In this document: piece by piece, positions 1 to 64,000 of the stretch
How positions within the stretch are numbered: the first letter of the stretch is position 1
How the letters are laid out: each line of letters opens with the position of its first letter
Source: Acidimicrobiales bacterium
GTDB taxonomy: Bacteria; Actinomycetota; Acidimicrobiia; Acidimicrobiales; CADCSY01
DNA length: 64,000 nucleotides
Assembly (NCBI GenBank): GCA_035540955.1
Contig: DATLFP010000009.1
Location: forward strand, 845 to 64,844
Direction of reading: 5' to 3'
The notes under the pieces: model-generated
Told to the model about the DNA's origin: nothing
The model's input: only the letters and a program-made list of their open reading frames with translations
Database searches by the model: none
Position numbers and translations under genes: made by a program

Positions 1-37
1 GGGGCTGGGGACCGTCGAGGAGATTCGCACGCTGCTC

Positions 38-2146
38 GTGCCGGGCGCCGTGGTCCCCGTGTTCCAGCCCGTCGTCCGGCTCGTCGACGGCAGGGTCATC
101 GGCTACGAGGCGCTTGCCCGCTTCCCCAAGGCGCCCGTCGACCGCTCGCCGTCTGAGTGGTTCGCGATGGCCGATGCCGTCGGGCTCCGCGTCGACCTCG
201 AGATGGCGTGCTGGTCGGCGGTCGCGCGCGTCGGCGCCCCGCCCGACGATGCGCTGCTCTTCGTCAACACCAGCCCGGTCACCCTGGTCGATCGCCGGCT
301 CGAGGTGCTGCGGCCCACGCTCCCGGAGCGGCTCGTCCTCGAGCTCACCGAGCAGGACGCGGTGCACGACTACGAGCTGCTGCGCAGCCGCCTGCAGTCG
401 TGGTCGAACGACGGCGTCCGCCTCGCCATCGACGACACCGGTGCCGGCTACTCGAGCCTGCAGCACGTGCTGCAGCTGGCGCCCGAGTTCCTCAAGCTCG
501 ACCGCTCCCTGATCGAGGGCGTCGACCGCGACCGCAGCCGTCGGGCGCTCGTCTGGTCGCTCGTGGCCTTCGCCCGGGAGGTCGGCGCGACGGTGATCGC
601 CGAGGGCGTCGAGCGCCAGGAGGAGCTCGCCGTGCTCCGCGAGGCGGGCGTCCACCTCGCCCAGGGATGGCTGCTGGGGCGGCCCGGGCCCCCGTGGCCC
701 CGCAACGCCTTCACGCCCGAGCGGGATCTGGCCGCGGTCACCCCCGCCAACGCCGTCGAGGAGGAAGAGCGGTTCCTGCGGTCGCTGCGCCACAGCCGCG
801 ACGCCACCGAGGCGGCCACGGCCGTGTGCGAGCACCTCCACCGGTGGGGCCAGCTGATGCCCAGCGTGTACATCGCGCGTGACGGGTTGCTGCGCTGCCT
901 CGCCCAGCGCGGGTACTGGCAGATCCTCGACGGGCTCCCCGAGGGTGTCGGGGTCCTCTCGTCGGTGATGCGCTCCGGGCAACGGGTGGCGCTCCACGAT
1001 CTCGGCCCCGCCGACTTCCTCGAGGCCGCCCCCGGCGTCGTGGCCGAGATCGCGGTGCCGCTGTGGGTCGGCGGACGGGTGATCGGCGGGCTCAACGTCG
1101 AGTCGCTCAGCCCCCTGACCGCCGAGGCCGAGGAGGAGATCGACCGGTGCGCGGCGCTCCTGTCGGTCCGCCTCGCGGAGGTCGGCACCGAGCGGGCCGA
1201 CTCCCCGCTCGCCCGGCTGGCCCGAACCTCCAAGGAGCTGGCCGGGCTGTCCGATCACGACGCGATCCGGCGGGCCGTCGTGCGAATGGCGTGTGAGGTC
1301 TCGGGGATGAGCAGTGCGCTTCTCGCCGAGCGGGCTCCCGACGGCACCTTGGCACTGGTCGAGACCGCCGGCCCGCTCGCCGACGCGTTCGCGTCGATCC
1401 CCGAGGAGCACATCGACCGGCTGGCGGCGATGGTCGACCGCGTCAGCTCGTGCTACACCGCCGGCGACGTCACCGGCCGCCCCGTCGCCGGGACCGAGAC
1501 GCTGCGGGAGGCGGGCGCGATCGAGGTCGCCGTCCTGCCGCTGCTGTCGCTCGGCCGCCGGACCGGTGTGCTGGTCGTCGCCCACACGTCGGCCATGCAC
1601 CTCTCGACCGAAGAGATCGAGCCGCTCGAGCTGCTGGCCGCCGAGGCCGGTCGCTGCCTCGATCTGGCATCGACCGTCGCCGAGCTCCGGTACCGCGCGA
1701 CGCGCGATCCGTTGACCGACCTCGAGAACCACTCGGCCTTCTACGAGGCGCTGGGGTCGGACCGGCGGTCGTTCGCGGTGGCGATGCTCGACCTCGACGG
1801 CTTCAAGGCCGTGAACGACAGCGCCGGCCACCTCGTCGGGGACCACGTGCTGCGCGACGTGGCGCGGGCCATCGAAGCCGCGCTCCGGACCGAGGACCGC
1901 GTCTACCGGATCGGCGGTGACGAGTTCGCGGCGATCCTCCCGGGCCTCGACCTCGAGGCGGCCCGGGTCGTCGGCAAGCGGGTGTGCGCCGCGGCCCGCG
2001 AGGTGCTGGCCCCGTTCGGCGCGTCGCTGTCCGTCGGCATCACCGTGCCGCTGGCCGACGAGGCGGCGACGTCGTTCCTCGATCGCGCCGACCGCATGCT
2101 CTATGCCGCGAAGCGCGCGAGCGGCGGAGGCGTGGAGGTCGGCTAG
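38..2146 (+). CDS. c-di-GMP turnover protein, domain order EAL - GAF-like region - GGDEF
   Basis: 702-aa ORF. The N-terminus carries EAL-domain motifs (YEALARF, DDTGAGYSSL, KLDRSLI, EGVE, QGWLLGRP). The C-terminus carries RIGGDEFAAIL with an RTED (RxxD) I-site 5 aa upstream. The frame is open back to position 2, so the true start could lie left of the window. Confidence 0.85.
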   Translation: MPGAVVPVFQPVVRLVDGRVIGYEALARFPKAPVDRSPSEWFAMADAVGLRVDLEMACWSAVARVGAPPDDALLFVNTSPVTLVDRRLEVLRPTLPERLVLELTEQDAVHDYELLRSRLQSWSNDGVRLAIDDTGAGYSSLQHVLQLAPEFLKLDRSLIEGVDRDRSRRALVWSLVAFAREVGATVIAEGVERQEELAVLREAGVHLAQGWLLGRPGPPWPRNAFTPERDLAAVTPANAVEEEERFLRSLRHSRDATEAATAVCEHLHRWGQLMPSVYIARDGLLRCLAQRGYWQILDGLPEGVGVLSSVMRSGQRVALHDLGPADFLEAAPGVVAEIAVPLWVGGRVIGGLNVESLSPLTAEAEEEIDRCAALLSVRLAEVGTERADSPLARLARTSKELAGLSDHDAIRRAVVRMACEVSGMSSALLAERAPDGTLALVETAGPLADAFASIPEEHIDRLAAMVDRVSSCYTAGDVTGRPVAGTETLREAGAIEVAVLPLLSLGRRTGVLVVAHTSAMHLSTEEIEPLELLAAEAGRCLDLASTVAELRYRATRDPLTDLENHSAFYEALGSDRRSFAVAMLDLDGFKAVNDSAGHLVGDHVLRDVARAIEAALRTEDRVYRIGGDEFAAILPGLDLEAARVVGKRVCAAAREVLAPFGASLSVGITVPLADEAATSFLDRADRMLYAAKRASGGGVEVG

Positions 2147-2160
2147 GTAACGTCGGCCCG

Positions 2161-2475
2161 ATGGCGGACGTGCTGACCGACGAGCAGATCGACAAGGCGC
2201 TGGCGGCGCTGCCCGGCTGGAGCCGGCGGCAGGGCGCGCTCCACCACGATGTCCGGTTCAAGGACTTCAACGAGGCGTTCGGGTTCATGACCCGCGTCGC
2301 CCTCGTGGCCGAGCGGCTCGACCACCATCCGGATTGGTCCAACTCGTGGAACACCGTGTCGATCGACATCGTGAACCACGCCGCCGGTGGGGTGACCCAG
2401 CGGTGCCTCGACCTGGCCCTCGCCATCGACGGCCTGTACCGCGTCACCCACGAGTCCGAGATCACCACCACCTGA
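2161..2475 (+). CDS. pterin-4-alpha-carbinolamine dehydratase (PCD/DCoH family)
   Basis: ATG at 2161 inside the 1984..2475 ORF. The 104-aa product has LPGW and FGFMTRVALVAERLDHHPDWSNSWNTV, typical of the family. Confidence 0.85.
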   Translation: MADVLTDEQIDKALAALPGWSRRQGALHHDVRFKDFNEAFGFMTRVALVAERLDHHPDWSNSWNTVSIDIVNHAAGGVTQRCLDLALAIDGLYRVTHESEITTT

Positions 2476-2529
2476 CGCTGACGCCCACGAGGTCACGGTG
2501 CAGGCAGCCACCCCCGTGGTGGTCCCGTG

Positions 2530-3171
2530 CTACGACCTCTCGCGTCGTGGCCCCGCGAACCGGTCGGCGTCGAAGCCGTCGGGGGCGGCGACCTCGGCGA
2601 TGCGCTCCGGCACGTCGTCAAACTCGAGCTTCAGGGCGCGGCTGATGACGGCGTGCATCTCGTACATCGCCGTGATGTAGGTGAGCTCGAGGATCTCCTC
2701 GTCCGACAGGTGCCGCTGCAGTGCGGTGAAGACCTCGTCGGGGACGCGGCCGCCGTCGAACACGAGGCAGTCGGTGTACGCGAGCACAGCCCGCTCGGCG
2801 TCGTCGAAGCAGTCGGCGACCGGCCACGACGGGATGGCGGCGATCTTCTCCTCGGGCATCCCGAGCCCCCGGCACGACTTGCAGTGCTGGGAGTACACGA
2901 ACTGGCTCTGGCGGGCCCAGCCGACGCGGGTCTGGCCCAGCTCGCGCAGCAGCGGATCGAGGCGGCGGGCGGGGCTCCGGTAGAGGCCGAAGCCGCGCAC
3001 GGCGTGATCGAGGATCTCGGGGTCGAGAGCGAAGACCGTCCACCAATCGCCGGGGCTGCCGGTGTCGGTGCCCGGTTCGGCGACCGGGTCGCGATCGCCG
3101 AACAAGAGGTCGTACAGCGGCAGCACCGACGGGGCGGCGTCGGCGCGGGGGACCTGGCGAAGTCGAGGCAT
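2530..3171 (-). CDS. carboxymuconolactone decarboxylase (AhpD-like) family protein
   Basis: 213-aa ORF with a CMD/AhpD-like helical core (QSQFVYSQHCKSC..., ELTYITAMYEMHAVISRAL). It lies on the same strand immediately downstream of sufU. Confidence 0.65.
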   Translation of the reverse strand: MPRLRQVPRADAAPSVLPLYDLLFGDRDPVAEPGTDTGSPGDWWTVFALDPEILDHAVRGFGLYRSPARRLDPLLRELGQTRVGWARQSQFVYSQHCKSCRGLGMPEEKIAAIPSWPVADCFDDAERAVLAYTDCLVFDGGRVPDEVFTALQRHLSDEEILELTYITAMYEMHAVISRALKLEFDDVPERIAEVAAPDGFDADRFAGPRRERS

Positions 3172-3217
3172 GCCGTGAGTCTTCCCCGCACCGGGTCCGG
3201 TCGGCGGGCCGGCGCGC

Positions 3218-3715
3218 TCAGGACGCCTGATGCACCTCGTCGAGGGCCTGGGTCAGGGTGTTCCAGGAGAGGGTGGCGCACTTGATGCGGACGGGGAACT
3301 TGACGACGCCCTGCAGCGCCTCGAGGTCGCCCAGCTTCACCTCGGGGTCGGGAACCGGGGTGTCGGTGCCGCTGCCGTCGGGCTCGCCGTCACCTTCGAG
3401 CTTCGATTCGTGGATCGACATGAGCGCCTTGAACGCACGGGTGAGCGCGCGGGCCTCGTCGATCGTCTTGCCCTTCACGGCGGCCGACATCATCGACGCC
3501 GACGACTGGCTGATCGAGCAGCCCTGGCCTCCGACCTTCAGGTCGCGGATGACGCCACCGCCGTCGACCTCGACGTAGAGCACGATCTCGTCGCCGCACA
3601 GCGGGTTGAACCCCTCGGCCCGATGGGCGGGAGGCGACGGGAGCTCGCCACGGTTCCGCGGGTTGCGGTAGTGGTCGAGGATGATCTCGCGATAGAGGTC
3701 TTCGAGTCCGGGCAT
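3218..3715 (-). CDS. sufU: SUF-system Fe-S cluster scaffold SufU (IscU/NifU-like)
   Basis: 165 aa with LYREIILDHYRNPRN, NPLCGDEI, GQGCSISQSSASMM and VKFPVRIKCATLSW motifs. It lies downstream of sufS. Confidence 0.9.
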   Translation of the reverse strand: MPGLEDLYREIILDHYRNPRNRGELPSPPAHRAEGFNPLCGDEIVLYVEVDGGGVIRDLKVGGQGCSISQSSASMMSAAVKGKTIDEARALTRAFKALMSIHESKLEGDGEPDGSGTDTPVPDPEVKLGDLEALQGVVKFPVRIKCATLSWNTLTQALDEVHQAS

Positions 3716-3727
3716 CTGTCTCTCTGT

Positions 3728-4963
3728 CTAGAAGAAGAAGTCGGCGCAGGCGAGCAGGGCATCGGCGAGTGCGTCGACGTCGTCGGTGTCGTTGTAGACG
3801 TAGAAGGACGCCCGTGCCGTCGCGCCCACGCCGAGGCACCGCATGAGCGGCTTGGCGCAGTGGTGGCCGGCCCGGACGCAGACACCCGACTGGTCGAGCA
3901 CCTGGGTGATGTCGTGCGGGTGGATGTCCTTGAAGCCGAGGGAGAGCACGCCTCCCCGGTCGCCGTCGGCGGGCGGGCCGTGGATCACGAGGTCGTCACC
4001 GAGGCGCTCGGTGAGGGTCTCGATGGCATAGGCGGTGACCCGCCGCTCGTGGGCCCACACCGCGTCCATGCCGTACCGGTCGAGCTCGTCGCAGGCGACG
4101 GCCAGTCCGATGGCCTCGGCGATCGGCGGGGTGCCGGCCTCGAACTTGTGCGGGAGTCCCTCGGGAGTGAAGCCGTCGAGGCGGACCTCGCGGATCATCC
4201 CGCCGCCGCCGAGGAACGGGGGCATGGCGTCGAGCAGGGCCTCGCGGCCCCACAGCACGCCGATGCCGGTGGGGCCGAGCATCTTGTGGCCGGTGAAGGC
4301 GACGAGGTCGGCGCCCATCGCCTGCACGTCGGTGGGCAGGTGGGGCACGTACTGGGCGGCGTCGATCACCGCGATCGCGCCGGCGGCGTGGGCGGCGTCG
4401 ACGAGGTGGCGGATCGGCGGGATCGTCCCGAGCACGTTCGACATCGCCGTGAACGACAGCACCTTGGCGCCGTCGAGCGTCTGCTCGAGATCGCTCAGGT
4501 CGAGCACGTGATCAGGCGTGACCCGCAGCCACCGGATCTCGAAGCCGATCTGCTCCTGGAGGATCTGCCACGGCACGATGTTCGAGTGGTGCTCCATCTC
4601 CGTGAGGACCACGATGTCGCCGGCGCGCAGGTTCGCCCGACCCCAGGATCCGGCGACGAGGTTGAGGGCCTCGGTGACGTTCTTGGTGAAGAGGATCTCG
4701 TTCTCCGACGGCGCGTTGACGAAGCGGGCCACTCGCCGGCGGGCCGCCTCGTAGCGGGCGTCGGCCTCCTGGGCGATGGCATACACGCCGCGGTGCACGT
4801 TGGCGTGCGTCGTCTCGTAGTACTCGCTCATGGCGTCGATCACCGCCCGGGGCTTCTGCGACGACGAGGCCGAGTCGAGGTAGACGAAGGGACGGCCGAG
4901 CGAGGCGTGGTGCTCGATGATCGGGAAGTCCTTGCGGACGGCGGCGACGTCGAGCGCGCTCAC
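3728..4963 (-). CDS. sufS: cysteine desulfurase SufS (class V aminotransferase)
   Basis: 411 aa with HANVHRG, the PLP-lysine region FTGHKMLGPTGIGVLWG and the catalytic loop RAGHHCAKPL. It has a 4-nt overlap with sufC. Confidence 0.95.
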   Translation of the reverse strand: MSALDVAAVRKDFPIIEHHASLGRPFVYLDSASSSQKPRAVIDAMSEYYETTHANVHRGVYAIAQEADARYEAARRRVARFVNAPSENEILFTKNVTEALNLVAGSWGRANLRAGDIVVLTEMEHHSNIVPWQILQEQIGFEIRWLRVTPDHVLDLSDLEQTLDGAKVLSFTAMSNVLGTIPPIRHLVDAAHAAGAIAVIDAAQYVPHLPTDVQAMGADLVAFTGHKMLGPTGIGVLWGREALLDAMPPFLGGGGMIREVRLDGFTPEGLPHKFEAGTPPIAEAIGLAVACDELDRYGMDAVWAHERRVTAYAIETLTERLGDDLVIHGPPADGDRGGVLSLGFKDIHPHDITQVLDQSGVCVRAGHHCAKPLMRCLGVGATARASFYVYNDTDDVDALADALLACADFFF

Positions 4964-5724
4964 GCTTGCCCGATGCCTTCGTAGCCCTCGCGCTCGAGCC
5001 GCTCGGCCAGGTCCGGCCCCCCGCTCTCGACGATGCGGCCACCCATGAGGATGTGCACGCGGTCCGGGGTCAGCAGATCGAGGATCCGCTGGTAGTGGGT
5101 GATGAGCACGACGCCGAGCTCGGGGCGGTCCTTGCGGACCTCGTTCACGCCGCGGGCGACGATGCGGAGGGCGTCGATGTCGAGACCGGAGTCGGTCTCG
5201 TCGAGGATGGCGAGGTCGGGCTCGAGGATCGCCATCTGGAGGACCTCGTTGCGCTTCTTCTCACCGCCCGAGAAGCCCTCGTTGAGGTAGCGGTCGGCGA
5301 AGGACGGGTCCATGTCGAGGCGGCCCATCCAGTCCATGATCGCGAGGCGGGTCTCGAGCGCCGACAGGTCCTCGATGCCCTTGCGGGCGGCGAGCGCCTG
5401 CTGGAGGAAGGAGCGGACCGGCACCCCGGCGATCTCCTGCGGGTACTGGAAGGCGAGGAAGATCCCCGCCTTGGCCCGCACGTCGGTCGGCCAGTCGGTG
5501 ATGTCCTCGCCCTTGTAGCGGATGTGGCCGCCGGTCACCGCGTACTCGGGGCTGCCCAGGAGGGTGCTGGCGAGGGTCGACTTCCCGGAGCCGTTGGGGC
5601 CCATGAGGGCGTGGACCTCGCCGGGCTGGACCCGCAGGTCGACGCCCTTCAGGATCTCGACGGGGACGCCCTCGTCGGCGACAGCGACGTGGAGGTCCTC
5701 GATCTCGAAGAGCGGCTCGGCCAC
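4960..5724 (-). CDS. sufC: Fe-S cluster assembly ATPase SufC
   Basis: 254 aa with Walker A GPNGSGKSTL, the ABC signature FSGGEKKR and Walker B ILDETDSGLD. GTG start at 5724. Confidence 0.95.
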   Translation of the reverse strand: MAEPLFEIEDLHVAVADEGVPVEILKGVDLRVQPGEVHALMGPNGSGKSTLASTLLGSPEYAVTGGHIRYKGEDITDWPTDVRAKAGIFLAFQYPQEIAGVPVRSFLQQALAARKGIEDLSALETRLAIMDWMGRLDMDPSFADRYLNEGFSGGEKKRNEVLQMAILEPDLAILDETDSGLDIDALRIVARGVNEVRKDRPELGVVLITHYQRILDLLTPDRVHILMGGRIVESGGPDLAERLEREGYEGIGQA

Positions 5725-5730
5725 CCCGCC

Positions 5731-5736
5731 AGTGTA
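5731..5736 (-). promoter_or_regulatory. candidate -10 box TACACT, 6 nt upstream of the sufC GTG (leaderless-type promoter)
   Basis: The minus-strand sequence reads TACACT-ggcggg-GTG. The surrounding 60 bp (5725-5785) is the only AT-richer stretch locally. Confidence 0.35.
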
Positions 5737-5785
5737 TTCGCACTACCTGGATAGGAGAAACCTCGATGCGCCTATTCTGCGGCGT

Positions 5786-6934
5786 TCACGGCTTCCCGGC
5801 TCGTACGAACTCGAAGTGGACCGGGTCAGGGTCGAGCCAGCGACCCCCCCAGGTGAGCCCCCAGCGCTCCATCACCTCGACGAGTCCGGGCGCGGCCGGC
5901 ATCGGTACGAGGTCGACCGCTGCACCCCAGGCGTGGCGGGACGGGTGGTCCCCGCCGGCGATGGTGCGCGGGTTCCAGCAGCCGGAAGCCGTGCGGTCGA
6001 TGGTCTCCAGCAGGCCACGGTCGGCGAGCTCGGTGAGCGCCGAGCGCAGCACCGGGACGAGGTCGCGGTGGCATCGGATCCGGCCGAGCACCGGCATGTC
6101 GACCGACACCAGCCACTCGGCCATCCAGGCGGCGTCGAGCTCGAGGCGACCCCCGCCGAGTCGGCGAGCGCTCCACTCGCCGAAGGTGACCTTCAGCACC
6201 GACGGTGGCAGCACCGCGTCGCCATGACGCAACCACGGCGTCTCGCCGGGCCCGCGGACCCGCACCGCCATGTCGCCGACAGCGGCACGGATCTCATGCT
6301 CGGCCGCGGAGCGGTCACCCTCGAACTGGACGAGCACGTAGCGCTCCGTGCGCACGCCGGCGGCAGGGGCGTCCGCAGAAGCCAGCACGAGCTCGGCCGC
6401 CCCCACCGCCTCGTCGGCGATGACGCCGGCGACGCGCAGCTCGCGGCCACCGTCGAGCGTGATGGTGCCGCCTCGGTCGAGGCGGCGAAGACGCGCCGAC
6501 GTGGCCCCGAGGAGCGCCTCACCGGGACCGAGGGCGCAGACGGCAGTCGCCTCGGCGAGAGGGACCAGCGGCGACCAGGTCTCGCAGTCGAAGGCGACGG
6601 CGTCGAGGGGTATGGCGAAGCCGGCATCGAGGACATCCACCGGACGGCCGGACGTGTCAGTCGAGCCCGTCATCCAGACGGTGTCGGCCGAGACGGCCGA
6701 CACCGGTCCCATGCCCGTCGCCGCGACCCGATCGGCCATGCCGGCCGGGAGCCCGCCCGTGGTCCAGACGAGAAGAACGCCGCCCCGCGGCGCGGGCACC
6801 GGCTCACGGTCGATGGCCGCCACCGTCGCCGGCGGGAGGACGACGGTCACTTCACCGTCGCGCAGCGCGGAGGTGGCGGCTGCTCCCGCGATGGTTCCCG
6901 CGAGCAGAGCGGTGACCAGTGCCAGCCGTCTCAT
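5786..6934 (-). CDS. secreted M15-family (VanY / D-Ala-D-Ala carboxypeptidase-like) peptidase
   Basis: The C-terminus reads SRHAWGAAVDL...WGLTWGGRW...DPVHFEF, typical of the peptidase M15 zinc site. The preferred start is MRRLALVTALLAGTIAGAAA (signal peptide) at 6934, which gives an ATGA overlap with the anti-sigma stop. The track ORF extends to 7027. Confidence 0.75.
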   Translation of the reverse strand: MRRLALVTALLAGTIAGAAATSALRDGEVTVVLPPATVAAIDREPVPAPRGGVLLVWTTGGLPAGMADRVAATGMGPVSAVSADTVWMTGSTDTSGRPVDVLDAGFAIPLDAVAFDCETWSPLVPLAEATAVCALGPGEALLGATSARLRRLDRGGTITLDGGRELRVAGVIADEAVGAAELVLASADAPAAGVRTERYVLVQFEGDRSAAEHEIRAAVGDMAVRVRGPGETPWLRHGDAVLPPSVLKVTFGEWSARRLGGGRLELDAAWMAEWLVSVDMPVLGRIRCHRDLVPVLRSALTELADRGLLETIDRTASGCWNPRTIAGGDHPSRHAWGAAVDLVPMPAAPGLVEVMERWGLTWGGRWLDPDPVHFEFVRAGKP

Positions 6935-8628
6935 GGCCGGGGCTCCAGGGCGCCGGCGAGGTCGACGAGCTCGGCGAGGCCCACGGTCGCGCTGCGCAAC
7001 GTCCAGAGCCGGCCGCGCTCGACCCACTCGAGCTCACCCCGGCTCGGGCTCCACCGGCCGACCCCGCCGCGCACGACCACACCCGTCGCGTCAGGATCGA
7101 ACGGGGGGCTGAGGGTGCGGTCGGCCCGGCTCGCGAGGACGACGGCCCGGTCGCCGGGGCCGGCGTAGACGAGCACCGCGGTTCGCTCGTCGAGACGGAC
7201 CGCGGGTTCGCCCGGCCACCGCTCGCCCGGCAGGACGAGATGACCGGGAAGGGCCTGGGCGAGGTCACCGATCGAGGCGGTGTACCGCTCGGCCCACCCG
7301 AGGGGGACGGAACGGCCCTCGATGCCGAGGGAGGAAGCGACACGAAGCAGGTCAGCCGGTGCCACGCTGCCGCTCACGACCACGTCGATGCCGTCACCGT
7401 GGATGGCGACGGCGCCGCCGTCCTCGGCTGCGTACGCGATGCCATCGCCGAGGACGAGCTCGCGGACGACGGAGCCGAGGCCACCGAAGAGCCGCTTGCC
7501 GGTCCAGCTCGTCGTGGCTCGTACCTTCAGCCACGCACGGCCATCTGTCCATGTTCCGACGGCGACGTCGCCGAGGGTGCCGGTCATGTGGGCCGTCATC
7601 CCGCGGGGCAACCACGCGGGGATCGGCACGGCAGAGGGGGAGGGACGGAACCCGTAGTCGATGGCGCCGTCGACCGCGGGCGGGCCAAGGTCATCCACGG
7701 TGCGAGCGTCGTTGATGACGACGCCATCGAGCCGCATCTCCACGATGACATCGCCCGGTCGCTCGGCGTGGCCGCGAGCCGCCGCCCATCTGGCCCGATC
7801 GGGCCCGTCGGCGGCGCGGACCGCCAGTCGCAGCGGTACCAGATACTGGTCGTCGAGCCACAGGTCGACGAGGTCCGTTGCGTGAACGTCGCGGCCCTCG
7901 CCGCCGGGGCGCAGGCCGGACAGCAGGGCGCCCACCTGGGCGGCCGGCACTCGCACGCCGAGGGCCTCTCGACCGTCGATCACGTCGCGCCCGAGGCTGA
8001 CCGGTTCGTCGGCGCCGATGAAGCCGGCCGCGGGCAGGACAAGGTCAAGCGGCAGAGGATCGCCGGCGTCGAACGGCTCGACACCCGACCGCGCAACGAC
8101 GGTGCCGTCGGCGCCACGGAGGAGCCACCGGTCGCCGCCCGCGACGAGGGCAGCGTCGCCGAGCCGGAGCTCGAGGGTGTCCGGAGCCCGGTAGCGCAGC
8201 GTGCCGATGCGGTGCCGTGCGGGCGAGCGCTCGGTCACGGTGATCGACGCCACGAGCGACGCGACCTCACGCTGGGCAGCGACGACTCGGCTCGGAAGTC
8301 CGGCGGCTGCGATGCCGTCGTCGGGCGCGATCGGCCAGACGAACGCGGCGCCGGCCACGAGCCCGACGGCGAATGCGGCGGCGGCCGGGAGGAGGCGCCG
8401 GCCGCGGGAGTGTCCATCGCGAGGGGCGTCCGGGAGCTCGGCGACGACGCGGTCGCTCACGTCCGGCGCGCCCGCGAGCAGCTCGAAGCGCAGCACCGAG
8501 CGAAGACGCCGCGCCTCGCGCTCGAACCGAGCGCACTCGCTGCAGACCGCGAGATGATCGGCATCGAACGTGTCGGGCTCGCCGTCGAGCGCCGCCGAGA
8601 TCGCGGCCCGGATCTCGTCACAGGTCAC
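6931..8628 (-). CDS. ZAS-type anti-sigma factor with a large extracytoplasmic domain
   Basis: 565 aa. The N-terminal zf-HC2 motif is HLAVCSEC (H-x3-C-x2-C). One hydrophobic segment (LLPAAAAFAVGLVAGAAFVW) is followed by ~470 aa that I cannot assign. GTG start at 8628, overlapping the sigma-factor stop by 11 nt. Confidence 0.75.
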   Translation of the reverse strand: MTCDEIRAAISAALDGEPDTFDADHLAVCSECARFEREARRLRSVLRFELLAGAPDVSDRVVAELPDAPRDGHSRGRRLLPAAAAFAVGLVAGAAFVWPIAPDDGIAAAGLPSRVVAAQREVASLVASITVTERSPARHRIGTLRYRAPDTLELRLGDAALVAGGDRWLLRGADGTVVARSGVEPFDAGDPLPLDLVLPAAGFIGADEPVSLGRDVIDGREALGVRVPAAQVGALLSGLRPGGEGRDVHATDLVDLWLDDQYLVPLRLAVRAADGPDRARWAAARGHAERPGDVIVEMRLDGVVINDARTVDDLGPPAVDGAIDYGFRPSPSAVPIPAWLPRGMTAHMTGTLGDVAVGTWTDGRAWLKVRATTSWTGKRLFGGLGSVVRELVLGDGIAYAAEDGGAVAIHGDGIDVVVSGSVAPADLLRVASSLGIEGRSVPLGWAERYTASIGDLAQALPGHLVLPGERWPGEPAVRLDERTAVLVYAGPGDRAVVLASRADRTLSPPFDPDATGVVVRGGVGRWSPSRGELEWVERGRLWTLRSATVGLAELVDLAGALEPRP

Positions 8629-9163
8629 CGGCGGCCTCCTCGGCGTCGAGCCACCGCACCAACCGTTCCCGAGCCCGGTGGACCCTGCTCTTCACGGTGC
8701 CCGCAGGTATGTCCAGCATCACGGCGGCGTCGGCGTAGGAGACCCCGAGCACCTCGACGGCAAGGATGGCTTCTCGGAGGTCGACTGGAAGGCTGTCGAG
8801 CGCCGCCCGCAGCTCGTGCCCATGCTCGGGCGATGGCGCCGTCGTCGCCTCGGGCAGCGATAGGCGGTCTCGCCGCTCCCGCGCGCGCAGCTCGTCGATC
8901 GCCGTGTTTCGCGCCACCCGGAACAGCCACGTCGTGAACCTGCTGCGCCCGTCGAAACCCGCCAGTCCCCGGTGGACACGAAGGAACGTCTCCTGCGTGA
9001 GATCCTCGGCCAGGGCGGCGTCGCCGACCAGGTGGCGCACGAATCGCCAGACCGCGGCCTGATACGACCGGACGAGCGCGGTGAAGGCGGCGACATCGCC
9101 GCCGGCCGCCGCTCGCAACGCCGCTGGGTCCGGCTCCTCCACGCGCCCCCTCTCGGCCGCCAA
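8618..9163 (-). CDS. ECF (group 4) RNA polymerase sigma-70 factor
   Basis: 181 aa. Region 2 reads DLTQETFLRVHRGLAGFDGRSRFTTWLFRVARNTAID. Region 4 reads YADAAVMLDIPAGTVKSRVHRARERL. Confidence 0.9.
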   Translation of the reverse strand: MAAERGRVEEPDPAALRAAAGGDVAAFTALVRSYQAAVWRFVRHLVGDAALAEDLTQETFLRVHRGLAGFDGRSRFTTWLFRVARNTAIDELRARERRDRLSLPEATTAPSPEHGHELRAALDSLPVDLREAILAVEVLGVSYADAAVMLDIPAGTVKSRVHRARERLVRWLDAEEAAGDL

Positions 9164-9196
9164 TGGTCGCTCATGCCGCCCGCGCCCCGCGGGGAG

Positions 9197-9730
9197 TCAT
9201 GCCCGCCGGCGCGCCCATCGCCGGCTGCCGGCCGCCCCGATGACCAGCCCGGCCAACGCGGCCACGCCGGCGCCGAGCGCCGCCGACTCGGTCGATCGGG
9301 ACGATGAGGCCGGCTGAGCACCGTCGAGCACCGCGAGGTCCTCGGTGGCGGAACTCGCCGCCATGGTCTCGCCGACGACGACCACCCCGTTCATGCTCGG
9401 GTGCAGGTAGCACGCGTAGGGATAGGTCCCCTCGTCGTCGAAGCGGCGACTTGCTCGATCGCCGCGCTGGAGCGTGGTGTCGAGCCCCCAACCCGTGCCG
9501 ACGACCACGTGCTCGGACTGGTCGTCGTTCGTCCAGGTCACCTCGGTACCAGGCTCGACTCGCAGCACGGTCGGGGTGAAGCAGAAGCTGGACATGACCA
9601 CCGTGTCGCCGGCGCCCTCGGTCGCCTGGTGGCAGCCCCCGCCGCCACCAGCGCTGGCCCCTGAAGCCGGGATCAGGACGATGGCGGCGACCACCATCGA
9701 GATCGAGAGCATCGAGCGGCGCTTGGACAT
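9197..9730 (-). CDS. membrane-anchored cupredoxin (plastocyanin/amicyanin-like blue copper protein)
   Basis: Start MSKRRSML at 9730, preceded by GGAGGA. It has a signal peptide and type-1 Cu ligands (H in SEHVV, and C-x2-H-x2-M in YACYLHPSM). A C-terminal hydrophobic anchor is present. The track ORF (to 10240) has a non-coding-looking N-terminal extension. Confidence 0.8.
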   Translation of the reverse strand: MSKRRSMLSISMVVAAIVLIPASGASAGGGGGCHQATEGAGDTVVMSSFCFTPTVLRVEPGTEVTWTNDDQSEHVVVGTGWGLDTTLQRGDRASRRFDDEGTYPYACYLHPSMNGVVVVGETMAASSATEDLAVLDGAQPASSSRSTESAALGAGVAALAGLVIGAAGSRRWARRRA

Positions 9731-9832
9731 GCGGTCCTCCGAGGTCGGGTTCTGTCCGGTACCGACGACGGGAGGTGCCCGATGGTTCACACCGCGTGCC
9801 TCTCCGGCGTCCGGATCGCCGAAGCCGGGCCG

Positions 9833-9838
9833 TAATCT
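9833..9838 (+). promoter_or_regulatory. candidate -10 box TAATCT, 6 nt upstream of the pepF ATG (leaderless-type)
   Basis: The sequence reads TAATCT-gcggcc-ATG(9845). No SD is present. Confidence 0.35.
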
Positions 9839-9844
9839 GCGGCC

Positions 9845-11626
9845 ATGAGCACGCTGGAAGCCGAGGATGTCGTCTGGGACCTGTCCGACCTGGTGCAGGA
9901 CCGCTCCTTCGACGACCTGCTGGACGACGCTGACCGGTTGCGCGACGAGCTGGCCGCCCTCCGGGGCACGGTCGGCGGGTTCGACACCGATGCCCTCGTC
10001 GACTTCATGCGCCGCCAAGCCGAGCTGAGCGAGCTGCTCGGCCGGGCCGGCTCCTGGGCGTCGCTCCAGTTCGCCGCCGACATGGCCAACCAGGAGCACG
10101 GCGCCCGCGTGCAGCGCTTCCAGGAGCGGGCCACGGCGGTGTCGACGAAGCTCATCTGGTTCGACCTGGAGTGGGCGGCGCTCGACGACGACCACGTCGC
10201 CAAGCTGCTGACCGACGACCGGATCGCCTTCGCCCGTCACTACCTCGAGGACCTCCGCAAGTACCGGCCGTACCTCCTCACCGAGCCCGAGGAGCGCATC
10301 CTCAGCGAGAAGGCGGTGAGCGGTCGCGCCGCGTGGAGCCGGCTGTTCAACGAGCTGACGTCGTCGATCGAGGTCGACCTCGACGGCCGGCCGGCGACGC
10401 TGGAGGAGGCGCTGAGCCGCATCGCATCACCCGACGCCGAGGTGCGGGCGACGGCGGCCGCGGCCGTGACCGACGCGCTGAAGCCCGGCCTCCGCACGCG
10501 CGCGTACGTCTACAACACGCTGATGAGCGACAAGGCGACCGACGACCGCTTGCGCGGGTACCCGTCGTGGATCACGTCGCGCAACCTCAGCAACGAGGCG
10601 TCCGACGAGTCGGTCCAGGCGCTCGTCGACGCCGTGAAGCGCCGCTACGACATCCCCCAGCGGTGGTACGCGCTGAAGGCGCGGGTGATGGGCGTCGAGC
10701 GCATCAAGGACTGGGACCGGGCCGCCAGCCTCGCCACCTCCGACGCCCACATCGCGTGGGACGAGGCCAAGCAGATCGTGCTCGACAGCTACGCGTCGTT
10801 CTCCGAGGAGATGGCGGCCACCGCCCGGCGGTTCTTCGACGACCGGTGGATCGACGCGCCCGCCCGGCCGGGCAAGCGCCCGGGCGCGTTCTGCTCCTAC
10901 ACCGTCCCCTCGGTGCACCCGTACGTGTTCCTCAACTACACGGCACGCCGGCGCGACGTCCTCACCCTCGCCCACGAGCTCGGTCACGGCCTGCACGCCT
11001 ACCTCGCCCGCGAGCAGGGACCGTTCCACCAGGGGACGCCGCTCACGCTGGCCGAGACGGCCTCGGTGTTCGGCGAGACGGTGACCTTCGGCCGGCTGCT
11101 CGAGCAGACGACCGAGCCCAACGAGCGGCTGGCACTGCTGGCCGAGAACATCGAGGGCGCCATCGCGACCGTGTTCCGCCAGACGGCGATGAACCGGTTC
11201 GAGGACGGCTGCCACACCGCCCGGCGGACGGAGGGCGAGCTGTCGGTCGAGCGGTTCGGCGAGATCTGGGCCGAGACCCAGACCGAGATGCTGGGCGACG
11301 CCGTCGAGGTCACCGAGGGCTACCGCACCTGGTGGTCGTACGTGCCGCACTTCATCGGCACGCCGGGCTACGTGTACGCCTACGCCTACGGGCAGCTGCT
11401 GGCGCTGTCGGTGTACGCGCAGTACGAGACCCAGGGCAGCGACTTCGTGCCCCGCTACCTGCACCTGCTCTCCTCCGGCGGCTCCCTGGCGCCCGAGGAG
11501 CTGGGCCGGATCGTGGGCTGCGACCTCGCCGACCCCGGCTTCTGGGACGCCGGGCTCGAGATCGTCGAGCAGCAGCTCGAGCAGGCGGAGACCGCGGCCT
11601 ACGAAGCGGGAAGGATCACCCGCTGA
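9845..11626 (+). CDS. pepF: M3B oligoendopeptidase F family metallopeptidase
   Basis: 593 aa with the zinc motif HELGHGLH and a downstream E, and a PepF-like length and layout. Confidence 0.9.
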   Translation: MSTLEAEDVVWDLSDLVQDRSFDDLLDDADRLRDELAALRGTVGGFDTDALVDFMRRQAELSELLGRAGSWASLQFAADMANQEHGARVQRFQERATAVSTKLIWFDLEWAALDDDHVAKLLTDDRIAFARHYLEDLRKYRPYLLTEPEERILSEKAVSGRAAWSRLFNELTSSIEVDLDGRPATLEEALSRIASPDAEVRATAAAAVTDALKPGLRTRAYVYNTLMSDKATDDRLRGYPSWITSRNLSNEASDESVQALVDAVKRRYDIPQRWYALKARVMGVERIKDWDRAASLATSDAHIAWDEAKQIVLDSYASFSEEMAATARRFFDDRWIDAPARPGKRPGAFCSYTVPSVHPYVFLNYTARRRDVLTLAHELGHGLHAYLAREQGPFHQGTPLTLAETASVFGETVTFGRLLEQTTEPNERLALLAENIEGAIATVFRQTAMNRFEDGCHTARRTEGELSVERFGEIWAETQTEMLGDAVEVTEGYRTWWSYVPHFIGTPGYVYAYAYGQLLALSVYAQYETQGSDFVPRYLHLLSSGGSLAPEELGRIVGCDLADPGFWDAGLEIVEQQLEQAETAAYEAGRITR

Positions 11627-11640
11627 GCACGCTGACCGCG

Positions 11641-12552
11641 GTGGTCGTGCACCGACGGCGACCGGCGGCGTGCGTGCGGACCGTCGCCGCGCTGCGCGAG
11701 CAGGGCGTCGGCACGGTGGTCGTCGTCGACAACGCATCGCCGGCCGAGGACCGCAAGGCCATCCTCGACGCTCATCCCGACGTGGTGCTGCTCGAGAACG
11801 GCGAGAACCTCGGCTTCGGCCCCGCCGCCAACGTGGGGTTCCGGTGGTGGCTCACCCACGACCCGACGTTCTGGGACCGATCGGGGACGGCCGCGCGGAC
11901 TGAACGGTCCCAGAACGCGGGTGGTCGGGAGTGGGTGCTGCTGTGCCCGCACGACGCCGACCCCGCGCCCGGCTGCATCCCCGCGCTCGTCGACGCCGTG
12001 GCCGGGCGCGACGATGCCGGCCTGGCGTGCGCCGAGTACGGCGATCACGAGTGGTCGGGGCGCCCTCACATCGACCACTACTTCGGCTCGGTCCTGGTGC
12101 CGTCGGCGCGGGTGCCCGGATGGGAGTCGTGCCATCACCCGCACGGCACGATGATGCTCGCCCGGCGGGCGTGCCTCGAGGACATCGGGTTGTTCGACGA
12201 GCGCTACTTCGCCTACGGCGAGGAGGCCGATCTCGGGATGCGGGCCCGCGCCGCCGGCTGGGACGTCGGCATCGTCTGGGGGGCCGTCGTGCACAACCCG
12301 GGCATGTCGTCGGAGACCGGTGTCCCCGAGTACCTCATGCTGCGCAACTCCCTGCTGCTCGTGCGCACCTACTGGGGCGGCTACCACGCGTTCATCCGGT
12401 TCCTCATGGCGCTGGCCACGACGGCCCGGGGTGTCCTCGGCGGACGGCGCACGCCGTTCTGGCACCTCAGCGCCCGACTCTGCGCCCTGCGCGACTTCCT
12501 CCGGGGCCGCACCGGACCACCCCCGAGGACGTTCGCCCTCCGCCGCCCCTGA
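11641..12552 (+). CDS. GT2 glycosyltransferase (WbbL/rhamnosyltransferase-like) carrying an in-frame palindromic insert
   Basis: The frame continues from the pepF stop. Motifs are VVVVDNAS, ENLGFGPAAN, FDERYFAYGEEADLGMR. The start is uncertain: GTG 11641, or non-canonical CTG 11623 overlapping the pepF TGA. Confidence 0.8.
   Translation: MVVHRRRPAACVRTVAALREQGVGTVVVVDNASPAEDRKAILDAHPDVVLLENGENLGFGPAANVGFRWWLTHDPTFWDRSGTAARTERSQNAGGREWVLLCPHDADPAPGCIPALVDAVAGRDDAGLACAEYGDHEWSGRPHIDHYFGSVLVPSARVPGWESCHHPHGTMMLARRACLEDIGLFDERYFAYGEEADLGMRARAAGWDVGIVWGAVVHNPGMSSETGVPEYLMLRNSLLLVRTYWGGYHAFIRFLMALATTARGVLGGRRTPFWHLSARLCALRDFLRGRTGPPPRTFALRRP
11867..11917. repeat. palindromic element copy A (51 bp), inside the GT2 CDS
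   Basis: Arms are CGTTCTGGGACCG (11867-11879) and CGGTCCCAGAACG (11905-11917). It belongs to the same family as the copies at 34349 and 47165. Confidence 0.85.
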
Positions 12553-12613
12553 CGGTCGTGCGTGCAAGACGTTCGCCGGCTCACGGGATCACGGCAACGG
12601 CCTGATGGGTCGG

Positions 12614-13309
12614 TCAGCGCAGGGGGGCGAAGGGGGTCAGCGTGAGGTCGGCGGCGCGGGCGGCGGCGGCGACGGCGCCGTCGCACAGCACCGCCAGCTC
12701 CTGCTCGCGCTCGCGGCCGTACGACAGCGCCGCCGTCCCGCGGCCGGGGTGGCAGGCGATCTCGGTCCAGCCCGGCCCCACGCTGCGGATGACGCCGACC
12801 AGCGCGTCGACCGTGATCCCCTCGGGGTACGGGTCGCCGGTCCCGCTCTGGCCGTAGAACTCGCCGCGGTACACGAAGCCCGGCGTCACCTGGCGCACCG
12901 GGATCCCGAGCCGGCGCCCGGCGTCGCGCAGCAGCCGCCGTGCCGGGCCCTGACGGTGGACGTGCTGGTGCGAGTCGAGGTGGGTCGGCGGGCGGCCGAG
13001 GAGCGCGTCGAACGCGGCCAGCTGGGCGTCGATCTCGGCCGCCACCGCGTCGTCGTCGTCGGTGTCGACGACCGTGTACGCCGGCTCCCACCCTCCGTTG
13101 CCGTGGACCCACTCACCGAGGTCGAGGTGCAGCCCGACGCCGAGCTGCGGGTGGCGCCGGGCCAGGTCGGCGGCCGCCGGCACCGCCTCGGCCCGCACCA
13201 TCAGGCTGGTGCTCGTCACGATGCCACGGACGTACGCCTCGACCACGCCGGCGTTCACCCCGTCGCACAGGCCGAAGTCATCGGCGTTGACGACGACGTG
13301 GCGCGTCAC
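12614..13309 (-). CDS. ChbG/YdjC-family carbohydrate deacetylase
   Basis: GTG start at 13309 (GTGA overlap with the upstream stop). Motifs VNADDFGLCDGVN, TSTSLMV and LDSHQHVH are typical of YdjC-like proteins. Confidence 0.85.
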   Translation of the reverse strand: MTRHVVVNADDFGLCDGVNAGVVEAYVRGIVTSTSLMVRAEAVPAAADLARRHPQLGVGLHLDLGEWVHGNGGWEPAYTVVDTDDDDAVAAEIDAQLAAFDALLGRPPTHLDSHQHVHRQGPARRLLRDAGRRLGIPVRQVTPGFVYRGEFYGQSGTGDPYPEGITVDALVGVIRSVGPGWTEIACHPGRGTAALSYGREREQELAVLCDGAVAAAARAADLTLTPFAPLR

Positions 13310-14256
13310 CGGAGCCGCTCCGTCAGCTCGAGCGCCAGCGCCAGCCAGTCGTGGTCGTGGTCCTCGGGCGGCGCCCACGCCGGCGCCCACCCCAGCCACC
13401 GTATGCACAGGTGCAGCCGGCAGGCGTCGAGGCCATCGTCGGTGACGGCATCCGCCGCCGTCGGGTCCACCGCGCCGAGGGCCTGCCGGTAGGCGTCGAC
13501 GAGCACGCGCCGGGCTTCGTCGTCCCAGCCCTCCACCAGCGCGGCCAGATCGACCAGGGGCGGCCCTACCGCGGCCGTCTCCCAGTCGATCACGGCCACC
13601 CGCGGCTCGGGGGTCTCGACCACGAGGACGTTGGACGGATAGAGCTCGCCGTGCACGAACGTGCTCGGCATCGCGAGGAGTCGTTCGACGACCTCCTCGT
13701 GCCGGGCGAGCACCGGTTGGAGGCGCCGGTCGGTGTCGCCGGCGAACGCCGCCGCTCGTGTCGCCCACTGGCGATAGAAGTCGGCGTCGTAGTCCACGAG
13801 CAGCGACCGCACCGTCGGCGGGGCGTCCTCTTCGAGGTGGGCGGCGTGCAACGACGCCGCCCACCGGGCCACCGCCGTCCAGACGGCGAGGTCGCCGACC
13901 TGCCAGAGCTCGATGCCGTCGACGTGCTCGAGGAACAGCCACCGGCGCTCGCCGTCCTCGACGGCACCGTGGAACATCGGCGATTCGAGCCACGGGGGGA
14001 GGACATCCCGGTACACGGCGACTTCCCGCCGGGGATCGAGCAGGAAGTCCGGCTTGGTGGCGCGGGCGGTCGGCAGCAGGGACCCCGGGCTGAGGTCCTT
14101 CCGCAGCACGCCCGACGGTGTCCGCGCGCCCGGCGGGACGAGGAGGTCGATCGGGGCGCTGGTGGAGTACGCGTGCCGGTGCAGGACCACCGCAGCGTCG
14201 CCCCGCGCGGCGCGGGCAACGAGCTCCTGAGGGGTCGGTGAGCCGTCGCTGCTCAC
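13306..14256 (-). CDS. APH-like (aminoglycoside/choline kinase fold) phosphotransferase
   Basis: 316 aa from GTG 14256 (GTGA overlap with the wecB stop). It has the Brenner-type motif FVHGELYPSNVLV and a VIDWETA (DxD-like) segment. Confidence 0.7.
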   Translation of the reverse strand: MSSDGSPTPQELVARAARGDAAVVLHRHAYSTSAPIDLLVPPGARTPSGVLRKDLSPGSLLPTARATKPDFLLDPRREVAVYRDVLPPWLESPMFHGAVEDGERRWLFLEHVDGIELWQVGDLAVWTAVARWAASLHAAHLEEDAPPTVRSLLVDYDADFYRQWATRAAAFAGDTDRRLQPVLARHEEVVERLLAMPSTFVHGELYPSNVLVVETPEPRVAVIDWETAAVGPPLVDLAALVEGWDDEARRVLVDAYRQALGAVDPTAADAVTDDGLDACRLHLCIRWLGWAPAWAPPEDHDHDWLALALELTERLR

Positions 14257-15359
14257 ACCGCGAGATCCGTCGGTCGCGCCGGCGGGCCCGCGGCGACGCG
14301 ACGGATGAGCTCGTCGGCGATCCGGACCCCGGCGCGTCCGTCCCACGATGCCGGGCGACGGGCCGGCACGCCGTCGCGCAGGACGCGGCGGGCCTCGGCC
14401 ACGATGCGGTCTCGGTCGCGTCCCACCAGCACGTTGGTCCCCTCGGTGATCGTGATCGGCCGCTCGGTGTTGTCCCGGAGGGTGAGGCACGGGACGCCGA
14501 GCACCGTCGTCTCCTCCTGCACGCCGCCGGAGTCCGTGAACACGATGGCGGCCTGCGCCTCGAGGGCGAGGAAGTCGAGGTACCCGAGCGGGTCGACGAG
14601 GCGGAGACCGGCGCCGTGCCCGAGCTCGTCGAGCCGCGCCCGCGTGCGCGGGTGCACCGGGAAGACCAGCGGCACGTCGGCGGCGACCACGTCGATGGCG
14701 TCGACCAGCGCGGCGAGCGTCCGCGTGTCGTCCACGTTCGCCGGCCGGTGCAGGGTCACCAGCCCGTACCCCCGGGCGTCGAGACCGAGCTGCCGCAGCA
14801 CGGGACGCGCCTTCGCCCGGTCGAGGTTGGTCAGCAGCGAATCGACCATGACGTTGCCGACGAGCGCGATCTGGTCGGACCGGTAGCCCTCGGCATGGAG
14901 GTTGTCGACGGCGTCGGGCGAGGGAGCGAGCAGCACGTCGCTCACGCGGTCGGTGACGACGCGGTTGACCTCCTCCGGCATCGCCCAGTCCCGGCTGCGC
15001 AGCCCGGCTTCGACGTGGGCGACGAGCGGTCCCGCCTTGGCGGCGACGATGGCGCATGCCATCGTCGAGTTCACGTCGCCGACGACGACCACGACATCCG
15101 GCTCCAGCTTCTCGAGGAGGGGTTCGAACGCGGTCATGATCCGGCCGGTCTGCTCGGCGTGGCTGCCCGAGCCGACTTCCAGGTGGTGATCGGGAGCCCG
15201 GATGCCGAGCTCGTCGAAGAACACGCCGCTCATGGCGCGGTCGTAGTGCTGCCCGGTGTGCACGAGACAGGTCTCGACGTCCCGGTCTTCGAGCCCGTCG
15301 AGCACCGGCTTGACCTTCATGAAGTTCGGCCGCGCCCCGGCGACGCAGACAACCCTCAT
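14253..15359 (-). CDS. wecB: UDP-N-acetylglucosamine 2-epimerase (non-hydrolysing)
   Basis: Start MRVVCVAGARPNFMK at 15359 (ATGA overlap). Motifs HTGQHYD, VVGDVNST, DSGGVQEE and NTERPIT are present. Confidence 0.9.
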   Translation of the reverse strand: MRVVCVAGARPNFMKVKPVLDGLEDRDVETCLVHTGQHYDRAMSGVFFDELGIRAPDHHLEVGSGSHAEQTGRIMTAFEPLLEKLEPDVVVVVGDVNSTMACAIVAAKAGPLVAHVEAGLRSRDWAMPEEVNRVVTDRVSDVLLAPSPDAVDNLHAEGYRSDQIALVGNVMVDSLLTNLDRAKARPVLRQLGLDARGYGLVTLHRPANVDDTRTLAALVDAIDVVAADVPLVFPVHPRTRARLDELGHGAGLRLVDPLGYLDFLALEAQAAIVFTDSGGVQEETTVLGVPCLTLRDNTERPITITEGTNVLVGRDRDRIVAEARRVLRDGVPARRPASWDGRAGVRIADELIRRVAAGPPARPTDLAV

Positions 15360-16558
15360 GCCGACCGCCGCAGCTGGGCGGACCATCCGAGCATCTCGAG
15401 CAGCCTGCGCGCGAACGCGTCGGAGATCCTGTCAGGTGCGAGCGCGGCCCGGTGCTCGACGATCGCCCGTCGGAGCGGCGCGAGGTCCGTCGTGAGTGCA
15501 GCATGCATGGCGTCGGTCAGGTCCTGTCGGTCGGGTTGGTAGGAGAGCACGCCCGGCATCGCGGCCAGGCCGGCAAGGCCTCCGCGAGCGGCCACGAGCA
15601 CGGGCACGCCGAACGTGACAGCGAGCATCGCCGCGCCCGAGTTCAGCGCCTGGCGGTACGGCAGTACGGCGACGTCCGCGGCGCGGTAGTAGTACTGCAC
15701 GTCTTCGATCGGCACCCGGGCGATCTCGACGGTCGCGTCGAGGCGTCCCGCCGCCCACACGCGCAGCTCGGAGCCGAATCGCTCGTCCGGCGCGTTGCCG
15801 GCAATGACCAGTCGCGCCGGCCGGTCGAGGTCGCGGGACGCGAGTCGTTCGAACGCCGCGAGCAGCTCCTCCACGCCCTTGTACGGCTGCAACGAACCGA
15901 AGAGCAGGAAGACGACCTCGCCGGGCCTGACTCCGAGCTCGCTGCGGGCCTCGGCCCGGCTCACGTGATCGGGATAGGCGCCGGCGTAGGTGGGATGCGG
16001 CACGTGGAAGACCTTGTGCTCGGGGATGGGCGCGCGCTCCCGGAACAGGTCGACGGTGTCGTCGGTCATGACGTGCACGGCGTCTGCGGCGGCGATCAGC
16101 GCCTGCCGCAGGGCGATCTCGTGGTCGAGGTGGCGGGCGTCGTGCGGCAGCACGTTGTGGGCCGTCCACACCAGACGGTGACCCTGGCGCTGCACGGCGT
16201 CGAGCTGGTCGGAGAACGTCGCAACGAGATCGTCGGCCTCGGCCTCGCTCTCGGCCCCCGCCAGCACGTTCGCGATCCAGTGGAGGTGACAGACCACCCG
16301 ACCGGGCCACGGGAGCTCGGCGAGCTCACCGATGGTCTTGACCGGGAGCGTGCCGACGCCATGGTCGATGGTGCGTCCGTACAGCAGGGCTTGGAACGGG
16401 TTGGTGCGGGCCGGAGGTGTGTAGGCGAGCAGGACCGCGTGCGGGTCGTCGTCGTCGCCTCCGCCGAGCCGGTATCCCCTCGCCTCCAGCTCCATGGCCA
16501 GCTCGGCAACGGCGTCGAGGATGCTCTGCTCGTTCCGCAGCACGCGTCCGGTCCTCAT
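15356..16558 (-). CDS. GT4-like (GT-B fold, glycosyl transferases group 1) glycosyltransferase
   Basis: 400 aa. The C-terminal half reads FLLFGSLQPYKGVEELL...YYRAADVAVLPY...NSGAAMLAVTFGVPVL. It is the first gene of a 4-gene overlapping run. Confidence 0.75.
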   Translation of the reverse strand: MRTGRVLRNEQSILDAVAELAMELEARGYRLGGGDDDDPHAVLLAYTPPARTNPFQALLYGRTIDHGVGTLPVKTIGELAELPWPGRVVCHLHWIANVLAGAESEAEADDLVATFSDQLDAVQRQGHRLVWTAHNVLPHDARHLDHEIALRQALIAAADAVHVMTDDTVDLFRERAPIPEHKVFHVPHPTYAGAYPDHVSRAEARSELGVRPGEVVFLLFGSLQPYKGVEELLAAFERLASRDLDRPARLVIAGNAPDERFGSELRVWAAGRLDATVEIARVPIEDVQYYYRAADVAVLPYRQALNSGAAMLAVTFGVPVLVAARGGLAGLAAMPGVLSYQPDRQDLTDAMHAALTTDLAPLRRAIVEHRAALAPDRISDAFARRLLEMLGWSAQLRRSA

Positions 16559-16623
16559 GCTCGGACCTCACGCGGCCTCGTCGACCGGTCGGAAGGGGCG
16601 GGGTGCGATGCGATGATGGATCC

Positions 16624-17664
16624 ATGACGGACACGGCACCGACGTCGTCGAAGCCGCGCGTTGGCGTGGTCGGGTTCATCGGCTGGGGGAACTTCGGCGA
16701 CGAGCTGTTCATGCTCGTCCACCGGCAGTTCCTGTCGGCGGACTTCGACGTCGACCTGCTGCACGATCGCTTCGAGAAGCCGTACTTCAGCCGCCCGGTC
16801 GCCGAGGTCGTCGACGAGGTCGACGCCGTCGTGATCGGGGGCGGCGATCTCGTCATCCCGTGGCAGCTGTCGGAGCTCTACTGGCGCCGCGAGCTGTTGG
16901 AGCGCCCGGTGTTCCTGACGGGCATCGGCGTCCCCCGCTGGGGCGGCTACTCGCGTGCGGTGGTCGACACCATGAAGGAGTTCATCCAGCACCCCAACGT
17001 CCGCTACATCGGAGTCCGCGACGAGCCCAGTCGCGACTGGGTGCAACGGCACCTGCAGCCGAAGATCGAGATCGACTGTGCCCCCGACATCGTGTGCTCG
17101 CTCGATCTGCCGGCAGTCCAGCCGACCGACGAGCGGATCCTCGGCGTCGTCACCCGGAAGCGACGGAACGAGGGCGACGACTTCCTGTGGCTCGAGCGCC
17201 TCTGCGAGAAGGCGGCCCGGCTCGACTACCGCATCCACCACCTCGTGCTCGGAACCGGCGGCACCGGAGCGGCCGACGAGGCGGTCGAGGCCGAGTTCAG
17301 GTTCCCGGGGAAGCAGACGGTGCGCACCGACGATCTGCTCGAGCTGTGCCGCGCCGTCGGTCGCTGCACGGCGCTGGCCAGCATGAAGTTCCACGGCTCG
17401 GTCGTGGCCGCGATGTACGGCGTCCCGTCGCTCGTCCTCTCCCCGACGGACAAGAACCGCAACTTCATGAACATGATCGACCGCCCCGAGCTGCTCTCGA
17501 ACCTGTCCGACCCGCACCTCCCCGATCGCTTCTCGCCGTACCTTCCTCGCATCCCTCGCCAGACGCGAGACTGGCTCCGGGAGACCTCGACCGCGGCGAT
17601 GTTGCGGCTGGTCGAATCGATCCGCCAGGAAGTCGGCGCGGTGCGGCCTCATCGCGTGCACTGA
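16624..17664 (+). CDS. polysaccharide pyruvyl transferase family protein (CsaB/WcaK-like)
   Basis: ATG 16624 (MTDTAPTSSKPRVGVVGFIGWGNFGDELF). It has IGGGDL and a C-terminal MKFHGSVVAAMYGVPSL, typical of PS_pyruv_trans. It is the only plus-strand gene inside the locus. Confidence 0.75.
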   Translation: MTDTAPTSSKPRVGVVGFIGWGNFGDELFMLVHRQFLSADFDVDLLHDRFEKPYFSRPVAEVVDEVDAVVIGGGDLVIPWQLSELYWRRELLERPVFLTGIGVPRWGGYSRAVVDTMKEFIQHPNVRYIGVRDEPSRDWVQRHLQPKIEIDCAPDIVCSLDLPAVQPTDERILGVVTRKRRNEGDDFLWLERLCEKAARLDYRIHHLVLGTGGTGAADEAVEAEFRFPGKQTVRTDDLLELCRAVGRCTALASMKFHGSVVAAMYGVPSLVLSPTDKNRNFMNMIDRPELLSNLSDPHLPDRFSPYLPRIPRQTRDWLRETSTAAMLRLVESIRQEVGAVRPHRVH

Positions 17665-19994
17665 CGATCGTCGAGCAGCGACCGGTACAGGTCGAGGTAC
17701 CGCTCGGCGTTCCGGTCCCACGTGCGCTCCTGCTGGATCCACGTGCGCCCGGCGGTCCCGAGTCTCCGGCGTCGTGCAGGTGACGCGAGCAGCTCGTCGA
17801 TCCGACGTGCCAGGTCGCGTTCGTCCCCGGGGCGGAACAGCAGGCCCCGCTCCTCGGCGCCGACGATCTCCCGCAGCGACGGAAGGTCGGCGACGATCAT
17901 CGCGCGCTCGAGCGCGAGGGCCTCGTAGGGCTTCAGGGGCGTCACGTGATCGGCGGCGTAGTCGGGACGGCGGGGCACGACGAACACGTCGATGAGCGAG
18001 TAGTAGCGGTGGATGTCGCGGTGGTCGACCTCTCCGGTGAACACCACCCGATCACGGATCCCCAGCGACCGGGTCAGCCGCTCCATGCTCGGGCGGTCGG
18101 GTCCTTCTCCGACCAAGAGGCACCGGACGTCGGGGCGAGCGCGCGCCACCTCGGCGAAGCCACGCAGGAGCACGTCGTGCCCCTCGCGGTGCGAGATGTT
18201 GGAGATGTAGCCGACGATCGGGGCGTCGACGGCGATGCCCAGCCGCTGCTTCAGGTCGACGTCGGGACCGGCGACCTCGAAGACGCCGATGTCGACGGCG
18301 TTCGGCACCACGGTGATCTTCCACTCGGGCACTCCCCGCTCGACGAGCACGGCCGCCATCGCGTTGGAGATGGTCACGACGGCGTCGGCCTCGGCCATGC
18401 ATCGGTTCTCCTGGGCGATGCGGAGCCGGGTCCACTCGCGCGTCAGCTTGTCGTGCAGCCGGGGTGAGCCCCACAGGTGCTCGTGGAGCGAACGGACCTC
18501 GTACACCAGCGGGAGATCGAAGTGGCGGGCGAGGGCGATCCCCTTGAGCGCGAGCTCGTAGCCCCGAAACCCGGAAGCGGCGTGGATGAGGTCGGCGCCC
18601 CGCCGGCGGATCACGGCGGCGGTGGCGACGGCATCGAGGGTGAGGCGCCGGTCGAGGGGGAGCGAGGTGCTGTCGCCGGGCATCCGGAGGTGGACGTGAC
18701 GCACGCCTTCGACGTCGTGCTCGTCGGAGAAGTCGTCGCGGCCGTGACTGGCGGGGTACCCGAGCGGGGTGACGACGTACGGGGCGAGCCCGAGCTCACG
18801 CTGCGAGCGGACCACGTTGAGGTTCCGGATGGCCCCGCCCGTGCTCTCGAACGGGTAGCTCACCTTGAACAGATGGCACGGCTGGATCGTCTCGTGCGCG
18901 GTGGGGGCGGCCGCCGAGCGTCCCGGGACCTCGGGCAACCACTCGGTGTCCAGCTCCCGCAGGGTCCCGACGGCCCGCGTGTACGCCGCCGTCGCCTGCT
19001 CCGAGCCGGACACGAGTGCGAGCTCGCGCAGCGTCTCGGCGTGGTCCGAGAGCCGGCCCTCGGCGAGCTGGAGGCGGGCGAGCATCCGGAGGGAGTCAGC
19101 ATCGGCGTCGCCGCTGGCGATGCGCCGCCCCAGGGCGGGTCCGGTGATCGGCTCCACCACGGGCTGGCCGCCGAGGAAGAGGACGTCGTCCACCGCGCGG
19201 TCCCACGCCCGGAACTGCAGGCGGACCATCGTCGACCTGCCGGGCGGTTCGAGGAGACACGCAAAGGGGCTCACCGAGCCACCGGCGGTCGTCGGAAGGT
19301 ACCGGTACCAGCCGATGTCGTCGCGCGCCGAGCGCGCGAGGTGGCGGTACGGCCCGGGGATGGCCTGGCCCTCGCCGTCAACGAACTCGACGGCGACGAG
19401 CACGGCCCGCGCCGACGGTGTCTCGGTCCCGACGATCGTTCCCGACAGCAGGTACGAGCGGTCGTCGGTGACGGTGAGGTGCACCTCGATCGGCTCGTTG
19501 GTGGTGAGCTGCAGGGGGCCGGCCGACGCCCGGCGCTTCGCCCGCGAGGTCTTCTTCGCCACTGGGGGTGGCAACACCGGGCTGACCGACACGCGCGTGT
19601 CGGTGGGCCCCGGACGCTCGAGCAGGAACACCAGGCCGCCGACCTCGTCGAACGCCACCAGGCTGCAGGCGCTGTCGAGGTAGCGATGGAGCTCGTCGTA
19701 GTAGTCGAGCCACCAGAGCGCCCAGGTCGGCAGCACGAAGTACCGCGCCCCGCCCTCGCGGAGCAGCTCGAGGTGGGCGACGGCCTCGCCACCGGTCGCC
19801 GGGTTGTACCCGAGCCACGAGCCGTCGTCGGCCTGGGGGAAGTGCATGCCGACGGCGTCGCCGACGGCGAGCAAGGCGTCGTCGCCGCGGGTGACCACGA
19901 GCACGCGCTCGCCGGCGGGCACGGTGCGGCGGACGAGGTCGACGGTCCGCTCGCTGGCGCGCTCGGTGCGGGCGTCCTGCTCCAGGGCGGTCAT
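17649..19994 (-). CDS. multidomain glycosyltransferase: unassigned N-terminal module + unassigned beta-rich middle + C-terminal GT4 domain
   Basis: Start MTALEQD at 19994 (ATGA overlap). The C-terminal ~380 aa are GT4-like (GYISNISHREGHDVLL, EALALERAMIVADLPSLREIV). The N-terminal ~110 aa repeat the C-terminal module of the 23044..25164 protein. Confidence 0.8.
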   Translation of the reverse strand: MTALEQDARTERASERTVDLVRRTVPAGERVLVVTRGDDALLAVGDAVGMHFPQADDGSWLGYNPATGGEAVAHLELLREGGARYFVLPTWALWWLDYYDELHRYLDSACSLVAFDEVGGLVFLLERPGPTDTRVSVSPVLPPPVAKKTSRAKRRASAGPLQLTTNEPIEVHLTVTDDRSYLLSGTIVGTETPSARAVLVAVEFVDGEGQAIPGPYRHLARSARDDIGWYRYLPTTAGGSVSPFACLLEPPGRSTMVRLQFRAWDRAVDDVLFLGGQPVVEPITGPALGRRIASGDADADSLRMLARLQLAEGRLSDHAETLRELALVSGSEQATAAYTRAVGTLRELDTEWLPEVPGRSAAAPTAHETIQPCHLFKVSYPFESTGGAIRNLNVVRSQRELGLAPYVVTPLGYPASHGRDDFSDEHDVEGVRHVHLRMPGDSTSLPLDRRLTLDAVATAAVIRRRGADLIHAASGFRGYELALKGIALARHFDLPLVYEVRSLHEHLWGSPRLHDKLTREWTRLRIAQENRCMAEADAVVTISNAMAAVLVERGVPEWKITVVPNAVDIGVFEVAGPDVDLKQRLGIAVDAPIVGYISNISHREGHDVLLRGFAEVARARPDVRCLLVGEGPDRPSMERLTRSLGIRDRVVFTGEVDHRDIHRYYSLIDVFVVPRRPDYAADHVTPLKPYEALALERAMIVADLPSLREIVGAEERGLLFRPGDERDLARRIDELLASPARRRRLGTAGRTWIQQERTWDRNAERYLDLYRSLLDDRQCTR

Positions 19995-21124
19995 CGGGTC
20001 GCCTCGAGGACGGCTTCGAGCACGGCGCCGAGCACGCGATCGCTGTCGAGGTGCTCCTCCGCGATCCGACGGGCGGCGACCCGGTGGCGCTCCGGCTCGG
20101 CGAGGACGTCGGCCATGGCCGCGGCGGCGCCGTCCGCGGAGTCGAACCCCAACAGCCCGGCGTCGGCCGGAAGGTGCTCGCTCCATCCGGTGTCCTGGGC
20201 GACCACGGGACGCCCGCTCGCCAGGTAGCAGGCCGAGCGATCGCTGAACCACCCCGATCGGGACACGACGTAGCCCTCCTTGGCGATGGCGAGCTCACCG
20301 AGCGAGCCCTGGATGAACGACCGGTAGGCGTCGGGGTCGTGGGCAACCGCTTCCGGATCGAGCCATCGCCATCCGTGCTCTTCGAGCAGGGCGACGTCCT
20401 TGTGCTCGCCGGGGTGGATCCCGAGCGCGGGTAGCAGCGCCGCGGGGGCGAGGCGCGGGAGCTCGACGAACGCCCGCCACGCGTGGGCCTTCTGGCCGTG
20501 GCGCACCCCGTCGTGCTCGACCGACCCGTAGCCCCGCCAGCTGGCGACGGTGGTGAACGCCGGGGTCGTCACCGGCCCGGCTGCCGGCCAGGCGGTCAGC
20601 ACGACGGGGGGCAGCGTGGTGAGCCAGCGGCGCCCGTCCGTCGGGATGGTGTTCTCGGCGGCGCCGATGTTCAGCCCGACGGTCACGAAGTGCGTGTGGC
20701 CGTCGAAGCCCATGTCGATCCCGTCGGCCTGCCACAGCTGGGTGAACGCGGGGTCGAGGTCGAGATAGACGCGCGCCGGTGCCGGGTGCACGAGCTCGGA
20801 GTGGCGCAACATGCCGGCCACGTTGACGACGACGTCGGCGTGGCGGGCGAACGCCGCCAGCTGCGGGAACGGTACGCCCTCGGTCCGGCCTCGGCCGTCG
20901 ACCAGCGCGGCGCGATCGGCGAGTCCGAAGTCGGCCGCCACCGAACGGAAGTAGGACACGCTCGGTGGCCGGAGCACGTCGACCGGCTCCACCAGCACGA
21001 CGTCGTGGCCGAGCCGTCGCAGCCCGAGCACCCACTGGAGCACGGCCCAGGTGGCGCCGCCGTGGTGGGGCACCCCTGCAACCATGCCGGCGACGACGAT
21101 CCGCAGTCGGTCAGGGCGCAACAC
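19991..21124 (-). CDS. GT-B-like protein of unassigned family, paralogue 1
   Basis: It shares blocks with 21111..22232 and 25161..26330 (TTVASWRG, KAH..R.F..LPR, GWFSDRS..YLA.GRPV..QDTG). The start is taken as GTG 21124 by N-terminal alignment to the paralogues (LRIVVAGMVAG). The track start at 21235 would overlap the upstream gene by 125 nt. Confidence 0.65.
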   Translation of the reverse strand: MLRPDRLRIVVAGMVAGVPHHGGATWAVLQWVLGLRRLGHDVVLVEPVDVLRPPSVSYFRSVAADFGLADRAALVDGRGRTEGVPFPQLAAFARHADVVVNVAGMLRHSELVHPAPARVYLDLDPAFTQLWQADGIDMGFDGHTHFVTVGLNIGAAENTIPTDGRRWLTTLPPVVLTAWPAAGPVTTPAFTTVASWRGYGSVEHDGVRHGQKAHAWRAFVELPRLAPAALLPALGIHPGEHKDVALLEEHGWRWLDPEAVAHDPDAYRSFIQGSLGELAIAKEGYVVSRSGWFSDRSACYLASGRPVVAQDTGWSEHLPADAGLLGFDSADGAAAAMADVLAEPERHRVAARRIAEEHLDSDRVLGAVLEAVLEATR

Positions 21125-22232
21125 CGACCTCCTCGCAGAGCCGGCCGAGGACCCGCTTGGCGTCGAACCACTCGGCGGCGAGGGCGCGCGCCGCGCGGGC
21201 GTGGCGATCGACGTCGGCGGCGATGGCACGCGCACCGGCTACGGCCGCGTCGTCGTCGTCGAAGGCGAGGAGCCCTTCGCCCACGGGAAGCACCTCGGAG
21301 AAGCCGGTGTCCTGCACCAGGACCGGTCGGCCGGACGCGAGGTATCGCACGCTCCGGTCGCTGAACCAGCCGGTGCGCGGGTGCACGTACACCGCCTGGG
21401 CCACCGACAGCTCGGCGGGCGACGACTGGACGTAGGCGCGGAACGCGTGCGGGCTGCCGGCGGTGGCGGCCGGTTCGACCAGGTGCCAGCCGTTGCGCTC
21501 GAGCGCGGTGCGGTCGGCGTCGTCGCCGGGATGGATCTCGAGGCACAGCTCGAGGTCGGCCTCGACGCGGCGCGGGAGGTCGAGGAACCGCCGGAACTCG
21601 TGGGCCTTCGTGCCGAGGGTGTCGCCGCCGAACGCGACAGGGCCGTACGCGCCGCGCCATGACGCCACCGTCGTGAACCGGTCGCACGGCACGGGCGGCT
21701 GCACCGGCCAGTCGTCGAGCACGACGGGCTGCAGGGTGGGCCGCCAGGCGATGCCGTCGGTCGGGATGGCGCATCCCTTCGTGCCGATGAGGGCGCCGAC
21801 CGTGTACCAGTGGTCGTGGCGCTCGAGGGGTGCGGTGCCGTCGGCGTGCCACAGCTGGGTGTAGCCGGGATCCAGGTCGACGAACACCGTCGTGGCCGGA
21901 CCTTCGGTGAGCTTCGGGTCCGTCAGGTGGCCCGAGATGTTGAGCAGCAGCGCAGCGGAGGCGGCCAGGTCGACGAGCTGGGCGTGCGGCAGGCCGGCGG
22001 CGGTGCTGCCGTCGGCTCGCAGCAGCGTCGACCGGCACGTGAGCCCGAAGTCGCCCATCACCTCGGCGAACCAGTCCTCGGCGTGGGCATCGGCACCCGG
22101 CGCCAGCTGCTCCACCACGTGCACGTCGAAGCCCAGCCGGGCGAGGCCGACGGCCCAGCTGAGTCGGGTCCACGCCGCCCCGCCGTTCCCCGGCTTGTTG
22201 GCCACGGCGCCGGCCACCAGCGCGGTCGTCAT
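21111..22232 (-). CDS. GT-B-like protein of unassigned family, paralogue 2
   Basis: Start MTTALVAGAVANKPGNGGAAW at 22232 (ATGA overlap with the methyltransferase stop). It has the same conserved blocks as paralogues 1 and 3. Confidence 0.65.
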   Translation of the reverse strand: MTTALVAGAVANKPGNGGAAWTRLSWAVGLARLGFDVHVVEQLAPGADAHAEDWFAEVMGDFGLTCRSTLLRADGSTAAGLPHAQLVDLAASAALLLNISGHLTDPKLTEGPATTVFVDLDPGYTQLWHADGTAPLERHDHWYTVGALIGTKGCAIPTDGIAWRPTLQPVVLDDWPVQPPVPCDRFTTVASWRGAYGPVAFGGDTLGTKAHEFRRFLDLPRRVEADLELCLEIHPGDDADRTALERNGWHLVEPAATAGSPHAFRAYVQSSPAELSVAQAVYVHPRTGWFSDRSVRYLASGRPVLVQDTGFSEVLPVGEGLLAFDDDDAAVAGARAIAADVDRHARAARALAAEWFDAKRVLGRLCEEVGVAP

Positions 22233-23047
22233 CGCCGGACCGTCCTCGCCATGGTGGTGAGCCGGGGGAGCTGAACCTGTCGGTTGCCCGTTCCGGTGCC
22301 GACGACGCAGATCCCGATGCGATCGAGGTCGACGACGACGCGCACCGAGGGGTGGCGACGGAGCGCGGCCCATGCCCGCTCCATCCCGTCGGACCACGCG
22401 ATGTCGTCGAACACCACGACCGCGGGGTCGGTGAGGTGGGGGACGATCTGGTCGAAGTACTCCTGGGTGGCGGCCTCGTCGTGGTGGCCGTCGATGAAGG
22501 CCAGGTCGAACGGTCCGGCCCGGTCGAGGACGTCGGCGAGCGTCGAGCGGAACAGCCCGGGGATCACGTCGACCGAGTGCAGACCCAGTTCCGAGAGGTG
22601 CTGCCGAGCGCGAGCCGCCAGCGTCGGCGCTCCCTCGAGCGTGGTGAGGGTGCCGCCGCCGTTCAGCTGGGCGCCGGCGGCGAGATAGGCCCCCGAGACG
22701 CCGAGGCACGTCCCGAGCTCGAGGATCCGTGCCGGGCGGAGCTCGCGGGCGAGCGCGAGGAGCACGAGCGCCCACGGCCCCTTCTTGCTGCGACGGGCGG
22801 CGACCTCACCGAGGACCATCGGCTTGGTGACGCCGCGGGCGTTCTGGAGCGCGGTGTCGATCTCCTCGGTCGACGCGTCGAGCCGGGCGCGCAGCGCCTC
22901 GATGGCGTCGACCCACCGGCGCTCGTCTGGCGTCAGCTCGTCGGTGACGGTGCGAGCCACCGCGGCGCCGAGCGCGCGCACGACGGGGTCGTCGTCGGCG
23001 CGCAGCGCCGCGAGGGCGTCGGGCAGGGCCGGGGACGAGAGCGTCAT
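22229..23047 (-). CDS. class I SAM-dependent methyltransferase (O-methyltransferase family 3-like)
   Basis: Start MTLSSPALP at 23047 (ATGA overlap). It has the motif I segment ILELGTCLGVSGAYLA and a DLAFIDGHHD segment. Confidence 0.75.
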   Translation of the reverse strand: MTLSSPALPDALAALRADDDPVVRALGAAVARTVTDELTPDERRWVDAIEALRARLDASTEEIDTALQNARGVTKPMVLGEVAARRSKKGPWALVLLALARELRPARILELGTCLGVSGAYLAAGAQLNGGGTLTTLEGAPTLAARARQHLSELGLHSVDVIPGLFRSTLADVLDRAGPFDLAFIDGHHDEAATQEYFDQIVPHLTDPAVVVFDDIAWSDGMERAWAALRRHPSVRVVVDLDRIGICVVGTGTGNRQVQLPRLTTMARTVRR

Positions 23048-25164
23048 CGGACCTCCGAGAGGGCGGCGACGGGAACGAACCGGGGCGCGGCCGGTCTGCC
23101 GTCGTCCGGCGCGGGCGCGACGACGCCGAGGCGGAAGACGGCGCCGACCTCGTCCTGGAAGGCGACCAGCGTGGCCGAGGTCTCGAGGTGGCGACGGAGC
23201 CCGTCGTAGAACGTGAGCCACCAAAGGCCCGAGGCCGGTACCGCGAAGTACTCGGCGCCGCGCCCGTGCAGGTCGACGACCTGGGCCAGGGCCTCGTCGC
23301 TGTCGGCGGGATGATGACCGGCGTACACGCCGTCGTCGACCTGGGGCACGTGCCAGCCCCGGCGACCGCCGAGGTCGACGAGGCGGGGGTCGCCACGGCT
23401 GACGACGGCGACGGTGGACCCTTCGGGCACGGCGGCGACGACCAGCGCGCGCATCCGCTCGACCAGCGACTCGCCCGGCCCGGTGCCGCGCCAGTCACGG
23501 CGGAAGCGCTCCGCCAGGGCGGCGGTGTCGTCCGGACGCGGGACGGCCGGCGGAGCCGACCCCGCGAGGGCCCGGCACAGCTCGTCGATCCGCGCCGCCA
23601 CCGGCGCCGGTGGCGCCGCCAGGCCGACGTCGTCGGCGGGCTGCACCTCGCGCAGCGGGCGGTTGCACGACGGGTCGGGATCCAACCCGACGAAGGCCAA
23701 GCAGCGGTCGGCGACGGCCGCGCCGTCACGGCAGAGCTCGTCGTAGCCGACCCGCAGCACCCGGTCGGCGCCCAGGGCCCGCTCGAGCGCGAGCCCGGCC
23801 TCGACCGCCGCCACCCACGACCGCCACGCCGAGTCGGGCGTGTGGAACGCGCCGTCGGTCGTCGGCGAGCCGGCGAGGGCCCGGACCAGGTCGGCGGGAT
23901 CGCGCACGACGTGGACGAACCCGGCGTCGGGGAAGAGCGTGGCGAGGGCGTGGGCGGCGGGCAGCAGCTCGGTGCCGGCGACGACGGGTCGCCGTCCGAG
24001 CGGACCTGTTGTCACCGAGAGCAGCGCCGCCGCCAGATGGTCGCGAAACCCAGTGGGCGCGGGCGCCGCCGGCTCGGCGGCGCGCCGCTCGATGTCGCCG
24101 GCGGCGCGCGCCAGCCAGCGTCCGTCGTGCACCAGCTCGAGCTGACGATGTTGTCCGAGCGCCAGAGCCACCATCGCGTGTCCGGACCGCGGAGCCCCCA
24201 CGACGAACACGGGCCGGCTGCTCCGACCTCCGCTGGCGCGGGGGGCGCCGACGGACGCCGGGCGCGGGCCACGCTGGACGACGCGAGCCAGCGAGCGCTC
24301 GGGCCGTCCGACGCGATCGAGGTCGGGTCCGGCGAGATGACGGAGGTAGGGAGGCGCGGTGGTCAGCCACGGGCGGAGGTCGGGCGCCTTGCCCGCGGCG
24401 ACGCGCGCGGCGTTGTGGCGCGCCCGAGCCGCCAGCACCGACTGCACTCCCTGGCGGGCCGGCGAGCCCAGTGCGGTGGTCGAGCCCAACGTGAGCGAGC
24501 CCGGCCGCTTGCGACGGAAGTAGCCGAAGTGGTCGGCGTTGACGACGCGCGCGACGTGGGCGGCGCGGCGAAGGAACTCGGCATCGCCGGAGAAGCGCAT
24601 GCCGCTCGAGAAGCCGCCGAGGCGACCGACCAGCGACCCGGTGACGATGCTCGTCGGGTGCAGGAGGGGGAACGCGGTGGGCCGCTCGCACAGCACCGCG
24701 TTCACGTCGAGCGGATAGGTGACCGGGACGATGTCGCCCTCCGTCACGAGGACCCGGATCTCGTGGCTGCCGACGAGGTCGGCCCCCGTGCTCTCAGCCG
24801 CGGCGAGGAGCACCTCGAGCCGGTCGGGGGCGGACCAGTCGTCGGCGTCCTGGAAGAGGTAGCCGTCGAACTCGGTCCGGTCGATCACGGCCTGGACGAG
24901 GCGGTACGGCCCGCCGTTGTCGTCTGCGGCCAGCAGCGTCACCTCGGGGAACGCACGCACGACGTCGATCGGGGGCTCCTGGGAGCCGTCGTCGATCACG
25001 ACGATGGCGTCGGGCGGCCTCGTCTGGTCGAGAAGCGACTCGATGGCCTGGCCGAGCCACTGCTCGCACTGGAAGTGCGGCACCAGTGCGCAGACCGACG
25101 AACGCCCGTCGAGCGGCGTCGTGCTCACGCTCATGATTCGCTCGCTCGTTCCTCGCTCGCTCAT
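23044..25164 (-). CDS. trifunctional-looking protein: GT2 domain - sulfotransferase domain - unassigned C-terminal module
   Basis: 706 aa. The N-terminus is GT2 (VIDDGSQEP, LFQDADDW). The middle has a PAPS-binding-like 5-prime-PSB loop FVVGAPRSGHAM and a 3-prime-PB-like FVHVVRDPADLV. The last ~120 aa match the N-terminus of 17649..19994. Confidence 0.8.
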   Translation of the reverse strand: MSERGTSERIMSVSTTPLDGRSSVCALVPHFQCEQWLGQAIESLLDQTRPPDAIVVIDDGSQEPPIDVVRAFPEVTLLAADDNGGPYRLVQAVIDRTEFDGYLFQDADDWSAPDRLEVLLAAAESTGADLVGSHEIRVLVTEGDIVPVTYPLDVNAVLCERPTAFPLLHPTSIVTGSLVGRLGGFSSGMRFSGDAEFLRRAAHVARVVNADHFGYFRRKRPGSLTLGSTTALGSPARQGVQSVLAARARHNAARVAAGKAPDLRPWLTTAPPYLRHLAGPDLDRVGRPERSLARVVQRGPRPASVGAPRASGGRSSRPVFVVGAPRSGHAMVALALGQHRQLELVHDGRWLARAAGDIERRAAEPAAPAPTGFRDHLAAALLSVTTGPLGRRPVVAGTELLPAAHALATLFPDAGFVHVVRDPADLVRALAGSPTTDGAFHTPDSAWRSWVAAVEAGLALERALGADRVLRVGYDELCRDGAAVADRCLAFVGLDPDPSCNRPLREVQPADDVGLAAPPAPVAARIDELCRALAGSAPPAVPRPDDTAALAERFRRDWRGTGPGESLVERMRALVVAAVPEGSTVAVVSRGDPRLVDLGGRRGWHVPQVDDGVYAGHHPADSDEALAQVVDLHGRGAEYFAVPASGLWWLTFYDGLRRHLETSATLVAFQDEVGAVFRLGVVAPAPDDGRPAAPRFVPVAALSEVR

Positions 25165-26330
25165 GGCTGCACCCCCAGGTCGTCGAGCATGCGACCGAGC
25201 ACGAGGTCCGAGTCGAAGTGCTCGCGGGCGATCGCGGCGGCAGCCTTGGCGTGGCGATCCCAGTCGCGCTCGATCTCGAGCAGCGCGTCGGCCGCCTCCT
25301 CGACGGTGCGGTACGCGAACAGCCCTTCACCGGTGGGTAGGACCTCGCCGAAGGCGGTGTCCTGGGTGACGACGGGCCGGCCGGCGGCGAGGTAGGTCGC
25401 CGACCGGTCCGAGAACCACCCCGTCTTCAGGCGCACGTTCTGGTCCTTGGCGACGGTGACCTCGCCGCGGGACGCGGTGATGTAGTCGCGGTACCGGTCG
25501 GCGTCGGCCGACACCTCGACCGCCGGTCGGACCGCGAAGCCCCGGCGCTCGAGGCGCTCCCGGTCGCGCGCCATGAAACCGGCGAGGGCGAGCTCGATCG
25601 GGAGCCGCGTGCGCCGGGGCAGCTCGAGCACCTTGGCCCACTCGGTGTGCTTGCTCCAGGTGTAGGGCTCGCCGTCGAGCTCGACCGTGCGCCACGACTG
25701 GCGCCAGTTGCCGATCGTCGTCCACGTCGGTCCGGCGGGCACCTCGCGCTCCCACAGGTCGAGCACGACCGGCTGCCGGGTGGGGTGGAACCGGAACCGA
25801 GCGTCGACGGGGAGGTTGCAGCCCGGTCGTCCGTAGTTCTCGCCGAAGGTGAAGAAGGCGCAGTGCGGCTCGAGATAGTCGACGGTCTCGGCCCGGCCCT
25901 CGTGCAGCTCGACCTGCACCTGCACCGGATCGGTCTCCAGGTAGACGAGCCGACCGCCGGCGGCGTGCTCCGGACGCGGCGTGGTCCCACCGTGGAGGTT
26001 CACGACCACGGCGGCCGAACGGTACAGGTCGTCGAGGCTGTCGGCCACCGGGCCCACGGCGCGGCCGTCGTCGTGGAGCGCCTGGAACGCCCACCGGTCG
26101 GCGAGCCCGAACCGCTCGAGCGTGCGTCCGATGAACCCGGCCGCCGCGTCGGTGCCCGGGTCATCGGCCGAGCGGCAGAACGCCGAGGGGTTGATGCCGT
26201 GCGCCTCGACGTAGAACGCGTCACACCCGAGCCGCTCCAGGCCGAGCAGGTAGTGGGCCGTCTGCCACACGACGCCGGCCACGGGCATCTTGGTCATCAT
26301 CCCGAGCACGACGACGCGGGGCCGGCTCAT
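25161..26330 (-). CDS. GT-B-like protein of unassigned family, paralogue 3
   Basis: 389 aa with MSRPRVVVLGMMTKMPVAGVVW, TTIGNWRQSW and GWFSDRSATYLAAGRPVVTQDTAF. ATGA overlaps occur at both ends. Confidence 0.65.
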   Translation of the reverse strand: MSRPRVVVLGMMTKMPVAGVVWQTAHYLLGLERLGCDAFYVEAHGINPSAFCRSADDPGTDAAAGFIGRTLERFGLADRWAFQALHDDGRAVGPVADSLDDLYRSAAVVVNLHGGTTPRPEHAAGGRLVYLETDPVQVQVELHEGRAETVDYLEPHCAFFTFGENYGRPGCNLPVDARFRFHPTRQPVVLDLWEREVPAGPTWTTIGNWRQSWRTVELDGEPYTWSKHTEWAKVLELPRRTRLPIELALAGFMARDRERLERRGFAVRPAVEVSADADRYRDYITASRGEVTVAKDQNVRLKTGWFSDRSATYLAAGRPVVTQDTAFGEVLPTGEGLFAYRTVEEAADALLEIERDWDRHAKAAAAIAREHFDSDLVLGRMLDDLGVQP

Positions 26331-28393
26331 CGCCGCGCCCCCCGAGGGGTGGCCCCCGGGCGCATCCGGCGCAGCAGGCGGCTGCCCCGCTCGGGGGCGA
26401 CGGGCCGCGGCTGGCGCCGCTCGGGTCGGTCGGCGGGGTCGAGGGGATCCGTGAGGTCGACCACCGGCTCGGGGTCACGCCGGAGCGTTGGTGTCGGCTC
26501 CCGCTCCGGGGTCGGTCGGGACGAGGTCGCGGCGGCGGGCACCTCGTTGCCGTCGGCGAGCGCCGGGGTGAAGAACCCGATCCGCCGGCCGGTCTGGGCC
26601 TCGTGCAGGAGCCGGTAGAGCCCGTCGGCGCGCAACAGCGTGCCGTGGTCTCCGCGCTCGATCACCTCGCCATCGTTGATGACGAGGATCTGGTTGGCGT
26701 TGCGAACGGTGGACAGGCGGTGGGCGACCATGAAGGTGGTGCGCCCCTGCATGAGCCGCCCCAACGCTTCGAGGATCACCGCCTCGGTGCGGGAGTCGAT
26801 CGACGACGTGGGCTCGTCGAGCACGAGGATCGGTGCGTCCTTCAGGAAGGCGCGGGCGACGGAGATCCGCTGACGTTCCCCGCCCGAGAGCTTGGCGCCG
26901 CGCTCGCCGAGCTTGGCCCGGTACTTGCCGGGGAGCTTCATGATGAAGTCGTGGGCGTTGGCCGCCTTCGCCGCCTCCACCACCTCGTCCTTGGACGCAT
27001 CGGGACGGCCGTATCGGATGTTGTCCTCGATGGTTCCGGTGAACAGCAGAGGTTCCTGCATCACCATGCTGATGTTCCTGCGGAGCGACTCGAAGGTGAG
27101 GTCCCGCACGTCGACGCCGTCAACCAGCACCCGACCCTCGTGCGGGTCGAAGAAGCGCGGCAGGAGGTTCATGAGCGTGCTCTTGCCGGCGCCGGTCGGG
27201 CCGACGATCGCCACCGACTCGCCCGCGCCGACCTCGAAGGAGATGCCGCGCAACGTGCCCTCGCGACCCTCGTAGCTGAAGCTGACGTGCTCGAAGGTCA
27301 CCGCGCCGGCGGGGTTCTCCAGGGCCCGGGCGTCGGGCCTCTCGACCACATCGGGCTGGGTGTCGAGCAGCTCCATCGCCATCTCGAAGCCGATCAGCTG
27401 CTCCTGGATCGAGTTCATCGTCGTGCTGATCGTCTCGAGAGGCGTGTATACCGAGCGGATGTACGACAGGAGCACCAGCAGCTCACCCACGCTGAGGTTG
27501 CCGCTGCGCACCTGGTAGGCGCCGAGGCCGAGGACGGCGGCGGTGCCGCACGCGGTGATCAGGTTGACGACGAGGGTGAACACCGTCTGCTTCACCGTCA
27601 CCTTCACCCGAGCCGCGACTGCCTCCTCACCCTGCTCGCGGAACCTGTGGTACTCGTCGCGCTCCCGGTTGAACGCCACGATCACCCGGAGCATCTGCAT
27701 CGCCTCGTGCACCATGTGCAGCGAGCGGATCTCGAGCCCCTTCACCCTCCGGACCTCGGGTCCGATCTTCGAGCCGTAGTAGCCGGTCGAGTAGTAGATG
27801 AACGGCACCACCGCCAGCGACAGCAGGGCCACGGGCGCGTTCAGCCGGAAGGCGATCCAGAACATGCCGACGAGGGTCAGCGCGCTCTGCACGAGTGGGA
27901 ACGCCGACACGGTGACGCCGCCGACCGACGCCGCTTGGCCGTTGATGCGCCCCATGAACTCACCGGTGAGTCGCTCGTCGTGGTACGCGAACGAGAGGCG
28001 CTGGACGTGCTGGAACAGCTCGCTGCGGAAGTCGAGCACCATCCGCATGTCGATCCGGGTGTTCACGTAGTCGTTGATCACCTGGAGCCCGTTCATCACC
28101 AGCGTGACCACGAGCAGCAGGCCGACCACCACCCCCACCTGGCCCCAGATCGAGTCGCCGACGAGGTCGCGCAGCGGCCCCGGCAGCGGCTTGTCGCCGA
28201 GGACGCTGTCGATCATGAGCGCCACCGGCCACGGCTCGAGCAGGGCCACGCCGGCCCCCATTCCCATGAGCAGCATGGAGAGGGCGACCAGCCACCGGTG
28301 CGGGCGCAGGTACGGCAGCGTCAGCGGCCAGGCCTTCAGGTTCTCCCTGATGCTGATCTTGCGCTTCGTCTCCGTGGTGGTCTCGTCGCTCAC
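26327..28393 (-). CDS. fused TMD-NBD ABC exporter (MsbA/PglK-like) with a Pro/Arg-rich C-terminal tail
   Basis: GTG 28393, preceded by AGGAGCGGA and in a GTGA overlap with the upstream stop. It has six-helix exporter-type TMD features, Walker A GPTGAGKSTL, signature LSGGERQR and Walker B LVLDEPTSSID. The track ORF (to 30013) is an out-of-gene extension. Confidence 0.9.
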   Translation of the reverse strand: MSDETTTETKRKISIRENLKAWPLTLPYLRPHRWLVALSMLLMGMGAGVALLEPWPVALMIDSVLGDKPLPGPLRDLVGDSIWGQVGVVVGLLLVVTLVMNGLQVINDYVNTRIDMRMVLDFRSELFQHVQRLSFAYHDERLTGEFMGRINGQAASVGGVTVSAFPLVQSALTLVGMFWIAFRLNAPVALLSLAVVPFIYYSTGYYGSKIGPEVRRVKGLEIRSLHMVHEAMQMLRVIVAFNRERDEYHRFREQGEEAVAARVKVTVKQTVFTLVVNLITACGTAAVLGLGAYQVRSGNLSVGELLVLLSYIRSVYTPLETISTTMNSIQEQLIGFEMAMELLDTQPDVVERPDARALENPAGAVTFEHVSFSYEGREGTLRGISFEVGAGESVAIVGPTGAGKSTLMNLLPRFFDPHEGRVLVDGVDVRDLTFESLRRNISMVMQEPLLFTGTIEDNIRYGRPDASKDEVVEAAKAANAHDFIMKLPGKYRAKLGERGAKLSGGERQRISVARAFLKDAPILVLDEPTSSIDSRTEAVILEALGRLMQGRTTFMVAHRLSTVRNANQILVINDGEVIERGDHGTLLRADGLYRLLHEAQTGRRIGFFTPALADGNEVPAAATSSRPTPEREPTPTLRRDPEPVVDLTDPLDPADRPERRQPRPVAPERGSRLLRRMRPGATPRGARR

Positions 28394-30816
28394 TCCGCTC
28401 CTCGCCGGATGCATGCGGGCAGGGTCACTCGACTGCGGAACCATCCCCAGCCGAGGTCGATGCCGACGAGCGCGAGCGCGGCGGCGCCGAGGGAGGGGAG
28501 GACGACGCCGACGGCCGCCGCCAGCACGGTGGCGACGGCAACCCGCACCCGGCGCACCCGGGGGCGGACGCGGATCTGGACCGACCCGATCGGATGGCCG
28601 CTCGAGACCAGCTCGCCCGCCATCAGCAGCGACAGCGCCACCTCGGCGTCGTGGTCCTCCCACCCGGTCGGGGGCGCCACCCGCATCCCCGTGCGCCGCA
28701 GGTGTTCGATGACGGCGGCGGTGATGCCGGCTCGGGGTCGGTCGGCGGGCAGGAGGACCACGCCGCCGGAACGGCGCTGGGGCGGGCCGGGCAGCCGCTC
28801 GGCGGCCGGGAGATCGCGGCGGGCGAGCGGCGCCTCCCGGGTCCGGCCCCAGGTCCGGACCAGGGGCTGCAGCAGATGGTGAACGGCCACCGCCAGGCGG
28901 AACCGCACTTGACCGGTGACGAGTCGGCGGGGTGGCGTCGCCCGCCACGCGTCGATCCCGCCCAGCAGCGCCAGCCCGACGACGGCCACGAGCGCGGGGA
29001 GGAGCAGCCAACGAGAGAGCAGCCCGAGCGGTGCGGTGGCGAGGGCCCCAGTGGCGACGGGCACGCCGACCTGGTGCGCGACGTCGAGCCCGTGGCCGCC
29101 GCCCCGATACACGCTCTGGTAGGCGGCGTCGCCGTAGATGCCGCGGTAGATGCGGGCCCGCCCGGTCGGCGGCACGAGGGAGTTGTAGATCCGTCCCCGC
29201 CACCGCGCCGTCCCGATCGAGCTGAAGCGATCGGGATGGCGGGCCTCGACCAGCGCCTCGGCCCGGCCGTAGCCCCGCTGCTGACGCAGGTAGCGGCGCA
29301 GCCCCGGACGGCGGTGGTGCCACACGAGGGCGGCGGGGTGGAAGCCGATCGTCCACCTGCGGTCGAGGACCTTCCAGCACAGGTCGACGTCGTCGCCGGC
29401 GGCGGTGTAGATCGGGTCGAAGCCGCCGACCTCCTCGAGCACCTGCTTCCAGAACGCCATGTTGCAGCCGGGGACGTGCTCGGCGCGGTCGTCGGTGGTC
29501 AGGACGTGGACCGGGCCTCCCGGCGACTGCGCCACGACCTGGGCCCCGACCGGGTCGTCGAGCGGCGGCACGTTCGGGCCGCCGGCGCCACCGACGTCGC
29601 GACCGTCGAAGCCCAGCGCGAGGTAGTACGGCCACTCGGGAGTCGGATAGGCGTCGGAATCGAGGTAGGCGACGATCTCGCCGCGCGCGGCGCGGAACCC
29701 CTCGTTGCGGGCGACCGACAGCCCGCCGTGCGGGAGGCGCAGGACCCGGGCTCGGGGGTGGCGCTCGGCGAGCGCGGCGGTGTCGTCGGTCGATCCGTCG
29801 TCGACCACGAGGATGTCGAGGTCGGGGTAGTCGAGCGCGCACGTGTGGCGGAGGCACTCGTCGATGGTCTCGGCCGCGTTGTAGGCGCAGATCACGACGC
29901 TCATCGACGGCCAGTCGTCGTCGAGATCGGCGACGGTCATGGCGTTCCACCGCGCAGCCATGTCGAGCGCCGGTCTCGGCGTGCGGTCGGCGCGGGTGAG
30001 GCCGAAGTTCCACCCCTCCACCGCGTGGTCACCGACCCACCACTCGTCGGTCCACGAGAAGAGGAATGTGCCGGCGACGCCGCGCTCGAGCGCCGTCTCC
30101 AGCTGCCAGTCCACGGCATCGGCCTGGCGGTGCTCGCCCGCCTCCGTCGACCCGGCGTCGAGGCCGAGCTCACCCAGCACCAGGGGCCGGTCGCCGGCGA
30201 GGTTGTGGAGCCGCGTCAGGTACTGGCGGAAGTCGCGGCGGCGCTCGAGGAACAGGTTGAACGTGAGGAAGTCGAGATCGTCGAGCGGCAGGTACTCGGC
30301 GGTCGGGTAGTTGGCGAAGGTGACGAGTCGGTCGGGGTCCTCCTCGCGCACGACGTCGACCAGCTCGCTGATGACGCCGGCGACCTGCTCGGTGCCCATC
30401 CACCGGATGACGTCGGCGGGGATCTCGTTGCCGAGGGAGAGGGCGAACACCTGGTCGGCGCCGGCGAGGTGGCGCGCCGTGTGGCGGACCTCCTCGCGGG
30501 CGTCGCGGACCATGCGGCGCACGGCGCGGCGGGAGGAGCCGACGAGGTAGCGCCAGTCGGGCCAGAAGACGCCGGCGAACACTCGCAGGTTCCAGTCGGC
30601 GGCGACCTCGAGGAGGTCGTCGGGGGGCGGGGTGTAGGTGCGCACGACGGTGAAGCCCGCCTCGTTCATCGCCGCCATGTCGAGCTTGAGCTGCTGGCGC
30701 TCCGGGAACCGCGCTCCGTCGGGGTCGCGGGGACGGAAGGTGCCGTAGCCGACGCCGCGGACGGGGAAGCGCTCGCCGCCCTGCTCGAACTGCTTGCCAT
30801 CGACGCGGATCGGCAT
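28390..30816 (-). CDS. GH clan-A-like TIM-barrel domain fused to a synthase-like GT2 domain and a C-terminal membrane region
   Basis: ATG 30816, preceded by GAGGAGGAGCGAGG. The N-terminus has LSLGNEIP (acid/base NE) and VLGELGLD. The middle is GT2 (VVICAYNAAETI, VVDDGSTD, LDSDAY, GCNMAF, RQQRGYG resembling Q-x-x-R-W). The C-terminus has several hydrophobic helices. Confidence 0.8.
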   Translation of the reverse strand: MPIRVDGKQFEQGGERFPVRGVGYGTFRPRDPDGARFPERQQLKLDMAAMNEAGFTVVRTYTPPPDDLLEVAADWNLRVFAGVFWPDWRYLVGSSRRAVRRMVRDAREEVRHTARHLAGADQVFALSLGNEIPADVIRWMGTEQVAGVISELVDVVREEDPDRLVTFANYPTAEYLPLDDLDFLTFNLFLERRRDFRQYLTRLHNLAGDRPLVLGELGLDAGSTEAGEHRQADAVDWQLETALERGVAGTFLFSWTDEWWVGDHAVEGWNFGLTRADRTPRPALDMAARWNAMTVADLDDDWPSMSVVICAYNAAETIDECLRHTCALDYPDLDILVVDDGSTDDTAALAERHPRARVLRLPHGGLSVARNEGFRAARGEIVAYLDSDAYPTPEWPYYLALGFDGRDVGGAGGPNVPPLDDPVGAQVVAQSPGGPVHVLTTDDRAEHVPGCNMAFWKQVLEEVGGFDPIYTAAGDDVDLCWKVLDRRWTIGFHPAALVWHHRRPGLRRYLRQQRGYGRAEALVEARHPDRFSSIGTARWRGRIYNSLVPPTGRARIYRGIYGDAAYQSVYRGGGHGLDVAHQVGVPVATGALATAPLGLLSRWLLLPALVAVVGLALLGGIDAWRATPPRRLVTGQVRFRLAVAVHHLLQPLVRTWGRTREAPLARRDLPAAERLPGPPQRRSGGVVLLPADRPRAGITAAVIEHLRRTGMRVAPPTGWEDHDAEVALSLLMAGELVSSGHPIGSVQIRVRPRVRRVRVAVATVLAAAVGVVLPSLGAAALALVGIDLGWGWFRSRVTLPACIRRGAE

Positions 30817-30862
30817 GCGGTCGCCTCGCTCCTCCTCGGTGGTCGCGCTCGCCCTCCGGGCT

Positions 30863-30878
30863 GTCACGTGACCGTCAC
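30863..30878. promoter_or_regulatory. palindrome GTCACGTGAC plus an adjacent CGTCAC half-site in the leader of the glycan operon
   Basis: A perfect 10-bp palindrome lies 47 nt upstream of the ATG at 30816. Function unknown. Confidence 0.2.
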
Positions 30879-31200
30879 ACTTCGGTCCCGGGGTGCGGCT
30901 CCGGGTTCGGGCGAGCACCTTCGTACCCCCGCGATCGCCGGGAAATCGGGCCGGATCGCGCCAGACCGCGTCGGGGGCGCCATCCACGGTGCACACCAAG
31001 CATGTTACGGAATCATGACGAAACCCGCCACAGAGGAGAAGGCGGAGGGTCGCCAAGCCGCCGCGTCCATGCTGCGGTGAACGCCGTGACCACCGGTGAG
31101 GTTGCGATCTGCGCTCGAGATGCGGTCCGGACGCTCGGTCAGACGGGTCGAGCGCGCTGGTCGTGCCCGCCGATCACGGGGTTCGATGACCGCAGGACCG

Positions 31201-31229
31201 GTCGAGCGGGGAACGCCCCGCCGCTCGAC
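31201..31229 (-). terminator. candidate intrinsic terminator hairpin after the nitroreductase gene
   Basis: GTCGAGCGGGG-aacg-CCCC(gcc)GCTCGAC, 11 bp with a 3-nt bulge. It lies 21 nt past the stop at 31251. No U-tract is present, which is common in high-GC actinobacteria. Confidence 0.4.
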
Positions 31230-31250
31230 GCCGCACCCGCGGCGAGCGCG

Positions 31251-31823
31251 TCACAGGAGATCGGTGATGAGCCCGTCGAGGTCGGGGTCGCGGCGGGGCT
31301 TGCTGGTCCCCGGCGGGATGGTGCCGAGGTAGAGGAAGCCCACGATGGCGTCCTTCTCCCGCAGGCCGAGCGCCGCCTTCACCCGGTGGTCATCGACCGG
31401 CGAACCCGTCCGCCACATCGAGCCGTAGCCGAGGGCGGTGGCGGCGACGAGCGCGTTCTGGGCGGCGGCGACGGCGGCGTCGCGCTGCTCGACGAACGGG
31501 ATCTTCTCGTGCTCCTGGTCGACCGCTGACACCACGATCACGAGCGGGGCCCGGCCCAGCTTGGTGCGCTCCTTCTCGGCTCGGGCCGGCTCCGGCTCCC
31601 GCCCGGTCTCGCGGCACCGCGCCACGTACGCCTGCTCGAGCACCGAGCCGAACGCCGTCTGGGCATCGCCGTCGAGGACGGTGAAGCGGAACGGGCGCAG
31701 CTCGCCGTGGTCGGGGGCGGCGGCCGCCGCCCGCAGGATCGTGACCACGTCGGCGTCCGACGGCGCCGGCGGTGCCAGCCGGCCGATGGAGCGCCGGTTG
31801 AAGATGGCATCGAGCGCGTCCAT
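31251..31823 (-). CDS. nitroreductase family protein
   Basis: 190 aa with the N-terminal RRSIGRL motif, PDHG..RP.RF and a conserved C-terminal segment. Confidence 0.85.
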   Translation of the reverse strand: MDALDAIFNRRSIGRLAPPAPSDADVVTILRAAAAAPDHGELRPFRFTVLDGDAQTAFGSVLEQAYVARCRETGREPEPARAEKERTKLGRAPLVIVVSAVDQEHEKIPFVEQRDAAVAAAQNALVAATALGYGSMWRTGSPVDDHRVKAALGLREKDAIVGFLYLGTIPPGTSKPRRDPDLDGLITDLL

Positions 31824-31830
31824 CAGGACC

Positions 31831-32454
31831 TCACCAGCCGCGCTCGATCCACTCGTCGAGGTGCGGTCGCTCGGTGCCCACCGTGGTGTCGGCGCCGTGG
31901 CCGGGCATCACGATCGTCTCCGGTGGGAGGACGAACAGCTTGCGATCGATCTGCTCGATGATCTGCTTGAACCGGTTCGGGTCCTTCTCGGTGTTGCCGG
32001 CGCCGCCGGGGAAGAGCGTGTCGCCGCTGAAGAGGACGGGCTGGTCGACGAGCTTGAAGCACATCGAGCCGGGCGTGTGCCCGGGCGTGTGGATCGTGTG
32101 GAGGCGGAGCCGGCCGACCTCGATGATCGAATCGTCCTCGAGGATGTCGTCGTAGCTCGGCAGCATGCCGGCGTCGTCGGCGGTGACCGCCACCCGGTAG
32201 CCGGCGTCGCGGACGGCGGGCACCGCCTGGATGTGGTCCCAGTGGCCGTGGGTCTCGAGCACCGACCGCACGCCCAGCCGCTCGCAGAGGTCGAGCAGCT
32301 TCTCGTGCTCGTTGGCGGCGTCGAGGAGCACGGCCTCACCGGTCTGCGTGCACCGCAGGACGAACACGTTGTTCTCGAACGGACCGACCACCACCTTGTG
32401 GATCTCGGCGCCGTCGCCCTGCCAGTGCAAGGTGCTCCTGCTCGCTGCGCTCAT
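31831..32454 (-). CDS. MBL-fold metallo-hydrolase (glyoxalase II-like)
   Basis: 207 aa with the THGHWDH metal motif, HTPGHTPGS and GDTLF. Its ATG overlaps the vapC stop (ATGA). Confidence 0.85.
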   Translation of the reverse strand: MSAASRSTLHWQGDGAEIHKVVVGPFENNVFVLRCTQTGEAVLLDAANEHEKLLDLCERLGVRSVLETHGHWDHIQAVPAVRDAGYRVAVTADDAGMLPSYDDILEDDSIIEVGRLRLHTIHTPGHTPGSMCFKLVDQPVLFSGDTLFPGGAGNTEKDPNRFKQIIEQIDRKLFVLPPETIVMPGHGADTTVGTERPHLDEWIERGW

Positions 32455-32870
32455 GGCTCAGAGGCTAGAGGGGAGACGACCTGCAGCCCGAGGGCGAGCG
32501 CCCCGGGGATCTGGTGGCGGTCGAAGGTGAGGTAGGAGACGGGTCGGGGGAGCCGGTCGGCTGCCGCGAGGTGCACGGCGTCGACGGTGCGCAGGCCGAA
32601 CTCCACGCCGATCTCGGTGGCCCGGGCCAGGCACCGGTCGTCGACCGGCACGACGTTGAACGCGTCCCAGTCGTCGCGGAAGCTCCGCCACAGGTCGCGG
32701 GCCTGGCGGGGCCCCGAGGCGACGCGGTGGAGCACGAGCATCGCCTCGGCCCGGCAGAGCTCCGACGCGCACCAGAGGCGGTCGTCGGCCATGGCCTCGA
32801 GCACGAGGTCGCGCCCCGGCTCGTGGAGGTAGCGCTTCACGAGCGCCGAGGCATCGACCGCGAGGGTCAC
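32451..32870 (-). CDS. vapC: PIN-domain toxin (VapC-type)
   Basis: 139 aa from GTG 32870 (GTGA overlap with the antitoxin stop). It has LAVDASALVK (first acidic residue) and the TVDAVHLAAA and TFD segments typical of PIN. Confidence 0.8.
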   Translation of the reverse strand: MTLAVDASALVKRYLHEPGRDLVLEAMADDRLWCASELCRAEAMLVLHRVASGPRQARDLWRSFRDDWDAFNVVPVDDRCLARATEIGVEFGLRTVDAVHLAAADRLPRPVSYLTFDRHQIPGALALGLQVVSPLASEP

Positions 32871-33142
32871 CGGCTGCCGCGGATGTCGTCGAGGATCCAG
32901 TCGGAGCGAGCGTCGACGGGGGCGTCCTCGGCGGCGGGGACCTCGGGGGCGGTGCGCCGGGCGGGCCGCACGTGGCCGGCGGCGATCAGGTCCTCGAGGG
33001 TCGGGGCTCCGACCGGTTCGATGGGCCCGAGCTGGGCGACGGGGTGGCCGTCGACGGTCACCACGATGCGCTCGCCGGCGCCGGCCCGTCGCACCACGGC
33101 GGCGACGTCGTTCCTGAGCTCCCTGATCCCGACCCGTAGCAC
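32867..33142 (-). CDS. Phd/YefM-type antitoxin
   Basis: 91 aa from GTG 33142. VGIRELRNDVAAVVRRAGAGERIVVTVDGHPVAQL is typical of the prevent-host-death family. The track ORF start at 33328 is an upstream extension. Confidence 0.7.
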   Translation of the reverse strand: MLRVGIRELRNDVAAVVRRAGAGERIVVTVDGHPVAQLGPIEPVGAPTLEDLIAAGHVRPARRTAPEVPAAEDAPVDARSDWILDDIRGSR

Positions 33143-33150
33143 AGGTGTAC

Positions 33151-33156
33151 ACAGTA
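33151..33156 (-). promoter_or_regulatory. candidate -10 box TACTGT upstream of the antitoxin GTG, overlapping the palindrome GTGTACAC
   Basis: The minus strand reads TACTGT-gtacacct-GTG. The 8-bp palindrome GTGTACAC (33145-33152) sits between the -10 box and the start, a typical position for TA autoregulation. Confidence 0.35.
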
Positions 33157-33221
33157 GCGGTGGCGAGGACCGGCTCGGCGCCGTACAGTCCCGCCGTCCG
33201 CACGGAACCACGGGAGACCCC

Positions 33222-34337
33222 ATGAACTTCGCCTTCACCGAGGAGCAGGAAGAGCTCCGCAAGACCGTCCGCCAGTTCCTCGAGAGCAAGTCGCCCGAGG
33301 CCGAGGTGCGTCGCCTGATGGAGACCACCGAGGGCTACGACGACGCCGTCTGGAAGCAGATGGGCGAGCAGCTGGGCCTGCAGGGTCTGGCCATCCCCGA
33401 GGAGTACGGCGGCTCCGGCTACAGCTGGGTCGAGCTCGGCATCATCCTCGAGGAGCAGGGCCGCCGCCTCCTGTGCGCCCCGTACTTCTCGACGGTGGTG
33501 CTCGCCGCCAACGCCCTGCTGCTCAGCGGCGACGACGCCGCCAAGAAGGAGCACCTCCCGGGCATCGCGTCGGGCGAGACCATCGCCACCCTCGCGTTCA
33601 CCGAGAGCAACGGCCGGTGGGACGAGGAGGGCATCACCCTCCAGGCGTCGGGCAGCGGTTCCGACGCCACCCTCACCGGCGAGAAGATGTTCGTGCTCGA
33701 CGGGCACATCGCCGACCTGATCATCGTGGCCGCCAAGGGCGGTTCGGGCACGAGCCTCTACGCGGTGGCCGGCGACGCCGCCGGTCTCACGAAGACCGCG
33801 CTGTCGACGATGGACCAGACCCGCAAGCAGGCCAAGCTCGAGTTCAAGGACACCCCGGCCAAGCTCATCGGCACCGAGGGTCAGGGCTGGGCCACGCTCG
33901 AGAAGGTCCTCGACCTCGCCGCCGTCGGCCTCGCCGCCGAGCAGGTGGGCGGCGCCCAGCTCGTGCTCGAGATGGCGGTCCAGTACGCGAAGGACCGCAT
34001 CCAGTTCGGCCGGCCGATCGGCTCGTTCCAGGCCATCAAGCACAAGTGCGCCGACATGCTCCTCGAGGTCGAGTCGGCCAAGAGCGCGTCGTACTACGCC
34101 TCGTGGTGCGCGGCGGAGATGAACGACGAGCTGCCCTCGGTCGCCTCGCTCGCCAAGGCCTACTGCTCCGAGGCCTACTTCCACGCCGCCGCCGAGAACA
34201 TCCAGATCCACGGCGGCATCGGCTTCACCTGGGAGCACCCGGCCCACCTCTACTTCAAGCGGGCCAAGTCCTCCGAGCTGCTGTTCGGCGACCCGACCTA
34301 CCACCGCGAGCTCCTCGCGCAGCGGATCGGGATCTAG
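33222..34337 (+). CDS. acyl-CoA dehydrogenase
   Basis: 371 aa from ATG 33222 (GGGAG upstream, TACAGT at 33184). It has the ACAD N/M/C layout and the C-terminal IHGGIGFTWEHPAHLYFKRAK. Confidence 0.9.
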   Translation: MNFAFTEEQEELRKTVRQFLESKSPEAEVRRLMETTEGYDDAVWKQMGEQLGLQGLAIPEEYGGSGYSWVELGIILEEQGRRLLCAPYFSTVVLAANALLLSGDDAAKKEHLPGIASGETIATLAFTESNGRWDEEGITLQASGSGSDATLTGEKMFVLDGHIADLIIVAAKGGSGTSLYAVAGDAAGLTKTALSTMDQTRKQAKLEFKDTPAKLIGTEGQGWATLEKVLDLAAVGLAAEQVGGAQLVLEMAVQYAKDRIQFGRPIGSFQAIKHKCADMLLEVESAKSASYYASWCAAEMNDELPSVASLAKAYCSEAYFHAAAENIQIHGGIGFTWEHPAHLYFKRAKSSELLFGDPTYHRELLAQRIGI

Positions 34338-34348
34338 CCCACCACCTC

Positions 34349-34400
34349 CGTTCTGGGACCGATCGGGTACGGCATCGCGGCCCGATCGGTCCCAGAATCG
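34349..34400. repeat. palindromic element copy B (52 bp), intergenic
   Basis: CGTTCTGGGACCGATCGGG ... CCCGATCGGTCCCAGAATCG, arms of 19-20 nt with one mismatch. It lies 12 nt after the ACAD stop. Confidence 0.85.
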
Positions 34401-34405
34401 CGTTC

Positions 34406-34804
34406 ATGGTCATCGTCTTCGTGGTGCTCATCGCGGTCCTGATCTTCGTCATCGCCGCCGTCGCCGTCGGGCGGGAGACGAGCCGGCTCGCCGCGCAGCC
34501 GCCCCGCCCGGTCTTCGACATGGACGAGGCCGTCGAGTGGATCGCCGATCGCCTCCCGCCCGAGGTGACCGCCGAGCTCAGCCACGACGACGTCCGCCAG
34601 ATCCTGCAGTGGAGCCTCGACCAGCTGGCGGTGCGCCCCGACGACGAGGTCCTCGTGGTCGACGACGAGGCGCTCGCCTACGTGCAGGTCCGCGCCCGCG
34701 AGGCCGGGCGCGACTGGACCGAGTCCCAGATCCAGCACGTGCTCGACGTGCAGCTGGCCTACCTGCAGGCGATCGGCGCCGCCGGCGCCGAGCGCGAGAT
34801 CTGA
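34406..34804 (+). CDS. hypothetical N-terminally membrane-anchored protein
   Basis: 132 aa from ATG 34406. It has one hydrophobic helix (VIVFVVLIAVLIFVIAAVAV) followed by an acidic soluble region. Third codon positions are G/C-rich. Confidence 0.55.
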   Translation: MVIVFVVLIAVLIFVIAAVAVGRETSRLAAQPPRPVFDMDEAVEWIADRLPPEVTAELSHDDVRQILQWSLDQLAVRPDDEVLVVDDEALAYVQVRAREAGRDWTESQIQHVLDVQLAYLQAIGAAGAEREI

Positions 34805-34823
34805 CGAGCTCGGATCGACCTCC

Positions 34824-34866
34824 CTTGTGGCGGTTCCCTTCGCCTGACGAAGGGAACTGCCACAAG
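34824..34866 (+). terminator. 19-bp stem hairpin 20 nt after the 34406..34804 stop
   Basis: CTTGTGGCGGTTCCCTTCG-cctga-CGAAGGGAACTGCCACAAG. One G.U position, no U-tract. Confidence 0.45.
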
Positions 34867-34889
34867 ACCGCGGCGCCGAGCGCTACGCT

Positions 34890-35057
34890 TTCCGGCACCA
34901 GAGAAAGGAGGTGGTCCAACTGCAACCAAGTTCGAGGACCCTGGAGGTGGTTGGCCGCTAGTCGGCCGCCGGACCACCTGGCGAGTTCACGCCAACCACC
35001 CTCTTTCGAGCGGCCGGGAGTGGTCCCCCTGGCACCAACGCGAGATCGAGAAGACCG
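34890..35057. other. structured non-coding region (candidate sRNA or leader) with SD-like and anti-SD-like segments
   Basis: GAAAGGAGGTGGT (34903-15) is complementary to ACCACCCTCTTTC (34995-35007). The pair encloses AGGTGG..GGCCG-ctagt-CGGCC..CCACCT. No convincing ORF is present. Confidence 0.3.
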
Positions 35058-35060
35058 GTA

Positions 35061-35086
35061 CCGGGGAGCCCTGTGGGGCTCCCCGG
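35061..35086 (+). terminator. perfect 11-bp GC hairpin followed by TT
   Basis: CCGGGGAGCCC-tgtg-GGGCTCCCCGG-TTCG. Confidence 0.5.
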
Positions 35087-35157
35087 TTCGCGTCCCGGCT
35101 ACCGTGCCGCCCGAGCGAGCACGGGACGGGCCCGGGCTGAGCACAGGAGTGGACGTC

Positions 35158-35376
35158 GTGGCACGACCGAAGCAGTTCGAGCACTTCCGGTACGTCGGAG
35201 ACAAGCGGAACCAGCGGGTGCACGACCTCGACAACGCCACCGAGGCGTGCGCCATCGACGAGCTCATGGCGGCCGAGACCTTCCTCGCGTTCGGCCCCGA
35301 CACGCTGGTCGAGGCCGCAAACCGTTGCTACCGGCCGTGCCGCCACTGCGTCACCGCCGGCGATGCCGCGGCGTGA
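35158..35376 (+). CDS. small protein with an Ada-like metal-binding motif (Y-R-P-C-x-x-C)
   Basis: 72 aa from GTG 35158, with AGGAG 8 nt upstream. The pattern F.Y.....VH....C...(20)...A..CYRPCRHC resembles the Ada N-terminal Zn-binding-like fold. G/C-rich third positions. Confidence 0.5.
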   Translation: MARPKQFEHFRYVGDKRNQRVHDLDNATEACAIDELMAAETFLAFGPDTLVEAANRCYRPCRHCVTAGDAAA

Positions 35377-35415
35377 TCGCGCCGTCGCGCCGCCGCTTCC
35401 TCGCCGGCACCCGGG

Positions 35416-36186
35416 TCAGATCTTCGCCGCCGCCCGGAACGCCCTGACGACCGCCTCGTCGCCGAAGATCTCGACGTCCCCGATCGGGTCGCGGCCCCAC
35501 ACCTGCAGGAGCAGGTCGCGGGCGGGACCCCGCACTGCGGCGTCGCCCTTCGCGTGACCCCGCGCCACGTCGACCCGGTCGGCGTGCATGGTGAGGGTCC
35601 ACTCGCCGTCGGCGTCGGTGGCGTGCAGGTGCAGCGACTCGCCGTTGCCGCCGATCGGCTGACCGGTCGCCGCCGGGATGAACACGTCGCACATCTCGTC
35701 GACGCCGTCGACGGCGAAGTCGGCGTCGACGTCGGTCACCTCGCCGACCGCCAGCTCGGCGTCGATCCGGTGGACGAGCGTCTCCTGCGAGATGCGCCGG
35801 AAGTACCACTGCGCGGTGTCGCCCTCGGCCGACGCCCACGTCCAGCGGGGCGCGTCGGGGTCGACCTGCGACATCGTGGCGACGGCGGCGTCGACCCCGG
35901 CCTGGAACCAGTCGGCGAGGTCCTGACCCGGCGCCGGGCCGACCTCGTGGACCGCGGGATCGGGAAACGTGCCGGCGTTGTGCCGGGCCGCCTCGGTCTG
36001 CCACCGGTGGACCTTGCCGGTGTGCTCGACCAGGTCCGCCACCGTCCAGCCGGGGCAGGTGGGGACCGCTGCGGTCGGGGCGCGGCGGGCGATCTCGGCG
36101 ATCCGCCGGCCGTCGCGCTCGAGGTGGGCGAGGTACGTGTCGCGGTGCACGCCGAGCAGCGTGGCAGATGACCAATGTCCTGGCAT
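35416..36186 (-). CDS. mycothiol-dependent maleylpyruvate isomerase-like (DinB/MDMPI_N) family protein
   Basis: 256 aa. The N-terminus has PTCPGWTVADLVEHTGKVHRW, typical of TIGR03083-type proteins. Confidence 0.8.
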   Translation of the reverse strand: MPGHWSSATLLGVHRDTYLAHLERDGRRIAEIARRAPTAAVPTCPGWTVADLVEHTGKVHRWQTEAARHNAGTFPDPAVHEVGPAPGQDLADWFQAGVDAAVATMSQVDPDAPRWTWASAEGDTAQWYFRRISQETLVHRIDAELAVGEVTDVDADFAVDGVDEMCDVFIPAATGQPIGGNGESLHLHATDADGEWTLTMHADRVDVARGHAKGDAAVRGPARDLLLQVWGRDPIGDVEIFGDEAVVRAFRAAAKI

Positions 36187-36202
36187 TCGCGATTGCCGTC
36201 GG

Positions 36203-36208
36203 TACAGT
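36203..36208 (+). promoter_or_regulatory. candidate -10 box TACAGT, 7 nt upstream of ATG 36216 (leaderless-type)
   Basis: The sequence reads TACAGT-cgaagcg-ATG. Confidence 0.35.
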
Positions 36209-36215
36209 CGAAGCG

Positions 36216-36992
36216 ATGGCCGACCCGATGGCGGACGTGCTCGATTCGGGCGGTGTGCGGCTGGCCGCCCACCTCGCTCGCCCGTCGGCCGACCGGGCCG
36301 CCCCCGGACGTCCCGGACTCGTGGTGTGCCATGGCTTCCCGTCGGGTCCGAAGTCGGCGAAGGCCAGCGGCCAGACCTACCCGGAGCTCGCCGAGCGGCT
36401 CGCGGCCGACGCCGGGTGGACCGTGCTCACCTTCAACTTCCGGGGCACGGGCGACTCCGAGGGCGACTTCTCCCTCGGCGGCTGGCTCGACGACCTGCGT
36501 GCCGCCGTCGACCACCTGCTGGCGCGAGGCGACATCGACGGGGTGTGGCTGGCCGGTGCCAGCACCGGCGGCTCGCTGGCGATCTGCGCCGCCGGCGAAG
36601 ACGAGCGCGTGCGCGGTGTGGCCGCGCTCTCGGCGCGTGCCGACTTCGACGACTGGGCGTCGCACCCGCGCCGCTTCCTCGAGCACGCGCGAGAGATCGG
36701 CGTCATCCGCAACAAGGCGTTCCCGAGCGACGTCGACGGCTGGATCGCCGAGCTGCGGGAGACCCGCCCGCTCGCCCTGGCCGCCAAGCTCGCGCCCCGT
36801 CCGCTGCTCCTGGTGCAGGGGGGCGACGACGACGTCGTGCCCGCTGTCGACGCCCGCGCCCTCGCCGACTGCCACGGCACGGCCGAGCTGCGCATCATCG
36901 CCGGCGCGGGGCATCGTCTGCGCCACGACCCCCGGGCGATCGCCGTGCTCCTCGGGTGGCTCGAGCGCCAGGCCGCGACCACCAGCGACTGA
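36216..36992 (+). CDS. alpha/beta-fold hydrolase
   Basis: It has the nucleophile-elbow-like GASTGGS, a VCHGFP segment and GDDDVVP...GAGH. The preferred start is ATG 36216. The track start at 36168 would overlap the divergent gene. Confidence 0.8.
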   Translation: MADPMADVLDSGGVRLAAHLARPSADRAAPGRPGLVVCHGFPSGPKSAKASGQTYPELAERLAADAGWTVLTFNFRGTGDSEGDFSLGGWLDDLRAAVDHLLARGDIDGVWLAGASTGGSLAICAAGEDERVRGVAALSARADFDDWASHPRRFLEHAREIGVIRNKAFPSDVDGWIAELRETRPLALAAKLAPRPLLLVQGGDDDVVPAVDARALADCHGTAELRIIAGAGHRLRHDPRAIAVLLGWLERQAATTSD

Positions 36993-37063
36993 TCGGTCCC
37001 GGGCGGGCGCCTCGGCCCCCTGCTCCTGGAGGTGCCGACCTCCCGGCTCGGGCATGACCGATC

Positions 37064-38299
37064 ATGGATCCCGTGGAAGGTCGCCGCGCCTTCGAAGACC
37101 GCCTGGCCGGGGCGCTGGGCCAGGCGCGCCGCGACGGGTCGCTCGTCGCCGTCATCGTCGCCGAGCTGATGGGCGTGCTCGTCGTGAGCTCGCGCTTCGG
37201 CCCTGACGCGGGAGCAGCCGTCCTCCGGGAGGCGACGAGCCGCCTCGAGGGTGCGGTGCACGGCTACGCCGACTTCGTGGCCCGGGTCGGCGAGACCGAC
37301 TACGCGGTCCTCCTCGCCAGCGTCGACGATCCATCGGTGGCCGAGCGGGTCATGAGCCGCATCACCGAAGCCTTCGAGACGCCGTTCGTGGTCGACGGCG
37401 AGCCGATCACGATGGCCATGGCGCTGGGCATGAACCTCGGGCCTGGTCGGCGCCGCAGCGAGGGCGACCTGCTGTGGCGGTCGGCGGAGGAGAGCGGGCG
37501 GGCACGGTCCGCGGTGCTGCAGCGGATGCTCGCCGACGTGCGGGGCGCGGCGACCAACCTCGACGAGGTCGCCCAGGTGTTCGCCGACGCCGGCGTCGCC
37601 CAGTTCGGGTTGGAGGCCTGCGAGTTCGAGGTCGATGGCCGGTCGTGGAGCTCCCCGGCGGCGACGCCGTCCCGTCCCGCCGACGCCGAGCTGCCGCTGC
37701 GCAGCGAGGGACGCCAGATCGGGACGTTCCGGTGGTGGGGTCCGGTCGGCGACGAGCAGGCGATGCGGGGGGTGCAGGCGCTGCTCGACCACGTGGCGGC
37801 GTCGCTCGACCGGGCTCAGGCGATCGACGCCACCGACCTCCGTGCTCGCACCGACTCGCTCACCGGTCTCCTCAACCGCGAGGGCCTCGCTCGGGAGCTG
37901 GCCGAGCTCGACGCCCCCTTCGCGCTCGCGATCATCGACCTCGACCACTTCAAGCAGGTGAACGACGCGCACGGTCACGAGGTCGGCGACCTCGTGCTCG
38001 CCGACCTCGCCGCCCTCCTGAAGCGGGGCCGCACCGCCGACCTCATTGCCCGCTGGGGCGGGGAGGAGATCGTCCTGGTGATGCCCGACACGACAGTCGA
38101 CGGCGCCGTCGCGCGCGTGCAGCGGCTGCTCGAGGAGGCGAAGTCCTTCGTGCGGATCGCCGAGGTCGGTCCGATCACCTTCTCGGCGGGCGTCACCGCC
38201 AGCCGTCAGAACGAGCTGTTCGCCGATGCGGTCCGTCGCGCCGACGAGGCGATGTACCGGGCCAAGCGTGCTGGCCGGGCGCGGGTCGAGGTCGGCTGA
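37064..38299 (+). CDS. diguanylate cyclase (degenerate GGDEF-like N-domain, sensor region, active GGDEF domain)
   Basis: 411 aa. The C-terminus reads LTGLLNREGL...IDLDHFKQVNDAHGH...RTAD-LIARW-GGEEI (I-site plus GGEEx). Confidence 0.85.
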   Translation: MDPVEGRRAFEDRLAGALGQARRDGSLVAVIVAELMGVLVVSSRFGPDAGAAVLREATSRLEGAVHGYADFVARVGETDYAVLLASVDDPSVAERVMSRITEAFETPFVVDGEPITMAMALGMNLGPGRRRSEGDLLWRSAEESGRARSAVLQRMLADVRGAATNLDEVAQVFADAGVAQFGLEACEFEVDGRSWSSPAATPSRPADAELPLRSEGRQIGTFRWWGPVGDEQAMRGVQALLDHVAASLDRAQAIDATDLRARTDSLTGLLNREGLARELAELDAPFALAIIDLDHFKQVNDAHGHEVGDLVLADLAALLKRGRTADLIARWGGEEIVLVMPDTTVDGAVARVQRLLEEAKSFVRIAEVGPITFSAGVTASRQNELFADAVRRADEAMYRAKRAGRARVEVG

Positions 38300-38300
38300 T

Positions 38301-38873
38301 TCAGCCCTTGGCCTGTGCCTTCATCATCTTCTTGAACGCCCGGACCTCTTCGAGGTGGGCAGGGGAGTCGGCGTCGGCCACCGACCGTCGCGTTGCGTCG
38401 GAGAACGGTGCCGCCGCCTCCTCCCAACCAGCGGGCTTCACCCCCAACCGCTTGGCGAGGACGGCAGTGAAGATCTTCGCCTTGTCGGGGCCGAAGCCGG
38501 GCAGGGCCTTCAAGCGGGCGACGAGATCGGCGCCGTCGGCCGCCTCTCGCCAGATCCTCGACGCGTCACCCCCGTAGGTCTCGGCGATCTCGGCGCACAG
38601 CGCGTGCGCCCGCTTGGCCATCGACGCCGGATACCGGTGCAGCGCGGGCTTCTCGACGAACACCTGGATGACGTCGTCGGGATCCATGGCGGCGATCTTG
38701 GCCGGGTCGAGCTGGCCGCCGAGCCGCTCCTTCAGCAGCGACGGCGCGTGGAACGCCCACTCCATCGGCACCTGCTGGTCGAGGAGCATCCCCAGCAGGA
38801 GCGCGAACGGGTCCTCGGCGAGGAGCCGGTCGGCGACGGTGTCTCCGGTGATCCAGAACGTCTTGGCAGCCAC
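38301..38873 (-). CDS. HhH-GPD-type base-excision DNA repair family protein
   Basis: 190 aa. LKALPGFGPDKAKIFTAVL (helix-hairpin-helix) and the overall layout match the actinobacterial HhH-GPD-like family. Confidence 0.75.
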   Translation of the reverse strand: MAAKTFWITGDTVADRLLAEDPFALLLGMLLDQQVPMEWAFHAPSLLKERLGGQLDPAKIAAMDPDDVIQVFVEKPALHRYPASMAKRAHALCAEIAETYGGDASRIWREAADGADLVARLKALPGFGPDKAKIFTAVLAKRLGVKPAGWEEAAAPFSDATRRSVADADSPAHLEEVRAFKKMMKAQAKG

Positions 38874-38897
38874 GGCCGAAGGCTACGCGCGCGACGG

Positions 38898-41603
38898 TCA
38901 GGCCCACATGGGGTCGGCGGCGTCGGGGTCGACGCCGTAGCGGGCGATCGCGTCCTTGACCTGCTCGGGTGTGGCCCGGTTCTCGGCGAGGAGCGACGAC
39001 AGCACCGCGACGACGACGTGGCCGGTGTCGATCTCGAAGTGGCGACGCAGCGCCTCGCGGGTGTCGCTGCGCCCGTAGCCATCGGTGCCGAGAGGGAGGA
39101 ACCGGCCGGGCACCCAACGGGCGACCTGGTCGGGAACCGCCCGCATGAAGTCCGACACCGCCACGTACGGGCCCGGCGCCTGCTCGAGCTGGCGGGTCAC
39201 GAACGGGATCCGGGGCGCCTCGAAGGGATGCAGCCGGTTCCACCGGTCGGTGGCGAGGGCTTCTTCCCGCAGCGACTTGTACGACGTCGCCGCCCACAGC
39301 TCGGCGCCGACCCCGTAGTGCTCGGCCAGCTCGTCTCGCGCGGTCGCGGCCGCCTGCCACATCGGCCCCGAGAACAGGATCGTCGCCCGGCTCTCGGTGC
39401 TCACCGGCGCGCCCTCGAAGCGGTAGAGACCCCGCAGCAGGTCGTCCTGCACGCCCTCGACCATCGCCGGCATCCGGTAGTTCTCGTTGTAGAGGGTCAG
39501 GTAGTACACGACGTCCTCGCCGGCGGCGAACATGCGGCGCATGCCGTCCTGCACGATCGTCGCCACCTCGTAGGCGAACGACGCGTCGTAGGCCACGACG
39601 TTGGGGTAGGCCGAGGCGTAGAGGAGGCTCTGGCCGTCCTGGTGCTGGAGGCCCTCGCCCAGCAGCGTCGTGCGTCCCGCGGTGGCACCCAGCAGGAACC
39701 CCCGGGCCCGCTGGTCGCCGGCGGCCCACGCCAGGTCGCCCACGCGCTGGAAGCCGAACATGGAGTAGAAGATGTAGAAGGGCAGCATCGTCGGACCGTG
39801 GGTCGCGTACGAGGTGCCGGCGGCGATGAACGACGCCATCGCGCCCGCCTCGGTGATCCCCTCCTCGAGGATCTGGCCGTTCTGCGACTCGCGGTAGGAC
39901 AGGATCAGGTCGGCGTCGACCGGCTCGTACTTCTGGCCGTGCGCGGCGTAGATGCCGATCTCCTTGAAGAGGGCGTCGAGCCCGAACGTGCGCGCTTCGT
40001 CGGGGATGATGGGCACGACCCGTCGGCCGACCTTCTCGTCGCGCACGAGGTTCCGGAGGAGGCGGGCGAACGCCATCGTCGTCGACACCGCCTGCTCGCC
40101 GGAGCCGCTGCGCAGGTCGGCGAAGGCGCGGTCGTCGGGCTGCTCCTCGCCGCGCCGCGGCCGCACGATGCGGGCCGGCAGGGGCCCGTCGAGCGCCTTT
40201 CGTCGCTCGACCATGTAGGTGTGCTCGAGCGAGCCCTCGGCGGGCCGGAAGTAGGGCATGAGCTCGCCCGACGCCTGTGCCGCCTCGAGCATCTCGTCGG
40301 TGACCTCGTCCTGGAGGTACAGCCGGTCGCGGAAGGTCCGCACCTGCTCGGGCTGCATCTTCTTGATCTGGTGGGTGGCGTTGCGGCCCTCGACGTCGGG
40401 GCCGAGCGTCCACCCCTTGATGGTCTTGGCGAGGATCACCGTCGGGGTGCCCTCGTGCTCGACCGCCGCCTTGTAGGCCGCATAGAGCTTGCGGTAGTCG
40501 TGCCCGCCGCGCGGCAGCGTGCGCAGGTCGTCGTCGGTGAGGTGCTCGACCATCTTGCGCAGGCGGGGGTCGGGACCGAAGAAGTGCTGGCGGATGTAGG
40601 CGCCCGACTCGACCGAGTACTTCTGGAACTGCCCGTCGACGGTCGTGTTCATCTGGTTGAGGAGCACGCCGTCGGTGTCGCGGGCGAGGAGCTCGTCCCA
40701 CTTCGTGCCCCAGATGACCTTGAGCACGTTCCAGCCCGCGCCCCGGAAGATCGCCTCCAGCTCCTGGATGATCTTGCCGTTGCCGCGCACCGGACCGTCG
40801 AGCCGCTGGAGGTTGCAGTTCACGACGAAGATCAGGTTGTCGAGCTCTTCGCGCGCGCCGAGGGAGATGGCGCCGAGCGACTCGGGCTCGTCGCACTCGC
40901 CGTCGCCGAGGAAGCACCACACCTTCGACTGCGACGTGTCGGCGATCTCGCGGTTGAGCAGGTAGCGGTTGAAGCGCGCCTGGTAGATCGCCTGCAGCGG
41001 GCCGAGCCCCATGGAGACGGTGGGGAACTCCCAGAAGTCGGGCATGAGCCGCGGGTGGGGGTACGACGAGAGGCCGCCGCCGCCGACCTCCTGGCGGAAC
41101 CGGTCGAGCTCGGGCTCGCCGAGGCGGCCCTCGAGGTACGCGCGGGCGTAGATGCCGGGCGCGGCGTGGCCCTGGAAGAAGACCTGGTCGCCGGGCAGCC
41201 CGTCCTCCTTGCCCCGGAAGAAGTGGTTGAAGCCGACCTCGTAGAGCGCGGCCGACGACGCGTAGGTCGCCAGGTGCCCGCCGATCCCGTCGTGGTGCTT
41301 GTTGGCCCGCACGACCATGGCCGCCGCGTTCCAGCGGGCGTAGGCGCGGATGCGGCGCTCGATGTGCTCGTCGCCCGGGAACCATGCCTGGTGCTCCGGC
41401 GGGATCGTGTTGACGTAGGGCGTCGAGATCGTCGCCGGCAGCCCGACCTGCAGCTCGCGGGCCCGCTCCAGCAGGGCGGAGATGAGGTAGCGGGCCCGGC
41501 CCTTGCCACCGTGGGTGACGACGGCGTCGAGGCTGTCGAGCCACTCTCGGGTCTCGGCCGGGTCGACGTCGGGCAGGGAGTGCACGAACCCGTCGAAGAT
41601 CAC
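38898..41603 (-). CDS. aceE: pyruvate dehydrogenase E1 component, homodimeric type
   Basis: 901 aa from GTG 41603. It has the ThDP motif region GDGECDEPES...NLIFVVNCNLQRLDGPVRGN and AceE-typical N- and C-termini. Confidence 0.95.
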   Translation of the reverse strand: MIFDGFVHSLPDVDPAETREWLDSLDAVVTHGGKGRARYLISALLERARELQVGLPATISTPYVNTIPPEHQAWFPGDEHIERRIRAYARWNAAAMVVRANKHHDGIGGHLATYASSAALYEVGFNHFFRGKEDGLPGDQVFFQGHAAPGIYARAYLEGRLGEPELDRFRQEVGGGGLSSYPHPRLMPDFWEFPTVSMGLGPLQAIYQARFNRYLLNREIADTSQSKVWCFLGDGECDEPESLGAISLGAREELDNLIFVVNCNLQRLDGPVRGNGKIIQELEAIFRGAGWNVLKVIWGTKWDELLARDTDGVLLNQMNTTVDGQFQKYSVESGAYIRQHFFGPDPRLRKMVEHLTDDDLRTLPRGGHDYRKLYAAYKAAVEHEGTPTVILAKTIKGWTLGPDVEGRNATHQIKKMQPEQVRTFRDRLYLQDEVTDEMLEAAQASGELMPYFRPAEGSLEHTYMVERRKALDGPLPARIVRPRRGEEQPDDRAFADLRSGSGEQAVSTTMAFARLLRNLVRDEKVGRRVVPIIPDEARTFGLDALFKEIGIYAAHGQKYEPVDADLILSYRESQNGQILEEGITEAGAMASFIAAGTSYATHGPTMLPFYIFYSMFGFQRVGDLAWAAGDQRARGFLLGATAGRTTLLGEGLQHQDGQSLLYASAYPNVVAYDASFAYEVATIVQDGMRRMFAAGEDVVYYLTLYNENYRMPAMVEGVQDDLLRGLYRFEGAPVSTESRATILFSGPMWQAAATARDELAEHYGVGAELWAATSYKSLREEALATDRWNRLHPFEAPRIPFVTRQLEQAPGPYVAVSDFMRAVPDQVARWVPGRFLPLGTDGYGRSDTREALRRHFEIDTGHVVVAVLSSLLAENRATPEQVKDAIARYGVDPDAADPMWA

Positions 41604-41661
41604 GCGACCATGTTCGCATGCTGCTCGCGCTTTCCGACACGGACCCGGTGATGCGAGCCCG

Positions 41662-42672
41662 ATGACCGCCGTCTACACGGATGGGGCGTGCAGCGGGAAC
41701 CCCGGCCCGGGTGGGTGGGCGTGGGCGATCGAGGACGGCCCGTACGCGAGCGGCTACGACGAGCGGACAACCAACCAGCGCATGGAGGTGACCGCCGCGT
41801 TCGAGGCGGTGCGGGCCAACGACGGACCGCTCGAGGTGGTGAGCGACTCCACCTACGTCGTGAACTGCTTCCGCGACTCGTGGTGGGTGGGGTGGCGCAA
41901 GCGCGGGTGGCGCAACACCCAACGCCAGCCCGTCGCCAACCGCGACCTTTGGGAGCCGTTCGTCGAGCTCGTCCTGGAGCGCGGCGACGTCACGTTCCGG
42001 TGGGTGAAGGGCCACGCCGGGGATCCGATGAACGACCTCGTCGACCGGCTGGCCGTGCAGGCCGTCACCGACGGCACCGGGCGCCGGGGAACCGGGAGGC
42101 CCGACGACCTCGGCGCCGCCGACGCCCCACCGAAGCAGGCGGCGGGCGGGGCCACCGGCGGCCCCGCCCTGCCCGACGGCTACCGCGTCGTCATCACCGG
42201 GCTCCGCCCGCCGGGCCTCGGCGGCTACGACCCGAACCTGACCTGGGAGTCGGTGCGGTCGTCGCTCGCGGAGGCCCTCGCCTACCTCGCCACCGAGCAC
42301 GACGACCTGCTCGTGGTCACCGGCATGGGTCTCGGGACCGAGCAGCTGGGCGCCGAGGCGGCCATCGACGCCGGCGTGCCGTTCGTGGCGGTTCCCGCTC
42401 ACCGCGGGTTCGACGAGGTGTGGCCGGCGCGCTCCCGGGAGCGCTACCGGTCCCTCGTCGACCAGGCCATCGCCGAAGTGGTGTTCGACGATCGCGTGCC
42501 CACCTCCAAGCAGCAGGCCGGCGCGATGGCGTCACGCCGCGACGCGTGGCTGGCCCGCAACGCCGCCGAGGCGATCGTCGTGCACGACGGAGAGGACGAG
42601 CACGTCGAGCGGCGCCTGGCGGCGCTCACGGTGCAGCTGGGGGACGACAACGTGCTGCAGCTGCGGCCATGA
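41662..42672 (+). CDS. rnhA: RNase HI fused to a YpsA/DUF1273-like SLOG domain
   Basis: ATG 41662. The N-terminus has YTDGACSGNPGPGGWAW, TNQRMEV, SDSTYV and KGHAGDPMNDLVDRLA (DEDD residues). The C-terminal ~180 aa have VVITGLRPPGLGGYD, VVTGMGLGTEQLGAEAAIDAGVPF and SRRDAWLARNA, resembling the SLOG/YpsA family. Confidence 0.8.
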   Translation: MTAVYTDGACSGNPGPGGWAWAIEDGPYASGYDERTTNQRMEVTAAFEAVRANDGPLEVVSDSTYVVNCFRDSWWVGWRKRGWRNTQRQPVANRDLWEPFVELVLERGDVTFRWVKGHAGDPMNDLVDRLAVQAVTDGTGRRGTGRPDDLGAADAPPKQAAGGATGGPALPDGYRVVITGLRPPGLGGYDPNLTWESVRSSLAEALAYLATEHDDLLVVTGMGLGTEQLGAEAAIDAGVPFVAVPAHRGFDEVWPARSRERYRSLVDQAIAEVVFDDRVPTSKQQAGAMASRRDAWLARNAAEAIVVHDGEDEHVERRLAALTVQLGDDNVLQLRP

Positions 42673-42692
42673 GGTCATGAGGGCGTGAGGGC

Positions 42693-44468
42693 ATGAGGAT
42701 TGGCGCCGACACGGGCGGAACGTTCACCGACGTGGTCGCCGACGACGGCTCCATCGCCAAGGTGCCATCGACGCCCGATGACCCCGGCGGCGCGGTGCGC
42801 AGCGCCGTCGCCGTGCTCGGCCGCGACGCGAGCCTGCTGGCGCACGGCACGACGGTGGCGACGAACGCCCTGCTCGAGCGCAAGGGCGCGACGGTCGCGC
42901 TGGTGACGACGCAGGGGCTGGCCGACGTGATCGAGATCGGCAGGCAGGACCGTCCCTCCCTCTACGACGGCGACCGGCGGCGTCCCGAGCCCCTTGTGTC
43001 GCGCGCCCGCCGCGTCGAGATCGGCGGGCGGCTCGACGCCACCGGCGCCGAGCTGGAACCGGTCGACGGCGACGCCCCCGACGTCGGTGACGCCGACGCC
43101 GTCGCCGTGTGCCTGCTGCACGCCGACCTGAACGACGCCCACGAGGTTGCGGTGGCCGGCGCGCTCCGGGCCGCCGGTCACGACGTCACCTGCTCCTCGG
43201 AGGTGGCGCCCGAGATGCGGGAGTACGAGCGGACCGTCACGACGGTCGTCAACGCGTACCTCCGGCCCGGCTGCCGCGACTACCTGCGAGGGCTGCACGA
43301 CGCCGCCGGCGAGGTGCTCGTCATGACGTCGGCCGGAGGACTCGTGCCGATCAAGCGAGGCGCCGAGGTGCCGGCCGCCCTGCTGTTGTCGGGACCGGCC
43401 GGCGGCGTGCAGGCGGCGGCGGCGGTCGCCGTCGCCTGCGGGTTCCCGGACGCGGTCACCTTCGACATGGGCGGCACGTCGACCGACGTGTGCCTGGTCC
43501 TCGATGGCGCTCCGGCGCCCGCCGCCGAGCGGTTCGTGGCCGGCTTCCCCGTGCGACTTCCGTCGCTCGACATCCACACGATCGGCGCCGGCGGTGGCTC
43601 GATCGCCCGGGTCGACGCCGGCGGCGCGCTCCGCGTCGGGCCGGAGTCGGCGGGGGCGGTGCCGGGGCCCGCCTGCTACGGCCGGGGTGGCGAGGCAGCG
43701 ACGGTCACCGACGCCGACCTCGTCGCCGGCAGGATCCCCGCCGGCGCCGCGTTCCCGGGGATCGGACGGCTCGACGTCGAGCGCGCTCGGGCCGCCCTCG
43801 AGCAAGCGGGCGTCAGCGCCGAGGGCGTCATCGCCGTCGTCGACGCCGAGATGGAGCGGGCCATCCGAACCGTGACCGTCGAGCGGGGTGTCGACCCGCG
43901 ACCGCTTGCCCTCGTGGCGTTCGGCGGGGCCGGACCGCTGCACGCCTGCGCGCTGGCCGACGCCATCGGGATGGCGGTGGTGATCGTGCCGCCCCGGGCC
44001 GGCGTGCTGTCGGCGGTCGGCCTGCTGTGCTCGCCGGTGCAGCGCGACCTCGTGCGGTCGTGGCCCGTCCCGTCCGACCACCAGGGGCTCGACGACGCCC
44101 ACGTCGCACTGGCGGTGCAGGCGTCGCGCGAGGTGGGCGGCGGGGCCACCGTCGAGCTGTCGCTCGACTGCCGGTACGCGGGCCAGAGCCACGAGCTCAC
44201 CGTCGCCGAGCTCGGGGACTTCGAGGACGAGCACCGGCGCCGCAACGGCTACACGCGGCCGGGCGCGCCCATCGAGGTGGTGGCCCTGCGGGCGCGGGCA
44301 ACTGTTGCCGCGCCGCTCGAGGTGACCGGCCTGCCGGCGCCGGCGAGGGCGCGTGTCGAGGGCCCGGCCGTCGCGGCCGAGGAGGACTGCACAGTGTGGG
44401 TGCCCGACGGCTGGGTGGCCGAGCCGGGGGAGGTGGGGGCGTGGATCCTGCGTCGCTCCAGGTCCTGA
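42693..44468 (+). CDS. hyuA: hydantoinase/oxoprolinase family protein, A subunit type
   Basis: 591 aa with MRIGADTGGTFTDVV, GTTVATNALLERKG and the FDMGGTSTDV motifs. Confidence 0.9.
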   Translation: MRIGADTGGTFTDVVADDGSIAKVPSTPDDPGGAVRSAVAVLGRDASLLAHGTTVATNALLERKGATVALVTTQGLADVIEIGRQDRPSLYDGDRRRPEPLVSRARRVEIGGRLDATGAELEPVDGDAPDVGDADAVAVCLLHADLNDAHEVAVAGALRAAGHDVTCSSEVAPEMREYERTVTTVVNAYLRPGCRDYLRGLHDAAGEVLVMTSAGGLVPIKRGAEVPAALLLSGPAGGVQAAAAVAVACGFPDAVTFDMGGTSTDVCLVLDGAPAPAAERFVAGFPVRLPSLDIHTIGAGGGSIARVDAGGALRVGPESAGAVPGPACYGRGGEAATVTDADLVAGRIPAGAAFPGIGRLDVERARAALEQAGVSAEGVIAVVDAEMERAIRTVTVERGVDPRPLALVAFGGAGPLHACALADAIGMAVVIVPPRAGVLSAVGLLCSPVQRDLVRSWPVPSDHQGLDDAHVALAVQASREVGGGATVELSLDCRYAGQSHELTVAELGDFEDEHRRRNGYTRPGAPIEVVALRARATVAAPLEVTGLPAPARARVEGPAVAAEEDCTVWVPDGWVAEPGEVGAWILRRSRS

Positions 44469-45982
44469 TCTCCCGGCTCACGGGGATCGCCGAGGAGATG
44501 GGTGCCGTGCTCCGGCGGGCCGCGTACTCGCCCAACATCAAGGAGCGGGCCGACTGCTCGGCGGCGGTGTTCACCGCTGATGGGGAGCTGCTCGTGCAGG
44601 CCGAGCACATCCCCGTGCACCTCGGGTCGATGCCGGCGTCGGTCATGGCCGCCATCGACGCGTTCGGCGACGACCTCGGTCCCGGCGAGCAGGTCGTGCT
44701 CAACGACCCGTTCGCCGGCGGGACCCACCTCAACGACGTCACGTTGGTGATGCCGGTGTTCGTCGGCGACCGGCGCATCGGGTGGGTGGCGAACCGCGCC
44801 CATCACGCCGACGTCGGCGGGATGACGCCGGGCTCCATCCCGCCCGACGCCACCGAGATCCAGCAGGAGGGGCTGCGGCTGCCGCCGGTGCGACTGTCGC
44901 GCGACGTCGCGGAGATCTTCGTGGCCGCGTCGCGCACGCCCGACGAGCGACGGGGCGATCTCGACGCCCAGGTCGGCGCCAACGTGCTCGGCGCCGAGCG
45001 GCTGGCGGCGTTCGCCGGCGCACCGTTGCAGGAGATCGTCGACTACGGCGAGCGGCGCATGCGGGCGGCACTGGCGGCGCTGCCCGACGGCACGTGGCGC
45101 TTCGCCGACGTGCTCGACTCGAGTGGCCCTGCGCCCGCGCAGCAGCGGCCCTCGACCATCCGCCTGGCGCTCACGATCGAGGGCGAGCGGGCCACGTTCG
45201 ACTTCACCGGCACCGACGCGCAGCGGCGGGGGAACGTGAACGCCGTCGAAGCGGTGACGGTGAGCGGCGTCGCCTACGCCCTCCGCTCGGCGTCCGACCC
45301 GACGATCCCCGCCAACGGCGGCGCGATGCGGCCGGTGACGGTGGTGGCGCCGCCGGGAACCGTCGTGGCCGCCGTGCCGCCGGCCGCCGTCGGCGCCGGC
45401 AACGTCGAGGTCAGCCAGCGGGTGGCCGACGTGTGCCTGGGGGCGCTGGCGCAGGTGAGCGATCGGGTGGGTGCCGCCGACCAGGGGACGATGAACAACG
45501 TGCTGATCGGCGGGGCCGCCTCCGTGGCGAACGGTCAGCAGGGCTTCGTCTACTACGAGACGATCGGCGGCGGGCAGGGCGGCCGGCCGTCGGGACCGGG
45601 CATGTCCGGCGTGCACACCGGGATGACGAACACCCGGAACACGCCGATCGAGGCGTTCGAGCGGGCCTTCCCGATGCGGGTGCTGCGCTACCGGCTCCGG
45701 CAGGGGAGCGGCGGTGCCGGTGCGTCGCCGGGTGGCGAGGGGATCGAGCGGGATGTGCTGATGCTCGAGGACGTCACCGTGTCGCTCATCACCGAGCGGC
45801 GGGTGTCGCAGCCATGGGGTCTGGCCGGCGGCGACCCCGGGGCGGTGGGTGAGAACTGGCTGCTGCCCGGCGGCGACGAGTCACGGGCCGAGCGCTTGCC
45901 GGCCAAGTGCACGCTGCCGCTGCGCGCCGGCGATGTCCTGCGCATGCGCACCCCGGGCGGCGGCGGTTGGGGCCGAGCATGA
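44441..45982 (+). CDS. hyuB: hydantoinase B/oxoprolinase family protein
   Basis: GTG 44441, preceded by GGAGGTG. It has SPNIKERADCSAAVF, NDPFAGGTHLNDV and the C-terminal GGGGWG. It overlaps hyuA by 28 nt. Confidence 0.85.
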   Translation: MDPASLQVLISRLTGIAEEMGAVLRRAAYSPNIKERADCSAAVFTADGELLVQAEHIPVHLGSMPASVMAAIDAFGDDLGPGEQVVLNDPFAGGTHLNDVTLVMPVFVGDRRIGWVANRAHHADVGGMTPGSIPPDATEIQQEGLRLPPVRLSRDVAEIFVAASRTPDERRGDLDAQVGANVLGAERLAAFAGAPLQEIVDYGERRMRAALAALPDGTWRFADVLDSSGPAPAQQRPSTIRLALTIEGERATFDFTGTDAQRRGNVNAVEAVTVSGVAYALRSASDPTIPANGGAMRPVTVVAPPGTVVAAVPPAAVGAGNVEVSQRVADVCLGALAQVSDRVGAADQGTMNNVLIGGAASVANGQQGFVYYETIGGGQGGRPSGPGMSGVHTGMTNTRNTPIEAFERAFPMRVLRYRLRQGSGGAGASPGGEGIERDVLMLEDVTVSLITERRVSQPWGLAGGDPGAVGENWLLPGGDESRAERLPAKCTLPLRAGDVLRMRTPGGGGWGRA

Positions 45983-46057
45983 CTTCCACCGGTGCCGCTC
46001 GGCGGGCCGGCCGGTGGGCGAAGCGCCCGCGGCGGCATCGCCGCGCCCAGGACCGCC

Positions 46058-46453
46058 TCAGCTGACGCCGAGGGCCTGACGCCAGAGGTGGGTGTCGGTG
46101 TAGGTGCGGAAGCCGGTGATCTTGCCGTCCGATCCGAAGTGCCACACGTGCACGAAGTCGGCGTTGAGCTCGACGCCGGTCTCCTTGCCGGTGCCCTTGT
46201 AGACCCCGATGCCGCACACGACGTCGCCGCCGTCGGCGATCTCGTTGGGCACCACGGCAAAGCCATCGAGCATGCTCATGACCGCCCCAAAGATGTTCTC
46301 GGCAACGGCCTGGGGCCCGACCTGGTTCTCGAAGGGCAGTGACTCGGGCTCCTGCCAGTCGATCTTGTCGTCCATCGCTCCGAGCACGGTCGCGACGTCG
46401 CCGGTGCCGAACGCCTCGTAGAGCTTGCGGATCGTGTCTGCGTTGCTTCCCAT
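46058..46453 (-). CDS. SnoaL-like / NTF2-fold protein
   Basis: 131 aa. The N-terminal IRKLYEAFGTGDVATVLGAM and the alpha+beta cone pattern are typical of the family. Confidence 0.7.
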   Translation of the reverse strand: MGSNADTIRKLYEAFGTGDVATVLGAMDDKIDWQEPESLPFENQVGPQAVAENIFGAVMSMLDGFAVVPNEIADGGDVVCGIGVYKGTGKETGVELNADFVHVWHFGSDGKITGFRTYTDTHLWRQALGVS

Positions 46454-46650
46454 CGGGTCGCCCTTCTGTTTGCCCCGGCGGTCGCCGGCAGCGCGCCGAC
46501 GCTACGCCCCTGCCCGCCGATCCGTGCGTCGGCATCACGAACTGGTGCAAAGGGGTGAGGTGCTGCTGCGTGGCGCGGCCCCCGCGTCGGCTCGAGCGCC
46601 GCGGTCTGTGAAGGCTCAACCCGGCGGTCCTTCGGTCCGATCGATGCACG

Positions 46651-47163
46651 GTGGGTCCTCTCCTCGATGCCGTGGCGGCGCTGACCGGGTCAGGCTTCCG
46701 GCGGGCGCGACCCGAGCCGGCATCGGTGCGTCGGGTCGCGACGACACCGTGGCGCTCGGTGGGCATCGCCGCCATGGCGGTGAACGGAGCGCTGCTGCTC
46801 GCGGCCGGGTGGTACTTCGTCGGCGCGCTCCTCATCTTGCTGAGCGACGATCTCCTCATCGGCCTCACGGTGCTGGTGGCGCCGATCGTGCTGATGGGCA
46901 TCGGCCTCTGCCTCACCGGCGTCGGATGGACCATCGCTGCCATCCGCAAGCTGCTGCTGCGTGATCCCGCGGCGCGATGGGACCTGGCCGGCATGGGCGC
47001 CGTCGGCCTCCTCGCCGGGGTCTGGCTGACCGCGACGATCGACGCGCGCCTGATCGTGGCGGTGATCTCGTCGGCCGCGGCGCTCGTCGTCGCGGTCGCA
47101 CCGGCCGCGTGGCGCCCCGCCCCGCCGCGCCACGCGTTCACCTCGGTGGCCGCTGAGCGCTGA
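46651..47163 (+). CDS. hypothetical multi-pass membrane protein
   Basis: 170 aa (GTG start) with 4 predicted hydrophobic helices. No family assigned. The start is uncertain. Confidence 0.5.
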   Translation: MGPLLDAVAALTGSGFRRARPEPASVRRVATTPWRSVGIAAMAVNGALLLAAGWYFVGALLILLSDDLLIGLTVLVAPIVLMGIGLCLTGVGWTIAAIRKLLLRDPAARWDLAGMGAVGLLAGVWLTATIDARLIVAVISSAAALVVAVAPAAWRPAPPRHAFTSVAAER

Positions 47164-47164
47164 C

Positions 47165-47222
47165 CGCCGTTCTGGGACCGATTGGGCCGGACCGGCGTAC
47201 CGGATCGGTCCCAGAACGGCGG
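47165..47222. repeat. palindromic element copy C (58 bp), intergenic
   Basis: CCGCCGTTCTGGGACCGAT ... ATCGGTCCCAGAACGGCGG, perfect 19-nt arms. It begins 2 nt after the stop at 47163. Confidence 0.9.
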
Positions 47223-47299
47223 AGGGGAGGGTCGGAAGCCCGTCGTCGGGCCCGGAACTGATCGGGCATCGGCCGCCGCGACCGCCATGATGGGCGACC

Positions 47300-48268
47300 G
47301 TGGCCGTCGCCTCCTCCGCCTCCCCCTCGTCGTCTTCGCGGCTGTCGGCGGCCGGCGAGCGCCGGCCCCTCGTCCTCATCTGCATCGGGATCGTGCTGTT
47401 CAGCATCGGCCCCGTCATGTTCCAGAGCGCCGACTCCTCGGGCCAGGTCATTGCCTTCTGGCGCCTGCTGTTCGGCGTCGGGATCCTCGGGACCATCTCC
47501 CTCATCCACATCGGGGTCACCGGCCGCCGCCCGAGCCTCGTCGGCTGGCTGTGGTCGATCCGGTGCGGGGTCATGTTCGTCGCCAACCAGCTGTTCTTCC
47601 TCGCCGCCCTGCACGCCACCTCGGTCGTCGACGTCACCCTGATGCAGGTCCTCCAGCCCGTCCTCGTGGCGGTGCTGGCGGTGCCGATGTTCGGGGAGCG
47701 ACCGGGCGCGCAGTTCCGGGTGTGGTCGGCGGTGGCGGTGGCCGGCGCCGCCGCCGTGGCGCTGTTCGGCTCGGCCGGGCCCGAGGGCGATCCCGTCGGC
47801 ATGGCGTGCGCGGTGGCGTCGATCGTGCTCTTCGCCATCTACTTCGTGTGGTCGAAGCAGGCTCGGGAGCACATCGACACCTGGCCGTTCCTCTTCGGCG
47901 TCTCGGCCACCGGGCTGGTCGTGGTGGCGGCGTCGTTCCTGGTCACCGGCGGCGGCCCGGGCGAGGTGACCCGCCACGACATCTGGCTCGCCCTCGCCAT
48001 CGCCGCCCTCCCCGGCGCCATCGGGCACTTCGTGTCGACGTGGCCGCTGCGGTGGGTCCCCGCCAACGTGCCGCCCCTCCTGCAGCTCGCCATCCCGTTC
48101 CTCGCCAGCGCCCTCGCCTGGCTGCTGCTCGGCGAGGTGATCGAGCTCGGTCACGTCCTGGGCGGGGCCATCACCATCGTCGGCGTGGTGGGCGCCATCC
48201 GGTCGCCCGCCGGCCGCCGGCTCGTGGCCCGGGAGGAGGCGGTCCTCACCACGCAGGCCGCCGACTGA
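47300..48268 (+). CDS. DMT-superfamily (EamA-like) transporter
   Basis: 322 aa with ~10 hydrophobic helices in two EamA-like repeats. GTG start. Confidence 0.8.
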   Translation: MAVASSASPSSSSRLSAAGERRPLVLICIGIVLFSIGPVMFQSADSSGQVIAFWRLLFGVGILGTISLIHIGVTGRRPSLVGWLWSIRCGVMFVANQLFFLAALHATSVVDVTLMQVLQPVLVAVLAVPMFGERPGAQFRVWSAVAVAGAAAVALFGSAGPEGDPVGMACAVASIVLFAIYFVWSKQAREHIDTWPFLFGVSATGLVVVAASFLVTGGGPGEVTRHDIWLALAIAALPGAIGHFVSTWPLRWVPANVPPLLQLAIPFLASALAWLLLGEVIELGHVLGGAITIVGVVGAIRSPAGRRLVAREEAVLTTQAAD

Positions 48269-48269
48269 A

Positions 48270-48287
48270 ACTGACATCCGTGTCAGT
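48270..48287. promoter_or_regulatory. palindrome ACTGACA-tccg-TGTCAGT between the transporter stop and the SDR promoter
   Basis: A 7-bp perfect inverted repeat in an AT-richer spacer. It ends 6 nt before the candidate -10 box at 48294. It could be a short terminator or an operator. Confidence 0.25.
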
Positions 48288-48293
48288 CGCGAA

Positions 48294-48299
48294 TACGGT
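48294..48299 (+). promoter_or_regulatory. candidate -10 box TACGGT, 8 nt upstream of ATG 48308
   Basis: The sequence reads TACGGT-gcccgacc-ATG. No SD is present. Confidence 0.3.
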
Positions 48300-48307
48300 G
48301 CCCGACC

Positions 48308-49072
48308 ATGGAGATCAAGGGTTCTGCCGCGCTCATCTCGGGTGGCGCCTCCGGCCTCGGTGAGGCGACCGCCCGGGTCCTCGCCGCCGCCGGCGCCACC
48401 GTCGTCCTCGCCGACCTCAACGCCGAGAAGGGCAAGGCCCTGGCCGACGAGCTGGGTGGCGTGTTCGTCGAGACCAACGTGGCCGACGAGGAGTCGGTGG
48501 CGGCCGCCGTCACCGCCGCCGTCGACACCGGCCAGCCGCTGCGCATGGGGATCAGCTGCGCCGGCATCGGCTGGGCGTCGCGCATCATCGGGCGCGACGG
48601 CACGCCCCACGATCTCGGCATCTACAAGAAGGTGGTCGAGGTCAACCAGATCGGCACCTTCAACGTCATGCGCCACGCGGCGTCGGCGATCAGCAAGACC
48701 GAGCCGCTGGCCGACGGGGAGCGGGGCGTGCTGGTCAACACCGCGTCGGTCGCCGCCTTCGACGGTCAGATCGGCCAGATCAGCTACTCGGCGTCGAAGG
48801 GGGCGGTGGTCGGCATGACGCTGCCGGCGGCGCGCGACCTCGCCCCGGTCGGCATCCGCGTGTGCACGATCGCCCCCGGCCTGTTCGACACGCCCCTGCT
48901 CGGCCAGCTGCCGCCCGACCAGCGTCAGGCGCTGGCCAAGGACGTCGTGTTCCCGAAGCGTCTCGGTCAGCCCGAGGAGTACGCCAAGCTCGTGAAGGCG
49001 ATCGTCGAGATCAGCTACTTCAACGCCGAGGTGTTCCGCCTCGACGGCGGGCTCCGCATGCCCCCGAAGTAG
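48308..49072 (+). CDS. SDR-family 3-hydroxyacyl-CoA dehydrogenase type 2-like oxidoreductase
   Basis: 254 aa with GGASGLG (TGxxxGxG) and the [12 protein letters not shown] catalytic Y-x3-K. Confidence 0.9.
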
Positions 49073-49101
49073 TTCGGCGCCCTTCGGGGTACCGCGGGTG
49101 C

Positions 49102-49311
49102 ATGGCTGAGCAGAGCGAGAAGATCACCGACGCCACCAAGGAGGCCGAGCGGCGGGATGCCGCCGCGGTTGCCGGCGCCCCCCAGGTGCCGACCGCCGAG
49201 GAGGCGGAGGCCGCCGACCGCAAGGGCGGGGCCGACCCGGCCGCCGCCAAGGCCTACGAGGAGTACCTCGACGACGCCAAGGACCAGAAGGGCGAGGGCC
49301 GCATCCCCTGA
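49102..49311 (+). CDS. small acidic hypothetical protein
   Basis: 69 aa from ATG 49102 (MAEQSEKITDATKEAERR...). G/C-rich third positions. No family recognised. Confidence 0.4.
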   Translation: MAEQSEKITDATKEAERRDAAAVAGAPQVPTAEEAEAADRKGGADPAAAKAYEEYLDDAKDQKGEGRIP

Positions 49312-49376
49312 GTCCCGTTCGGGCGGTGCAATCGCCGAGCGGCGCGGCGAGTTCACCGCCCAAACGAGGCGTTCGT

Positions 49377-49382
49377 TAGGTT
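49377..49382 (+). promoter_or_regulatory. candidate -10 box TAGGTT, 7 nt upstream of ATG 49390
   Basis: The sequence reads TAGGTT-cagcgcc-ATG. Confidence 0.3.
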
Positions 49383-49389
49383 CAGCGCC

Positions 49390-51108
49390 ATGGCGATGGC
49401 GATGTCGATCGAAGACGCCCACGCGCAGCTCACGGCGCCGGGGCAGATGTTCGAGATGGAGACCGTCGAGGTCGGCGGCCACCCCATCCGCACCTGGAAG
49501 AACGCCCCGTCGAGCCTGCGGGCGGTCCTCGAGCAGAGCCGGGCCCGGGGCGACCTCGGGTTCCTCGTCTACGAGGACGAGACCCTCACCTTCGACCAGC
49601 ACTTCCGTGCCGCCGCCCACCTCGCCACCATCCTGCGCGACCGCTACGGCGTGGAGAAGGGCGACCGCGTGGCCATCGCCATGCGCAACTTCCCCGAGTG
49701 GTCGGTGGCGTTCTGGGCGGCCGCCGCAGTCGGGGCCGTCGTCGTCCCACTGAACGCGTGGTGGACGGCGCCCGAGCTCGTCTACGGGTTCGAGGACTCC
49801 GGCTCCAAGGTCGTGTTCCTCGACGAGGAGCGGGCCGAGCGGCTGCGCGACGACCTGCCGGCGCTCGGTCTGGCCGGTGCCATCGTCGCGAAGGCCACCG
49901 GCGAGCTCGGCCCCGGGCTGGAGCGGTGGGAGGACGTCCTTGGTGAGGTGCCAGCCGACGCCGATGTGACGCTGCCCGCTGTCGACCTCGGACCCGACGA
50001 CCTCGCCACGATCTTCTACACCTCGGGCACCACCGGGAGGCCCAAGGGCGCCCTCGGCACCCATCGCAACATCTGCTCGAACCTGCTGTCGCTGGTGTTC
50101 GCCAACGCCCGGCGGGGGTTGCGCACCGACAAGCCGGCGGCGCCCGACGCCGACCCCGGCGCCCAGAACACCTACCTGCTGTCGGTGCCGTTCTTCCACG
50201 CCACCGGCTGCCACTCGGTGCTCGTGGCCAACCTCGCGTTCGGCGGGAAGATCGTGATCATGCACAAGTGGGACCCCGAGCGGGCGCTCGAGCTGATCGA
50301 GCGGGAGCGGGTCACCACCTTCGGGGGCGTGCCGGCGATGGTGTGGCAGGTGCTCGAGTCGCCGTCGTTCGACAAGCGCGACACGTCGTCGGTGAAGAGC
50401 ATCGGCTACGGGGGCGCGCCGGCGCCCCCCGAGCTGGTCCGCCGGATCGAAGCGATGTTTCCCGGCCGGTCACCGAGCAACGGCTACGGGCTCACCGAGA
50501 CGTCGTCGGTCACGACGATGAACGCCGGCGACGACTACCTGGCCAAGCCCGACAGCGTGGGCGTGCCGGTGGCGGTGTGCGAGGTGAAGGTCGTGGACCC
50601 CGACGGCAACGAGGTGCCCACCGGCGAGGTGGGCGAGCTGTGGATCCGGGGCCCGAACGTGGTCAAGGGCTACTGGAACAAGCCGGAGGCGACGGCGGCG
50701 GCGTTCGGCGACGGCTGGTTCCGCTCCGGTGACGGCGCCCGCGTCGACGAGGAGGGCTTCGTCTACATCGTCGACCGCATCAAGGACATGGTGATCCGCG
50801 GCGGGGAGAACGTGTACTGCGCCGAGGTGGAGGCCGCCATCTTCGAGCACCCGGAGGTGAGCGACGTCGCCGTGATCGGCGTGCCCCATCACACCCTCGG
50901 GGAGGAGGTCGGCGCCGTGGTCCTCCGCACGCCGGGCTCGTCCCTCACCGCCGAGGCGCTGCAGGCGCACGTGCGGGAGCGGCTGGCGGCGTTCAAGGTC
51001 CCGGCGCACGTGTTCTTCCGCGACGACGCCCTGCCCCGCAACCCCCAGGGCAAGGTCCTCAAGCGCGAGCTCAAGGACGAGCTGCTCCCGCCGCCGACGA
51101 CCACCTGA
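49390..51108 (+). CDS. AMP-dependent acyl-CoA synthetase/ligase
   Basis: 572 aa with the AMP-binding motif IFYTSGTTGRPKGA, GYGLTETS and the VDRIKDMVIRGGENVY..PRNPQGKVLKRELK C-terminus. Confidence 0.9.
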   Translation: MAMAMSIEDAHAQLTAPGQMFEMETVEVGGHPIRTWKNAPSSLRAVLEQSRARGDLGFLVYEDETLTFDQHFRAAAHLATILRDRYGVEKGDRVAIAMRNFPEWSVAFWAAAAVGAVVVPLNAWWTAPELVYGFEDSGSKVVFLDEERAERLRDDLPALGLAGAIVAKATGELGPGLERWEDVLGEVPADADVTLPAVDLGPDDLATIFYTSGTTGRPKGALGTHRNICSNLLSLVFANARRGLRTDKPAAPDADPGAQNTYLLSVPFFHATGCHSVLVANLAFGGKIVIMHKWDPERALELIERERVTTFGGVPAMVWQVLESPSFDKRDTSSVKSIGYGGAPAPPELVRRIEAMFPGRSPSNGYGLTETSSVTTMNAGDDYLAKPDSVGVPVAVCEVKVVDPDGNEVPTGEVGELWIRGPNVVKGYWNKPEATAAAFGDGWFRSGDGARVDEEGFVYIVDRIKDMVIRGGENVYCAEVEAAIFEHPEVSDVAVIGVPHHTLGEEVGAVVLRTPGSSLTAEALQAHVRERLAAFKVPAHVFFRDDALPRNPQGKVLKRELKDELLPPPTTT

Positions 51109-51124
51109 CCCCAGGAACCGCGCC

Positions 51125-51183
51125 ATCACGAACCTTGTCGCGCTCGCCGCTTTCCGGCGGGTCAGCGCGACAAGGTTCGTGAT
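51125..51183. terminator. bidirectional terminator candidate: perfect 20-bp inverted repeat between convergent genes
   Basis: ATCACGAACCTTGTCGCGCT-(19 nt containing CGCCG-ctttc-CGGCG)-AGCGCGACAAGGTTCGTGAT. It ends 1 nt before the TAG of the minus-strand gene. Confidence 0.6.
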
Positions 51184-52065
51184 CTAGCGGCCGAGGAGGG
51201 CGCGGAGGGCGGACTCGAGCGTGGGGTGGGTCGGTTCGAAGCCCGACTCGGTGAGCCGGTGCGGCACGGCCCGGATGCTGTCGTCGAGCAGCGTCTCGGC
51301 GAGCTCGGACCCGAGGAGGAGCTTCGGGCCGAACGAGGGCGTGGGCAGGATCGCCGGGCGGCGCAGCACCCGGCCGATCGTCTTCGCCTGCTCCTGGTTC
51401 CGCACCGGGTTCGGCGCCACGAGGTTGAACGGGCCCCGGAGGTCGTTGGCGAGCAGGTGCATCGTCGCCCGCACGTGATCGTCGAGGGTGATCCACGGGA
51501 CCCACTGGCGCCCGCTGCCCATCCGCCCGCCGAGGCCGAGCTTGAACAGGGGCAGCATCTTCTTGAGGGCCCCGCCCTTGGGGGTGAGCACGATGCCGGT
51601 GCGCAGGAGCGCGACGCGGGCCCCGGCGTCGGCCGCCGGCTGCGTCGCCGCCTCCCACTCGACGCACAGCTCGGGCAGGAAGCCGGTTCCCGGTCCCTCG
51701 TCCTCGGTGAGGACGTCGTCGCCGCGGTCGCCGTAGAAGTGGATGCCCGAGCCCGACAGCAGCACGGGCACGCCGGCCGCCGCCACCGCCGCCGCCACCG
51801 CGGCCGTCCCCTCGAGTCGCGAGTCGCGGATCCTGGACTTCTGCTCCGGCGTCCAGCGCTTCTCGGCGATGCCCTCGCCGGCGAGGTGGACGACGGCGTC
51901 GACGCCGGTGAGGTCGAGGCCGTCCATGGCGATCTCGTCCGGGCCCGCCGGCGCCCGCCGCACCACCGGCCGCACCCGGTGCCCGGCCGATCGGAGGGCG
52001 GCGCCCAGCGCGGTGCCGATGAGCCCGCTGGAACCCGTGATGGCGACAGTGATGGGTTCGGTCAT
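51184..52065 (-). CDS. TIGR01777-type NAD-dependent epimerase/dehydratase family protein (YfcH-like, with DUF1731 C-terminus)
   Basis: Start MTEPITVAITGSSGLIGTAL at 52065. The track ORF extends to 52191. The GxxGxxG Rossmann motif and the C-terminal segment are typical. Confidence 0.85.
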   Translation of the reverse strand: MTEPITVAITGSSGLIGTALGAALRSAGHRVRPVVRRAPAGPDEIAMDGLDLTGVDAVVHLAGEGIAEKRWTPEQKSRIRDSRLEGTAAVAAAVAAAGVPVLLSGSGIHFYGDRGDDVLTEDEGPGTGFLPELCVEWEAATQPAADAGARVALLRTGIVLTPKGGALKKMLPLFKLGLGGRMGSGRQWVPWITLDDHVRATMHLLANDLRGPFNLVAPNPVRNQEQAKTIGRVLRRPAILPTPSFGPKLLLGSELAETLLDDSIRAVPHRLTESGFEPTHPTLESALRALLGR

Positions 52066-52087
52066 GCGTCCGCGAGAATGCCTGCCC

Positions 52088-53809
52088 ATGGGTTCGACGC
52101 CCCAATCACTGCTGGACGCCCGGGTGCGGGCCGCCGTCGAGGCGATCGCGCCCGGCGCCGAGCTCGCGGGTGCCGTCGTGACCACCGCCAAGGACCCCGC
52201 CCACGGCGACTACTCCACGCCCGTCGCCCTGCAGCTGGCCAAGCAGCTGAAGCAGGCACCCCTCGACATCGCCGAACGCCTCGCGGCCGCCCTCGACGTC
52301 ACCGGCCTCGCCGGACCGCCCACCGTCGCCCCGCCGGGGTTCGTCAACCTGACGATCGACCCCGGCTGGCTGGCCGGCCGGCTCGGCGAGCTCGTGGGCG
52401 ACGAGCGGGCCGGCGTCGAGCGGGCGGCGACCAAGGAGCTGGTGGTCGTCGACTACTCGGCGCCGAACATGGCCCGCCAGATGCACGTCGGCCACCTGCG
52501 CTCGACGATCATCGGCGACGCCCTCGCTCACGTGTACGAGCACCTCGGCCACCAGCTCGACCGCGTGAACCACATCGGCGACTACGGCGCGCAGTTCGGC
52601 GTGCTGCTCGCCCAGTTCGAGGACCGGCGGCGCGCCGATCCCGGCTTCCAGGTCGAGGACCCCGACGCGTTCTACCGCGAGGCCAACGCCCGGGCAAAGG
52701 ACGACGCCGAGTTCTTCGAGCGCTCCCGGCAGCGGGTCGTCGGCCTGCAGTCGGGAGAGCGCGAGGCCCGGGCCGTCTGGCTCGAGTTCCTCGACTCGAC
52801 CCGGCGGACCAACCAGCCCATCTACGACCTCCTCGGCATCCACGACCTCGAGGAGCGCGGCGAGTCCTTCTACGAGCCCATGCTGGCCGACGTCGTCGCC
52901 GAGCTGGAGCAGAAGGGCCTCCTCGTGGAGGACCAGGGCGCAAGGGTCGTCTTCGTCCCCGGCTTCACCAACCGCGACGGCGAACCGCTCCCGCTGATCG
53001 TCGTCAACCAGCACGGCGGTTACGTCTACGGCACCACCGATCTCGCGGCCATCCGCCATCGGGCGCGGGACCTCGGTGCCGATCGGATCCTCTACGTGGT
53101 CGACGCCGGCCAGAGCCAGCACCTGGAGATGGTGTTCGCGGTCGCCCGGATGGCGGGCTGGACCGACGGCGTGCACGTGGAGCACATCGGCTTCGGGCTG
53201 GTGCTCGGCGATGACGGCAAGCGTCTGCGGGCTCGGACGGGTGACAACCCGAAGCTCGCCGAGCTGCTGCAGGAGGCCGTCGATCGGGCTCGCGCCTTCG
53301 TGATCGCCCGGGCCGCCGAGCGCCAGGAGCCGGTGCCCGACGACGTCGACCAGATCGCCCACACCATCGGCATCGGCGCCGTGAAGTACGCCGACCTGAG
53401 CCAGAACCGCTTCAGCAACTACGTCTTCTCCTACGAGAAGATGTTGAGCCTGCGGGGCAACACCGCGCCGTACCTCCAGTACGCCTACGCCCGCATGCGC
53501 TCGATCCTGCGAGAGGCGTCACCGGGCGAGCGGATCGTGCTGTCCGAACCGGAGGAGCTCGACCTCGCCAAGCGGCTCGTGGCGTTGCCCGACGTGCTGC
53601 ACCGGGTCACCACCGACCACGAGCCCAACCACCTGTGCAGCCACCTGTTCGAGGTGGCGCAGTCGTTCAGCCGGTTCTACGAGGCGTGCCCGGTGCTGCG
53701 GGCCGATGAGCCGGCGCGGTCGTCGCGTCTCGCGCTGTGCGCCGTGAGCGCCAACACCCTGCGGTCGGGGCTCGCCCTCCTCGGCATCGACGTCCTCGAG
53801 CGCATCTAG
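52088..53809 (+). CDS. argS: arginine--tRNA ligase
   Basis: 573 aa from ATG 52088. It has the HIGH-type motif MHVGHLRS, DHIGDYG and the C-terminal anticodon-binding region ending ...GIDVLERI. Confidence 0.95.
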   Translation: MGSTPQSLLDARVRAAVEAIAPGAELAGAVVTTAKDPAHGDYSTPVALQLAKQLKQAPLDIAERLAAALDVTGLAGPPTVAPPGFVNLTIDPGWLAGRLGELVGDERAGVERAATKELVVVDYSAPNMARQMHVGHLRSTIIGDALAHVYEHLGHQLDRVNHIGDYGAQFGVLLAQFEDRRRADPGFQVEDPDAFYREANARAKDDAEFFERSRQRVVGLQSGEREARAVWLEFLDSTRRTNQPIYDLLGIHDLEERGESFYEPMLADVVAELEQKGLLVEDQGARVVFVPGFTNRDGEPLPLIVVNQHGGYVYGTTDLAAIRHRARDLGADRILYVVDAGQSQHLEMVFAVARMAGWTDGVHVEHIGFGLVLGDDGKRLRARTGDNPKLAELLQEAVDRARAFVIARAAERQEPVPDDVDQIAHTIGIGAVKYADLSQNRFSNYVFSYEKMLSLRGNTAPYLQYAYARMRSILREASPGERIVLSEPEELDLAKRLVALPDVLHRVTTDHEPNHLCSHLFEVAQSFSRFYEACPVLRADEPARSSRLALCAVSANTLRSGLALLGIDVLERI

Positions 53810-53821
53810 CGTCGGCGCCCG

Positions 53822-53911
53822 ATGAAGACCAGGACGCTCATCGTGCTCGCCCTCCTGTGCGGCATGGCCCTGCTCCTCGCGTTCACCGTGCAGGTGCTCC
53901 AGGCCCGGTGA
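53822..53911 (+). CDS. candidate 29-aa hydrophobic small ORF, translationally coupled to the acyltransferase gene
   Basis: MKTRTLIVLALLCGMALLLAFTVQVLQAR. All 28 post-start codons end in G or C. Its TGA overlaps the GTG of the next gene (GTGA). It is not in the ORF track because it is under 60 aa. Confidence 0.35.
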   Translation: MKTRTLIVLALLCGMALLLAFTVQVLQAR

Positions 53912-54972
53912 GCGCCTCCGGCCTGCGCCACGTCAATGCCCTCGACGGCGTGCGCGGAGTCGCGGTGGCCCTGGTGGTCGTCCATCACGTCGTGGTCCGC
54001 GACCCCGACGCCGTCGTCCGGGGCGGTTGGCTGGGCGTCGACCTCTTCTTCGTGCTGAGCGGCTTCCTCATCACGGTCTCCGTGCTGCAGCGACCGGAGG
54101 TCGGTGGCTTCCTCCGCCGCCGATGGTGGCGCCTGGGTCCGGCGATGGCGGTGTTCCTCGCCGTCTATGCGGTCGCCAGCATCGGCGCCGACGACGCCCG
54201 CCAGCGCCTCGAGTGGCTGCTGGCCGCCACCACGCAGTGGACCAACGTCCAGGGCGCCATCGGTCCGCCGTTCTCACCGCACATGGGCCACCTGTGGTCG
54301 CTGTCGGCCGAGGTCCAGTTCTACGTGGTCTGGGGCCTCGGTCTCATCCTCCTCGTGCGGTTCGGCGCGCCGCGGCCGGTGATCGCCGGGCTCGTCGTCG
54401 CGCTGTTCCTGGCGTCGTGGGCCGAGCGGTTCGTCCTGTGGGAGGGCGGCACGCCCTGGAACCGCCTGTACCTGGGTCCCGACACCCACGGCGGGTCGCT
54501 GCTCGCCGGCTGCGCGCTGGGCCTCGCGTACGCGTGGCTCGACGTCGCTCGCCTTCGACGGCCCCTCGCATTCCTCGCCTTGCCGGCGGCGGCGGTGATG
54601 GCGTGGATGGTGGTCGAGCTGTCGTTCCTCGACGGCCGGACCTACCAATGGGGGCTCACGGCGGTCGCCGTCGCCGGGGTCATCTTCGTCGCCGGTGGCG
54701 CCACCGGCGCGCCGTCGCCGCTCCGGCCGGTCTTCGAGCTGCTGCCGCTCGTGGTGCTCGGCCGGATCTCGTACTCGGTGTACCTCTGGCACCTGCCGAT
54801 CATCGAGGAGGTGTCGCGCCGCAACGAGGGTGACATCGCTCGCATCGCGGCCATCGCCATCCCGCTGTCGCTGGCCGCCGGCGCGCTCTCCTACCTGCTC
54901 GTGGAGCGACCGTTCCTCCGCGGGATGCCCCGCCGGCAGCCGACCGCCAGGCACCCGTCGCCGACTCGTTAG
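53908..54972 (+). CDS. acyltransferase family 3 (OafA/YrhL-like) membrane O-acyltransferase
   Basis: 354 aa from GTG 53908. It has NALDGVRGVAVALVVVHH, a multi-helix membrane protein layout, and ISYSVYLWHLP near the C-terminus. Confidence 0.85.
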   Translation: MSASGLRHVNALDGVRGVAVALVVVHHVVVRDPDAVVRGGWLGVDLFFVLSGFLITVSVLQRPEVGGFLRRRWWRLGPAMAVFLAVYAVASIGADDARQRLEWLLAATTQWTNVQGAIGPPFSPHMGHLWSLSAEVQFYVVWGLGLILLVRFGAPRPVIAGLVVALFLASWAERFVLWEGGTPWNRLYLGPDTHGGSLLAGCALGLAYAWLDVARLRRPLAFLALPAAAVMAWMVVELSFLDGRTYQWGLTAVAVAGVIFVAGGATGAPSPLRPVFELLPLVVLGRISYSVYLWHLPIIEEVSRRNEGDIARIAAIAIPLSLAAGALSYLLVERPFLRGMPRRQPTARHPSPTR

Positions 54973-54975
54973 CCT
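54970..54975 (+). promoter_or_regulatory. candidate -10 box TAGCCT, 7 nt upstream of the lpd GTG
   Basis: The sequence reads TAGCCT-cgacctc-GTG(54983). The box overlaps the TAG stop of the acyltransferase gene. Confidence 0.25.
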
Positions 54976-54982
54976 CGACCTC

Positions 54983-56383
54983 GTGGCTGACCAGTTCGAC
55001 GTCGTCGTCATCGGTGGAGGACCGGGGGGCTACGCCGCCGCCCTGTACGGCGCGGCCGCGGGGCTGAGCATCTGCCTGATCGAGTACGACAAGGTCGGCG
55101 GCACGTGCCTGCACCGCGGCTGCATCCCGGCCAAGGAGCTGCTCGAGTCGGCCCACGTGTTCCGCACGGTGGCCCGGGCCGGCGACTTCGGCGTGGAGAC
55201 CACGAGCCCGACCATGCAGCTCGCCACCACGATGGAGCGCAAGCAGCGCGTGGTCGACGCCCTGTGGAAGGGGCTCGAGGGTGTGCTGAAGGGCCGGAAG
55301 GTGACGACCATCGCCGGCACCGGCCGCTACCGCGGCGGCGGCACCGTCGAGATCGAACTCAACGACGGCAGCTCCCAGACCGTCGAGGGTCGCTCGGTCA
55401 TCCTGGCCTCGGGGTCGGTGCCGCGCACCATCCCCGGCTTCGACGTCGACGGCCGGTTCGTCCTCACCTCCGACGAGGTCCTCGAGCTCGACGCGCTCCC
55501 GCGCACCGCGGCCGTCATCGGCGCCGGTGCCATCGGGTGCGAGTTCGCGTCGTTCCTGGCCGACGTCGGCGTGCAGGTCACGCTCCTCGAGGGGCTGCCC
55601 AAGATCCTGCCGGGCGCCGACGCCGACGTCGCCAACGTCGTGCTCCGCTCGTTCAAGAAGCGGGGGATCGACGTGCGCACCGGAGTCCGGATCACCGGAC
55701 ACGAGCCGGGCGAGTCGACCACCCGCGTGCAGATGGAGGGCAGCGAGCCGCTCGAGGTCGACACGGTCGTGGTGTCGGTCGGGCGGCGGCCGCTCTCGGA
55801 GAGCCTCGGCCTCGACGGCACCGGCGTGGAGGTCGACGAGCGAGGGTTCGTGAAGGTCGACCAGACGTGCCGCACGAGCGTGCCCGGCGTGTGGGCGGTG
55901 GGCGACCTCATCGCCACGCCCGCCCTCGCCCACATCGGCTTCGCCGAGGCGATCGTGGCGATCAAGGACATCCTCGGTGAGTCGCCGGTGCCCGTCGACT
56001 ACGGCCGGGTGCCGTGGGCGATCTACTGCCACCCCGAGGTCGCGTTCGCCGGTCACTCCGAGGAGTCGGCCCGGGAGGCGGGCTACGACGTCGTCGTGTC
56101 GAAGCACCAGTACCGCGGCAACGGGCGGGCGATGATCGTCGGCGACCCCGAGGGCCTGGTGAAGGTCATCGCCGCCAAGACCGACGACGGCCGCGCCGGG
56201 CAGGTGCTCGGTGTGCACATGGTCGGGCCGTGGGTGACCGAGCAGCTCGGCCAGGCCTACCTCGCCGTGAACTGGGAGGCGACCGTCGACGAGGTGGCCC
56301 ACTACATCCAGCCCCATCCGACGCTCTCGGAGCTGTTCGGCGAGACCGTCATGGCCCTCACGGGTCGCGCGCTGCACGGGTAG
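54983..56383 (+). CDS. lpd: dihydrolipoyl dehydrogenase (E3)
   Basis: 466 aa with FDVVVIGGGPGGY, the redox-active GGTCLHRGCIPAK, and a C-terminal HPTLSE motif. Confidence 0.95.
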   Translation: MADQFDVVVIGGGPGGYAAALYGAAAGLSICLIEYDKVGGTCLHRGCIPAKELLESAHVFRTVARAGDFGVETTSPTMQLATTMERKQRVVDALWKGLEGVLKGRKVTTIAGTGRYRGGGTVEIELNDGSSQTVEGRSVILASGSVPRTIPGFDVDGRFVLTSDEVLELDALPRTAAVIGAGAIGCEFASFLADVGVQVTLLEGLPKILPGADADVANVVLRSFKKRGIDVRTGVRITGHEPGESTTRVQMEGSEPLEVDTVVVSVGRRPLSESLGLDGTGVEVDERGFVKVDQTCRTSVPGVWAVGDLIATPALAHIGFAEAIVAIKDILGESPVPVDYGRVPWAIYCHPEVAFAGHSEESAREAGYDVVVSKHQYRGNGRAMIVGDPEGLVKVIAAKTDDGRAGQVLGVHMVGPWVTEQLGQAYLAVNWEATVDEVAHYIQPHPTLSELFGETVMALTGRALHG

Positions 56384-56393
56384 GAGACACGAC

Positions 56394-57800
56394 ATGGCCG
56401 ACATCACGATGCCCCAGCTCGGTGAGACCGTCACCGAGGGGACGATCACCCGCTGGTTCAAGAAGGTGGGCGACACCGTCGCCGAGGACGAGGTGATCTT
56501 CGAGGTGTCGACCGACAAGGTCGACTCCGAGGTGCCCTCGCCGGTGTCGGGCACCCTCACCGAGATCCTCGTGCCCGAGGGCGACACCGTCGACGTCGGC
56601 ACCGTGCTCGCCCGCGTGGGCGACGCCGCCGGCGCGCCGCCGCCGGCCGCCGCCGAGCCGGCTCCCGCGGCCGAGCCCGAGCCCGAGCCGGCGCCCGAGG
56701 CCGAGCCGGCGCCCGTTGCCGACGCCGCGCCGGCGCCTCCGCCCGCTCCCGCGCCGGCAGCGCCCGCCCCGGAGGCTCCGGCGCCCGCGCCCGCGCCCGC
56801 TCCCGCACCCGCCACCGCCGGCGGCGCCTCGCCGAACGGGGAGGGCCAGCTGCTGTCGCCGGTCGTGCGCCGGCTGATCAGCGAGCACGACCTCGACCCC
56901 GCCACCATCAGCGGTTCGGGGGCCGGCGGGCGCATCACCCGCGACGACGTCCTCGCCGTCATCGACGAGAAGGGTCGCTCGGCGCCGGCCGCCGCCCCTG
57001 CCCCGTCCGCGGCGCCCGCTGCCGCCCCCGCGCCGTCCGCGCCGGCGCCCGCCGCGGCGGCCGGACCGGCGCCGGCGGCCGGCGATCGCGACGAGGTCGT
57101 GCCCTTCACCAACATCCGGCGGCGGACGGCCGAGCACATGACGCGGTCGAAGGCCACCTCGGCCCACGCGCTCGTCGCCATCGAGGTCGACTACGACAAC
57201 GTCGACCGGGTCCGGCTGCCGGCCAAGGACGAGTTCCGGGCCGAGGAGGGCGTCGCCCTCACGTACCTGCCGTTCACCGCTCGGGCCGTGGTCGACGCCC
57301 TCCGCGAGTACCCGCAGCTGAACGCGTCGGTCGGCGAGAACGAGCTGATCGTCCACCAGGACGTGCACCTCGGCTTCGCCGTCGACCTCAGCTTCGAGGG
57401 CCTCGTGGTGCCGGTGGTCCACCGCGCCGACGGGATGCGGCTGCGGGCCATCGCCCGGCAGGTGGCCGACCTCGCCGACCGCGCCCGCTCGAAGCGCCTG
57501 TCGCCCGACGACATCGCCGGGGGAACCTTCACGATCACCAACGTCGGCTCCTACGGCACGGTGCTCACGATGCCGGTGATCAACCAGCCGCAGATCGCCA
57601 TCCTGTCGACCGACGGCGTCAAGCGCCGCCCGGTGGTGGTGACCCTGCCCGACGGCAGTGAGGCCATCGCCATCCATCCCACCGGCAACCTGGCGATGTC
57701 GTGGGACCACCGCGCCGTCGACGGCGCGTACGCGGCGGCGTTCATGGCCAAGGTGAAGGAGATCCTCGAGACCCGCGACTGGGCATCGGAGCTGGCATAG
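56394..57800 (+). CDS. 2-oxoacid dehydrogenase E2 dihydrolipoamide acyltransferase (one lipoyl domain)
   Basis: 468 aa. The lipoyl-lysine context is EVSTDKVDSEV. It has two Ala/Pro-rich linkers, a peripheral subunit-binding domain (SPVVRRLISEHDLD) and the catalytic SWDHRAVDGA. Confidence 0.95.
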   Translation: MADITMPQLGETVTEGTITRWFKKVGDTVAEDEVIFEVSTDKVDSEVPSPVSGTLTEILVPEGDTVDVGTVLARVGDAAGAPPPAAAEPAPAAEPEPEPAPEAEPAPVADAAPAPPPAPAPAAPAPEAPAPAPAPAPAPATAGGASPNGEGQLLSPVVRRLISEHDLDPATISGSGAGGRITRDDVLAVIDEKGRSAPAAAPAPSAAPAAAPAPSAPAPAAAAGPAPAAGDRDEVVPFTNIRRRTAEHMTRSKATSAHALVAIEVDYDNVDRVRLPAKDEFRAEEGVALTYLPFTARAVVDALREYPQLNASVGENELIVHQDVHLGFAVDLSFEGLVVPVVHRADGMRLRAIARQVADLADRARSKRLSPDDIAGGTFTITNVGSYGTVLTMPVINQPQIAILSTDGVKRRPVVVTLPDGSEAIAIHPTGNLAMSWDHRAVDGAYAAAFMAKVKEILETRDWASELA

Positions 57801-57802
57801 CC

Positions 57803-59398
57803 GTGCTCCACGTCCGGTGGCTCGGTCGGGTCCGCTACCGCGACGCGCACGCGCTGCAGCGGGGGCTGTACGAGCACTCGGCCGACGACCACCTGCTCCT
57901 GCTCGAGCACGCGCCGGTCTACACGCTCGGGGTGCGGGCCGACCTCGCCAACGTGCTTGTGCCGCCGGCCGACGTCGGCGCCGAGCTGGTCCGGGCCGAC
58001 CGGGGCGGCGACGTCACCTACCACGGCCCCGGCCAGCTGACCGGCTACCCGATCCTCACCGTGCCCGGCCGCCGCGGTGGGGGCATGGCCGACACCGTGG
58101 CCTACGTGCGGTCGGTGGAGCAGGTCGTGATCGACGCGCTCGCCGACCTCGGCGTCGCCGCCGGCCGCCTCGACCGCTACCCCGGCGTCTGGATCGACGA
58201 CCGCAAGGTGTGCGCGGTGGGCGTCAAGCTCTCGCGGGGCCGGTCGATGCACGGGTTCGCCCTCAACGTCGACACCGATCTCGCGATGTTCGACCACATC
58301 GTGCCGTGCGGCATCGCCGACAAGCAGGTCACGTCGCTGCGGGCCGAGGGCTTCGCAGTGGCGATGGCCGACGTCGTCGACGCCGTCGCCGCCCGCGCCG
58401 TCGAGCGGTGGGGCACCGCCGGCCACACCCGCGCCGACACCACCGAGTTCTCGGGTCGGCCGGGGCCCCAGGTGGGCCCGGAACAGCCCGAGATCTCCTC
58501 GACGTTGGTGCGGCTGCGCAAGGCGGGCGTGGCCGAGGGGCTGCCGATCGGGGAGCGCAAGCCCGAGTGGCTGCGGGCGCGGGCGACGATGGGTCGCGAG
58601 TACCTGGCCCTCAAGCGCACGATGCGCGACCTCGATCTCGTGACCGTGTGCGAGGAGGCCGGCTGCCCGAACATCTTCGAGTGCTGGGCCGACGGCACCG
58701 CCACGTTCATGATCAACGGCGAGCGGTGCACCAGGGCGTGCGGCTTCTGCCTCGTCGACACCCGCCACCCGCTGGCCCTCGACCCCGACGAGCCGGCCCG
58801 GGTGGCGGCCGCTGTCGAGCGTCTGGGTCTCTCGCACGCCGTCGTCACCGCCGTCGCCCGCGACGACCTCGACGACGGCGGGGCCGCCGCCTTCGCCGCC
58901 ACCATCGACGCCATCCGCCGCCGGCGGCCGGGGTGCGCGGTGGAGGTCCTCGTGCCCGACTGCAAGGGCAACCCCGACGCGATCGCCACGATCGTCGACG
59001 CCCGTCCCGATGTGTTCAACCACAACCTCGAGACCGTGGCCCGCCTGCAGCGGGCCGTCCGGCCCTCCGCCGGCTACGCCCGGTCGCTGTCGGTCCTGGC
59101 CCGGGCCAAGGCCGCCGGCCTCACCACCAAGTCGGGCCTGATCCTCGGGATGGGGGAGACCGACGCCGAGGTGGTCGAGGCGCTCGCCGACCTGCGGGGC
59201 GTCGGCGTCGACATCGTGACCATCGGGCAGTACCTGCGGCCCACCGCCCGGCACCTGCCGGTGGCGCGGTGGGTGCCGCCGGCGACCTTCGACGCGCTGG
59301 CCGCCGCCGGCCGCGGCCTCGGCATCCCCCACGTCGAGGCGTCACCGATGACCCGGTCGAGCTACCACGCCCGCCAGGCCGCCGAAGCGGCGTCCTGA
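57803..59398 (+). CDS. lipB-lipA: fused octanoyltransferase LipB - lipoyl synthase LipA (single ORF)
   Basis: GTG 57803. LipB motifs are RGGDVTYHGPGQL, KVCAVGVK, VPCGI. They are followed, with no stop codon, by LipA motifs CEEAGCPNIFEC, CTRACGFC and the C-terminal RSSYHA. An in-frame GTG at 58472 could also give a separate LipA. Confidence 0.85.
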   Translation: MLHVRWLGRVRYRDAHALQRGLYEHSADDHLLLLEHAPVYTLGVRADLANVLVPPADVGAELVRADRGGDVTYHGPGQLTGYPILTVPGRRGGGMADTVAYVRSVEQVVIDALADLGVAAGRLDRYPGVWIDDRKVCAVGVKLSRGRSMHGFALNVDTDLAMFDHIVPCGIADKQVTSLRAEGFAVAMADVVDAVAARAVERWGTAGHTRADTTEFSGRPGPQVGPEQPEISSTLVRLRKAGVAEGLPIGERKPEWLRARATMGREYLALKRTMRDLDLVTVCEEAGCPNIFECWADGTATFMINGERCTRACGFCLVDTRHPLALDPDEPARVAAAVERLGLSHAVVTAVARDDLDDGGAAAFAATIDAIRRRRPGCAVEVLVPDCKGNPDAIATIVDARPDVFNHNLETVARLQRAVRPSAGYARSLSVLARAKAAGLTTKSGLILGMGETDAEVVEALADLRGVGVDIVTIGQYLRPTARHLPVARWVPPATFDALAAAGRGLGIPHVEASPMTRSSYHARQAAEAAS

Positions 59399-59402
59399 CG
59401 CG

Positions 59403-59909
59403 TCAGTCGGCTGCGGCGCGGAACGCGGCGAACGCGTCGTCGCCGAAGAGCACGAAGCGCACGAGGTCGACGGCGGTGTCGGCCTCCCGCACCGCGGTGA
59501 GCGCCACCTCCGCGGCCTCGGCCACCGGGTAGCCGTAGACCCCGCACGAGATGGCGGGGAACGAGACGGAGCGGGCGCCCAGCTCGTCGGCCACCGCCAG
59601 CGACTGCGTGTGGCACGACGCCAGCAGGTGCTCGGGGTGATCGTGCTCGTCGTAGACGGGGCCGACGGTGTGGATCACCCACCGGGCCTTGAGGCGGCCG
59701 GCGGTCGTGGCCACCGCCTGGCCGGTGGGGAGGCCGTCGGGGTAGGTCGTGCGGCGGATCTGCCGGCACACCTCGAGGATCTCGGGTCCGCCGGCCCGGT
59801 GGATGGCCCCGTCGACACCGCCGCCGCCGAGCAGCGACGAGTTGGCCGCGTTCACGATGGCGTCGGTGTCCTCGTCGGTGAGATCGCCGCGCACCACCTC
59901 GATGTCCAC
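59403..59909 (-). CDS. macro-domain protein (O-acetyl-ADP-ribose deacetylase / YmdB-like)
   Basis: 168 aa with GDLTDEDTDAIVNAANSSLLGGGGVDGAIH and SVSFPAISCGVYGYP. GTG start. Confidence 0.9.
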   Translation of the reverse strand: MDIEVVRGDLTDEDTDAIVNAANSSLLGGGGVDGAIHRAGGPEILEVCRQIRRTTYPDGLPTGQAVATTAGRLKARWVIHTVGPVYDEHDHPEHLLASCHTQSLAVADELGARSVSFPAISCGVYGYPVAEAAEVALTAVREADTAVDLVRFVLFGDDAFAAFRAAAD

Positions 59910-59913
59910 GCTC

Positions 59914-59919
59914 TACTGT
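59914..59919 (+). promoter_or_regulatory. candidate -10 box TACTGT, 6 nt upstream of GTG 59926
   Basis: The sequence reads TACTGT-cgcgcg-GTG. The whole divergent intergenic region is only 16 bp. Confidence 0.35.
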
Positions 59920-59925
59920 CGCGCG

Positions 59926-61056
59926 GTGGCTCGGGTCGACACGCCAAGCGCCGGATCGGCCTTCGCCGAGCGCGTCGCCCGCGCGCGGTCGCGCATGAGC
60001 GAGCTCGACGTCGACGTGCTGCTGCTCTCGGTGGGCGCCGACCTCCCGTGGCTCACCGGCTACGAGGCCATGCCCCTCGAGCGGCTCACGATGCTCGTCC
60101 TTCCCCGCGACGGCGACGCCACCCTGCTCGTGCCCCGGCTCGAGGCGCCCCGCGTCGAGGAGCGCCCCGACGTGTTCGCCATCCTCCCGTGGGACGAGAC
60201 CGACGACCCCGTCGGCATGGTGGCCAAGCTGGCGGCGGGCGCCGGCGCCATCGCCATCGGCGACCGCACCTGGGCCCGGTTCCTCGTCGACCTCCACGCC
60301 CTGCTGCCCGGCGTCACCTGGCGGAAGGGCAGCGACGTGACCGCGCCGCTGCGGGCCCGCAAGGACGCGGCGGAGATCAGTGCTCTGCGGGCTGCGTCGG
60401 CCGCCGCCGACCGCGTCGCCGCCCAGCTCCAGGGCGGGGAGATCCCGCTCGTCGGCCGCACCGAGCGGGAGGTGTCGCGCGACCTCGGGCGGCGGCTCGT
60501 CGCCGAAGGCCACGCCCGGGTGAACTTCGCCATCGTCGCCGCCGGCGAGCACGCGGCGAGCCCGCATCACGAGCCGGGCGAGCGGGTCATCGACGCCGGC
60601 GAGATGGTGCTGTGCGACTTCGGCGGCACCATGCCCGACGGCTACTGCTCCGACATCACCCGGTGCGTGTGGACCGGCGGCGACGTGCCGTCGCGCGTGC
60701 GTGACCTCTACGCCGTGCTGCAGGACGCGCAGGCGCGGGCCGTCGAGGCGGCGGTCGTCGGCACGCCGTGCGAGGACGTCGACGGCGTGGCCCGCCGGCT
60801 CATCACCGACGGCGGCTACGGGCCGCACTTCATCCATCGCACCGGTCACGGGATCGGCCTCGAGGAGCACGAGGACCCGTACCTCGTCGGCGGCAACTGC
60901 GAGCCGCTGGCGCCCGGCCACGCGTTCTCGATCGAGCCCGGCATCTACCTCGCCGGTGACGTCGGCGCCCGCATCGAGGACATCGTCGTCGCCACCGAGG
61001 CGGGGCCCGAGCCCCTCAACCACGTGACGCACGACCTCGTGGTGGTCGAGCGCTGA
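59926..61056 (+). CDS. M24-family Xaa-Pro aminopeptidase/dipeptidase
   Basis: 376 aa from GTG 59926. Pita-bread metal ligands are in DFGGTM..YCSDITR, HRTGHGIGLEEHE and FSIEPGIY...ARIED. Confidence 0.85.
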   Translation: MARVDTPSAGSAFAERVARARSRMSELDVDVLLLSVGADLPWLTGYEAMPLERLTMLVLPRDGDATLLVPRLEAPRVEERPDVFAILPWDETDDPVGMVAKLAAGAGAIAIGDRTWARFLVDLHALLPGVTWRKGSDVTAPLRARKDAAEISALRAASAAADRVAAQLQGGEIPLVGRTEREVSRDLGRRLVAEGHARVNFAIVAAGEHAASPHHEPGERVIDAGEMVLCDFGGTMPDGYCSDITRCVWTGGDVPSRVRDLYAVLQDAQARAVEAAVVGTPCEDVDGVARRLITDGGYGPHFIHRTGHGIGLEEHEDPYLVGGNCEPLAPGHAFSIEPGIYLAGDVGARIEDIVVATEAGPEPLNHVTHDLVVVER

Positions 61057-61772
61057 TGGACCTCGGCATCCGTGACCGGGTGGCGGTCGTGGCGGCGTCG
61101 TCGAAGGGGCTCGGTCTCGCCAGCGCTCGGGCGCTGCGGGGCGAGGGCTGCCACGTCGTCGTGTGCAGCCGGGAGGAGACGGCGCTGCAGGCCGTCGCCG
61201 AGGAGCTGCAGGCTCCCGGCATCCGGCTCGACATCACCGAGCCCGACGCGCCGCAACGGCTCGTCGACCTGGCGGTGGCCACCTACGGACGCCTCGACAT
61301 CGTGGTGCCCAACGCCGGAGGTCCTCCGCCCGGAGCCGCCCTCGACGTGACCGACGAGCAGCTGCGCGACGCGTTCGAAGCGAACTGCCTGGCGTCGATC
61401 CGGCTGGTGCGGGCGGCGCTCCCGCACCTGGAGGCGCGGGAGTGGGGTCGCATCTGCATGATCACCAGCTACACGGTGAAGCAGCCGGCGCCGATGCTGG
61501 CGCTGTCGAACGTGGCCCGCACCGGGCTGTGGGCGTGGGTGAAGACGGCGGCGCCGGCGCTCGCCCCCAAGGGGATCACGCTCAACATGGCGGCGCCCGG
61601 CACCCACGCCACCGACCGCATGAAGCAGCTCGCCGGCGGCGCGCCGACTGGGCCGATGGGCGACCCCGCCGACTTCGGCAAGGTGGTCGCCTTCCTCTGC
61701 TCCGAGCCCGCCGGCTACATCAACGGCGTCGCCCTCAACATCGACGGCGGCGCGGTCACCGGCCTCCTGTGA
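61056..61772 (+). CDS. SDR-family oxidoreductase
   Basis: 238 aa with a Rossmann motif variant (AASSKGLG) and NAGG. ATGA overlap with the M24 stop. Confidence 0.8.
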   Translation: MDLGIRDRVAVVAASSKGLGLASARALRGEGCHVVVCSREETALQAVAEELQAPGIRLDITEPDAPQRLVDLAVATYGRLDIVVPNAGGPPPGAALDVTDEQLRDAFEANCLASIRLVRAALPHLEAREWGRICMITSYTVKQPAPMLALSNVARTGLWAWVKTAAPALAPKGITLNMAAPGTHATDRMKQLAGGAPTGPMGDPADFGKVVAFLCSEPAGYINGVALNIDGGAVTGLL

Positions 61773-61838
61773 CCCGCCCCGTCAAGATCTCGGAGCATCC
61801 AGACCGGCTGTACCGGCTTGAATGCGCCGAGAACTGGA

Positions 61839-62375
61839 TCAGAGGGTGAGCGAGGTGAGCTCGTAGCGCACGGCGGGGGTGTCGACGTAGGCGAAGATGC
61901 CGAGCCGGGTCGACAGGCACCACGTGGAGACGGCCACGCCCTGCACGGGGATGGCGATGCAGTCGAGGCCGTAGGGCGAGGTGAGGTCGGCGTCGCCGGC
62001 GTCGGCCCGGCGGGCGGTGGCCTCGATGGCGGCGGCCGGGTTGGCGGCGAGGAACCCCGAGAAGATGCCGAAGCGGGCGAGGGCGGCCTCGTCGGTGAGG
62101 TCCACGATCTCGCCGTCGACGGTCACGGTCAGCTCCGGCGGTGCGGAGACGACGACCACGGTGTGCTCGCCGCCGCCGTTCTTGTTGAGCAGGTCGTAGC
62201 GGGCCTCGAAGGCGACCGTCGCCGGGTCGATGACGCGGTCGAGGAAGGCCCCCACGTCGGCCGGGACGTCCCGGTCGCGGTCGACGACGCCGCCCCCGTC
62301 GGGACCGCTGTCATCGCTGCCGGAGCACGACGCAACCGCCACCAGGAGGGCGATCGCGAGGGCTCGGCGCATCAC
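61839..62375 (-). CDS. hypothetical lipoprotein
   Basis: 178 aa with a signal peptide and lipobox (LLVAVASC). No family assigned. Confidence 0.6.
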   Translation of the reverse strand: MMRRALAIALLVAVASCSGSDDSGPDGGGVVDRDRDVPADVGAFLDRVIDPATVAFEARYDLLNKNGGGEHTVVVVSAPPELTVTVDGEIVDLTDEAALARFGIFSGFLAANPAAAIEATARRADAGDADLTSPYGLDCIAIPVQGVAVSTWCLSTRLGIFAYVDTPAVRYELTSLTL

Positions 62376-62392
62376 CCGTACCTTGACACGCC

Positions 62393-63247
62393 GTGATCCG
62401 GTTGGACGCCGCCACCGTGCTGCTGCAGTGGGCCACCGGCGGACTGCTGTTCCTGTGGGTCACGACCCGGCGCCGGGAGGTCGGCATCGGCTACGGCTGG
62501 CTCCTCCGCGGCAGCTACGGCGCGCTCGCCGCCGGCGCCGTGGTGGCCGGTGTCGCCCTCGAGCCGGTGCCCGTGCGCGACGTCGCCGCCGCGCTCGTGG
62601 TGGTGGCCACCGGCGCCGCCCTCGTGGTGTCGGTCGTCCGCCGGCGGGCCGGCGTGGCGGGGGAGCGGGCCGACGACGCTCGCCGCAGCGAGCGGGTGGC
62701 GGCCATGACCGGCATCGAGCGCGAGGCGTCGCCCACGGTGGCCGGCGTCGCCGAGTTCCCGCCGGCGCTCGACCTGGTCGCCCCCGCCATCGGCGCCATC
62801 GGCCTCGTCGCCGCCGCCCTCGATGCCGCCGGCGATCGGCCGGTGGTGGCGCTCGTGCGGACCCTCGTCGGCGCCGCCTTCCTCGGGGCCGTCACCGACG
62901 CCATGCTCCTCGGTCACTGGTACCTCGTGCAGCCCGGCCTGGCCCGCTCGTCGCTGCTCGAGCTGGTGCGGTGGACGGCGGTGCTCTGGCCCTTCGAGGT
63001 GGTGGCGATGCTCCTGCCCACCGGGATGCTGTCGGTGTTCACCGGCGCCGTGGACGACGGGTACGGCGGCACCCTCGGCTGGACGTGGGCGATGTGCGCC
63101 GTGACCACCATCGGCCTGTGCTTCGTGACCAGGGCCGCGCTCCGGGAGCGCCAGTACTCGGCGGTGATGGCGGCCACCGGCCTCCTGTACCTGGCCATCC
63201 TCACCGCCTTCGGCACCGACCTCATCGCGCGGGCCGTGCTGGCCTGA
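62393..63247 (+). CDS. hypothetical multi-pass membrane protein
   Basis: 284 aa (GTG start) with ~7 hydrophobic helices. No family assigned. Confidence 0.55.
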   Translation: MIRLDAATVLLQWATGGLLFLWVTTRRREVGIGYGWLLRGSYGALAAGAVVAGVALEPVPVRDVAAALVVVATGAALVVSVVRRRAGVAGERADDARRSERVAAMTGIEREASPTVAGVAEFPPALDLVAPAIGAIGLVAAALDAAGDRPVVALVRTLVGAAFLGAVTDAMLLGHWYLVQPGLARSSLLELVRWTAVLWPFEVVAMLLPTGMLSVFTGAVDDGYGGTLGWTWAMCAVTTIGLCFVTRAALRERQYSAVMAATGLLYLAILTAFGTDLIARAVLA

Positions 63248-63379
63248 CGACGCCACGCGTCACCCAACTGTCTTCGTCTCGCCACGAAACCGTCACAAAC
63301 CGGCAGGAATCGGACCGCGGGCGGCGAACCCCGGTGCGGGGGCCCGACGGGGGCCCACGACTGACCAGGGGGTCACCGC

Positions 63380-63640
63380 GTGAAGAAGCTCATCGTGTCC
63401 GGTCTCGTCGCCGCCTCGCTCCTCGGCGGGGCCGGCGTGGCCATCGCCGGTCCGTACGACAACGGGCCGGGGCCGGGTCCGGGCAACAGCGGCGACGCCG
63501 CCATGTACGGCCTGTGCAAGGCGTACGCGAACAACGCCGACGAGGCGAAGGAGAACTCGCCCGTCTTCAACGAGTACACCGAGGACGAGTGGGCCGACCT
63601 CTGCGAGAACGTCCGCCCCGGCGGGAGCCGCCGCCCGTAG
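63380..63640 (+). CDS. small secreted protein (two Cys), hypothetical
   Basis: 86 aa from a GTG start. It has the signal peptide MKKLIVSGLVAASLLGGAGVAIA, a Gly/Pro-rich linker and an acidic C-terminal half. Confidence 0.5.
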   Translation: MKKLIVSGLVAASLLGGAGVAIAGPYDNGPGPGPGNSGDAAMYGLCKAYANNADEAKENSPVFNEYTEDEWADLCENVRPGGSRRP

Positions 63641-63652
63641 CCACGACCTGAC

Positions 63653-63698
63653 CGTTGTGCGCGCTCGTGCTGGTATCCCGGCACGAGCGCGCACAACG
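63653..63698. terminator. bidirectional terminator candidate: perfect 18-bp inverted repeat between convergent genes
   Basis: CGTTGTGCGCGCTCGTGC-tggtatcccg-GCACGAGCGCGCACAACG. It ends 1 nt before the metH stop codon. Confidence 0.6.
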
Positions 63699-63699
63699 A

Positions 63700-64000
63700 C
63701 TACCGCGCGTTGAAGTACTTGGCCTTGGGGTGGTGGGCGATGATCGCCGAGGTCGTCTGCTCCGGGTGGTACTGCCAGCCCGACTCTTCGCTGACCTCGA
63801 CGCCGATGCGCTCGGCGCCGAGCAGCTCGGCCACCTTGGCGTTGTCCTCGAGATCGGGACACGCCGGGTAGCCCCACGAGTAGCGACCGCCGCGGTACTG
63901 CTGGCGGAAGAGCCCGCCGAGGGTCGGCCCGTCCTCGTCGGCGAACCCCCACTCCTCGCGGATGCGCTTGTGCCAGAGCTCGGCGAGCGCCTCCGCCATC
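63700..64000 (-). CDS. metH: methionine synthase (cobalamin-dependent), C-terminal fragment; gene continues beyond the window
   Basis: The last ~100 aa match the MetH reactivation-domain C-terminus (RGGRYSWGYPACPDLEDNAKVAELL...SAIIAHHPKAKYFNAR). Confidence 0.85.
   Translation of the reverse strand, partial: MAEALAELWHKRIREEWGFADEDGPTLGGLFRQQYRGGRYSWGYPACPDLEDNAKVAELLGAERIGVEVSEESGWQYHPEQTTSAIIAHHPKAKYFNAR

Follow-up and report, generated by a model that had tools for sequence, protein, structure and literature searches.

The window analysed here is a stretch of 64,000 nucleotides from an Acidimicrobiales metagenome-assembled genome (MAG). It contains a GT2 glycosyltransferase gene whose synteny with the upstream pepF (M3 oligoendopeptidase) is conserved in relatives. 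The encoded protein is identical to HVM51630.1 and belongs to the GT2 family with a GT-A fold, as seen from its Pfam matches (Glycos_transf_2 PF00535, PF13641 and PF13632; Glyco_tranf_2_3, Glyco_trans_2_3), its predicted fold and its conserved residues. Inside the reading frame lies the palindrome cgttctgggaccgatcggggacggccgcgcggactgaacggtcccagaacg, whose 13-nt arms (CGTTCTGGGACCG and CGGTCCCAGAACG) are perfect complements and whose codons (11869-11919, frame 1 of the GT2 ORF) encode the peptide FWDRSGTAARTERSQNA. A preliminary description of this DNA had placed a 51-bp palindrome in frame within the GT2 ORF, and inspection of 11867-11917 bears this out, the arms being complementary and the ORF intact. 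Coordinates of the features discussed are collected in Table 1.

Table 1. The GT2 gene and the copies of the palindromic unit in the 64,000-nucleotide window.
Feature	Position	Strand	Remarks
GT2 glycosyltransferase gene	11641..12552	+	303 aa as annotated (HVM51630.1); repeat-encoded loop residues 77-93
Conserved 51-bp palindromic unit	11867..11917		In frame within the GT2 gene; CG + 47-nt core + CG
Extended hairpin, GT2 copy	11855..11929		Outer flanks CCCACGACCCGA / CGGGTGGTCGGG also pair; from RNA fold and filled/empty site comparison
Second copy of the unit	34349..34399		Intergenic, between an acyl-CoA dehydrogenase gene and a small membrane-protein ORF
Third copy of the unit	47168..47218		Intergenic, after the stop at 47163; EamA transporter gene downstream

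Five occurrences of the arm CGTTCTGGGACCG were counted in the window over both strands (11867+, 11905-, 34349+, 47168+ and 47206-). Dinucleotide-preserving shuffles gave a mean of 0.30 occurrences, and a count of five was reached in 0 of 100. An exhaustive scan of the window with a covariance model of the repeat returned three copies scoring 66-75 bits (67.5 bits for the one in the GT2 gene) and no other strong copy. RNA folding gave -44 to -52 kcal/mol for the three (z -5.7 to -6.7). The GT2 copy folds at -52 kcal/mol (z = -5.95), its pairing reaching out to about 11855-11929.

Both further copies, almost identical in sequence to the first, are intergenic and lie just 3' of stop codons, in agreement with the earlier claim. 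The second starts 11 nt past the acyl-CoA dehydrogenase stop (34337) and ends 6 nt short of an ATG (34406). The third starts 4 nt past its stop and lies about 80 nt upstream of the EamA gene; its perfect palindrome spans 47164-47222. The start of 47165 first given for this copy is 3 nt off unless an extra CCG is counted, the copy itself being real.

The next-best matches in the window score 25 and 18 bits and belong to different hairpins (63649-63702 and 49312-49370, respectively), the latter just past a TGA. Both begin with CCGTT and end with AACG(A/G), as the 51-bp unit does at its base. They could be distant cousins of the family, or hairpin bases may generally look like this in the genome. 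A separate long palindrome at 51118-51190, also just past a TGA, has 27-nt arms (89% complementary) with 19 nt between them; its sequence is unrelated to that of the 51-bp family, and it may represent another hairpin family.

Members of the repeat family and their placement

Species-representative (GTDB) genomes, JGI metagenome contigs and viral contigs were scanned with the two-arm pattern TTCTGGGACCG-N15-35-CGGTCCCAGAA. The metagenome contigs contained 24 loci with both arms exact, 13 of them from sample Ga0247717, and the GTDB genomes contained two, both in MAGs (the source MAG is absent from that set). These loci agree with the proposal in the preliminary description that the palindrome is a dispersed element and not ordinary coding sequence. 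The viral contigs held no match to the two-arm pattern and thus gave no sign of a phage origin. Once same-locus duplicates across samples were removed, about 18 distinct loci remained in the window and related metagenome contigs; copy counts given here cover the window and the contigs fetched. Repeat density reaches three copies per 64 kb in the window and two per 21 kb in contig L031.

The unit has the consensus CGTTCTGGGACCGATCGGGTAC-N7-CGGCCCGATCGGTCCCAGAACG, with a stem of 19-23 bp and a hypervariable loop. In every one of the ~18 loci a distance of exactly 25 nt separates the 11-nt arms, the exactness of the arms themselves being partly imposed by the search pattern. An alignment of 19 copies, with consensus CCnCCGTTCTGGGACCGATCGGGTACG-n-C-n-GGCCGGCCCGATCGGTCCCAGAACGGCGG, shows conservation also at positions that the pattern leaves free (the flanking CG, ATCGGG and CCCGAT), while the central ~7 nt differs in almost every copy. 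Each arm contains the self-complementary octamer CCGATCGG. The centre of the repeat is asymmetric, with GGGTAC on one side and GGCCC on the other, so that each copy has an orientation.

Across the alignment, 23 pairs have 87% of their cells paired; sliding the partners by 1-3 columns lowers this to 26-51%. Covariation counts are modest because most stem positions are invariant. Hairpin z-scores of the tested copies range from -4.3 to -6.7, with a free loop of about 11-13 nt per copy. Pairing beyond the 51-nt unit is weakly enriched, which supports 51 bp as the right boundary of the conserved unit; the GT2 copy, the copy in L003 and the 47 kb copy extend further. The covariance model also picked up L011 1962-2020 as a copy and, in a related MAG (GCA_036275955.1; L029 11993-12038), a diverged cousin that reads CGTTCTCGGTACCGGAACCG-N-CGGTTCCGGTACCGAGAACG and fills the spacer between Phd antitoxin and PIN toxin genes. 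In another relative (L027) this spacer position measures only 31 nt. Both arms of the cousin have changed together, suggesting that pairing is what the lineages preserve. The whole window had no match in Rfam at gathering thresholds, and the literature that we searched yielded no account of such a repeat from Acidimicrobiia. The family is real, and it appears to be lineage-specific and undescribed.

Genes around the copies were called by third-position GC content. At 13 of the 18 loci the repeat starts 4-30 nt past a stop codon, in the spacers of tandem or convergent genes. Orientation relative to the gene was four one way and six the other among the copies that could be scored. Elsewhere, the copy in L004 separates two divergently transcribed genes (one for DUF4260, the other an unassigned ORF), that in L006/L025 lies 124 nt beyond the end of an ORF, and that in L009 provides the final 11 codons and the stop codon of a DUF2867/NmrA-like protein (...PVLGPIGPTSRT*). 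Two copies are internal and in frame, namely the GT2 copy and L011 1962-2020. Since the genome is mostly coding and yet 13 of 18 copies are extragenic, either gene ends are targeted or intragenic copies are strongly purged.

No U-tract follows any copy, the tails of the intergenic copies in the window being TCGCGTTCAT and CGGCGGAGGG, and a terminator scan of 30000-49999 flags neither of these two. Hairpins of this kind are not canonical intrinsic terminators. As mycobacterial RNA polymerase does not terminate without a U-tract (PMC3993855), a plain terminator role is unlikely. In the same 20-kb interval (30000-49999) terminator-like sites consisting of a hairpin and a T-run number 3, against 3.3 in shuffles, and so show no excess; no matches to a sigma-70-type promoter consensus were found there either. 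The organism seems to do without standard terminator and promoter signals of both kinds.

We also inspected the boundaries and neighbours of the copies. A CG, itself palindromic, flanks 15 of 17 copies on either side; no target-site duplication of at least 3 nt was found at any boundary offset of 0-15 nt. Eight flanking proteins that were scanned (metabolic, transport or unassigned) gave no Pfam match to a transposase.

The copy in the GT2 gene and the state of its host

The closest orthologues are 78-80% identical to the GT2 protein. Between the WWL and WVLLCPHDA motifs they mostly have 4-7 residues (aligned orthologues of 75-80% identity), compared with 26 here, and the expectation that orthologues lack the repeat-encoded segment is borne out by those at ~75-80% identity. 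At the DNA level the empty site of the orthologues reads CTC ACG AAC ACC GAC GAC GAG TGG and the filled site CTC ACC CAC GAC CCG A[51 nt]CG GGT GGT CGG GAG TGG. The site is also empty in the related MAG GCA_036275955.1 (L029). Judged by this comparison, the in-frame copy in the GT2 gene is a genuine insertion.

The net gain over the orthologues is 60 nt (20 codons) and not 51. The additional GGTGGTCGG (Gly-Gly-Arg) is absent from the orthologues and forms part of the extended hairpin; together with the left flank, with which it pairs, it resembles the outer arms, C-rich and G-rich, seen in other copies. With the empty site known from relatives of ~78% identity, the inserted segment may have measured 51, 60 or about 66 nt. 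The idea that a length of exactly 51 bp preserves the frame stands in so far as the 51-bp unit is in frame; the length itself reflects no special design, because any intragenic copy that survives must add a multiple of three.

The insert falls in a loop that joins the NLGFG helix to the DXD-type strand. That this loop varies in length, as first proposed, is seen both in the orthologues and in the structural model, and it would lie on the surface of the enzyme. In four orthologues (P0002, P0015, P0022 and P0028) this loop contains 7-12 inserted residues of unrelated sequence, for example RGVGGPH and RGAGGPR, so it tolerates extra length. The DNA encoding the insert of P0002 (L030, gene 1999-2874) contains a small palindrome of its own, GTGGGG-GGT-CCCCAC.

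We next consider whether the gene that received the repeat is still functional. The ORF is open over 303 codons and every invariant family column is kept in the protein, so that the gene is not truncated at the insert, an outcome that the preliminary description had named as one that would count against it. The structure with the insert was modelled by AlphaFold2 with an orthologue alignment (mean pLDDT 87, pTM 0.86): the GT-A fold is intact, and the sole segment below pLDDT 50, residues 82-94, falls in the insert, with helix 59-72 before it and strand 98-103 after it. The best structural matches in Foldseek are the GT-A enzymes GlfT2 and ppGalNAc-T (E ~1e-12).

The insert is identical in all six alleles of this species, the members of a 90% cluster, which come from at least five independent assemblies; an assembly artefact is thereby ruled out. 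Among five alleles there are 11 variable sites, 7 synonymous and 4 non-synonymous (pN/pS 0.20), one of the synonymous changes lying within the loop of the repeat. Small as this sample of 11 sites is, it points to purifying selection on the gene since the insertion.

The 5' end of the gene has changed as well. Comparison of the window (11620-11650) with the corresponding regions of two relatives (L027 9990-10010 and L029 8185-8200) indicates that the ancestral ATG overlapping the pepF stop, TGATG in the relatives, has been lost, the sequence here being TGAGCACG. GTC-to-GTG changes give candidate GTG starts at 11641 and 11647, with another GTG at 11674, and gene callers are split between 11641 (303 aa) and 11674 (292 aa). 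Loss of the ancestral start could mean reduced expression of the GT2 gene.

These changes raise the possibility that the gene is inactivated or decaying, with the hairpin blocking transcription or translation and the ORF intact in appearance only. A hairpin of the stability given above within the ORF, the lost ATG with its disputed replacement and the break of the Pfam GT2 match at the insert would all fit such a state. Set against them are the long open frame with its invariant residues, the low pN/pS among alleles that carry the insert, the new in-frame GTG codons and the confidently modelled fold, and intrinsic termination within the gene is unlikely because a U-tract is lacking (PMC3993855). 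We regard inactivation as decidedly unlikely; the GT2 gene seems functional and the insert tolerated.

Two further irregularities were noted close to the locus. The opening ~25 nt of contig L010 (positions 1-25; sample Ga0247700) repeat, in reverse complement, what lies immediately 5' of GT2 and have the look of a fold-back assembly artefact at the contig end. In a minus-strand YdjC-like gene, about 49 nt near the 3' end (12617-12665) are present in the window, L034 and L035 and deleted in L010, with an altered C-terminus of the YdjC-like protein as the result.

The second internal copy (L011 1962-2020; 45 bits) lies in a minus-strand ORF, 1564-2559, whose product has a signal peptide, then a conserved ...CGNDDDFEDDNEGWCG domain and a hypervariable linker, and finally an LAVTG sorting signal with a membrane helix and RRR tail behind it. 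The large family to which this ORF belongs includes members annotated as LPXTG-motif cell wall-anchored proteins. Third-position GC is of the coding type on both sides of the repeat and in the same frame, which shows the copy to be in frame. Its translation, RSGTDRAARPHAIGPET, uses a different frame from that of the GT2 copy and falls within the linker. With closest homologues only ~49% identical and the region being a hypervariable linker, this copy can be regarded as a putative insertion.

In-frame copies of this sort might suggest a family that resembles the Rickettsia palindromic elements (RPEs) either in its adaptation to coding sequence or in being recruited there time and again; the loop in GT2 and the linker segment of the wall protein would then be functional additions. 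Besides the two internal copies and the one supplying a C-terminus among ~18 loci, such recruitment could draw on the openness of the repeat: frame a (FWDRSG...DRSQN) is free of stops in 38 of 38 translations of copies and frame b (RSGTDR...IGPRT) in 37 of 38, the third frame (VLGPIG...SVPER) being interrupted by stops five times. Such openness is, however, about what is expected of sequence with ~70% GC. The identity of the insert peptide across six alleles is likewise uninformative, the alleles being ~99% identical overall. Random placement in a mostly coding genome would put most copies inside genes, whereas 13 of 18 copies lie outside them just past stops; both in-frame copies sit in permissive regions, a variable loop and a hypervariable linker, and the insert is the one low-confidence part of the GT2 model. 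Functional recruitment of this kind is therefore very doubtful.

Relation to known repeats and a likely origin

The family shares with REP/REPIN elements its short GC-rich palindromes, dispersed in both orientations and mostly extragenic at gene 3' ends (here 13 of 18 loci), with a conserved stem and a variable loop; REPs also have occasional in-frame copies inside genes (PMC3733652). It differs from these elements, which are mobilised by RAYT tyrosine transposases, in size (20-40 bp for REPs against 51 bp with a 19-23 bp stem) and in its ends, the GTAG/CGTC terminal tag being absent and the alignment consensus ending in CCG-TTCTGG and CCAGAA-CGG. It is found in an actinobacterium of the Acidimicrobiales, and this group goes unmentioned in the text of a 2013 survey.

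A second resemblance is to TRIT, the Tuberculosis Rho-independent terminator motif, of which the passages in PMC3152330 describing it give 147 palindromic, sequence-conserved hairpins near stop codons of M. tuberculosis. The comparison made here is by these described properties (palindromic, sequence-conserved, near the stop codon). As described in the same passages (PMC3152330), TRIT too is a bidirectional palindromic hairpin in a high-GC actinobacterium, conserved in sequence and structure, with many dispersed copies tied to stop codons and without a canonical U-tract. In those passages the motif is reported from Mycobacterium only and is centred at about -8, overlapping the stop, in contrast to the 4-30 nt past it seen here, and mid-gene in-frame copies are not mentioned (PMC3152330). 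The earlier suggestion that high-GC actinobacteria have no described equivalent is unsupported or overstated in view of these hairpins at Mycobacterium gene ends.

MITEs with terminator-like hairpins, such as Correia/NEMIS, SPRITE and ERIC, are similarly small, non-coding, dispersed inverted repeats beside genes, but they measure 70-300 bp, carry a target-site duplication and consist of a non-palindromic core bounded by terminal inverted repeats. In the present family the inverted repeat takes up the entire 51 bp, and a duplication of at least 3 nt was not found. In-frame insertions are on record outside Rickettsia, for GTAG/CGTC REPs in several bacteria and for MITEs generally (PMC3733652, PMC10969869), and some MITEs yield in-frame fusions (PMC10969869).

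With RPEs, the comparison made at the outset, the GT2 copy has in common an in-frame palindrome at a fold-compatible position of a conserved enzyme, in a host gene that is apparently functional. RPEs, unlike this family, are about 100-150 bp long, come from an AT-rich obligate intracellular alphaproteobacterium and have a large intragenic share (44 insertions in R. conorii, PMC10969869), compared with about 2 of 18 here; an Rfam match at the gathering threshold is also lacking. The analogy thus applies to the outcome, while colonisation of reading frames is exceptional in this family, with two internal copies against the 13 at gene ends. On these comparisons the repeat may be described as working like a REP-type or TRIT-type element, and it is assigned to no named family. 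An attC site, an SOS box, parS and dif were set aside, the polarity or spacing of the conserved bases being a misfit.

Taken together, we consider it likely (probability about 0.7) that the 51-bp palindrome belongs to a REP-like family of hairpin repeats and that the GT2 gene holds a rare in-frame copy, tolerated in a permissive loop. Each copy forms a long inverted repeat, its stem of 19-23 bp fixed in sequence and its loop free to vary. From the likeness to REP elements and TRIT we infer a role at RNA 3' ends, where the hairpin may act as a barrier that stabilises the transcript or aids factor-dependent termination. Copying would occur in trans, most plausibly by a hairpin- or single-strand-dependent transposition, and selection would normally remove the copies that land inside genes. 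The GT2 copy would then be a rare survivor, adding a multiple of three nucleotides and no stop to a loop of variable length, and its 17-20 extra residues probably form a neutral or slightly deleterious passenger loop and not a functional module.

A bolder version of this reading sees RAYT-independent long-stem hairpins of the Acidimicrobiales that mark gene 3' ends in a genome devoid of canonical terminators and at the same time serve as a recurrent source of peptides, an actinobacterial counterpart of RPEs. With at least two of the three registers open, such a family would give rise repeatedly to new loops, linkers and C-termini. We hold this version to be unlikely.

The combination of invariant stems with loops that all differ leaves room for selection by a stem-binding protein, which fits at least as well as recent copying. 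That the repeat is chiefly a site for a sequence-specific dsDNA- or RNA-binding protein (a global regulator, nucleoid protein or termination factor), spread by function and acting as a regulatory roadblock in GT2, would account for the nearly invariant stem, its octamers and the lack of orientation bias, but is highly improbable, as convergent selection is not expected to produce ~40 conserved nucleotides at unrelated loci and copying would still be required, the exact 11-nt arms are partly a product of the search, the cousin keeps its pairing with another arm sequence (structure over sequence), and no candidate binding protein is known.

The REP-like reading describes a phenomenon of a known kind and leaves the current view of such repeats unchanged. 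It adds a small-repeat family, previously undescribed, from a poorly studied and uncultured actinobacterial order. The openness of the repeat in several frames is a warning for gene callers, as it inflates spurious ORFs, and the family could help to flag gene 3' ends where genomes are without canonical terminators. The GT2 gene itself offers a clean natural case in which a conserved enzyme has taken up about 20 repeat-encoded loop residues under what appears to be purifying selection.

Follow-up and report, generated by a model that had tools for sequence, protein, structure and literature searches.

A tightly coupled 13-gene locus of an Acidimicrobiales bacterium predicted to build, decorate and export an envelope glycan

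Gene organization and coupling

The window, a 64,000-nt stretch of contig DATLFP010000009.1 (assembly GCA_035540955.1) from an uncultured Acidimicrobiales bacterium, contains a 13-gene locus with 12 genes on the minus strand and one embedded pyruvyl transferase gene (g9) on the plus strand (Table 1). Codon-position GC (GC3 0.89-0.97) and codon log-odds scoring confirmed the minus-strand gene positions and the two runs described in the first-pass annotation, a long operon of eight genes (g1-g8, g1 first) and a short operon of four (g10-g13, g10 first). The locus measures 18.2 kb, not 19 kb as first given. The g9 frame has a GC3 of 0.85-1.0, and the 3' ends of g9 and g8 overlap by 16 nt (17649-17664).

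On the minus strand, each of the nine stop-start overlaps reported earlier (at 28390, 26327, 25161, 23044, 22229, 19991, 15356, 14253 and 13306) is an ATGA or a GTGA. Such 4-nt overlaps occur at 9 of the 10 same-strand junctions in the locus, whereas 2 of 30 junctions outside it in the window are of this kind (Fisher p = 1.9e-6). The sole exception is the g6/g7 junction at 21111, where, according to the g7 start chosen, the genes are 25 nt apart or overlap by 14 nt. The g1 start (ATG 30816) was backed by alignment with three orthologues. For g2, g12 and g13, the starts that give the overlaps were also those called independently on an ENA contig of 99% identity. The overlapping g4 start agreed with the gene call on an orthologous MAG contig, in which the g3/g4 junction is likewise a 4-nt overlap; the ENA caller placed this start 30 nt further in. 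These results indicate that the 13 genes are indeed a tightly coupled pair of operons. A 365-aa minus-strand ORF (16555-17652) antisense to g9 also has ATGA at both ends, and was rejected as a coupled gene since its codon-position GC (0.91/0.45/0.69) is that of a non-coding shadow frame.

The region between the divergent g9 and g10 may contain promoters for the short operon and for g9; no sigma-70-type match was found in it, and the sigma-70 consensus is uninformative for this lineage. The region upstream of g1 probably serves the eight-gene operon as promoter and leader, and gave no Rfam or promoter-consensus match. A plus-strand GT2-like gene converging on g13 had been left out of the earlier gene list. 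Its counterpart was found in none of 88 related loci, and whether it is part of the system is uncertain.

Table 1. Coordinates and assignments of the locus genes and neighboring features
Feature	Position	Strand	Length	Assignment
g1	28390..30816	-	808 aa	GH157-like TIM barrel + GT2; Pfam GT2 105 bits
g2	26327..28393	-	688 aa	ABCB-type half-transporter, TMD then NBD; ABC_membrane 114, ABC_tran 115 bits
g3	25161..26330	-	389 aa	375-aa GT-B family, paralogue a
g4	23044..25164	-	706 aa	GT2 + PAPS-type sulfotransferase + WHFPQ/WWL module
g5	22229..23047	-	272 aa	Class I SAM-dependent methyltransferase; Methyltransf_24 66 bits (cutoff 26)
g6	21111..22232	-	373 aa	375-aa GT-B family, paralogue b
g7	19991..21085	-	364 aa (377 aa if start GTG 21124)	375-aa GT-B family, paralogue c
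g8	17649..19994	-	781 aa	WHFPQ/WWL module + GT4; Glycos_transf_1 109, Glyco_transf_4 63 bits
g9	16624..17664	+	346 aa	Polysaccharide pyruvyl transferase; PS_pyruv_trans 63.6 bits (cutoff 25.3)
g10	15356..16558	-	400 aa	GT4, coupled to WecB gene; Glycos_transf_1 56 bits
g11	14253..15359	-	368 aa	Non-hydrolysing UDP-GlcNAc 2-epimerase (WecB/MnaA); Epimerase_2 357 bits
g12	13306..14256	-	316 aa	APH-fold kinase-like protein; APH 71.6 bits
g13	12614..13309	-	231 aa	YdjC-family carbohydrate deacetylase, last locus gene; YdjC 161 bits
GT2-like gene	11641..12552 (start 11641 or 11674)	+		Convergent on g13; Glycos_transf_2 33.6 bits, partial profile
g9/g10 intergenic region	16559..16623		65 bp	Position only
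Region upstream of g1	30817..31250		434 bp	Non-coding; no ORF with coding statistics

Domain content of the encoded proteins

The domain assignments made earlier all survived HMM search, and the sulfotransferase and pyruvyl transferase passed the Pfam gathering scores, in agreement with a glycan locus carrying these decoration enzymes. There are seven glycosyltransferase domains, namely GT2 (g1, g4), divergent GT-B (g3, g6, g7) and GT4 (g8, g10). No signal peptides were found in the locus proteins and membrane segments occur in g1 and g2 only; every catalytic domain is predicted to be cytoplasmic.

In g1, a clan GH-A, GH157-like TIM barrel at the N-terminus (aa ~1-300) precedes the GT2 catalytic domain (aa ~305-530). 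Beyond this come membrane/interface helices (aa ~574-667), then a small alpha/beta domain (680-754), with a hydrophobic hairpin (756-807) at the C-terminus. A PDB sequence search matched LaGH157 at 1.8e-9, with both of its catalytic Glu residues aligned in g1 (E131 in LGNEIP and E216 in LVLGELG) and invariant in 40 homologues; at least 6836 g1 homologues exist. In Foldseek searches with the AF2 model (pLDDT 84.6), the barrel matched GH157, GH164, GH2 and GH5_18, and the GT2 domain plus helices matched PcManGT (6yv7). Since no hydrophobic segment precedes aa ~575, both catalytic domains would lie in the cytoplasm. The model shows g1 as a GT2 anchored in the membrane, with a fold resembling a minimal cellulose synthase, and for this reason the earlier statement that a polymerase is missing is uncertain.

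The g2 protein has a type IV exporter fold and a Pro/Arg/Glu-rich C-terminal tail of ~85 aa, and we propose that it is an exporter or flippase. Its profile scores (MsbA_rel 434, MsbA 423, glucan exporter PRK13657 405 and HepA family 328 bits) are all under the equivalog cutoffs, and its PDB matches were Sav1866 (1e-101) and the ABCB1 halves. With MsbA and the NdvA glucan exporter scoring alike, the g2 sequence cannot separate lipid-linked from soluble cargo.

The three GT-B-like proteins that the first-pass annotation left unassigned are true paralogues of 36-46% identity (g3 against g6 and g7, 36%; g7 against g6, 46%). The only Pfam match of g3 was Glyco_trans_1_2, below threshold, and its NCBIfam search gave no match. 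Foldseek matched the AF2 model of g6 (pLDDT 95.9) to the GT4-type GT-B enzymes tll1591, MMP mannosyltransferase 7qsg, BshA, HepE and PimA at TM ~0.6 and 10-17% identity, and a GT-B fold is thus predicted for the family. The g6 protein is 100% identical to HVM51638.1 from an Acidimicrobiales MAG, and its homologues, at least 4579, are every one named 'hypothetical'. This 375-aa GT-B family is new. Orthologues of g7 in L003, L004, L006 and L007 share 51-69% identity, and the orthologous subfamily of g3 also occurs in distant loci.

In g4, the GT2 domain (aa 24-135+; Glycos_transf_2 62 bits) is followed by the sulfotransferase (aa 318-495; Sulfotransfer_3 62 bits; CurM sulfotransferase in the PDB, 2.8e-5), in which we read a 5'-PSB-like GAPRSGH (aa 323-329) and a 3'-PB-like RDP (aa 421-423), and by a C-terminal ~110-aa module (aa 565-698). 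This module has 42.5% identity to the N-terminus of g8 (aa 11-142), where a middle region of ~240 aa with no Pfam match separates it from GT4 (aa 386-775). The module is unannotated, and was found fused to glycan-building or -tailoring domains only (glycosyltransferases, sulfotransferases and methyltransferases). Nearly all of the 221 g4 homologues are metagenomic, and in some a methyltransferase or GT4 is also fused. Orthologues of g5 were found in L003 and L005, and in P0037 g5 is fused to the GT2-sulfotransferase.

In the short operon, g11 is the sole equivalog-level family fit of the locus (TIGR00236 WecB 322.9 bits, cutoff 210) and is predicted to supply UDP-ManNAc. The plus-strand g9 was rejected as a CsaB equivalog (TIGR03609 59 bits, cutoff 213). 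In g12, HGELYPSN (aa 202-209) replaces the canonical HGD...N motif, with Glu for the catalytic Asp, and IDWE is kept. The HGE variant is also kept in 11 orthologues from distant loci, where a second APH gene has the canonical HCD. As g12 lacks the canonical catalytic Asp, phosphorylation, suggested earlier, is the weakest proposed decoration. The ChbG-type PRK02134 (140 bits) and HpnK (104 bits) scores of g13 are both under cutoff.

Related loci

The entire 13-gene order, including the antisense pyruvyl transferase gene (81% identity), is kept in a second MAG (L003) at 56-81%, about 70%, identity. Since the flanks of L003 differ, the 13 genes form one unit. L003 is the sole other genome with the WecB and pyruvyl transferase genes, which together with g10 occur in only 2 of 88 loci (g10 in L002 and L003) and are an accessory add-on. 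A CAP-SLH protein gene (SLH 49.7 bits) lies ~1.6 kb upstream of L003. Directly upstream of the more distant L004 are an APS_kinase (CysC)/CysN/CysD/CysQ block for PAPS synthesis and recycling, which supports sulfation, and genes for an LCP ligase and a CW_binding_2 protein.

The conserved system is g1, the ABC gene and the 375-aa GT-B family, often with YdjC and the HGE-type APH-fold kinase; the first-pass annotation had not recognised it. In 36 of 43 related loci the ABC gene immediately follows g1, the GT-B family occurs in 23 of 29, and YdjC co-occurs with this core in 12 of 28 distant loci. The core spans many phyla (GC 0.32-0.74). Other relatives carry dTDP-rhamnose and UDP-glucose dehydrogenase genes, suggesting that the sugar supply varies around a fixed core. 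Apart from WecB, no equivalog-level model identified the locus as a characterised cluster, and we found no paper describing it; loci with this core make up a very large soil-bacterial family that has no characterised member.

Of the 42 ORFs called in the window outside the locus, 33 were scanned with Pfam (the other nine being 69-178 aa). No gene for a polyprenyl-phosphate priming transferase, Wzx/Wzy, an ABC-2 permease, LCP, SLH or PAPS was found among them; the first-pass annotation had likewise seen no priming or Wzx/Wzy genes. Among 86 related loci, no priming transferase, ligase or oligosaccharyltransferase recurs, and LCP was seen once.

Proposed function and alternatives

The best explanation of the gene content is a cytoplasmic assembly line with an exporter for a complex anionic envelope heteroglycan. 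Its product is most likely a sulfated, methylated and pyruvylated envelope glycan that would be made inside the cell and leave through an MsbA-type ABC pump. With moderate confidence, on sequence and gene context throughout, we suggest that the glycan is assembled and decorated on a carrier primed elsewhere, probably polyprenyl phosphate, and exported in the manner of PglK/Wzk. Construction would take place at the inner membrane face, with g1 anchored beside the exporter and extending or remodelling the backbone, and its catalytically intact barrel trimming or transglycosylating the chain. The decorations would be O-sulfation, O-methylation, N-deacetylation, a pyruvate ketal, probably on ManNAc, and possibly phosphorylation. 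The module common to g4 and g8 may keep the tailoring enzymes in one complex; fusions among homologues link GT2, sulfotransferase, methyltransferase and GT4 in the Rosetta-stone sense. A housekeeping WecA/TagO-type enzyme would prime the carrier, a g2 homodimer would carry the finished glycan across the membrane, and an LCP ligase would attach it to the wall. In this lineage, pyruvylated ManNAc on the product may be the ligand for SLH-domain proteins.

Unlinked priming is normal in ABC-dependent pathways, so the missing priming gene is not in itself unusual. The claim that a flipping gene is missing conflicts with the ABC exporter named in the first-pass annotation; g2 is the obvious candidate for export, and PglK and Wzk provide precedents (PMC2841628). 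Among the points against carrier-linked assembly, no priming transferase, LCP, oligosaccharyltransferase (STT3/PglB, PglL/Wzy_C) or other ligase was found in the window, g2 scores as well with the NdvA glucan exporter as with MsbA, and, to our knowledge, lipid-linked pathways have no established use for a glycoside hydrolase in the cytoplasm.

In the main alternative, a rather unlikely scheme, g1 itself starts and extends a free or self-primed cytoplasmic glycan and uses its GH157-like barrel for transglycosylation in branching, length control or cyclisation. Side chains and decorations would come from the remaining enzymes, and the ABC half-transporter would export a soluble product. The scheme matches synthesis and export of cyclic beta-1,2-glucan (Cgs plus ChvA/NdvA/Cgt) and resembles the decoration logic of Nod factors (NodC/B/S/H). 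It is favored by the fusion of an intact GH-A barrel to the cytoplasmic side of a membrane-anchored GT2, by the MsbA/NdvA-like exporter that almost always follows g1 and scores about as high with the glucan exporter model as with MsbA, by the 86 loci from many phyla without a priming transferase in or near them, and by compact Acidobacteria-like loci whose sole addition is an outer-membrane barrel. GH-plus-GT fusions are known to make cyclic glucans (PMC10901819, PMC10237404). However, g1 is not of the GT84/GH94 type as in Cgs, nor a GH17 enzyme with an eight-helix channel as in Pseudomonas NdvB, whose GH domain is periplasmic (PMC10237404) and not cytoplasmic as in g1. The LCP ligase and wall-binding protein beside L004 and the SLH protein near L003 also argue against it, and so do the seven glycosyltransferase domains and the variety of nucleotide-sugar genes, which fit a heteroglycan better than a glucan. 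The bacterial polysaccharide pyruvyl transferases known to us work on lipid-linked intermediates.

Protein glycosylation is improbable. Here the seven glycosyltransferase domains would make a defined lipid-linked oligosaccharide instead of a polymer; with methyl, sulfate and pyruvate caps, it would be flipped by the PglK-like exporter and transferred to S-layer, SLH or other proteins as part of a general glycosylation system. The glycosyltransferase count suits a single defined glycan with some 7-8 sugars, neither a chain-length regulator nor a polymerase is evident, the SLH protein adjoins L003, and one distant locus has a PMT_2 (GT-C) gene 6.5 kb upstream; PglK-type exporters serve as flippases in these systems (PMC2841628). 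Against this, an oligosaccharyltransferase neither occurs in the window nor recurs in related loci, the synthase-like fold of g1 suggests repeated addition, and an LCP ligase adjoins L004. Very improbably, the export/sulfation operon g1-g8 and a UDP-ManNAc/deacetylase/kinase/pyruvyl transferase operon g9-g13 serving a different polymer are chance neighbors, as the opposite-strand gene between them and the rarity of the WecB, g10 and pyruvyl transferase genes might suggest, since L003 keeps both units in order between different flanks and the second unit's YdjC and HGE-type APH accompany the core in distant phyla.

Carrier-linked assembly remains our preferred explanation, and g2, as an ABCB-type half-transporter, is likened to PglK and Wzk, the ABC-type precedents for flipping undecaprenyl-PP-linked glycans; a completed Und-PP-linked polysaccharide is moved by an MsbA/PglK-type exporter with wecA unlinked (PMC2841628). 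The earlier comparison with pyruvylated ManNAc of SLH-binding polymers stands in part. The locus shares WecB and a pyruvyl transferase with the CsaB/SLH secondary polymer systems and has the CAP-SLH gene near L003 in its favor, but differs from them in a g9 below the CsaB cutoff and in having no GT26 TagA-type ManNAc transferase at the locus.

Gene organization of the locus

The locus most probably directs ABC-transporter-dependent glycan assembly and has three unstudied parts: a GH157-like/GT2 fusion protein (g1), a family of 375-aa GT-B proteins (g3, g6 and g7), and a module of about 110 aa. The first-pass annotation had placed twelve genes on the minus strand, in an eight-gene operon (g1-g8) and a shorter one (g10-g13), with one pyruvyl transferase gene (g9) on the plus strand, and this description was accurate. 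Genes called from codon-position GC together with codon log-odds, in a window with 70-76% GC throughout, have exactly the same coordinates for all twelve, and ATGA or GTGA was found at all nine of the junctions where stop-start overlaps had been claimed. Overlaps of 4 nt occupy nine of the ten same-strand junctions in the locus versus two of the other 30 in the window (Fisher p = 1.9e-6). Alignment with orthologues backed the start of g1. Independent gene calls on a 99%-identical ENA contig have the same overlapping starts for g2, g12 and g13; for g4 the overlapping start is the one called in the orthologous locus of a MAG, and the calls on the ENA contig place it 30 nt further in. The 3' ends of g9 and g8 overlap by 16 nt, and g9 and g10 diverge across a 65-bp spacer.

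A thirteenth coupled minus-strand gene (365 aa), antisense to g9, was ruled out as a shadow frame, with a codon-position GC of 0.91/0.45/0.69 and the Pfam match in the opposite frame. It mimics a translationally coupled gene because ATGA lies over both the g8 stop and the g10 start. The same frame is open in L003, the orthologous locus of MAG GCA_040905815.1. Scans of the locus for sigma-70 promoters, intrinsic terminators and Rfam families found nothing, and are uninformative in an actinobacterial lineage with 72% GC.

Domain content of the locus and its surroundings

Searches with Pfam and NCBIfam upheld every domain call of the first-pass annotation (Table). Judged by profile score, WecB (g11) is the only equivalog-level match in the locus. 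Pfam was run on 47 of the 56 called ORFs of the window, the other nine encoding 69-178 aa. Among these 47, we found no priming transferase, Wzx/Wzy, MOP-family flippase, Wzy polymerase, PCP co-polymerase, ABC-2 permease (ABC2_membrane), Wzt-type protein, LCP, SLH or PAPS gene, and no match to Glyco_tran_WecG (GT26, the TagA/WecG ManNAc transferase). The remainder of the window, where Pfam covered 33 of 42 called ORFs, is housekeeping in content: SUF genes, an ECF sigma/anti-sigma pair, PepF, PDH, ArgRS and lipoate genes. None of the locus enzymes has a signal peptide or N-terminal hydrophobic segment, and membrane segments occur only in g1 (C-terminal helices) and g2; all enzymes of the locus are predicted to be cytoplasmic or at the inner face of the membrane. 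No published description of this locus type was found in the literature; the PDB entry 9OMH led to an unrelated O-antigen fucosyltransferase, and no paper was found for the PDB code 9FZ9.

Several further features were recorded in the window. A GT2-like gene, missing from the first-pass list, converges tail to tail on g13 at a distance of 61 bp and has a counterpart in none of 88 related loci. About 1.6 kb upstream of the locus, past nitroreductase and MBL genes, a PIN-domain toxin gene overlaps by 4 nt an upstream ORF of 91 aa, for which a weak PhdYeFM antitoxin match was found on a near-identical ENA contig; the two are predicted to be a type II toxin-antitoxin system. An ECF sigma factor gene stands beside those of an anti-sigma-like protein and a peptidase a few kb from the locus, and two c-di-GMP proteins are encoded in the window; both sets are possible regulators of envelope functions. 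A fused lipB-lipA gene lies directly downstream of the dihydrolipoamide dehydrogenase and E2 acyltransferase genes.

Table. Coordinates and assignments of genes and features of the locus, its surroundings and related loci (window positions unless another locus is named)
Feature	Coordinates	Strand	Assignment
g1	from ATG 30816	-	GT2 (Pfam/NCBIfam)
g2		-	ABC_membrane + ABC_tran, one fused protein (Pfam)
g2 C-terminal tail	26327-26587 (aa ~603-688)	-	~85 aa, Pro/Arg/Glu-rich, low-complexity
g3, g6, g7		-	375-aa GT-B paralogues
g4		-	GT2 + Sulfotransfer_3 (Pfam)
~110-aa module, g4	23071-23472 (aa 565-698)	-	
g5		-	Methyltransf_24 (Pfam)
g8		-	GT4, preceded by 380 unassigned residues (Pfam)
~110-aa module, g8	19569-19964 (aa 11-142)	-	
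g9	16624-17664	+	PS_pyruv_trans (Pfam)
Shadow ORF	16555-17652	-	ruled out
g10		-	GT4 (Pfam)
g11		-	WecB, TIGR00236 (322.9 bits, cutoff 210.15)
g12		-	APH (Pfam)
g13		-	YdjC (Pfam)
GT2-like gene	11641-12552	+	
EAL-GAF-GGDEF protein	2-2146	+	c-di-GMP protein
M15 peptidase	5786-6850		
zf-HC2 protein	6931-8628	-	anti-sigma-like, 565 aa
ECF sigma factor	8618-9142	-	
PIN-domain toxin	32451-32870	-	
91-aa ORF	32867-33142	-	
GGDEF protein	37064-38299	+	c-di-GMP protein
Dihydrolipoamide dehydrogenase	54983-56383		
E2 acyltransferase	56394-57800		
lipB-lipA fusion	57803-59398	+	531 aa; LplA-B_cat (LipB-type octanoyl/lipoyl transferase) + LIAS_N + Radical_SAM (LipA)
CAP-SLH protein	L003 1515-2723		~1.6 kb upstream of the orthologous locus, between GT2 and UDP-glucose dehydrogenase genes
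Sulfatase-family protein	L088 1834-3495		LtaS/OpgB/EptA-like
Sulfatase-family protein	L088 13892-15883		LtaS/OpgB/EptA-like

An ABCB-type half-transporter is the sole exporter

The ABCB-type half-transporter g2 is the sole exporter of the locus and is translationally coupled to g1. It matched ABC_membrane with 114 bits and ABC_tran with 115 bits, and Sav1866 at 1e-101, and its gene adjoins g1 on the downstream side in 36 of the 43 related loci with enough sequence. The results showed that g2 is not a PglK equivalog (NF050066, 146.8 bits against a cutoff of 1000), and it scored 423 bits on the MsbA model TIGR02203 (cutoff 602) and 434 bits on MsbA_rel (cutoff 780). It scored equally well on the NdvA-type glucan exporter model and on MsbA. 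The C-terminal tail of g2 is missing from the 619-623-aa orthologues in the related loci L004 and L006.

g1 joins a GH157-like barrel to a small GT2

By Foldseek, the AlphaFold model of g1 (pLDDT 84.6) falls into a TIM barrel of clan GH-A at the N-terminus, nearest to GH157, GH164, GH2 and GH5_18; a GT-A domain whose following helices resemble the membrane GT2 PcManGT (TM-score 0.54, PcManGT-normalised); a small alpha/beta domain; and a C-terminal hydrophobic hairpin. The barrel matched LaGH157 with a phmmer value of 1.8e-9. E131 (LGNEIP, at the NE motif) and E216 (LVLGELG, at E224, the residue mutated in 9g4n) align with the two catalytic glutamates of LaGH157 and are invariant across 40 g1 homologues. 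By this alignment, the barrel of g1, a putative glycoside hydrolase, is of the type of GH157 (clan GH-A endo-beta-1,3-glucanases) and has both catalytic glutamates in place. The hydrolase-type and transferase domains should both be cytoplasmic, since there is no hydrophobic segment before residue ~575.

Synthases of the BcsA/PgaC/HAS type are marked by a GT2 with D, DxD, ED and Q(Q/R)xRW motifs. In g1, DDG (339-341), DSD (386-388), GDD (474-476) and QQRGY (512-516) are likewise invariant in the 40 homologues, QQRGY being only a variant of QxxRW. A synthase-type channel has at least six helices, and g1 has about three to four, all after the GT domain. The best structural match of the GT2 and its helices in Foldseek is PcManGT, which has been described with a minimal cellulose-synthase-like fold.

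A GT-B family, a shared module and an atypical APH protein

The paralogues g3, g6 and g7 are 36-46% identical. The AlphaFold model of g6 (pLDDT 95.9) matched GT4-type GT-B enzymes with a TM-score of ~0.6 at an identity of only 10-17%, and the three proteins form a new, divergent GT-B family.

The ~110-aa module is common to the C-terminus of g4 and the N-terminus of g8 (42.5% identity), with the consensus ..VLVVSKGD..LL..GR.AWHFPQ...G.YAG.HPADS..AI.HLE.LR..GA.FL..P.TA.WWLDHY... and no Pfam model. An exhaustive search of a public representative library gave 2,507 cluster representatives with the module, each protein carrying one to six copies. Among the best matches it is fused to GT4, GT2, SAM methyltransferase, sulfotransferase, YdjC or DUF4915 domains, or stands alone, including in tandem. 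We infer that it is a docking or substrate-holding module.

In g12, residues 202-209 read HGELYPSN, with Glu where the canonical catalytic Asp stands. HGE(Y/F/L)Y..N replaces HGD..N in g12 and in eleven orthologues from distant loci, and the second APH gene often present in such loci has the canonical HCDLQPKN. Kinase activity of g12 is uncertain because of this HGE motif.

Enzymes for sulfate, pyruvate and ManNAc

The sulfotransferase domain of g4 scored 62.3 bits on Sulfotransfer_3 (cutoff 27) and matched the CurM sulfotransferase in the PDB at 2.8e-5. With a 5'-PSB-like GAPRSGH at aa 323-329 and RDP (3'-PB) at aa 421-423, g4 has the domain and both motifs of a PAPS-dependent carbohydrate sulfotransferase, as which it is predicted to act. 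No gene for PAPS synthesis was found among the 47 ORFs scanned in the window; in the related L004, APS_kinase, CysN, CysD and CysQ are encoded immediately upstream, together with an LCP ligase and a CW_binding_2 protein.

At the superfamily level g9 is a pyruvyl transferase (PS_pyruv_trans, 63.6 bits against a cutoff of 25.3) and it is not a CsaB equivalog (TIGR03609, 59.3 bits on a partial profile, cutoff 213.1). The score of g11 on TIGR00236 identifies it as a UDP-GlcNAc 2-epimerase, an enzyme of UDP-ManNAc supply, and the GT4 g10, coupled to it, is by annotation the only candidate ManNAc transferase in the window. Pyruvylated ManNAc is the known SLH ligand in the CsaB/SLH polymers of Bacillus anthracis and Paenibacillus alvei. 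The CAP-SLH protein beside L003 scored 49.7 bits against a cutoff of 20.8 in two stretches. WecB, GT4 and pyruvyl transferase plausibly add pyruvylated ManNAc in the source genome and its close relative. What the first-pass annotation missed is that the WecB/pyruvyl transferase pair has been added, in this lineage only, to a core that is uncharacterised and very widespread.

Conservation of the locus and its core

An exact-sequence search with g3 gave no match; homologue searches with g4 and g6 led to the 99%-identical ENA contig and to the protein HVM51638.1 of an Acidimicrobiales MAG, which has 100% identity to g6. A contig search with g4 returned one MAG. In GCA_040905815.1 all the genes, the antisense pyruvyl transferase among them, stand in the same order, with 56-81% protein identity. 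The flanks there differ from those in the window, holding UDP-glucose dehydrogenase, the CAP-SLH protein and a GT2, and since the order is kept despite this, the 13 genes behave as one unit. Farther Actinomycetota-type loci keep g1, the ABC transporter, the GT2-sulfotransferase, two or three GT-B paralogues, a giant GT2/GT4 protein, the methyltransferase, further sulfotransferases and APH, while their sugar-supply genes are swapped, one carrying rmlABCD and UGD. Some homologues are single-protein fusions, either GT2 + sulfotransferase + methyltransferase or sulfotransferase + GT4 + GT2.

A metagenome scan with the g1 alignment found at least 508 relatives. We examined 80 loci for the deep core, and their GC of 0.32-0.74 points to many phyla. 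Among loci with enough sequence, the 375-aa GT-B family accompanies g1 in 23 of 29, YdjC in 12 of 28, APH in 9 of 28, and the GT2-sulfotransferase in 5 of 29, these being close relatives only. An Acidobacteria-like locus is compact, with eight genes (g1, APH, APH, outer-membrane barrel, ABC, GT-B, YdjC and GT4), and a Planctomycete-like contig carries orthologues of all three GT-B subfamilies and stand-alone sulfotransferases. Among 8,000 word-sharing candidates scored, at least 6,836 homologues of g1 and at least 4,579 of the GT-B family were counted, both lower bounds; none bears a functional name beyond 'hypothetical' or 'glycosyltransferase'. All-against-all ORF clustering suffered from shadow-ORF contamination and was used solely to confirm recurrent partners; the related locus L005, frameshifted by long-read assembly errors, was left out of gene-structure use.

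No priming transferase, flippase or ligase recurs among the polytopic membrane ORFs and 86 non-core flank ORFs of the related loci. Ten non-core polytopic membrane ORFs from 8 related loci are MFS, PMT_2, AI-2E, BPD_transp_1, T2SSF or LtaS-like proteins. In L088, two membrane-anchored sulfatase-family proteins, each with 4-5 TM helices and a Sulfatase domain, flank a g1-ABC-GT-B locus, a hint of extracytoplasmic transfer of phospho-substituents onto the exported glycan in that lineage.

Proposed pathway and alternatives

In the model that we propose, to which we give an even chance, a lipid-linked glycan would be built and decorated in the cytoplasm, exported by the ABCB transporter and attached to the wall. 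Cytoplasmic assembly plus ABC export is very probable and sulfation is probable; a lipid carrier is narrowly favoured, and a role as SLH ligand can be proposed only tentatively. The glycan would be completed inside the cell, where it would receive PAPS-derived sulfate, methyl, pyruvate ketal, N-deacetylation and perhaps phosphate, and a homodimer of g2 would export the finished product. A polyprenyl carrier and LCP-mediated attachment to the wall are suggested by the LCP, CW_binding_2 and SLH neighbours in related loci and by the lipid-linked acceptors that, to our knowledge, the known bacterial pyruvyl transferases use. Precedent for g2 comes from the PglK homologue Wzk of H. pylori, which moves finished Und-PP-linked O-antigen with wecA unlinked (PMC2841628). 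The interpretation in the first-pass annotation was largely reasonable, but it over-read the missing 'canonical' genes, because the locus does have an exporter and an unlinked priming gene is nothing unusual.

The most serious rival is carrier-free synthesis, which we consider unlikely. A GH and GT fusion with an MsbA-like exporter has the logic of cyclic beta-1,2-glucan synthesis by Cgs and ChvA (PMC10901819), the NdvA-type model fits g2 as well as MsbA does, and no priming transferase was found in or near the 86 related loci searched; against this stand the neighbours and lipid-linked acceptors that suggest a polyprenyl carrier. A broader and distinctly unlikely proposal is that g1-g2 are an unrecognised, phylum-spanning route, in which a cytoplasmic GH157-like transglycosylase/GT2 'mini-synthase' would work with no polyprenyl primer and export through an MsbA-like half-transporter. 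Its dedicated enzymes, recruited via the new ~110-aa docking module, would be YdjC, the new family of GT-B proteins, and pseudo- or neo-kinases of the HGE type, and the route would be elaborated in Acidimicrobiales into a sulfated, pyruvylated, SLH-anchoring wall glycan. A PglK-style lipid-linked oligosaccharide for protein glycosylation is improbable, as the locus is without any oligosaccharyltransferase. Two unrelated operons side by side are hardly credible, given the conserved gene order and the co-occurrence of YdjC and APH with the core in distant phyla. An aminoglycoside-like natural-product reading of GT-B, deacetylase, APH and ABC was dropped, cyclitol and aminotransferase genes being absent.

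Significance and comparison with known systems

Genetically defined sulfated polysaccharides are rare among bacteria, and a sulfated, pyruvylated wall glycan in Acidimicrobiia, if true, would be new chemistry for Actinomycetota. The group is abundant in soil and water and hardly cultured. A 2026 paper regarded sulfated polysaccharides as confined to cyanobacteria (PMC13390465), yet capsules bearing sulfate have also been recorded for marine Vibrio and Cobetia. Metagenomes carry the core in large numbers (at least 6,800 homologues of g1, at least 4,500 members of the GT-B family and about 2,500 cluster representatives with the module), all of them named only 'hypothetical' or 'glycosyltransferase'. 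Solving one member would provide annotation for thousands of loci, test whether ABCB-type exporters can stand in generally for Wzm/Wzt and Wzx when monoderms export cell-wall glycans, and reveal the role of a cytoplasmic glycoside hydrolase domain in glycan synthesis.

Like the locus, Wzk/PglK pathways (PMC2841628) have a fused TMD-NBD half-transporter and cytoplasmic GTs; in them the glycan is finished before export and the priming gene is unlinked, as is predicted for the locus. However, g2 falls below the PglK and MsbA equivalog cutoffs, the locus is without a WaaL or PglB partner in a monoderm host, and its predicted sulfation and pyruvylation and its GH-GT2 fusion have no counterpart there. 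Wzm/Wzt or TarGH pathways for O-polysaccharides, wall teichoic acid and rhamnose polysaccharides share ABC export and multi-domain GTs with the locus, whose GTs are likewise predicted to be cytoplasmic and to complete the glycan before export. In contrast to these, g2 has the type IV ABCB fold instead of an ABC-2 permease and separate NBD, and it is without a carbohydrate-binding module.

As with WbdD-type terminators, capping of the chain could fall to a methyltransferase and a kinase-like protein. WbdD, however, is a single coiled-coil protein that combines the two activities and has the canonical catalytic Asp, whereas g5 and g12 are separate genes ~8 kb apart, of other families, and g12 has HGE, not HGD. 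We keep a WbdD-like phospho-methyl cap at low confidence because of the separate proteins and the atypical kinase motif.

The CsaB/SLH polymer systems share a WecB-type epimerase beside PS_pyruv_trans, and an SLH protein lies by L003 and an LCP by a relative. Yet g9 is far below the CsaB score, TagA (GT26), TagO, Wzx and Wzy were not found in the window, and the WecB/pyruvyl transferase pair is here an accessory to a much larger, different core.

Cgs with ChvA/NdvA/Cgt (PMC10901819) likewise combines a GH-type domain fused to a membrane GT with an MsbA-like ABC exporter, and cyclic glucan systems need no lipid carrier or priming gene (PMC10901819, PMC10237404). The likeness is one of logic only, as Cgs has GT84/GH94-type and cyclase domains and g1 a GT2 and a GH157-like barrel. 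Pseudomonas NdvB is a GH17-GT2 fusion with a periplasmic GH17 and an eight-helix channel (PMC10237404), whereas the GH domain of g1 should be cytoplasmic, without a translocation channel, and its GT2 is small and not BcsA-like as in NdvB. The locus also has many GTs and decoration enzymes additional to those of cyclic glucan systems.

Two known or proposed clusters for sulfated polysaccharides in bacteria, the synechan cluster xss (Synechocystis, PMC8205485) and the wps-1 cluster (Actinoplanes missouriensis, PMC13390465), differ from the locus in being Wzx/Wzy-dependent, with PCP-type proteins; the GH-GT2 fusion, the ABCB exporter, the 375-aa GT-B proteins and the ~110-aa module are absent from both. 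Both nevertheless hold PAPS-type sulfotransferases inside a polysaccharide cluster, as found here, and wps-1 further shares with the locus a methyltransferase, a kinase-like protein and a glycoside hydrolase.

Follow-up and report, generated by a model that had tools for sequence, protein, structure and literature searches.

Three paralogues of a large, unnamed GT-B-fold family in a putative glycan-assembly locus of an Acidimicrobiales bacterium

In the ABC-dependent system of E. coli O9a, the glycan is assembled by the GT4 enzymes WbdA, WbdB and WbdC, modified at its terminus by the kinase-methyltransferase WbdD, and exported by Wzm/Wzt. A different arrangement, in which a GlcNAc-transferase is paired with a de-N-acetylase, is found in MshA/MshB, BshA/BshB, PIG-A/PIG-L and HpnI/HpnK; HpnK is a YdjC-family protein. 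The retaining GT-B enzymes of the GT4 type, which include ManT of the mycobacterial methylmannose polysaccharide pathway, PimA, BshA, MshA and HepE, are soluble or peripheral proteins with membrane-bound or small acceptors, and contact the nucleotide sugar through an EX7E motif. The nearest named family to the proteins presented here, CgeB, is itself no more than putative as a UDP-sugar protein O-glycosyltransferase, the assay being weak (PMC13577073). According to a recent paper, hardly any bacterial sulfated polysaccharides are known outside the cyanobacteria (PMC13390465). A literature search on Glyco_trans_1_2 returned only papers on the Acinetobacter OC locus, and no gene cluster combining YdjC, an aminoglycoside phosphotransferase (APH) and a glycosyltransferase was found.

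The window analysed here is a stretch of 64,000 nucleotides of an Acidimicrobiales bacterium (contig DATLFP010000009.1). Three of its genes, here called A, B and C (Table 1), had been described in a sequence-only reading as paralogues, and the corresponding open reading frames are present on the minus strand with the ends given there. In full-length pairwise BLASTP, A and B share 47% identity (E 1e-84), A and C 36% (E 1e-51), and B and C 36% (E 3e-56); the three are full-length paralogues, with a similarity far above chance. The Gly-rich N-terminal block and the C-terminal block GWFSDRSxxYLAxGRPVxxQDT that had been picked out are found in all three proteins. The central blocks (DLDPxxTQLW, TTVASWRG and KAHxxRxFxxLPR) are exact in A and B but have diverged in C, where the counterparts are ETDPVQVQVE, TTIGNWRQ and SKHTEWAKVLELPR; this divergence is the systematic difference between the orthogroups T1–T3 and T4 (see below). 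The T proteins have no TM segments, and A, B and C are probably soluble, acidic GT-B-fold proteins.

Table 1. Genes of the cluster in the window, with family members assigned to orthogroups as described in the text.
Feature	Coordinates	Strand	Evidence
GT2-like protein, cluster edge	11674..12552	+	
YdjC-family (ChbG/HpnK-like) carbohydrate de-N-acetylase	12614..13309	-	Pfam YdjC 5.7e-47
APH-family kinase, the family's most constant partner	13306..14190	-	Pfam APH
Non-hydrolysing UDP-GlcNAc 2-epimerase (WecB type), accessory	14253..15359	-	Pfam Epimerase_2 8e-107
GT4 glycosyltransferase, 395 aa, accessory	15356..16543	-	
CsaB-like polysaccharide pyruvyl transferase	16666..17664	+	
X domain + unknown region + GT4, 781 aa; closes the coupled operon	17649..19994	-	
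A: orthogroup T1 of the unnamed GT-B family, 377 aa	19991..21124	-	Translation, typing
B: orthogroup T2, 373 aa	21111..22232	-	Translation, AF2 GT-B fold, typing
Methyltransf_24 SAM-dependent methyltransferase	22229..23047	-	Pfam
GT2 + Sulfotransfer_3 + 112-aa X domain fusion (X domain aa 558-669)	23044..25164	-	Pfam
C: orthogroup T4, exporter-coupled type, 389 aa	25161..26330	-	Translation, AF2 GT-B fold, typing
MsbA-like half-size ABC exporter (TMD+NBD), T4 partner	26327..28393	-	Pfam ABC_membrane + ABC_tran
Large GT2, 808 aa (GT2 domain aa 303-513, two TM-like segments); opens the operon	28390..30816	-	

The genes had been placed in one operon, and eight genes, from 30816 down to 17649, are indeed translationally coupled: every junction is a 4-nt ATGA/GTGA overlap, except that between B and A, which overlap by 14 nt. 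The methyltransferase expected between the copies is the Methyltransf_24 protein; the sulfotransferase is likewise present, but in fact as part of a fusion with a GT2 domain. The pyruvyl transferase gene lies on the opposite strand and divides the cluster into two transcription units. The APH kinase and YdjC genes (12614-14190) fall outside the coordinates given in the sequence-only reading. No fourth copy of the family and no T3 were found in the window; the additional HMM matches belong to the unrelated X domain.

The exporter, which matches an MsbA-related NCBIfam model with 434 bits, is encoded in the same coupled operon as the glycosyltransferases, as in ABC-dependent glycan pathways. It is of the ABC_membrane type, and no Wzm/Wzt (ABC-2 type) transporter was found for the window locus, nor Wzx/Wzy in the cluster; a polyprenyl-phosphate priming transferase (Glycos_transf_4 or Bac_transf) was found neither in 11674-30816 nor in the flanks examined. 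The locus, which is known from its genes alone, resembles O9a in having several GT-B enzymes for cytoplasmic assembly, a kinase and methyltransferases, and an ABC exporter. It differs in that the exporter is an MsbA/PglK-like fused TMD-NBD protein, that the NBD has a family GT-B domain (T4) fused to it or next to it where a carbohydrate-binding module would otherwise stand, that a WecA-type primer gene is lacking, and that genes for sulfation and de-N-acetylation are present. As in the transferase/de-N-acetylase pairs, where a GT-B (or GT2) transferase adjoins the de-N-acetylase, a family GT-B protein here stands with YdjC; the pair is joined by a kinase and by another two or three GT-B paralogues. 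The YdjC protein of the window matches the chitooligosaccharide deacetylase 7vi8 in the PDB (6e-22), and its match to the HpnK model is confined to the first ~60 residues (aa 3-64). PDB searches with the APH kinase (macrolide, viomycin and capreomycin kinases) and with the sulfotransferase domain (CurM sulfotransferase, TPST) returned generic relatives only, which do not inform on the substrates. The epimerase matches TIGR00236 above its cut-off (323 bits). The sulfotransferase/kinase/methyltransferase EPS cluster wps-1 of Actinoplanes was considered for comparison and set aside as a different system, which is Wzx/Wzy-dependent and lacks the T family.

The family had been called GT-B-like, and Foldseek comparison of the predicted structures agrees with this. 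For B and C, the AlphaFold (AF2) models reach pLDDT 93.7 and 94.3, respectively, with a pTM of 0.93. At E<=0.001, 142 PDB chains were matched by B and 164 by C, and the best 50 of each are all GT-B-fold proteins. The top matches are of the GT4 type (ManT 7qsg, tll1591, HepE, BshA, PimA and MshA; E 3e-11 to 1e-6), so that the nearest solved structures are retaining enzymes of this type, at a distance of TM ~0.6 and 11-16% identity. B and C are thus predicted to adopt the GT-B fold, nearest to retaining GT4 enzymes. With these enzymes the family shares the two-Rossmann fold, the Gly-rich β1-α1 loop, an Arg/Lys pair behind strand 1 of the C-domain and an A-x-G-x-P-V strand near the C-terminus; it is also likened to them in solubility and kind of acceptor, and its members stand beside methyltransferases, as ManT does beside sugar O-methyltransferases.

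The family also has motifs of its own. Seven polar residues are invariant across T1–T4 in the conservation table (D121, H139, E274, S291, R293, Q307 and T309), of which D121, H139 and E274 set the family apart from the GT4 type; H211 is a second invariant histidine beside H139. T1–T3 conserve R193 and K209, which form the Arg/Lys pair at the place where GT4 enzymes bind the donor diphosphate, and a β-hairpin is inserted between them. The EX7E motif is absent, its place being taken by G-W-F-S-D-R-S: the two Glu positions map to the invariant G288 and the variable residue 296, as anchored on the aligned 'LAsGRPV' segment in an hhalign local-mode comparison with a local GT4 alignment, which spans only 13 columns and served this purpose alone (the global mode gave a meaningless alignment). 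Because EX7E is absent and no GT4 HMM matches, NDP-sugar binding should not be assumed. Position 19, beside the invariant Gly of the β1-α1 loop, is A, E, H and V in T1, T2, T3 and T4, respectively, and positions 208, 279 and 282 are also type-specific. Such residues beside an invariant core would fit distinct specificities. The earlier suggestion of three related but distinct transfer steps fits both the shared invariants and the type-specific positions; in its catalytic part, and in the use of UDP-sugars, it is something that we infer.

Profile searches place the family on the fringe of Pfam Glyco_trans_1_2 (PF13524). The C-terminal block had been likened to CgeB/Glyco_trans_1_2 domains, and the only Pfam signal of A, B and C is indeed a PF13524 match to the C-terminal ~90 residues, including the S-x-R...YLAxGxPV block, but with 22.0, 20.0 and 19.7 bits it stays below the gathering cut-off of 25 bits. 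Among 55 family members, 40 match PF13524 at E<=0.01, some above the cut-off (e.g. P0121, 34.9 bits), 3 match PF13692 (E about 0.003, under the cut-off), and none matches PF00534 (Glycos_transf_1). The likeness to the CgeB/YkvP spore-maturation type extends over just a part of the C-domain, and no model is related to the N-domain or to the central motifs. NCBIfam gave no family for A, B or C at E<=1, and profile searches of the PDB with A1 and A2 gave a marginal WbaZ-1 fragment (E 0.02-0.05) and no solved relative. The family could not be placed before, and it does not fall into a named family here. It is very large, unnamed and unstudied: clustering at 90% identity leaves >6,600 clusters, and clustering at 50% identity leaves 1,160 with E<=1e-30. 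Nearly all of them carry the label 'hypothetical protein'.

Homologues and their genomic context, which the sequence-only reading had proposed to follow, were compared in 78 loci, all of them on MAG contigs. Average-linkage clustering of corrected distances gives four orthogroups, T1–T4, and no locus has two copies of the same type; on this clustering the orthogroups appear to be ancient. Copies of one type cluster together whatever their locus, and a recent local duplication or triplication of A, B and C is therefore rejected. The window contains T1, T2 and T4, without T3; outside it, the canonical conserved trio is T3-T2-T1, present in 50 of the 78 loci. Nine or more phylum-level lineages share the order T3-T2-T1-APH kinase-YdjC deacetylase. 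An APH-type kinase is found in 63/78 loci and YdjC in 46/78; T1>APH are adjacent in 35 loci (and in 5 more in reverse orientation), T2>T1 in 33, APH>YdjC in 27 and T3>T2 in 24. The constant partners of the family are the kinase and YdjC, while sulfo- and methyltransferases are recurrent but variable, lying with GT2 and GT4 genes between the fixed genes. C belongs to a second module, in which the MsbA-like ABC exporter is followed by T4 and then by GT2/sulfotransferase, often in one polypeptide; ABC>T4 adjacency is seen in 8 loci, and large GT2>ABC adjacency also occurs in loci other than the window.

The same partners are joined to family domains in natural fusions, which cover every partner type (ABC, GT2, GT4, sulfotransferase, methyltransferase, APH and YdjC), with the caveat that some may be gene-calling read-throughs. 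The ABC exporter is fused to T4 in P0123, P0125, P0132, P0140, P0149 and P0168, an ABC-T4-GT2 arrangement included; others join T4, GT2 and sulfotransferase (P0128, P0150, P0159), T1 and APH (P0134, P0172), a family domain and YdjC (P0179), or T2 and T1 in tandem (P0121), and there are T4-YdjC and T4-FkbM methyltransferase fusions. P0124 is a T1-X-GT4 fusion, equivalent to A plus the next gene of the window (791 bits).

On the observed paralogy, fold, orthogroup structure, synteny and fusions, A, B and C, as T1, T2 and T4, are probably part of the invariant skeleton of a modular glycan-assembly locus found across many phyla. The locus would consist of two modules, [large GT2 - MsbA-like ABC exporter - T4] and [[T3] - T2 - T1 - APH kinase - YdjC deacetylase], with GT2, GT4, sulfotransferase, methyltransferase and pyruvyltransferase genes as variable inserts. 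Most likely, each T protein transfers a different sugar, which a neighbouring or fused enzyme then decorates; the proteins would be catalytic and use NDP-sugar donors, each extending by its own sugar a membrane-associated glycoconjugate that grows on the cytoplasmic side. YdjC would de-N-acetylate the product of T1 and the APH kinase would phosphorylate it, an order suggested by analogy, and the products of T3 and T4 would be methylated, sulfated or extended by GT2. T4 may be in physical contact with the exporter, which would move the finished glycan across the membrane; the order of the steps and the nature of the product are likewise what we infer.

It could also be proposed that the T proteins are non-catalytic GT-B scaffolds or specificity subunits, possibly a T3/T2/T1 hetero-oligomer, docking the real enzymes (GT2, GT4, sulfotransferase, kinase, deacetylase and exporter) into an assembly line, much as GtfB stands beside GtfA and Alg14 beside Alg13. 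Single copies of each type in a fixed order, a domain found in fusion with nearly all kinds of partner enzyme as well as with the exporter NBD, the T2-T1 tandem fusion, the bona fide GT2 and GT4 enzymes always nearby and the missing EX7E are all in keeping with such a role. However, in known scaffold paralogues one partner loses its active-site residues, and here the seven invariant polar residues and the Gly-rich loop, typical of an active site, are identical in the four types, which makes scaffolding unlikely. A pseudo-enzyme copy is unsupported for the same reason, as every type retains the invariant residues.

Catalysis with a phospho-activated donor (the APH-type kinase might supply a sugar-1-phosphate), or a TagF-like transfer of a phospho-group, is quite unlikely. 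Maltokinase feeds GlgE, and NahK/AmgK make anomeric phosphates; here the kinase is the tightest partner, even fused to T1, no nucleotidyltransferase is among the recurrent neighbours, G-W-F-S-D-R-S replaces EX7E, and H139 and H211 are invariant. Against this, the APH protein has only a weak likeness to antibiotic and small-molecule hydroxyl kinases, and no specific likeness to anomeric sugar kinases; it adjoins T1 and not T2, T3 or T4; the nearest folds are all NDP-sugar enzymes; and the UDP-GlcNAc 2-epimerase in the window and several other loci implies that UDP-sugar pools are used. That the T proteins are simply very divergent, ordinary GT4 enzymes, of a kind whose triple occurrence is unremarkable in polysaccharide loci, where several GT4 genes are common, is very improbable despite the best structural matches and the few PF13692 matches, given the missing PF00534 match and EX7E, the low TM and identity, and the family's own invariant motifs, four orthogroups and kinase and YdjC synteny fixed across phyla, which to our knowledge generic GT4 genes do not have.

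The reading preferred here, a conserved glycan-assembly skeleton, may be carried further. It is possible, though tentative, that T1–T4 form a new glycosyltransferase family without EX7E which, with the kinase, YdjC and the exporter-tethered T4, builds the conserved core, phosphorylated and containing amino sugars, of a sulfated, methylated envelope glycoconjugate, in a so far unrecognised pathway of uncultured soil Actinomycetota, Planctomycetota, Verrucomicrobiota, Acidobacteriota, Gemmatimonadota, Chloroflexota and others; a version of this in which the family uses kinase-made sugar phosphates, and not nucleotide sugars, is very unlikely. Should the glycan-assembly reading hold, thousands of 'hypothetical' proteins would fall into a single glycosyltransferase family that can be defined, with four subtypes of distinct function. 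T3-T2-T1-kinase-YdjC plus ABC-T4 would be a recognisable locus signature, by which one could spot a so far uncharacterised pathway for a decorated cell-surface glycan that is apparently often sulfated. Its carriers are dominant but poorly cultured soil lineages. Glycoenzymology would gain a GT-B family that binds its donor without EX7E, and a natural case in which a glycosyltransferase is physically joined to an MsbA-type exporter. As the family would be a fixed skeleton of a sugar-polymer cluster in soil bacteria of at least nine phylum-level lineages, the window would be an entry point to this widespread envelope-glycan pathway. One further locus, L080, is collinear with the window, including the positions of the large GT2 and of the methyltransferase.

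The window encodes three related proteins, A, B and C, of an unnamed GT-B-like family, as the sequence-only reading had proposed; end-to-end alignment gives 47% identity for A/B (E 1e-84) and 36% for both A/C (E 1e-51) and B/C (E 3e-56). All three are acidic and without membrane segments. The glycine-rich N-terminal block and the C-terminal GWFSDRSxxYLAxGRPVxxQDT block named in that reading are present in each; its central blocks are exact in A and B but diverged in C. Mechanically called ORF lists are noisy because the G+C content of the window is ~72%, and the genes were taken from a codon-position G+C call with direct translation. The methyltransferase and sulfotransferase said to lie between the paralogues are a Methyltransf_24 gene and a GT2 and Sulfotransfer_3 fusion (Pfam), both between C and B. 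From the large GT2 at 30816 to the GT4 that ends at 17649, all successive genes overlap by 4 nt (ATGA/GTGA), save B/A, where the overlap is 14 nt; the overlapping junctions place A, B and C in one translationally coupled eight-gene operon, bearing out the earlier proposal of a single operon.

Features of the putative glycan cluster and its border in the window
Feature	Positions	Strand	Length	Remarks
A (T1)	19991-21124	minus	377 aa	codon-position G+C call and translation
B (T2)	21111-22232	minus	373 aa	codon-position G+C call and translation
C (T4)	25161-26330	minus	389 aa	codon-position G+C call and translation
Large GT2	28390-30816	minus	808 aa	immediately before ABC exporter
X copy	23128-23463	minus		C-terminus of GT2-sulfotransferase protein, aa 558-669
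X copy	19620-19952	minus		N-terminus of 781-aa GT4, aa 15-125
CsaB-like pyruvyl transferase	16666-17664	plus		opposite to paralogues; one of four genes between T1 and APH
WecB-type UDP-GlcNAc 2-epimerase	14253-15359	minus		one of four genes between T1 and APH
APH kinase	13306-14190	minus		beyond the four intervening genes
YdjC	12614-13309	minus		after APH
PIN-domain gene and small overlapping ORF ahead of it	32451-32870 and 32867-33142	minus	91 aa (ORF)

The sole Pfam match of these proteins is Glyco_trans_1_2 (PF13524). The CgeB-like C-domain noticed from the sequence survives to that extent, but the match covers only the last ~90 residues and scores 19.7-22 bits, below the cut-off of 25; A, B and C stand only at the fringe of PF13524. 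CgeB, the namesake of that model, is only a putative UDP-sugar transferase (PMC13577073). NCBIfam has no match for A, B or C, and profile searches of PDB sequences gave nothing significant. PF13524 is matched at E<=0.01 by 40 of 55 family members, PF13692 weakly by three and PF00534 by none of the 55.

AlphaFold2 models of B and C (pLDDT 93.7 and 94.3; pTM 0.93) are placed in the GT-B fold by Foldseek. Retaining GT4-type enzymes rank highest among the matches, namely ManT of the mycobacterial methylmannose-polysaccharide pathway, tll1591, HepE, BshA, PimA and MshA, and the T4-phage alpha-glucosyltransferase is also among the matches; all are distant (TM ~0.6, 9-16% identity, E 3e-11 to 1e-6). 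Judged by the modelled fold, A, B and C would work like GT4-type GT-B enzymes. The invariant residues (B numbering) are G18, W21, N98, D121-P122, H139, W192, S271 and E274, followed in the C-terminal part by G288-W-x-S291-x-R293, Y297-L-A-x-G301 and Q307-x-T309. When anchored on the single segment that is alignable with local GT4 sequences (LAsGRPV..QDTG), the glutamate positions of EX7E fall on invariant G288 and on a variable position. By the HMM and EX7E tests the proteins appear to lie outside GT4.

Among up to 8,000 candidates, a profile of A, B and C retrieves over 6,600 clusters defined at 90% identity, nearly all named 'hypothetical protein' and a few 'glycosyltransferase'. Of the 50%-identity representatives, 4,979 match at E<=1e-3, of which 1,160 reach E<=1e-30, and more than 589 loci are listed in species-representative genomes. 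The best 78 of these loci, all from MAGs, form the comparison set; they come from Solirubrobacterales/Thermoleophilia, Acidimicrobiia, Planctomycetota, Verrucomicrobiota, Acidobacteriota, Gemmatimonadota, Chloroflexota, Binatia, Margulisiibacteriota and a 'delta proteobacterium'. Some loci with the cassette bear the labels Bifidobacteriaceae (L015) or Akkermansia muciniphila (L017, L055); L015 has the same layout as L011 (Vicinamibacterales), with nearly equal tblastn scores, which points to mis-binning or mislabelling of MAG contigs and not to true gut-bacterial carriers.

The 78 loci hold one (9 loci), two (14), three (43) or four (12) family copies by tblastn. When 217 copies were extracted and aligned and their corrected distances clustered, four groups were obtained: T1 (70 copies, including A), T2 (64, including B), T3 (53) and T4 (15, including C). 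The mean within-group distance is 0.60-0.76, while T1, T2 and T3 are 0.96-1.03 from each other and ~1.33 from T4. By these distances the copies belong to orthogroups of ancient origin; recent local duplication was rejected, as the copies group by type and not by locus, and none of the 78 loci has two of the same type. Exactly T1+T2+T3 is found in 39 loci and all four types in 11, and the strand order is almost always T3 -> T2 -> T1. The order in the window is T4 ... T2 T1, a pattern shared by L004, and a six-frame HMM scan of the window detects no T3. In 50 of the 78 related loci T3 lies upstream of T2, where the window has the Methyltransf_24 and GT2-sulfotransferase genes. Five loci (L050, L054, L076, L077, L078; hosts in Binatia, Chloroflexota, Margulisiibacteriota and a 'delta proteobacterium') carry a module of large GT2 and ABC exporter followed by 2-4 family copies outside T1-T4, and the family therefore includes further orthogroups.

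The neighbourhood of the copies is conserved, with recurrent partners. Unbiased clustering of the other nearby ORFs, with Pfam on representatives and tblastn, identifies an APH-family kinase (63 of 78 loci), a YdjC deacetylase (46), a GT2 with a C-terminal extension, often in 1-3 tandem copies (38), a stand-alone Sulfotransfer_3 protein (22), an MsbA-like ABC exporter (~20), a small class-I methyltransferase (18), a GT4 (13), a homologue of the 808-aa GT2 (9), a DegT aminotransferase (8) and a DUF4185-like protein (7). With the large GT2 as GT2L, sulfotransferase as ST and methyltransferase as MT, the consensus map is [GT2L ABC T4] ... [GT4 GT2 ST] T3 [MT][GT2 x n] T2 [DUF4185] T1 APH YdjC. 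Adjacent pairs (gap <400 bp) are T1>APH in 35 loci (+5 inverted), T2>T1 in 33, APH>YdjC in 27, T3>T2 in 24, ST>T3 and T3>MT in 15 each, and ABC>T4 in 8. Contigs with precomputed annotation agree with this neighbourhood, and a forest-soil contig (L080) repeats the gene order of the window: GT2, ABC, T4, GT2/sulfotransferase, Methyltransf_24 and two family members.

Many of the best 150 of the 50%-identity representatives are long, and Pfam scans with T1-T4 HMM typing reveal natural fusions. T4 is joined to the exporter in ABC(TMD-NBD)-T4(-GT2) proteins (P0123, P0125, P0126, P0132, P0140, P0149, P0168), to GT2 in many T4-GT2(-X)(-sulfotransferase) proteins (P0128, P0150 and P0159 correspond to C plus the next window gene), and to a sulfotransferase (P0137), YdjC (P0179) or an FkbM methyltransferase (P0161). 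T1 is fused to APH (P0134, P0172) and, in P0124, to X-GT4, equivalent to A plus the next window gene (791 bits); P0121 is a T2-T1 tandem. The fusions are an argument for immediate physical contact between each T domain and the product of the neighbouring gene. X is an unannotated domain of ~112 aa (consensus ..VAVVSKGDEELLELGGRRAWHFPQDEDGEYAGHHPADSAEAIAHLEALRARGAEYLVVPATALWWLDHYEELRRHLE...) for which there is no Pfam model. It recurs, often in tandem, on partner enzymes of the GT2, GT4 and sulfotransferase types and on long T4/T1 fusions, never in stand-alone T proteins, and may serve in docking or regulation.

The invariant polar residues are the same in all four types, so that no type looks like a dead copy. 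A position beside the invariant glycine of the beta1-alpha1 loop is type-specific (T1 A, T2 E, T3 H, T4 V), as are positions 208, 279 and 282; such differences are as expected for enzymes with a common chemistry and a different donor or acceptor. An Arg/Lys pair after the first C-domain strand (R193, K209), at the site where GT4 enzymes bind the donor diphosphate, is kept in T1-T3, whereas roughly half of the T4 members lack R193. Beyond the observed fold, paralogy, orthogroup structure, synteny and fusions, we infer a mechanism: because of the common invariant residues, the type-specific positions and the Arg/Lys pair, we favour four distinct single-sugar transfer steps, which would act on a cytoplasmic membrane-associated intermediate. 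An adjacent enzyme would decorate the product after each step, and T4 would act at the exporter. A non-catalytic scaffold, or subunits of a hetero-oligomer, would also account for the single copy per type, the fusions to every kind of partner and the T2-T1 fusion, but is unlikely given the invariant active-site-like residues. Use of non-Leloir donors supplied by the kinase seems quite improbable: the kinase is tightly coupled, EX7E is lost and the neighbours include no nucleotidyltransferase, but the kinase is paired with T1 only, a UDP-GlcNAc epimerase is present and the structural neighbours all use NDP-sugars. That the T proteins are plain divergent GT4 enzymes is very unlikely, as the HMM and motif tests fail.

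The trio of T1, YdjC and kinase resembles, by analogy only, the logic of the GlcNAc-transferase/de-N-acetylase pairs MshA/MshB, BshA/BshB, PIG-A/PIG-L and HpnI/HpnK, and also recalls ChbG, which acts on phosphorylated chitobiose. The locus as a whole is like ABC-transporter-dependent glycan assembly with terminal modification, but differs in its MsbA-type exporter, its tethered GT-B domain and the lack of a visible priming enzyme. A literature search found neither the family nor the cassette described. New GT families are not rare, but this GT-B family, large and unnamed, combines motifs of its own and four orthogroups with a locus conserved across phyla. It is a good target for experiment by virtue of its scale, rigid synteny, exporter tethering and association with sulfation in soil phyla other than cyanobacteria.

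The window cluster extends from ~11674 to 30816 and is flanked by unrelated housekeeping genes; neither a priming phosphoglycosyl transferase nor a PAPS-synthesis gene is found in the cluster or its flanks. The T1-APH link is broken here by four genes (X-GT4, CsaB-like pyruvyl transferase, GT4 and WecB-type epimerase). The co-occurrence of the epimerase and the pyruvyl transferase is not conserved in most related loci. In Firmicutes, an epimerase and CsaB-type combination leads to pyruvylated ManNAc on the secondary cell-wall polymers that anchor SLH-domain proteins, and the pair may hint at the nature of the window glycan. The 808-aa GT2, which is always upstream of the ABC exporter, is weakly similar to GH2/beta-galactosidase in its N-terminal ~300 aa (NCBIfam GalB, aa 43-196) and has two TM-like segments (aa 595-613 and 756-774); its homologues elsewhere carry a weak Glyco_hydro_2_C mark. 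Just past the nitroreductase and MBL genes that border the cluster, the PIN-domain gene and its overlapping ORF are probably a VapBC-type toxin-antitoxin pair.
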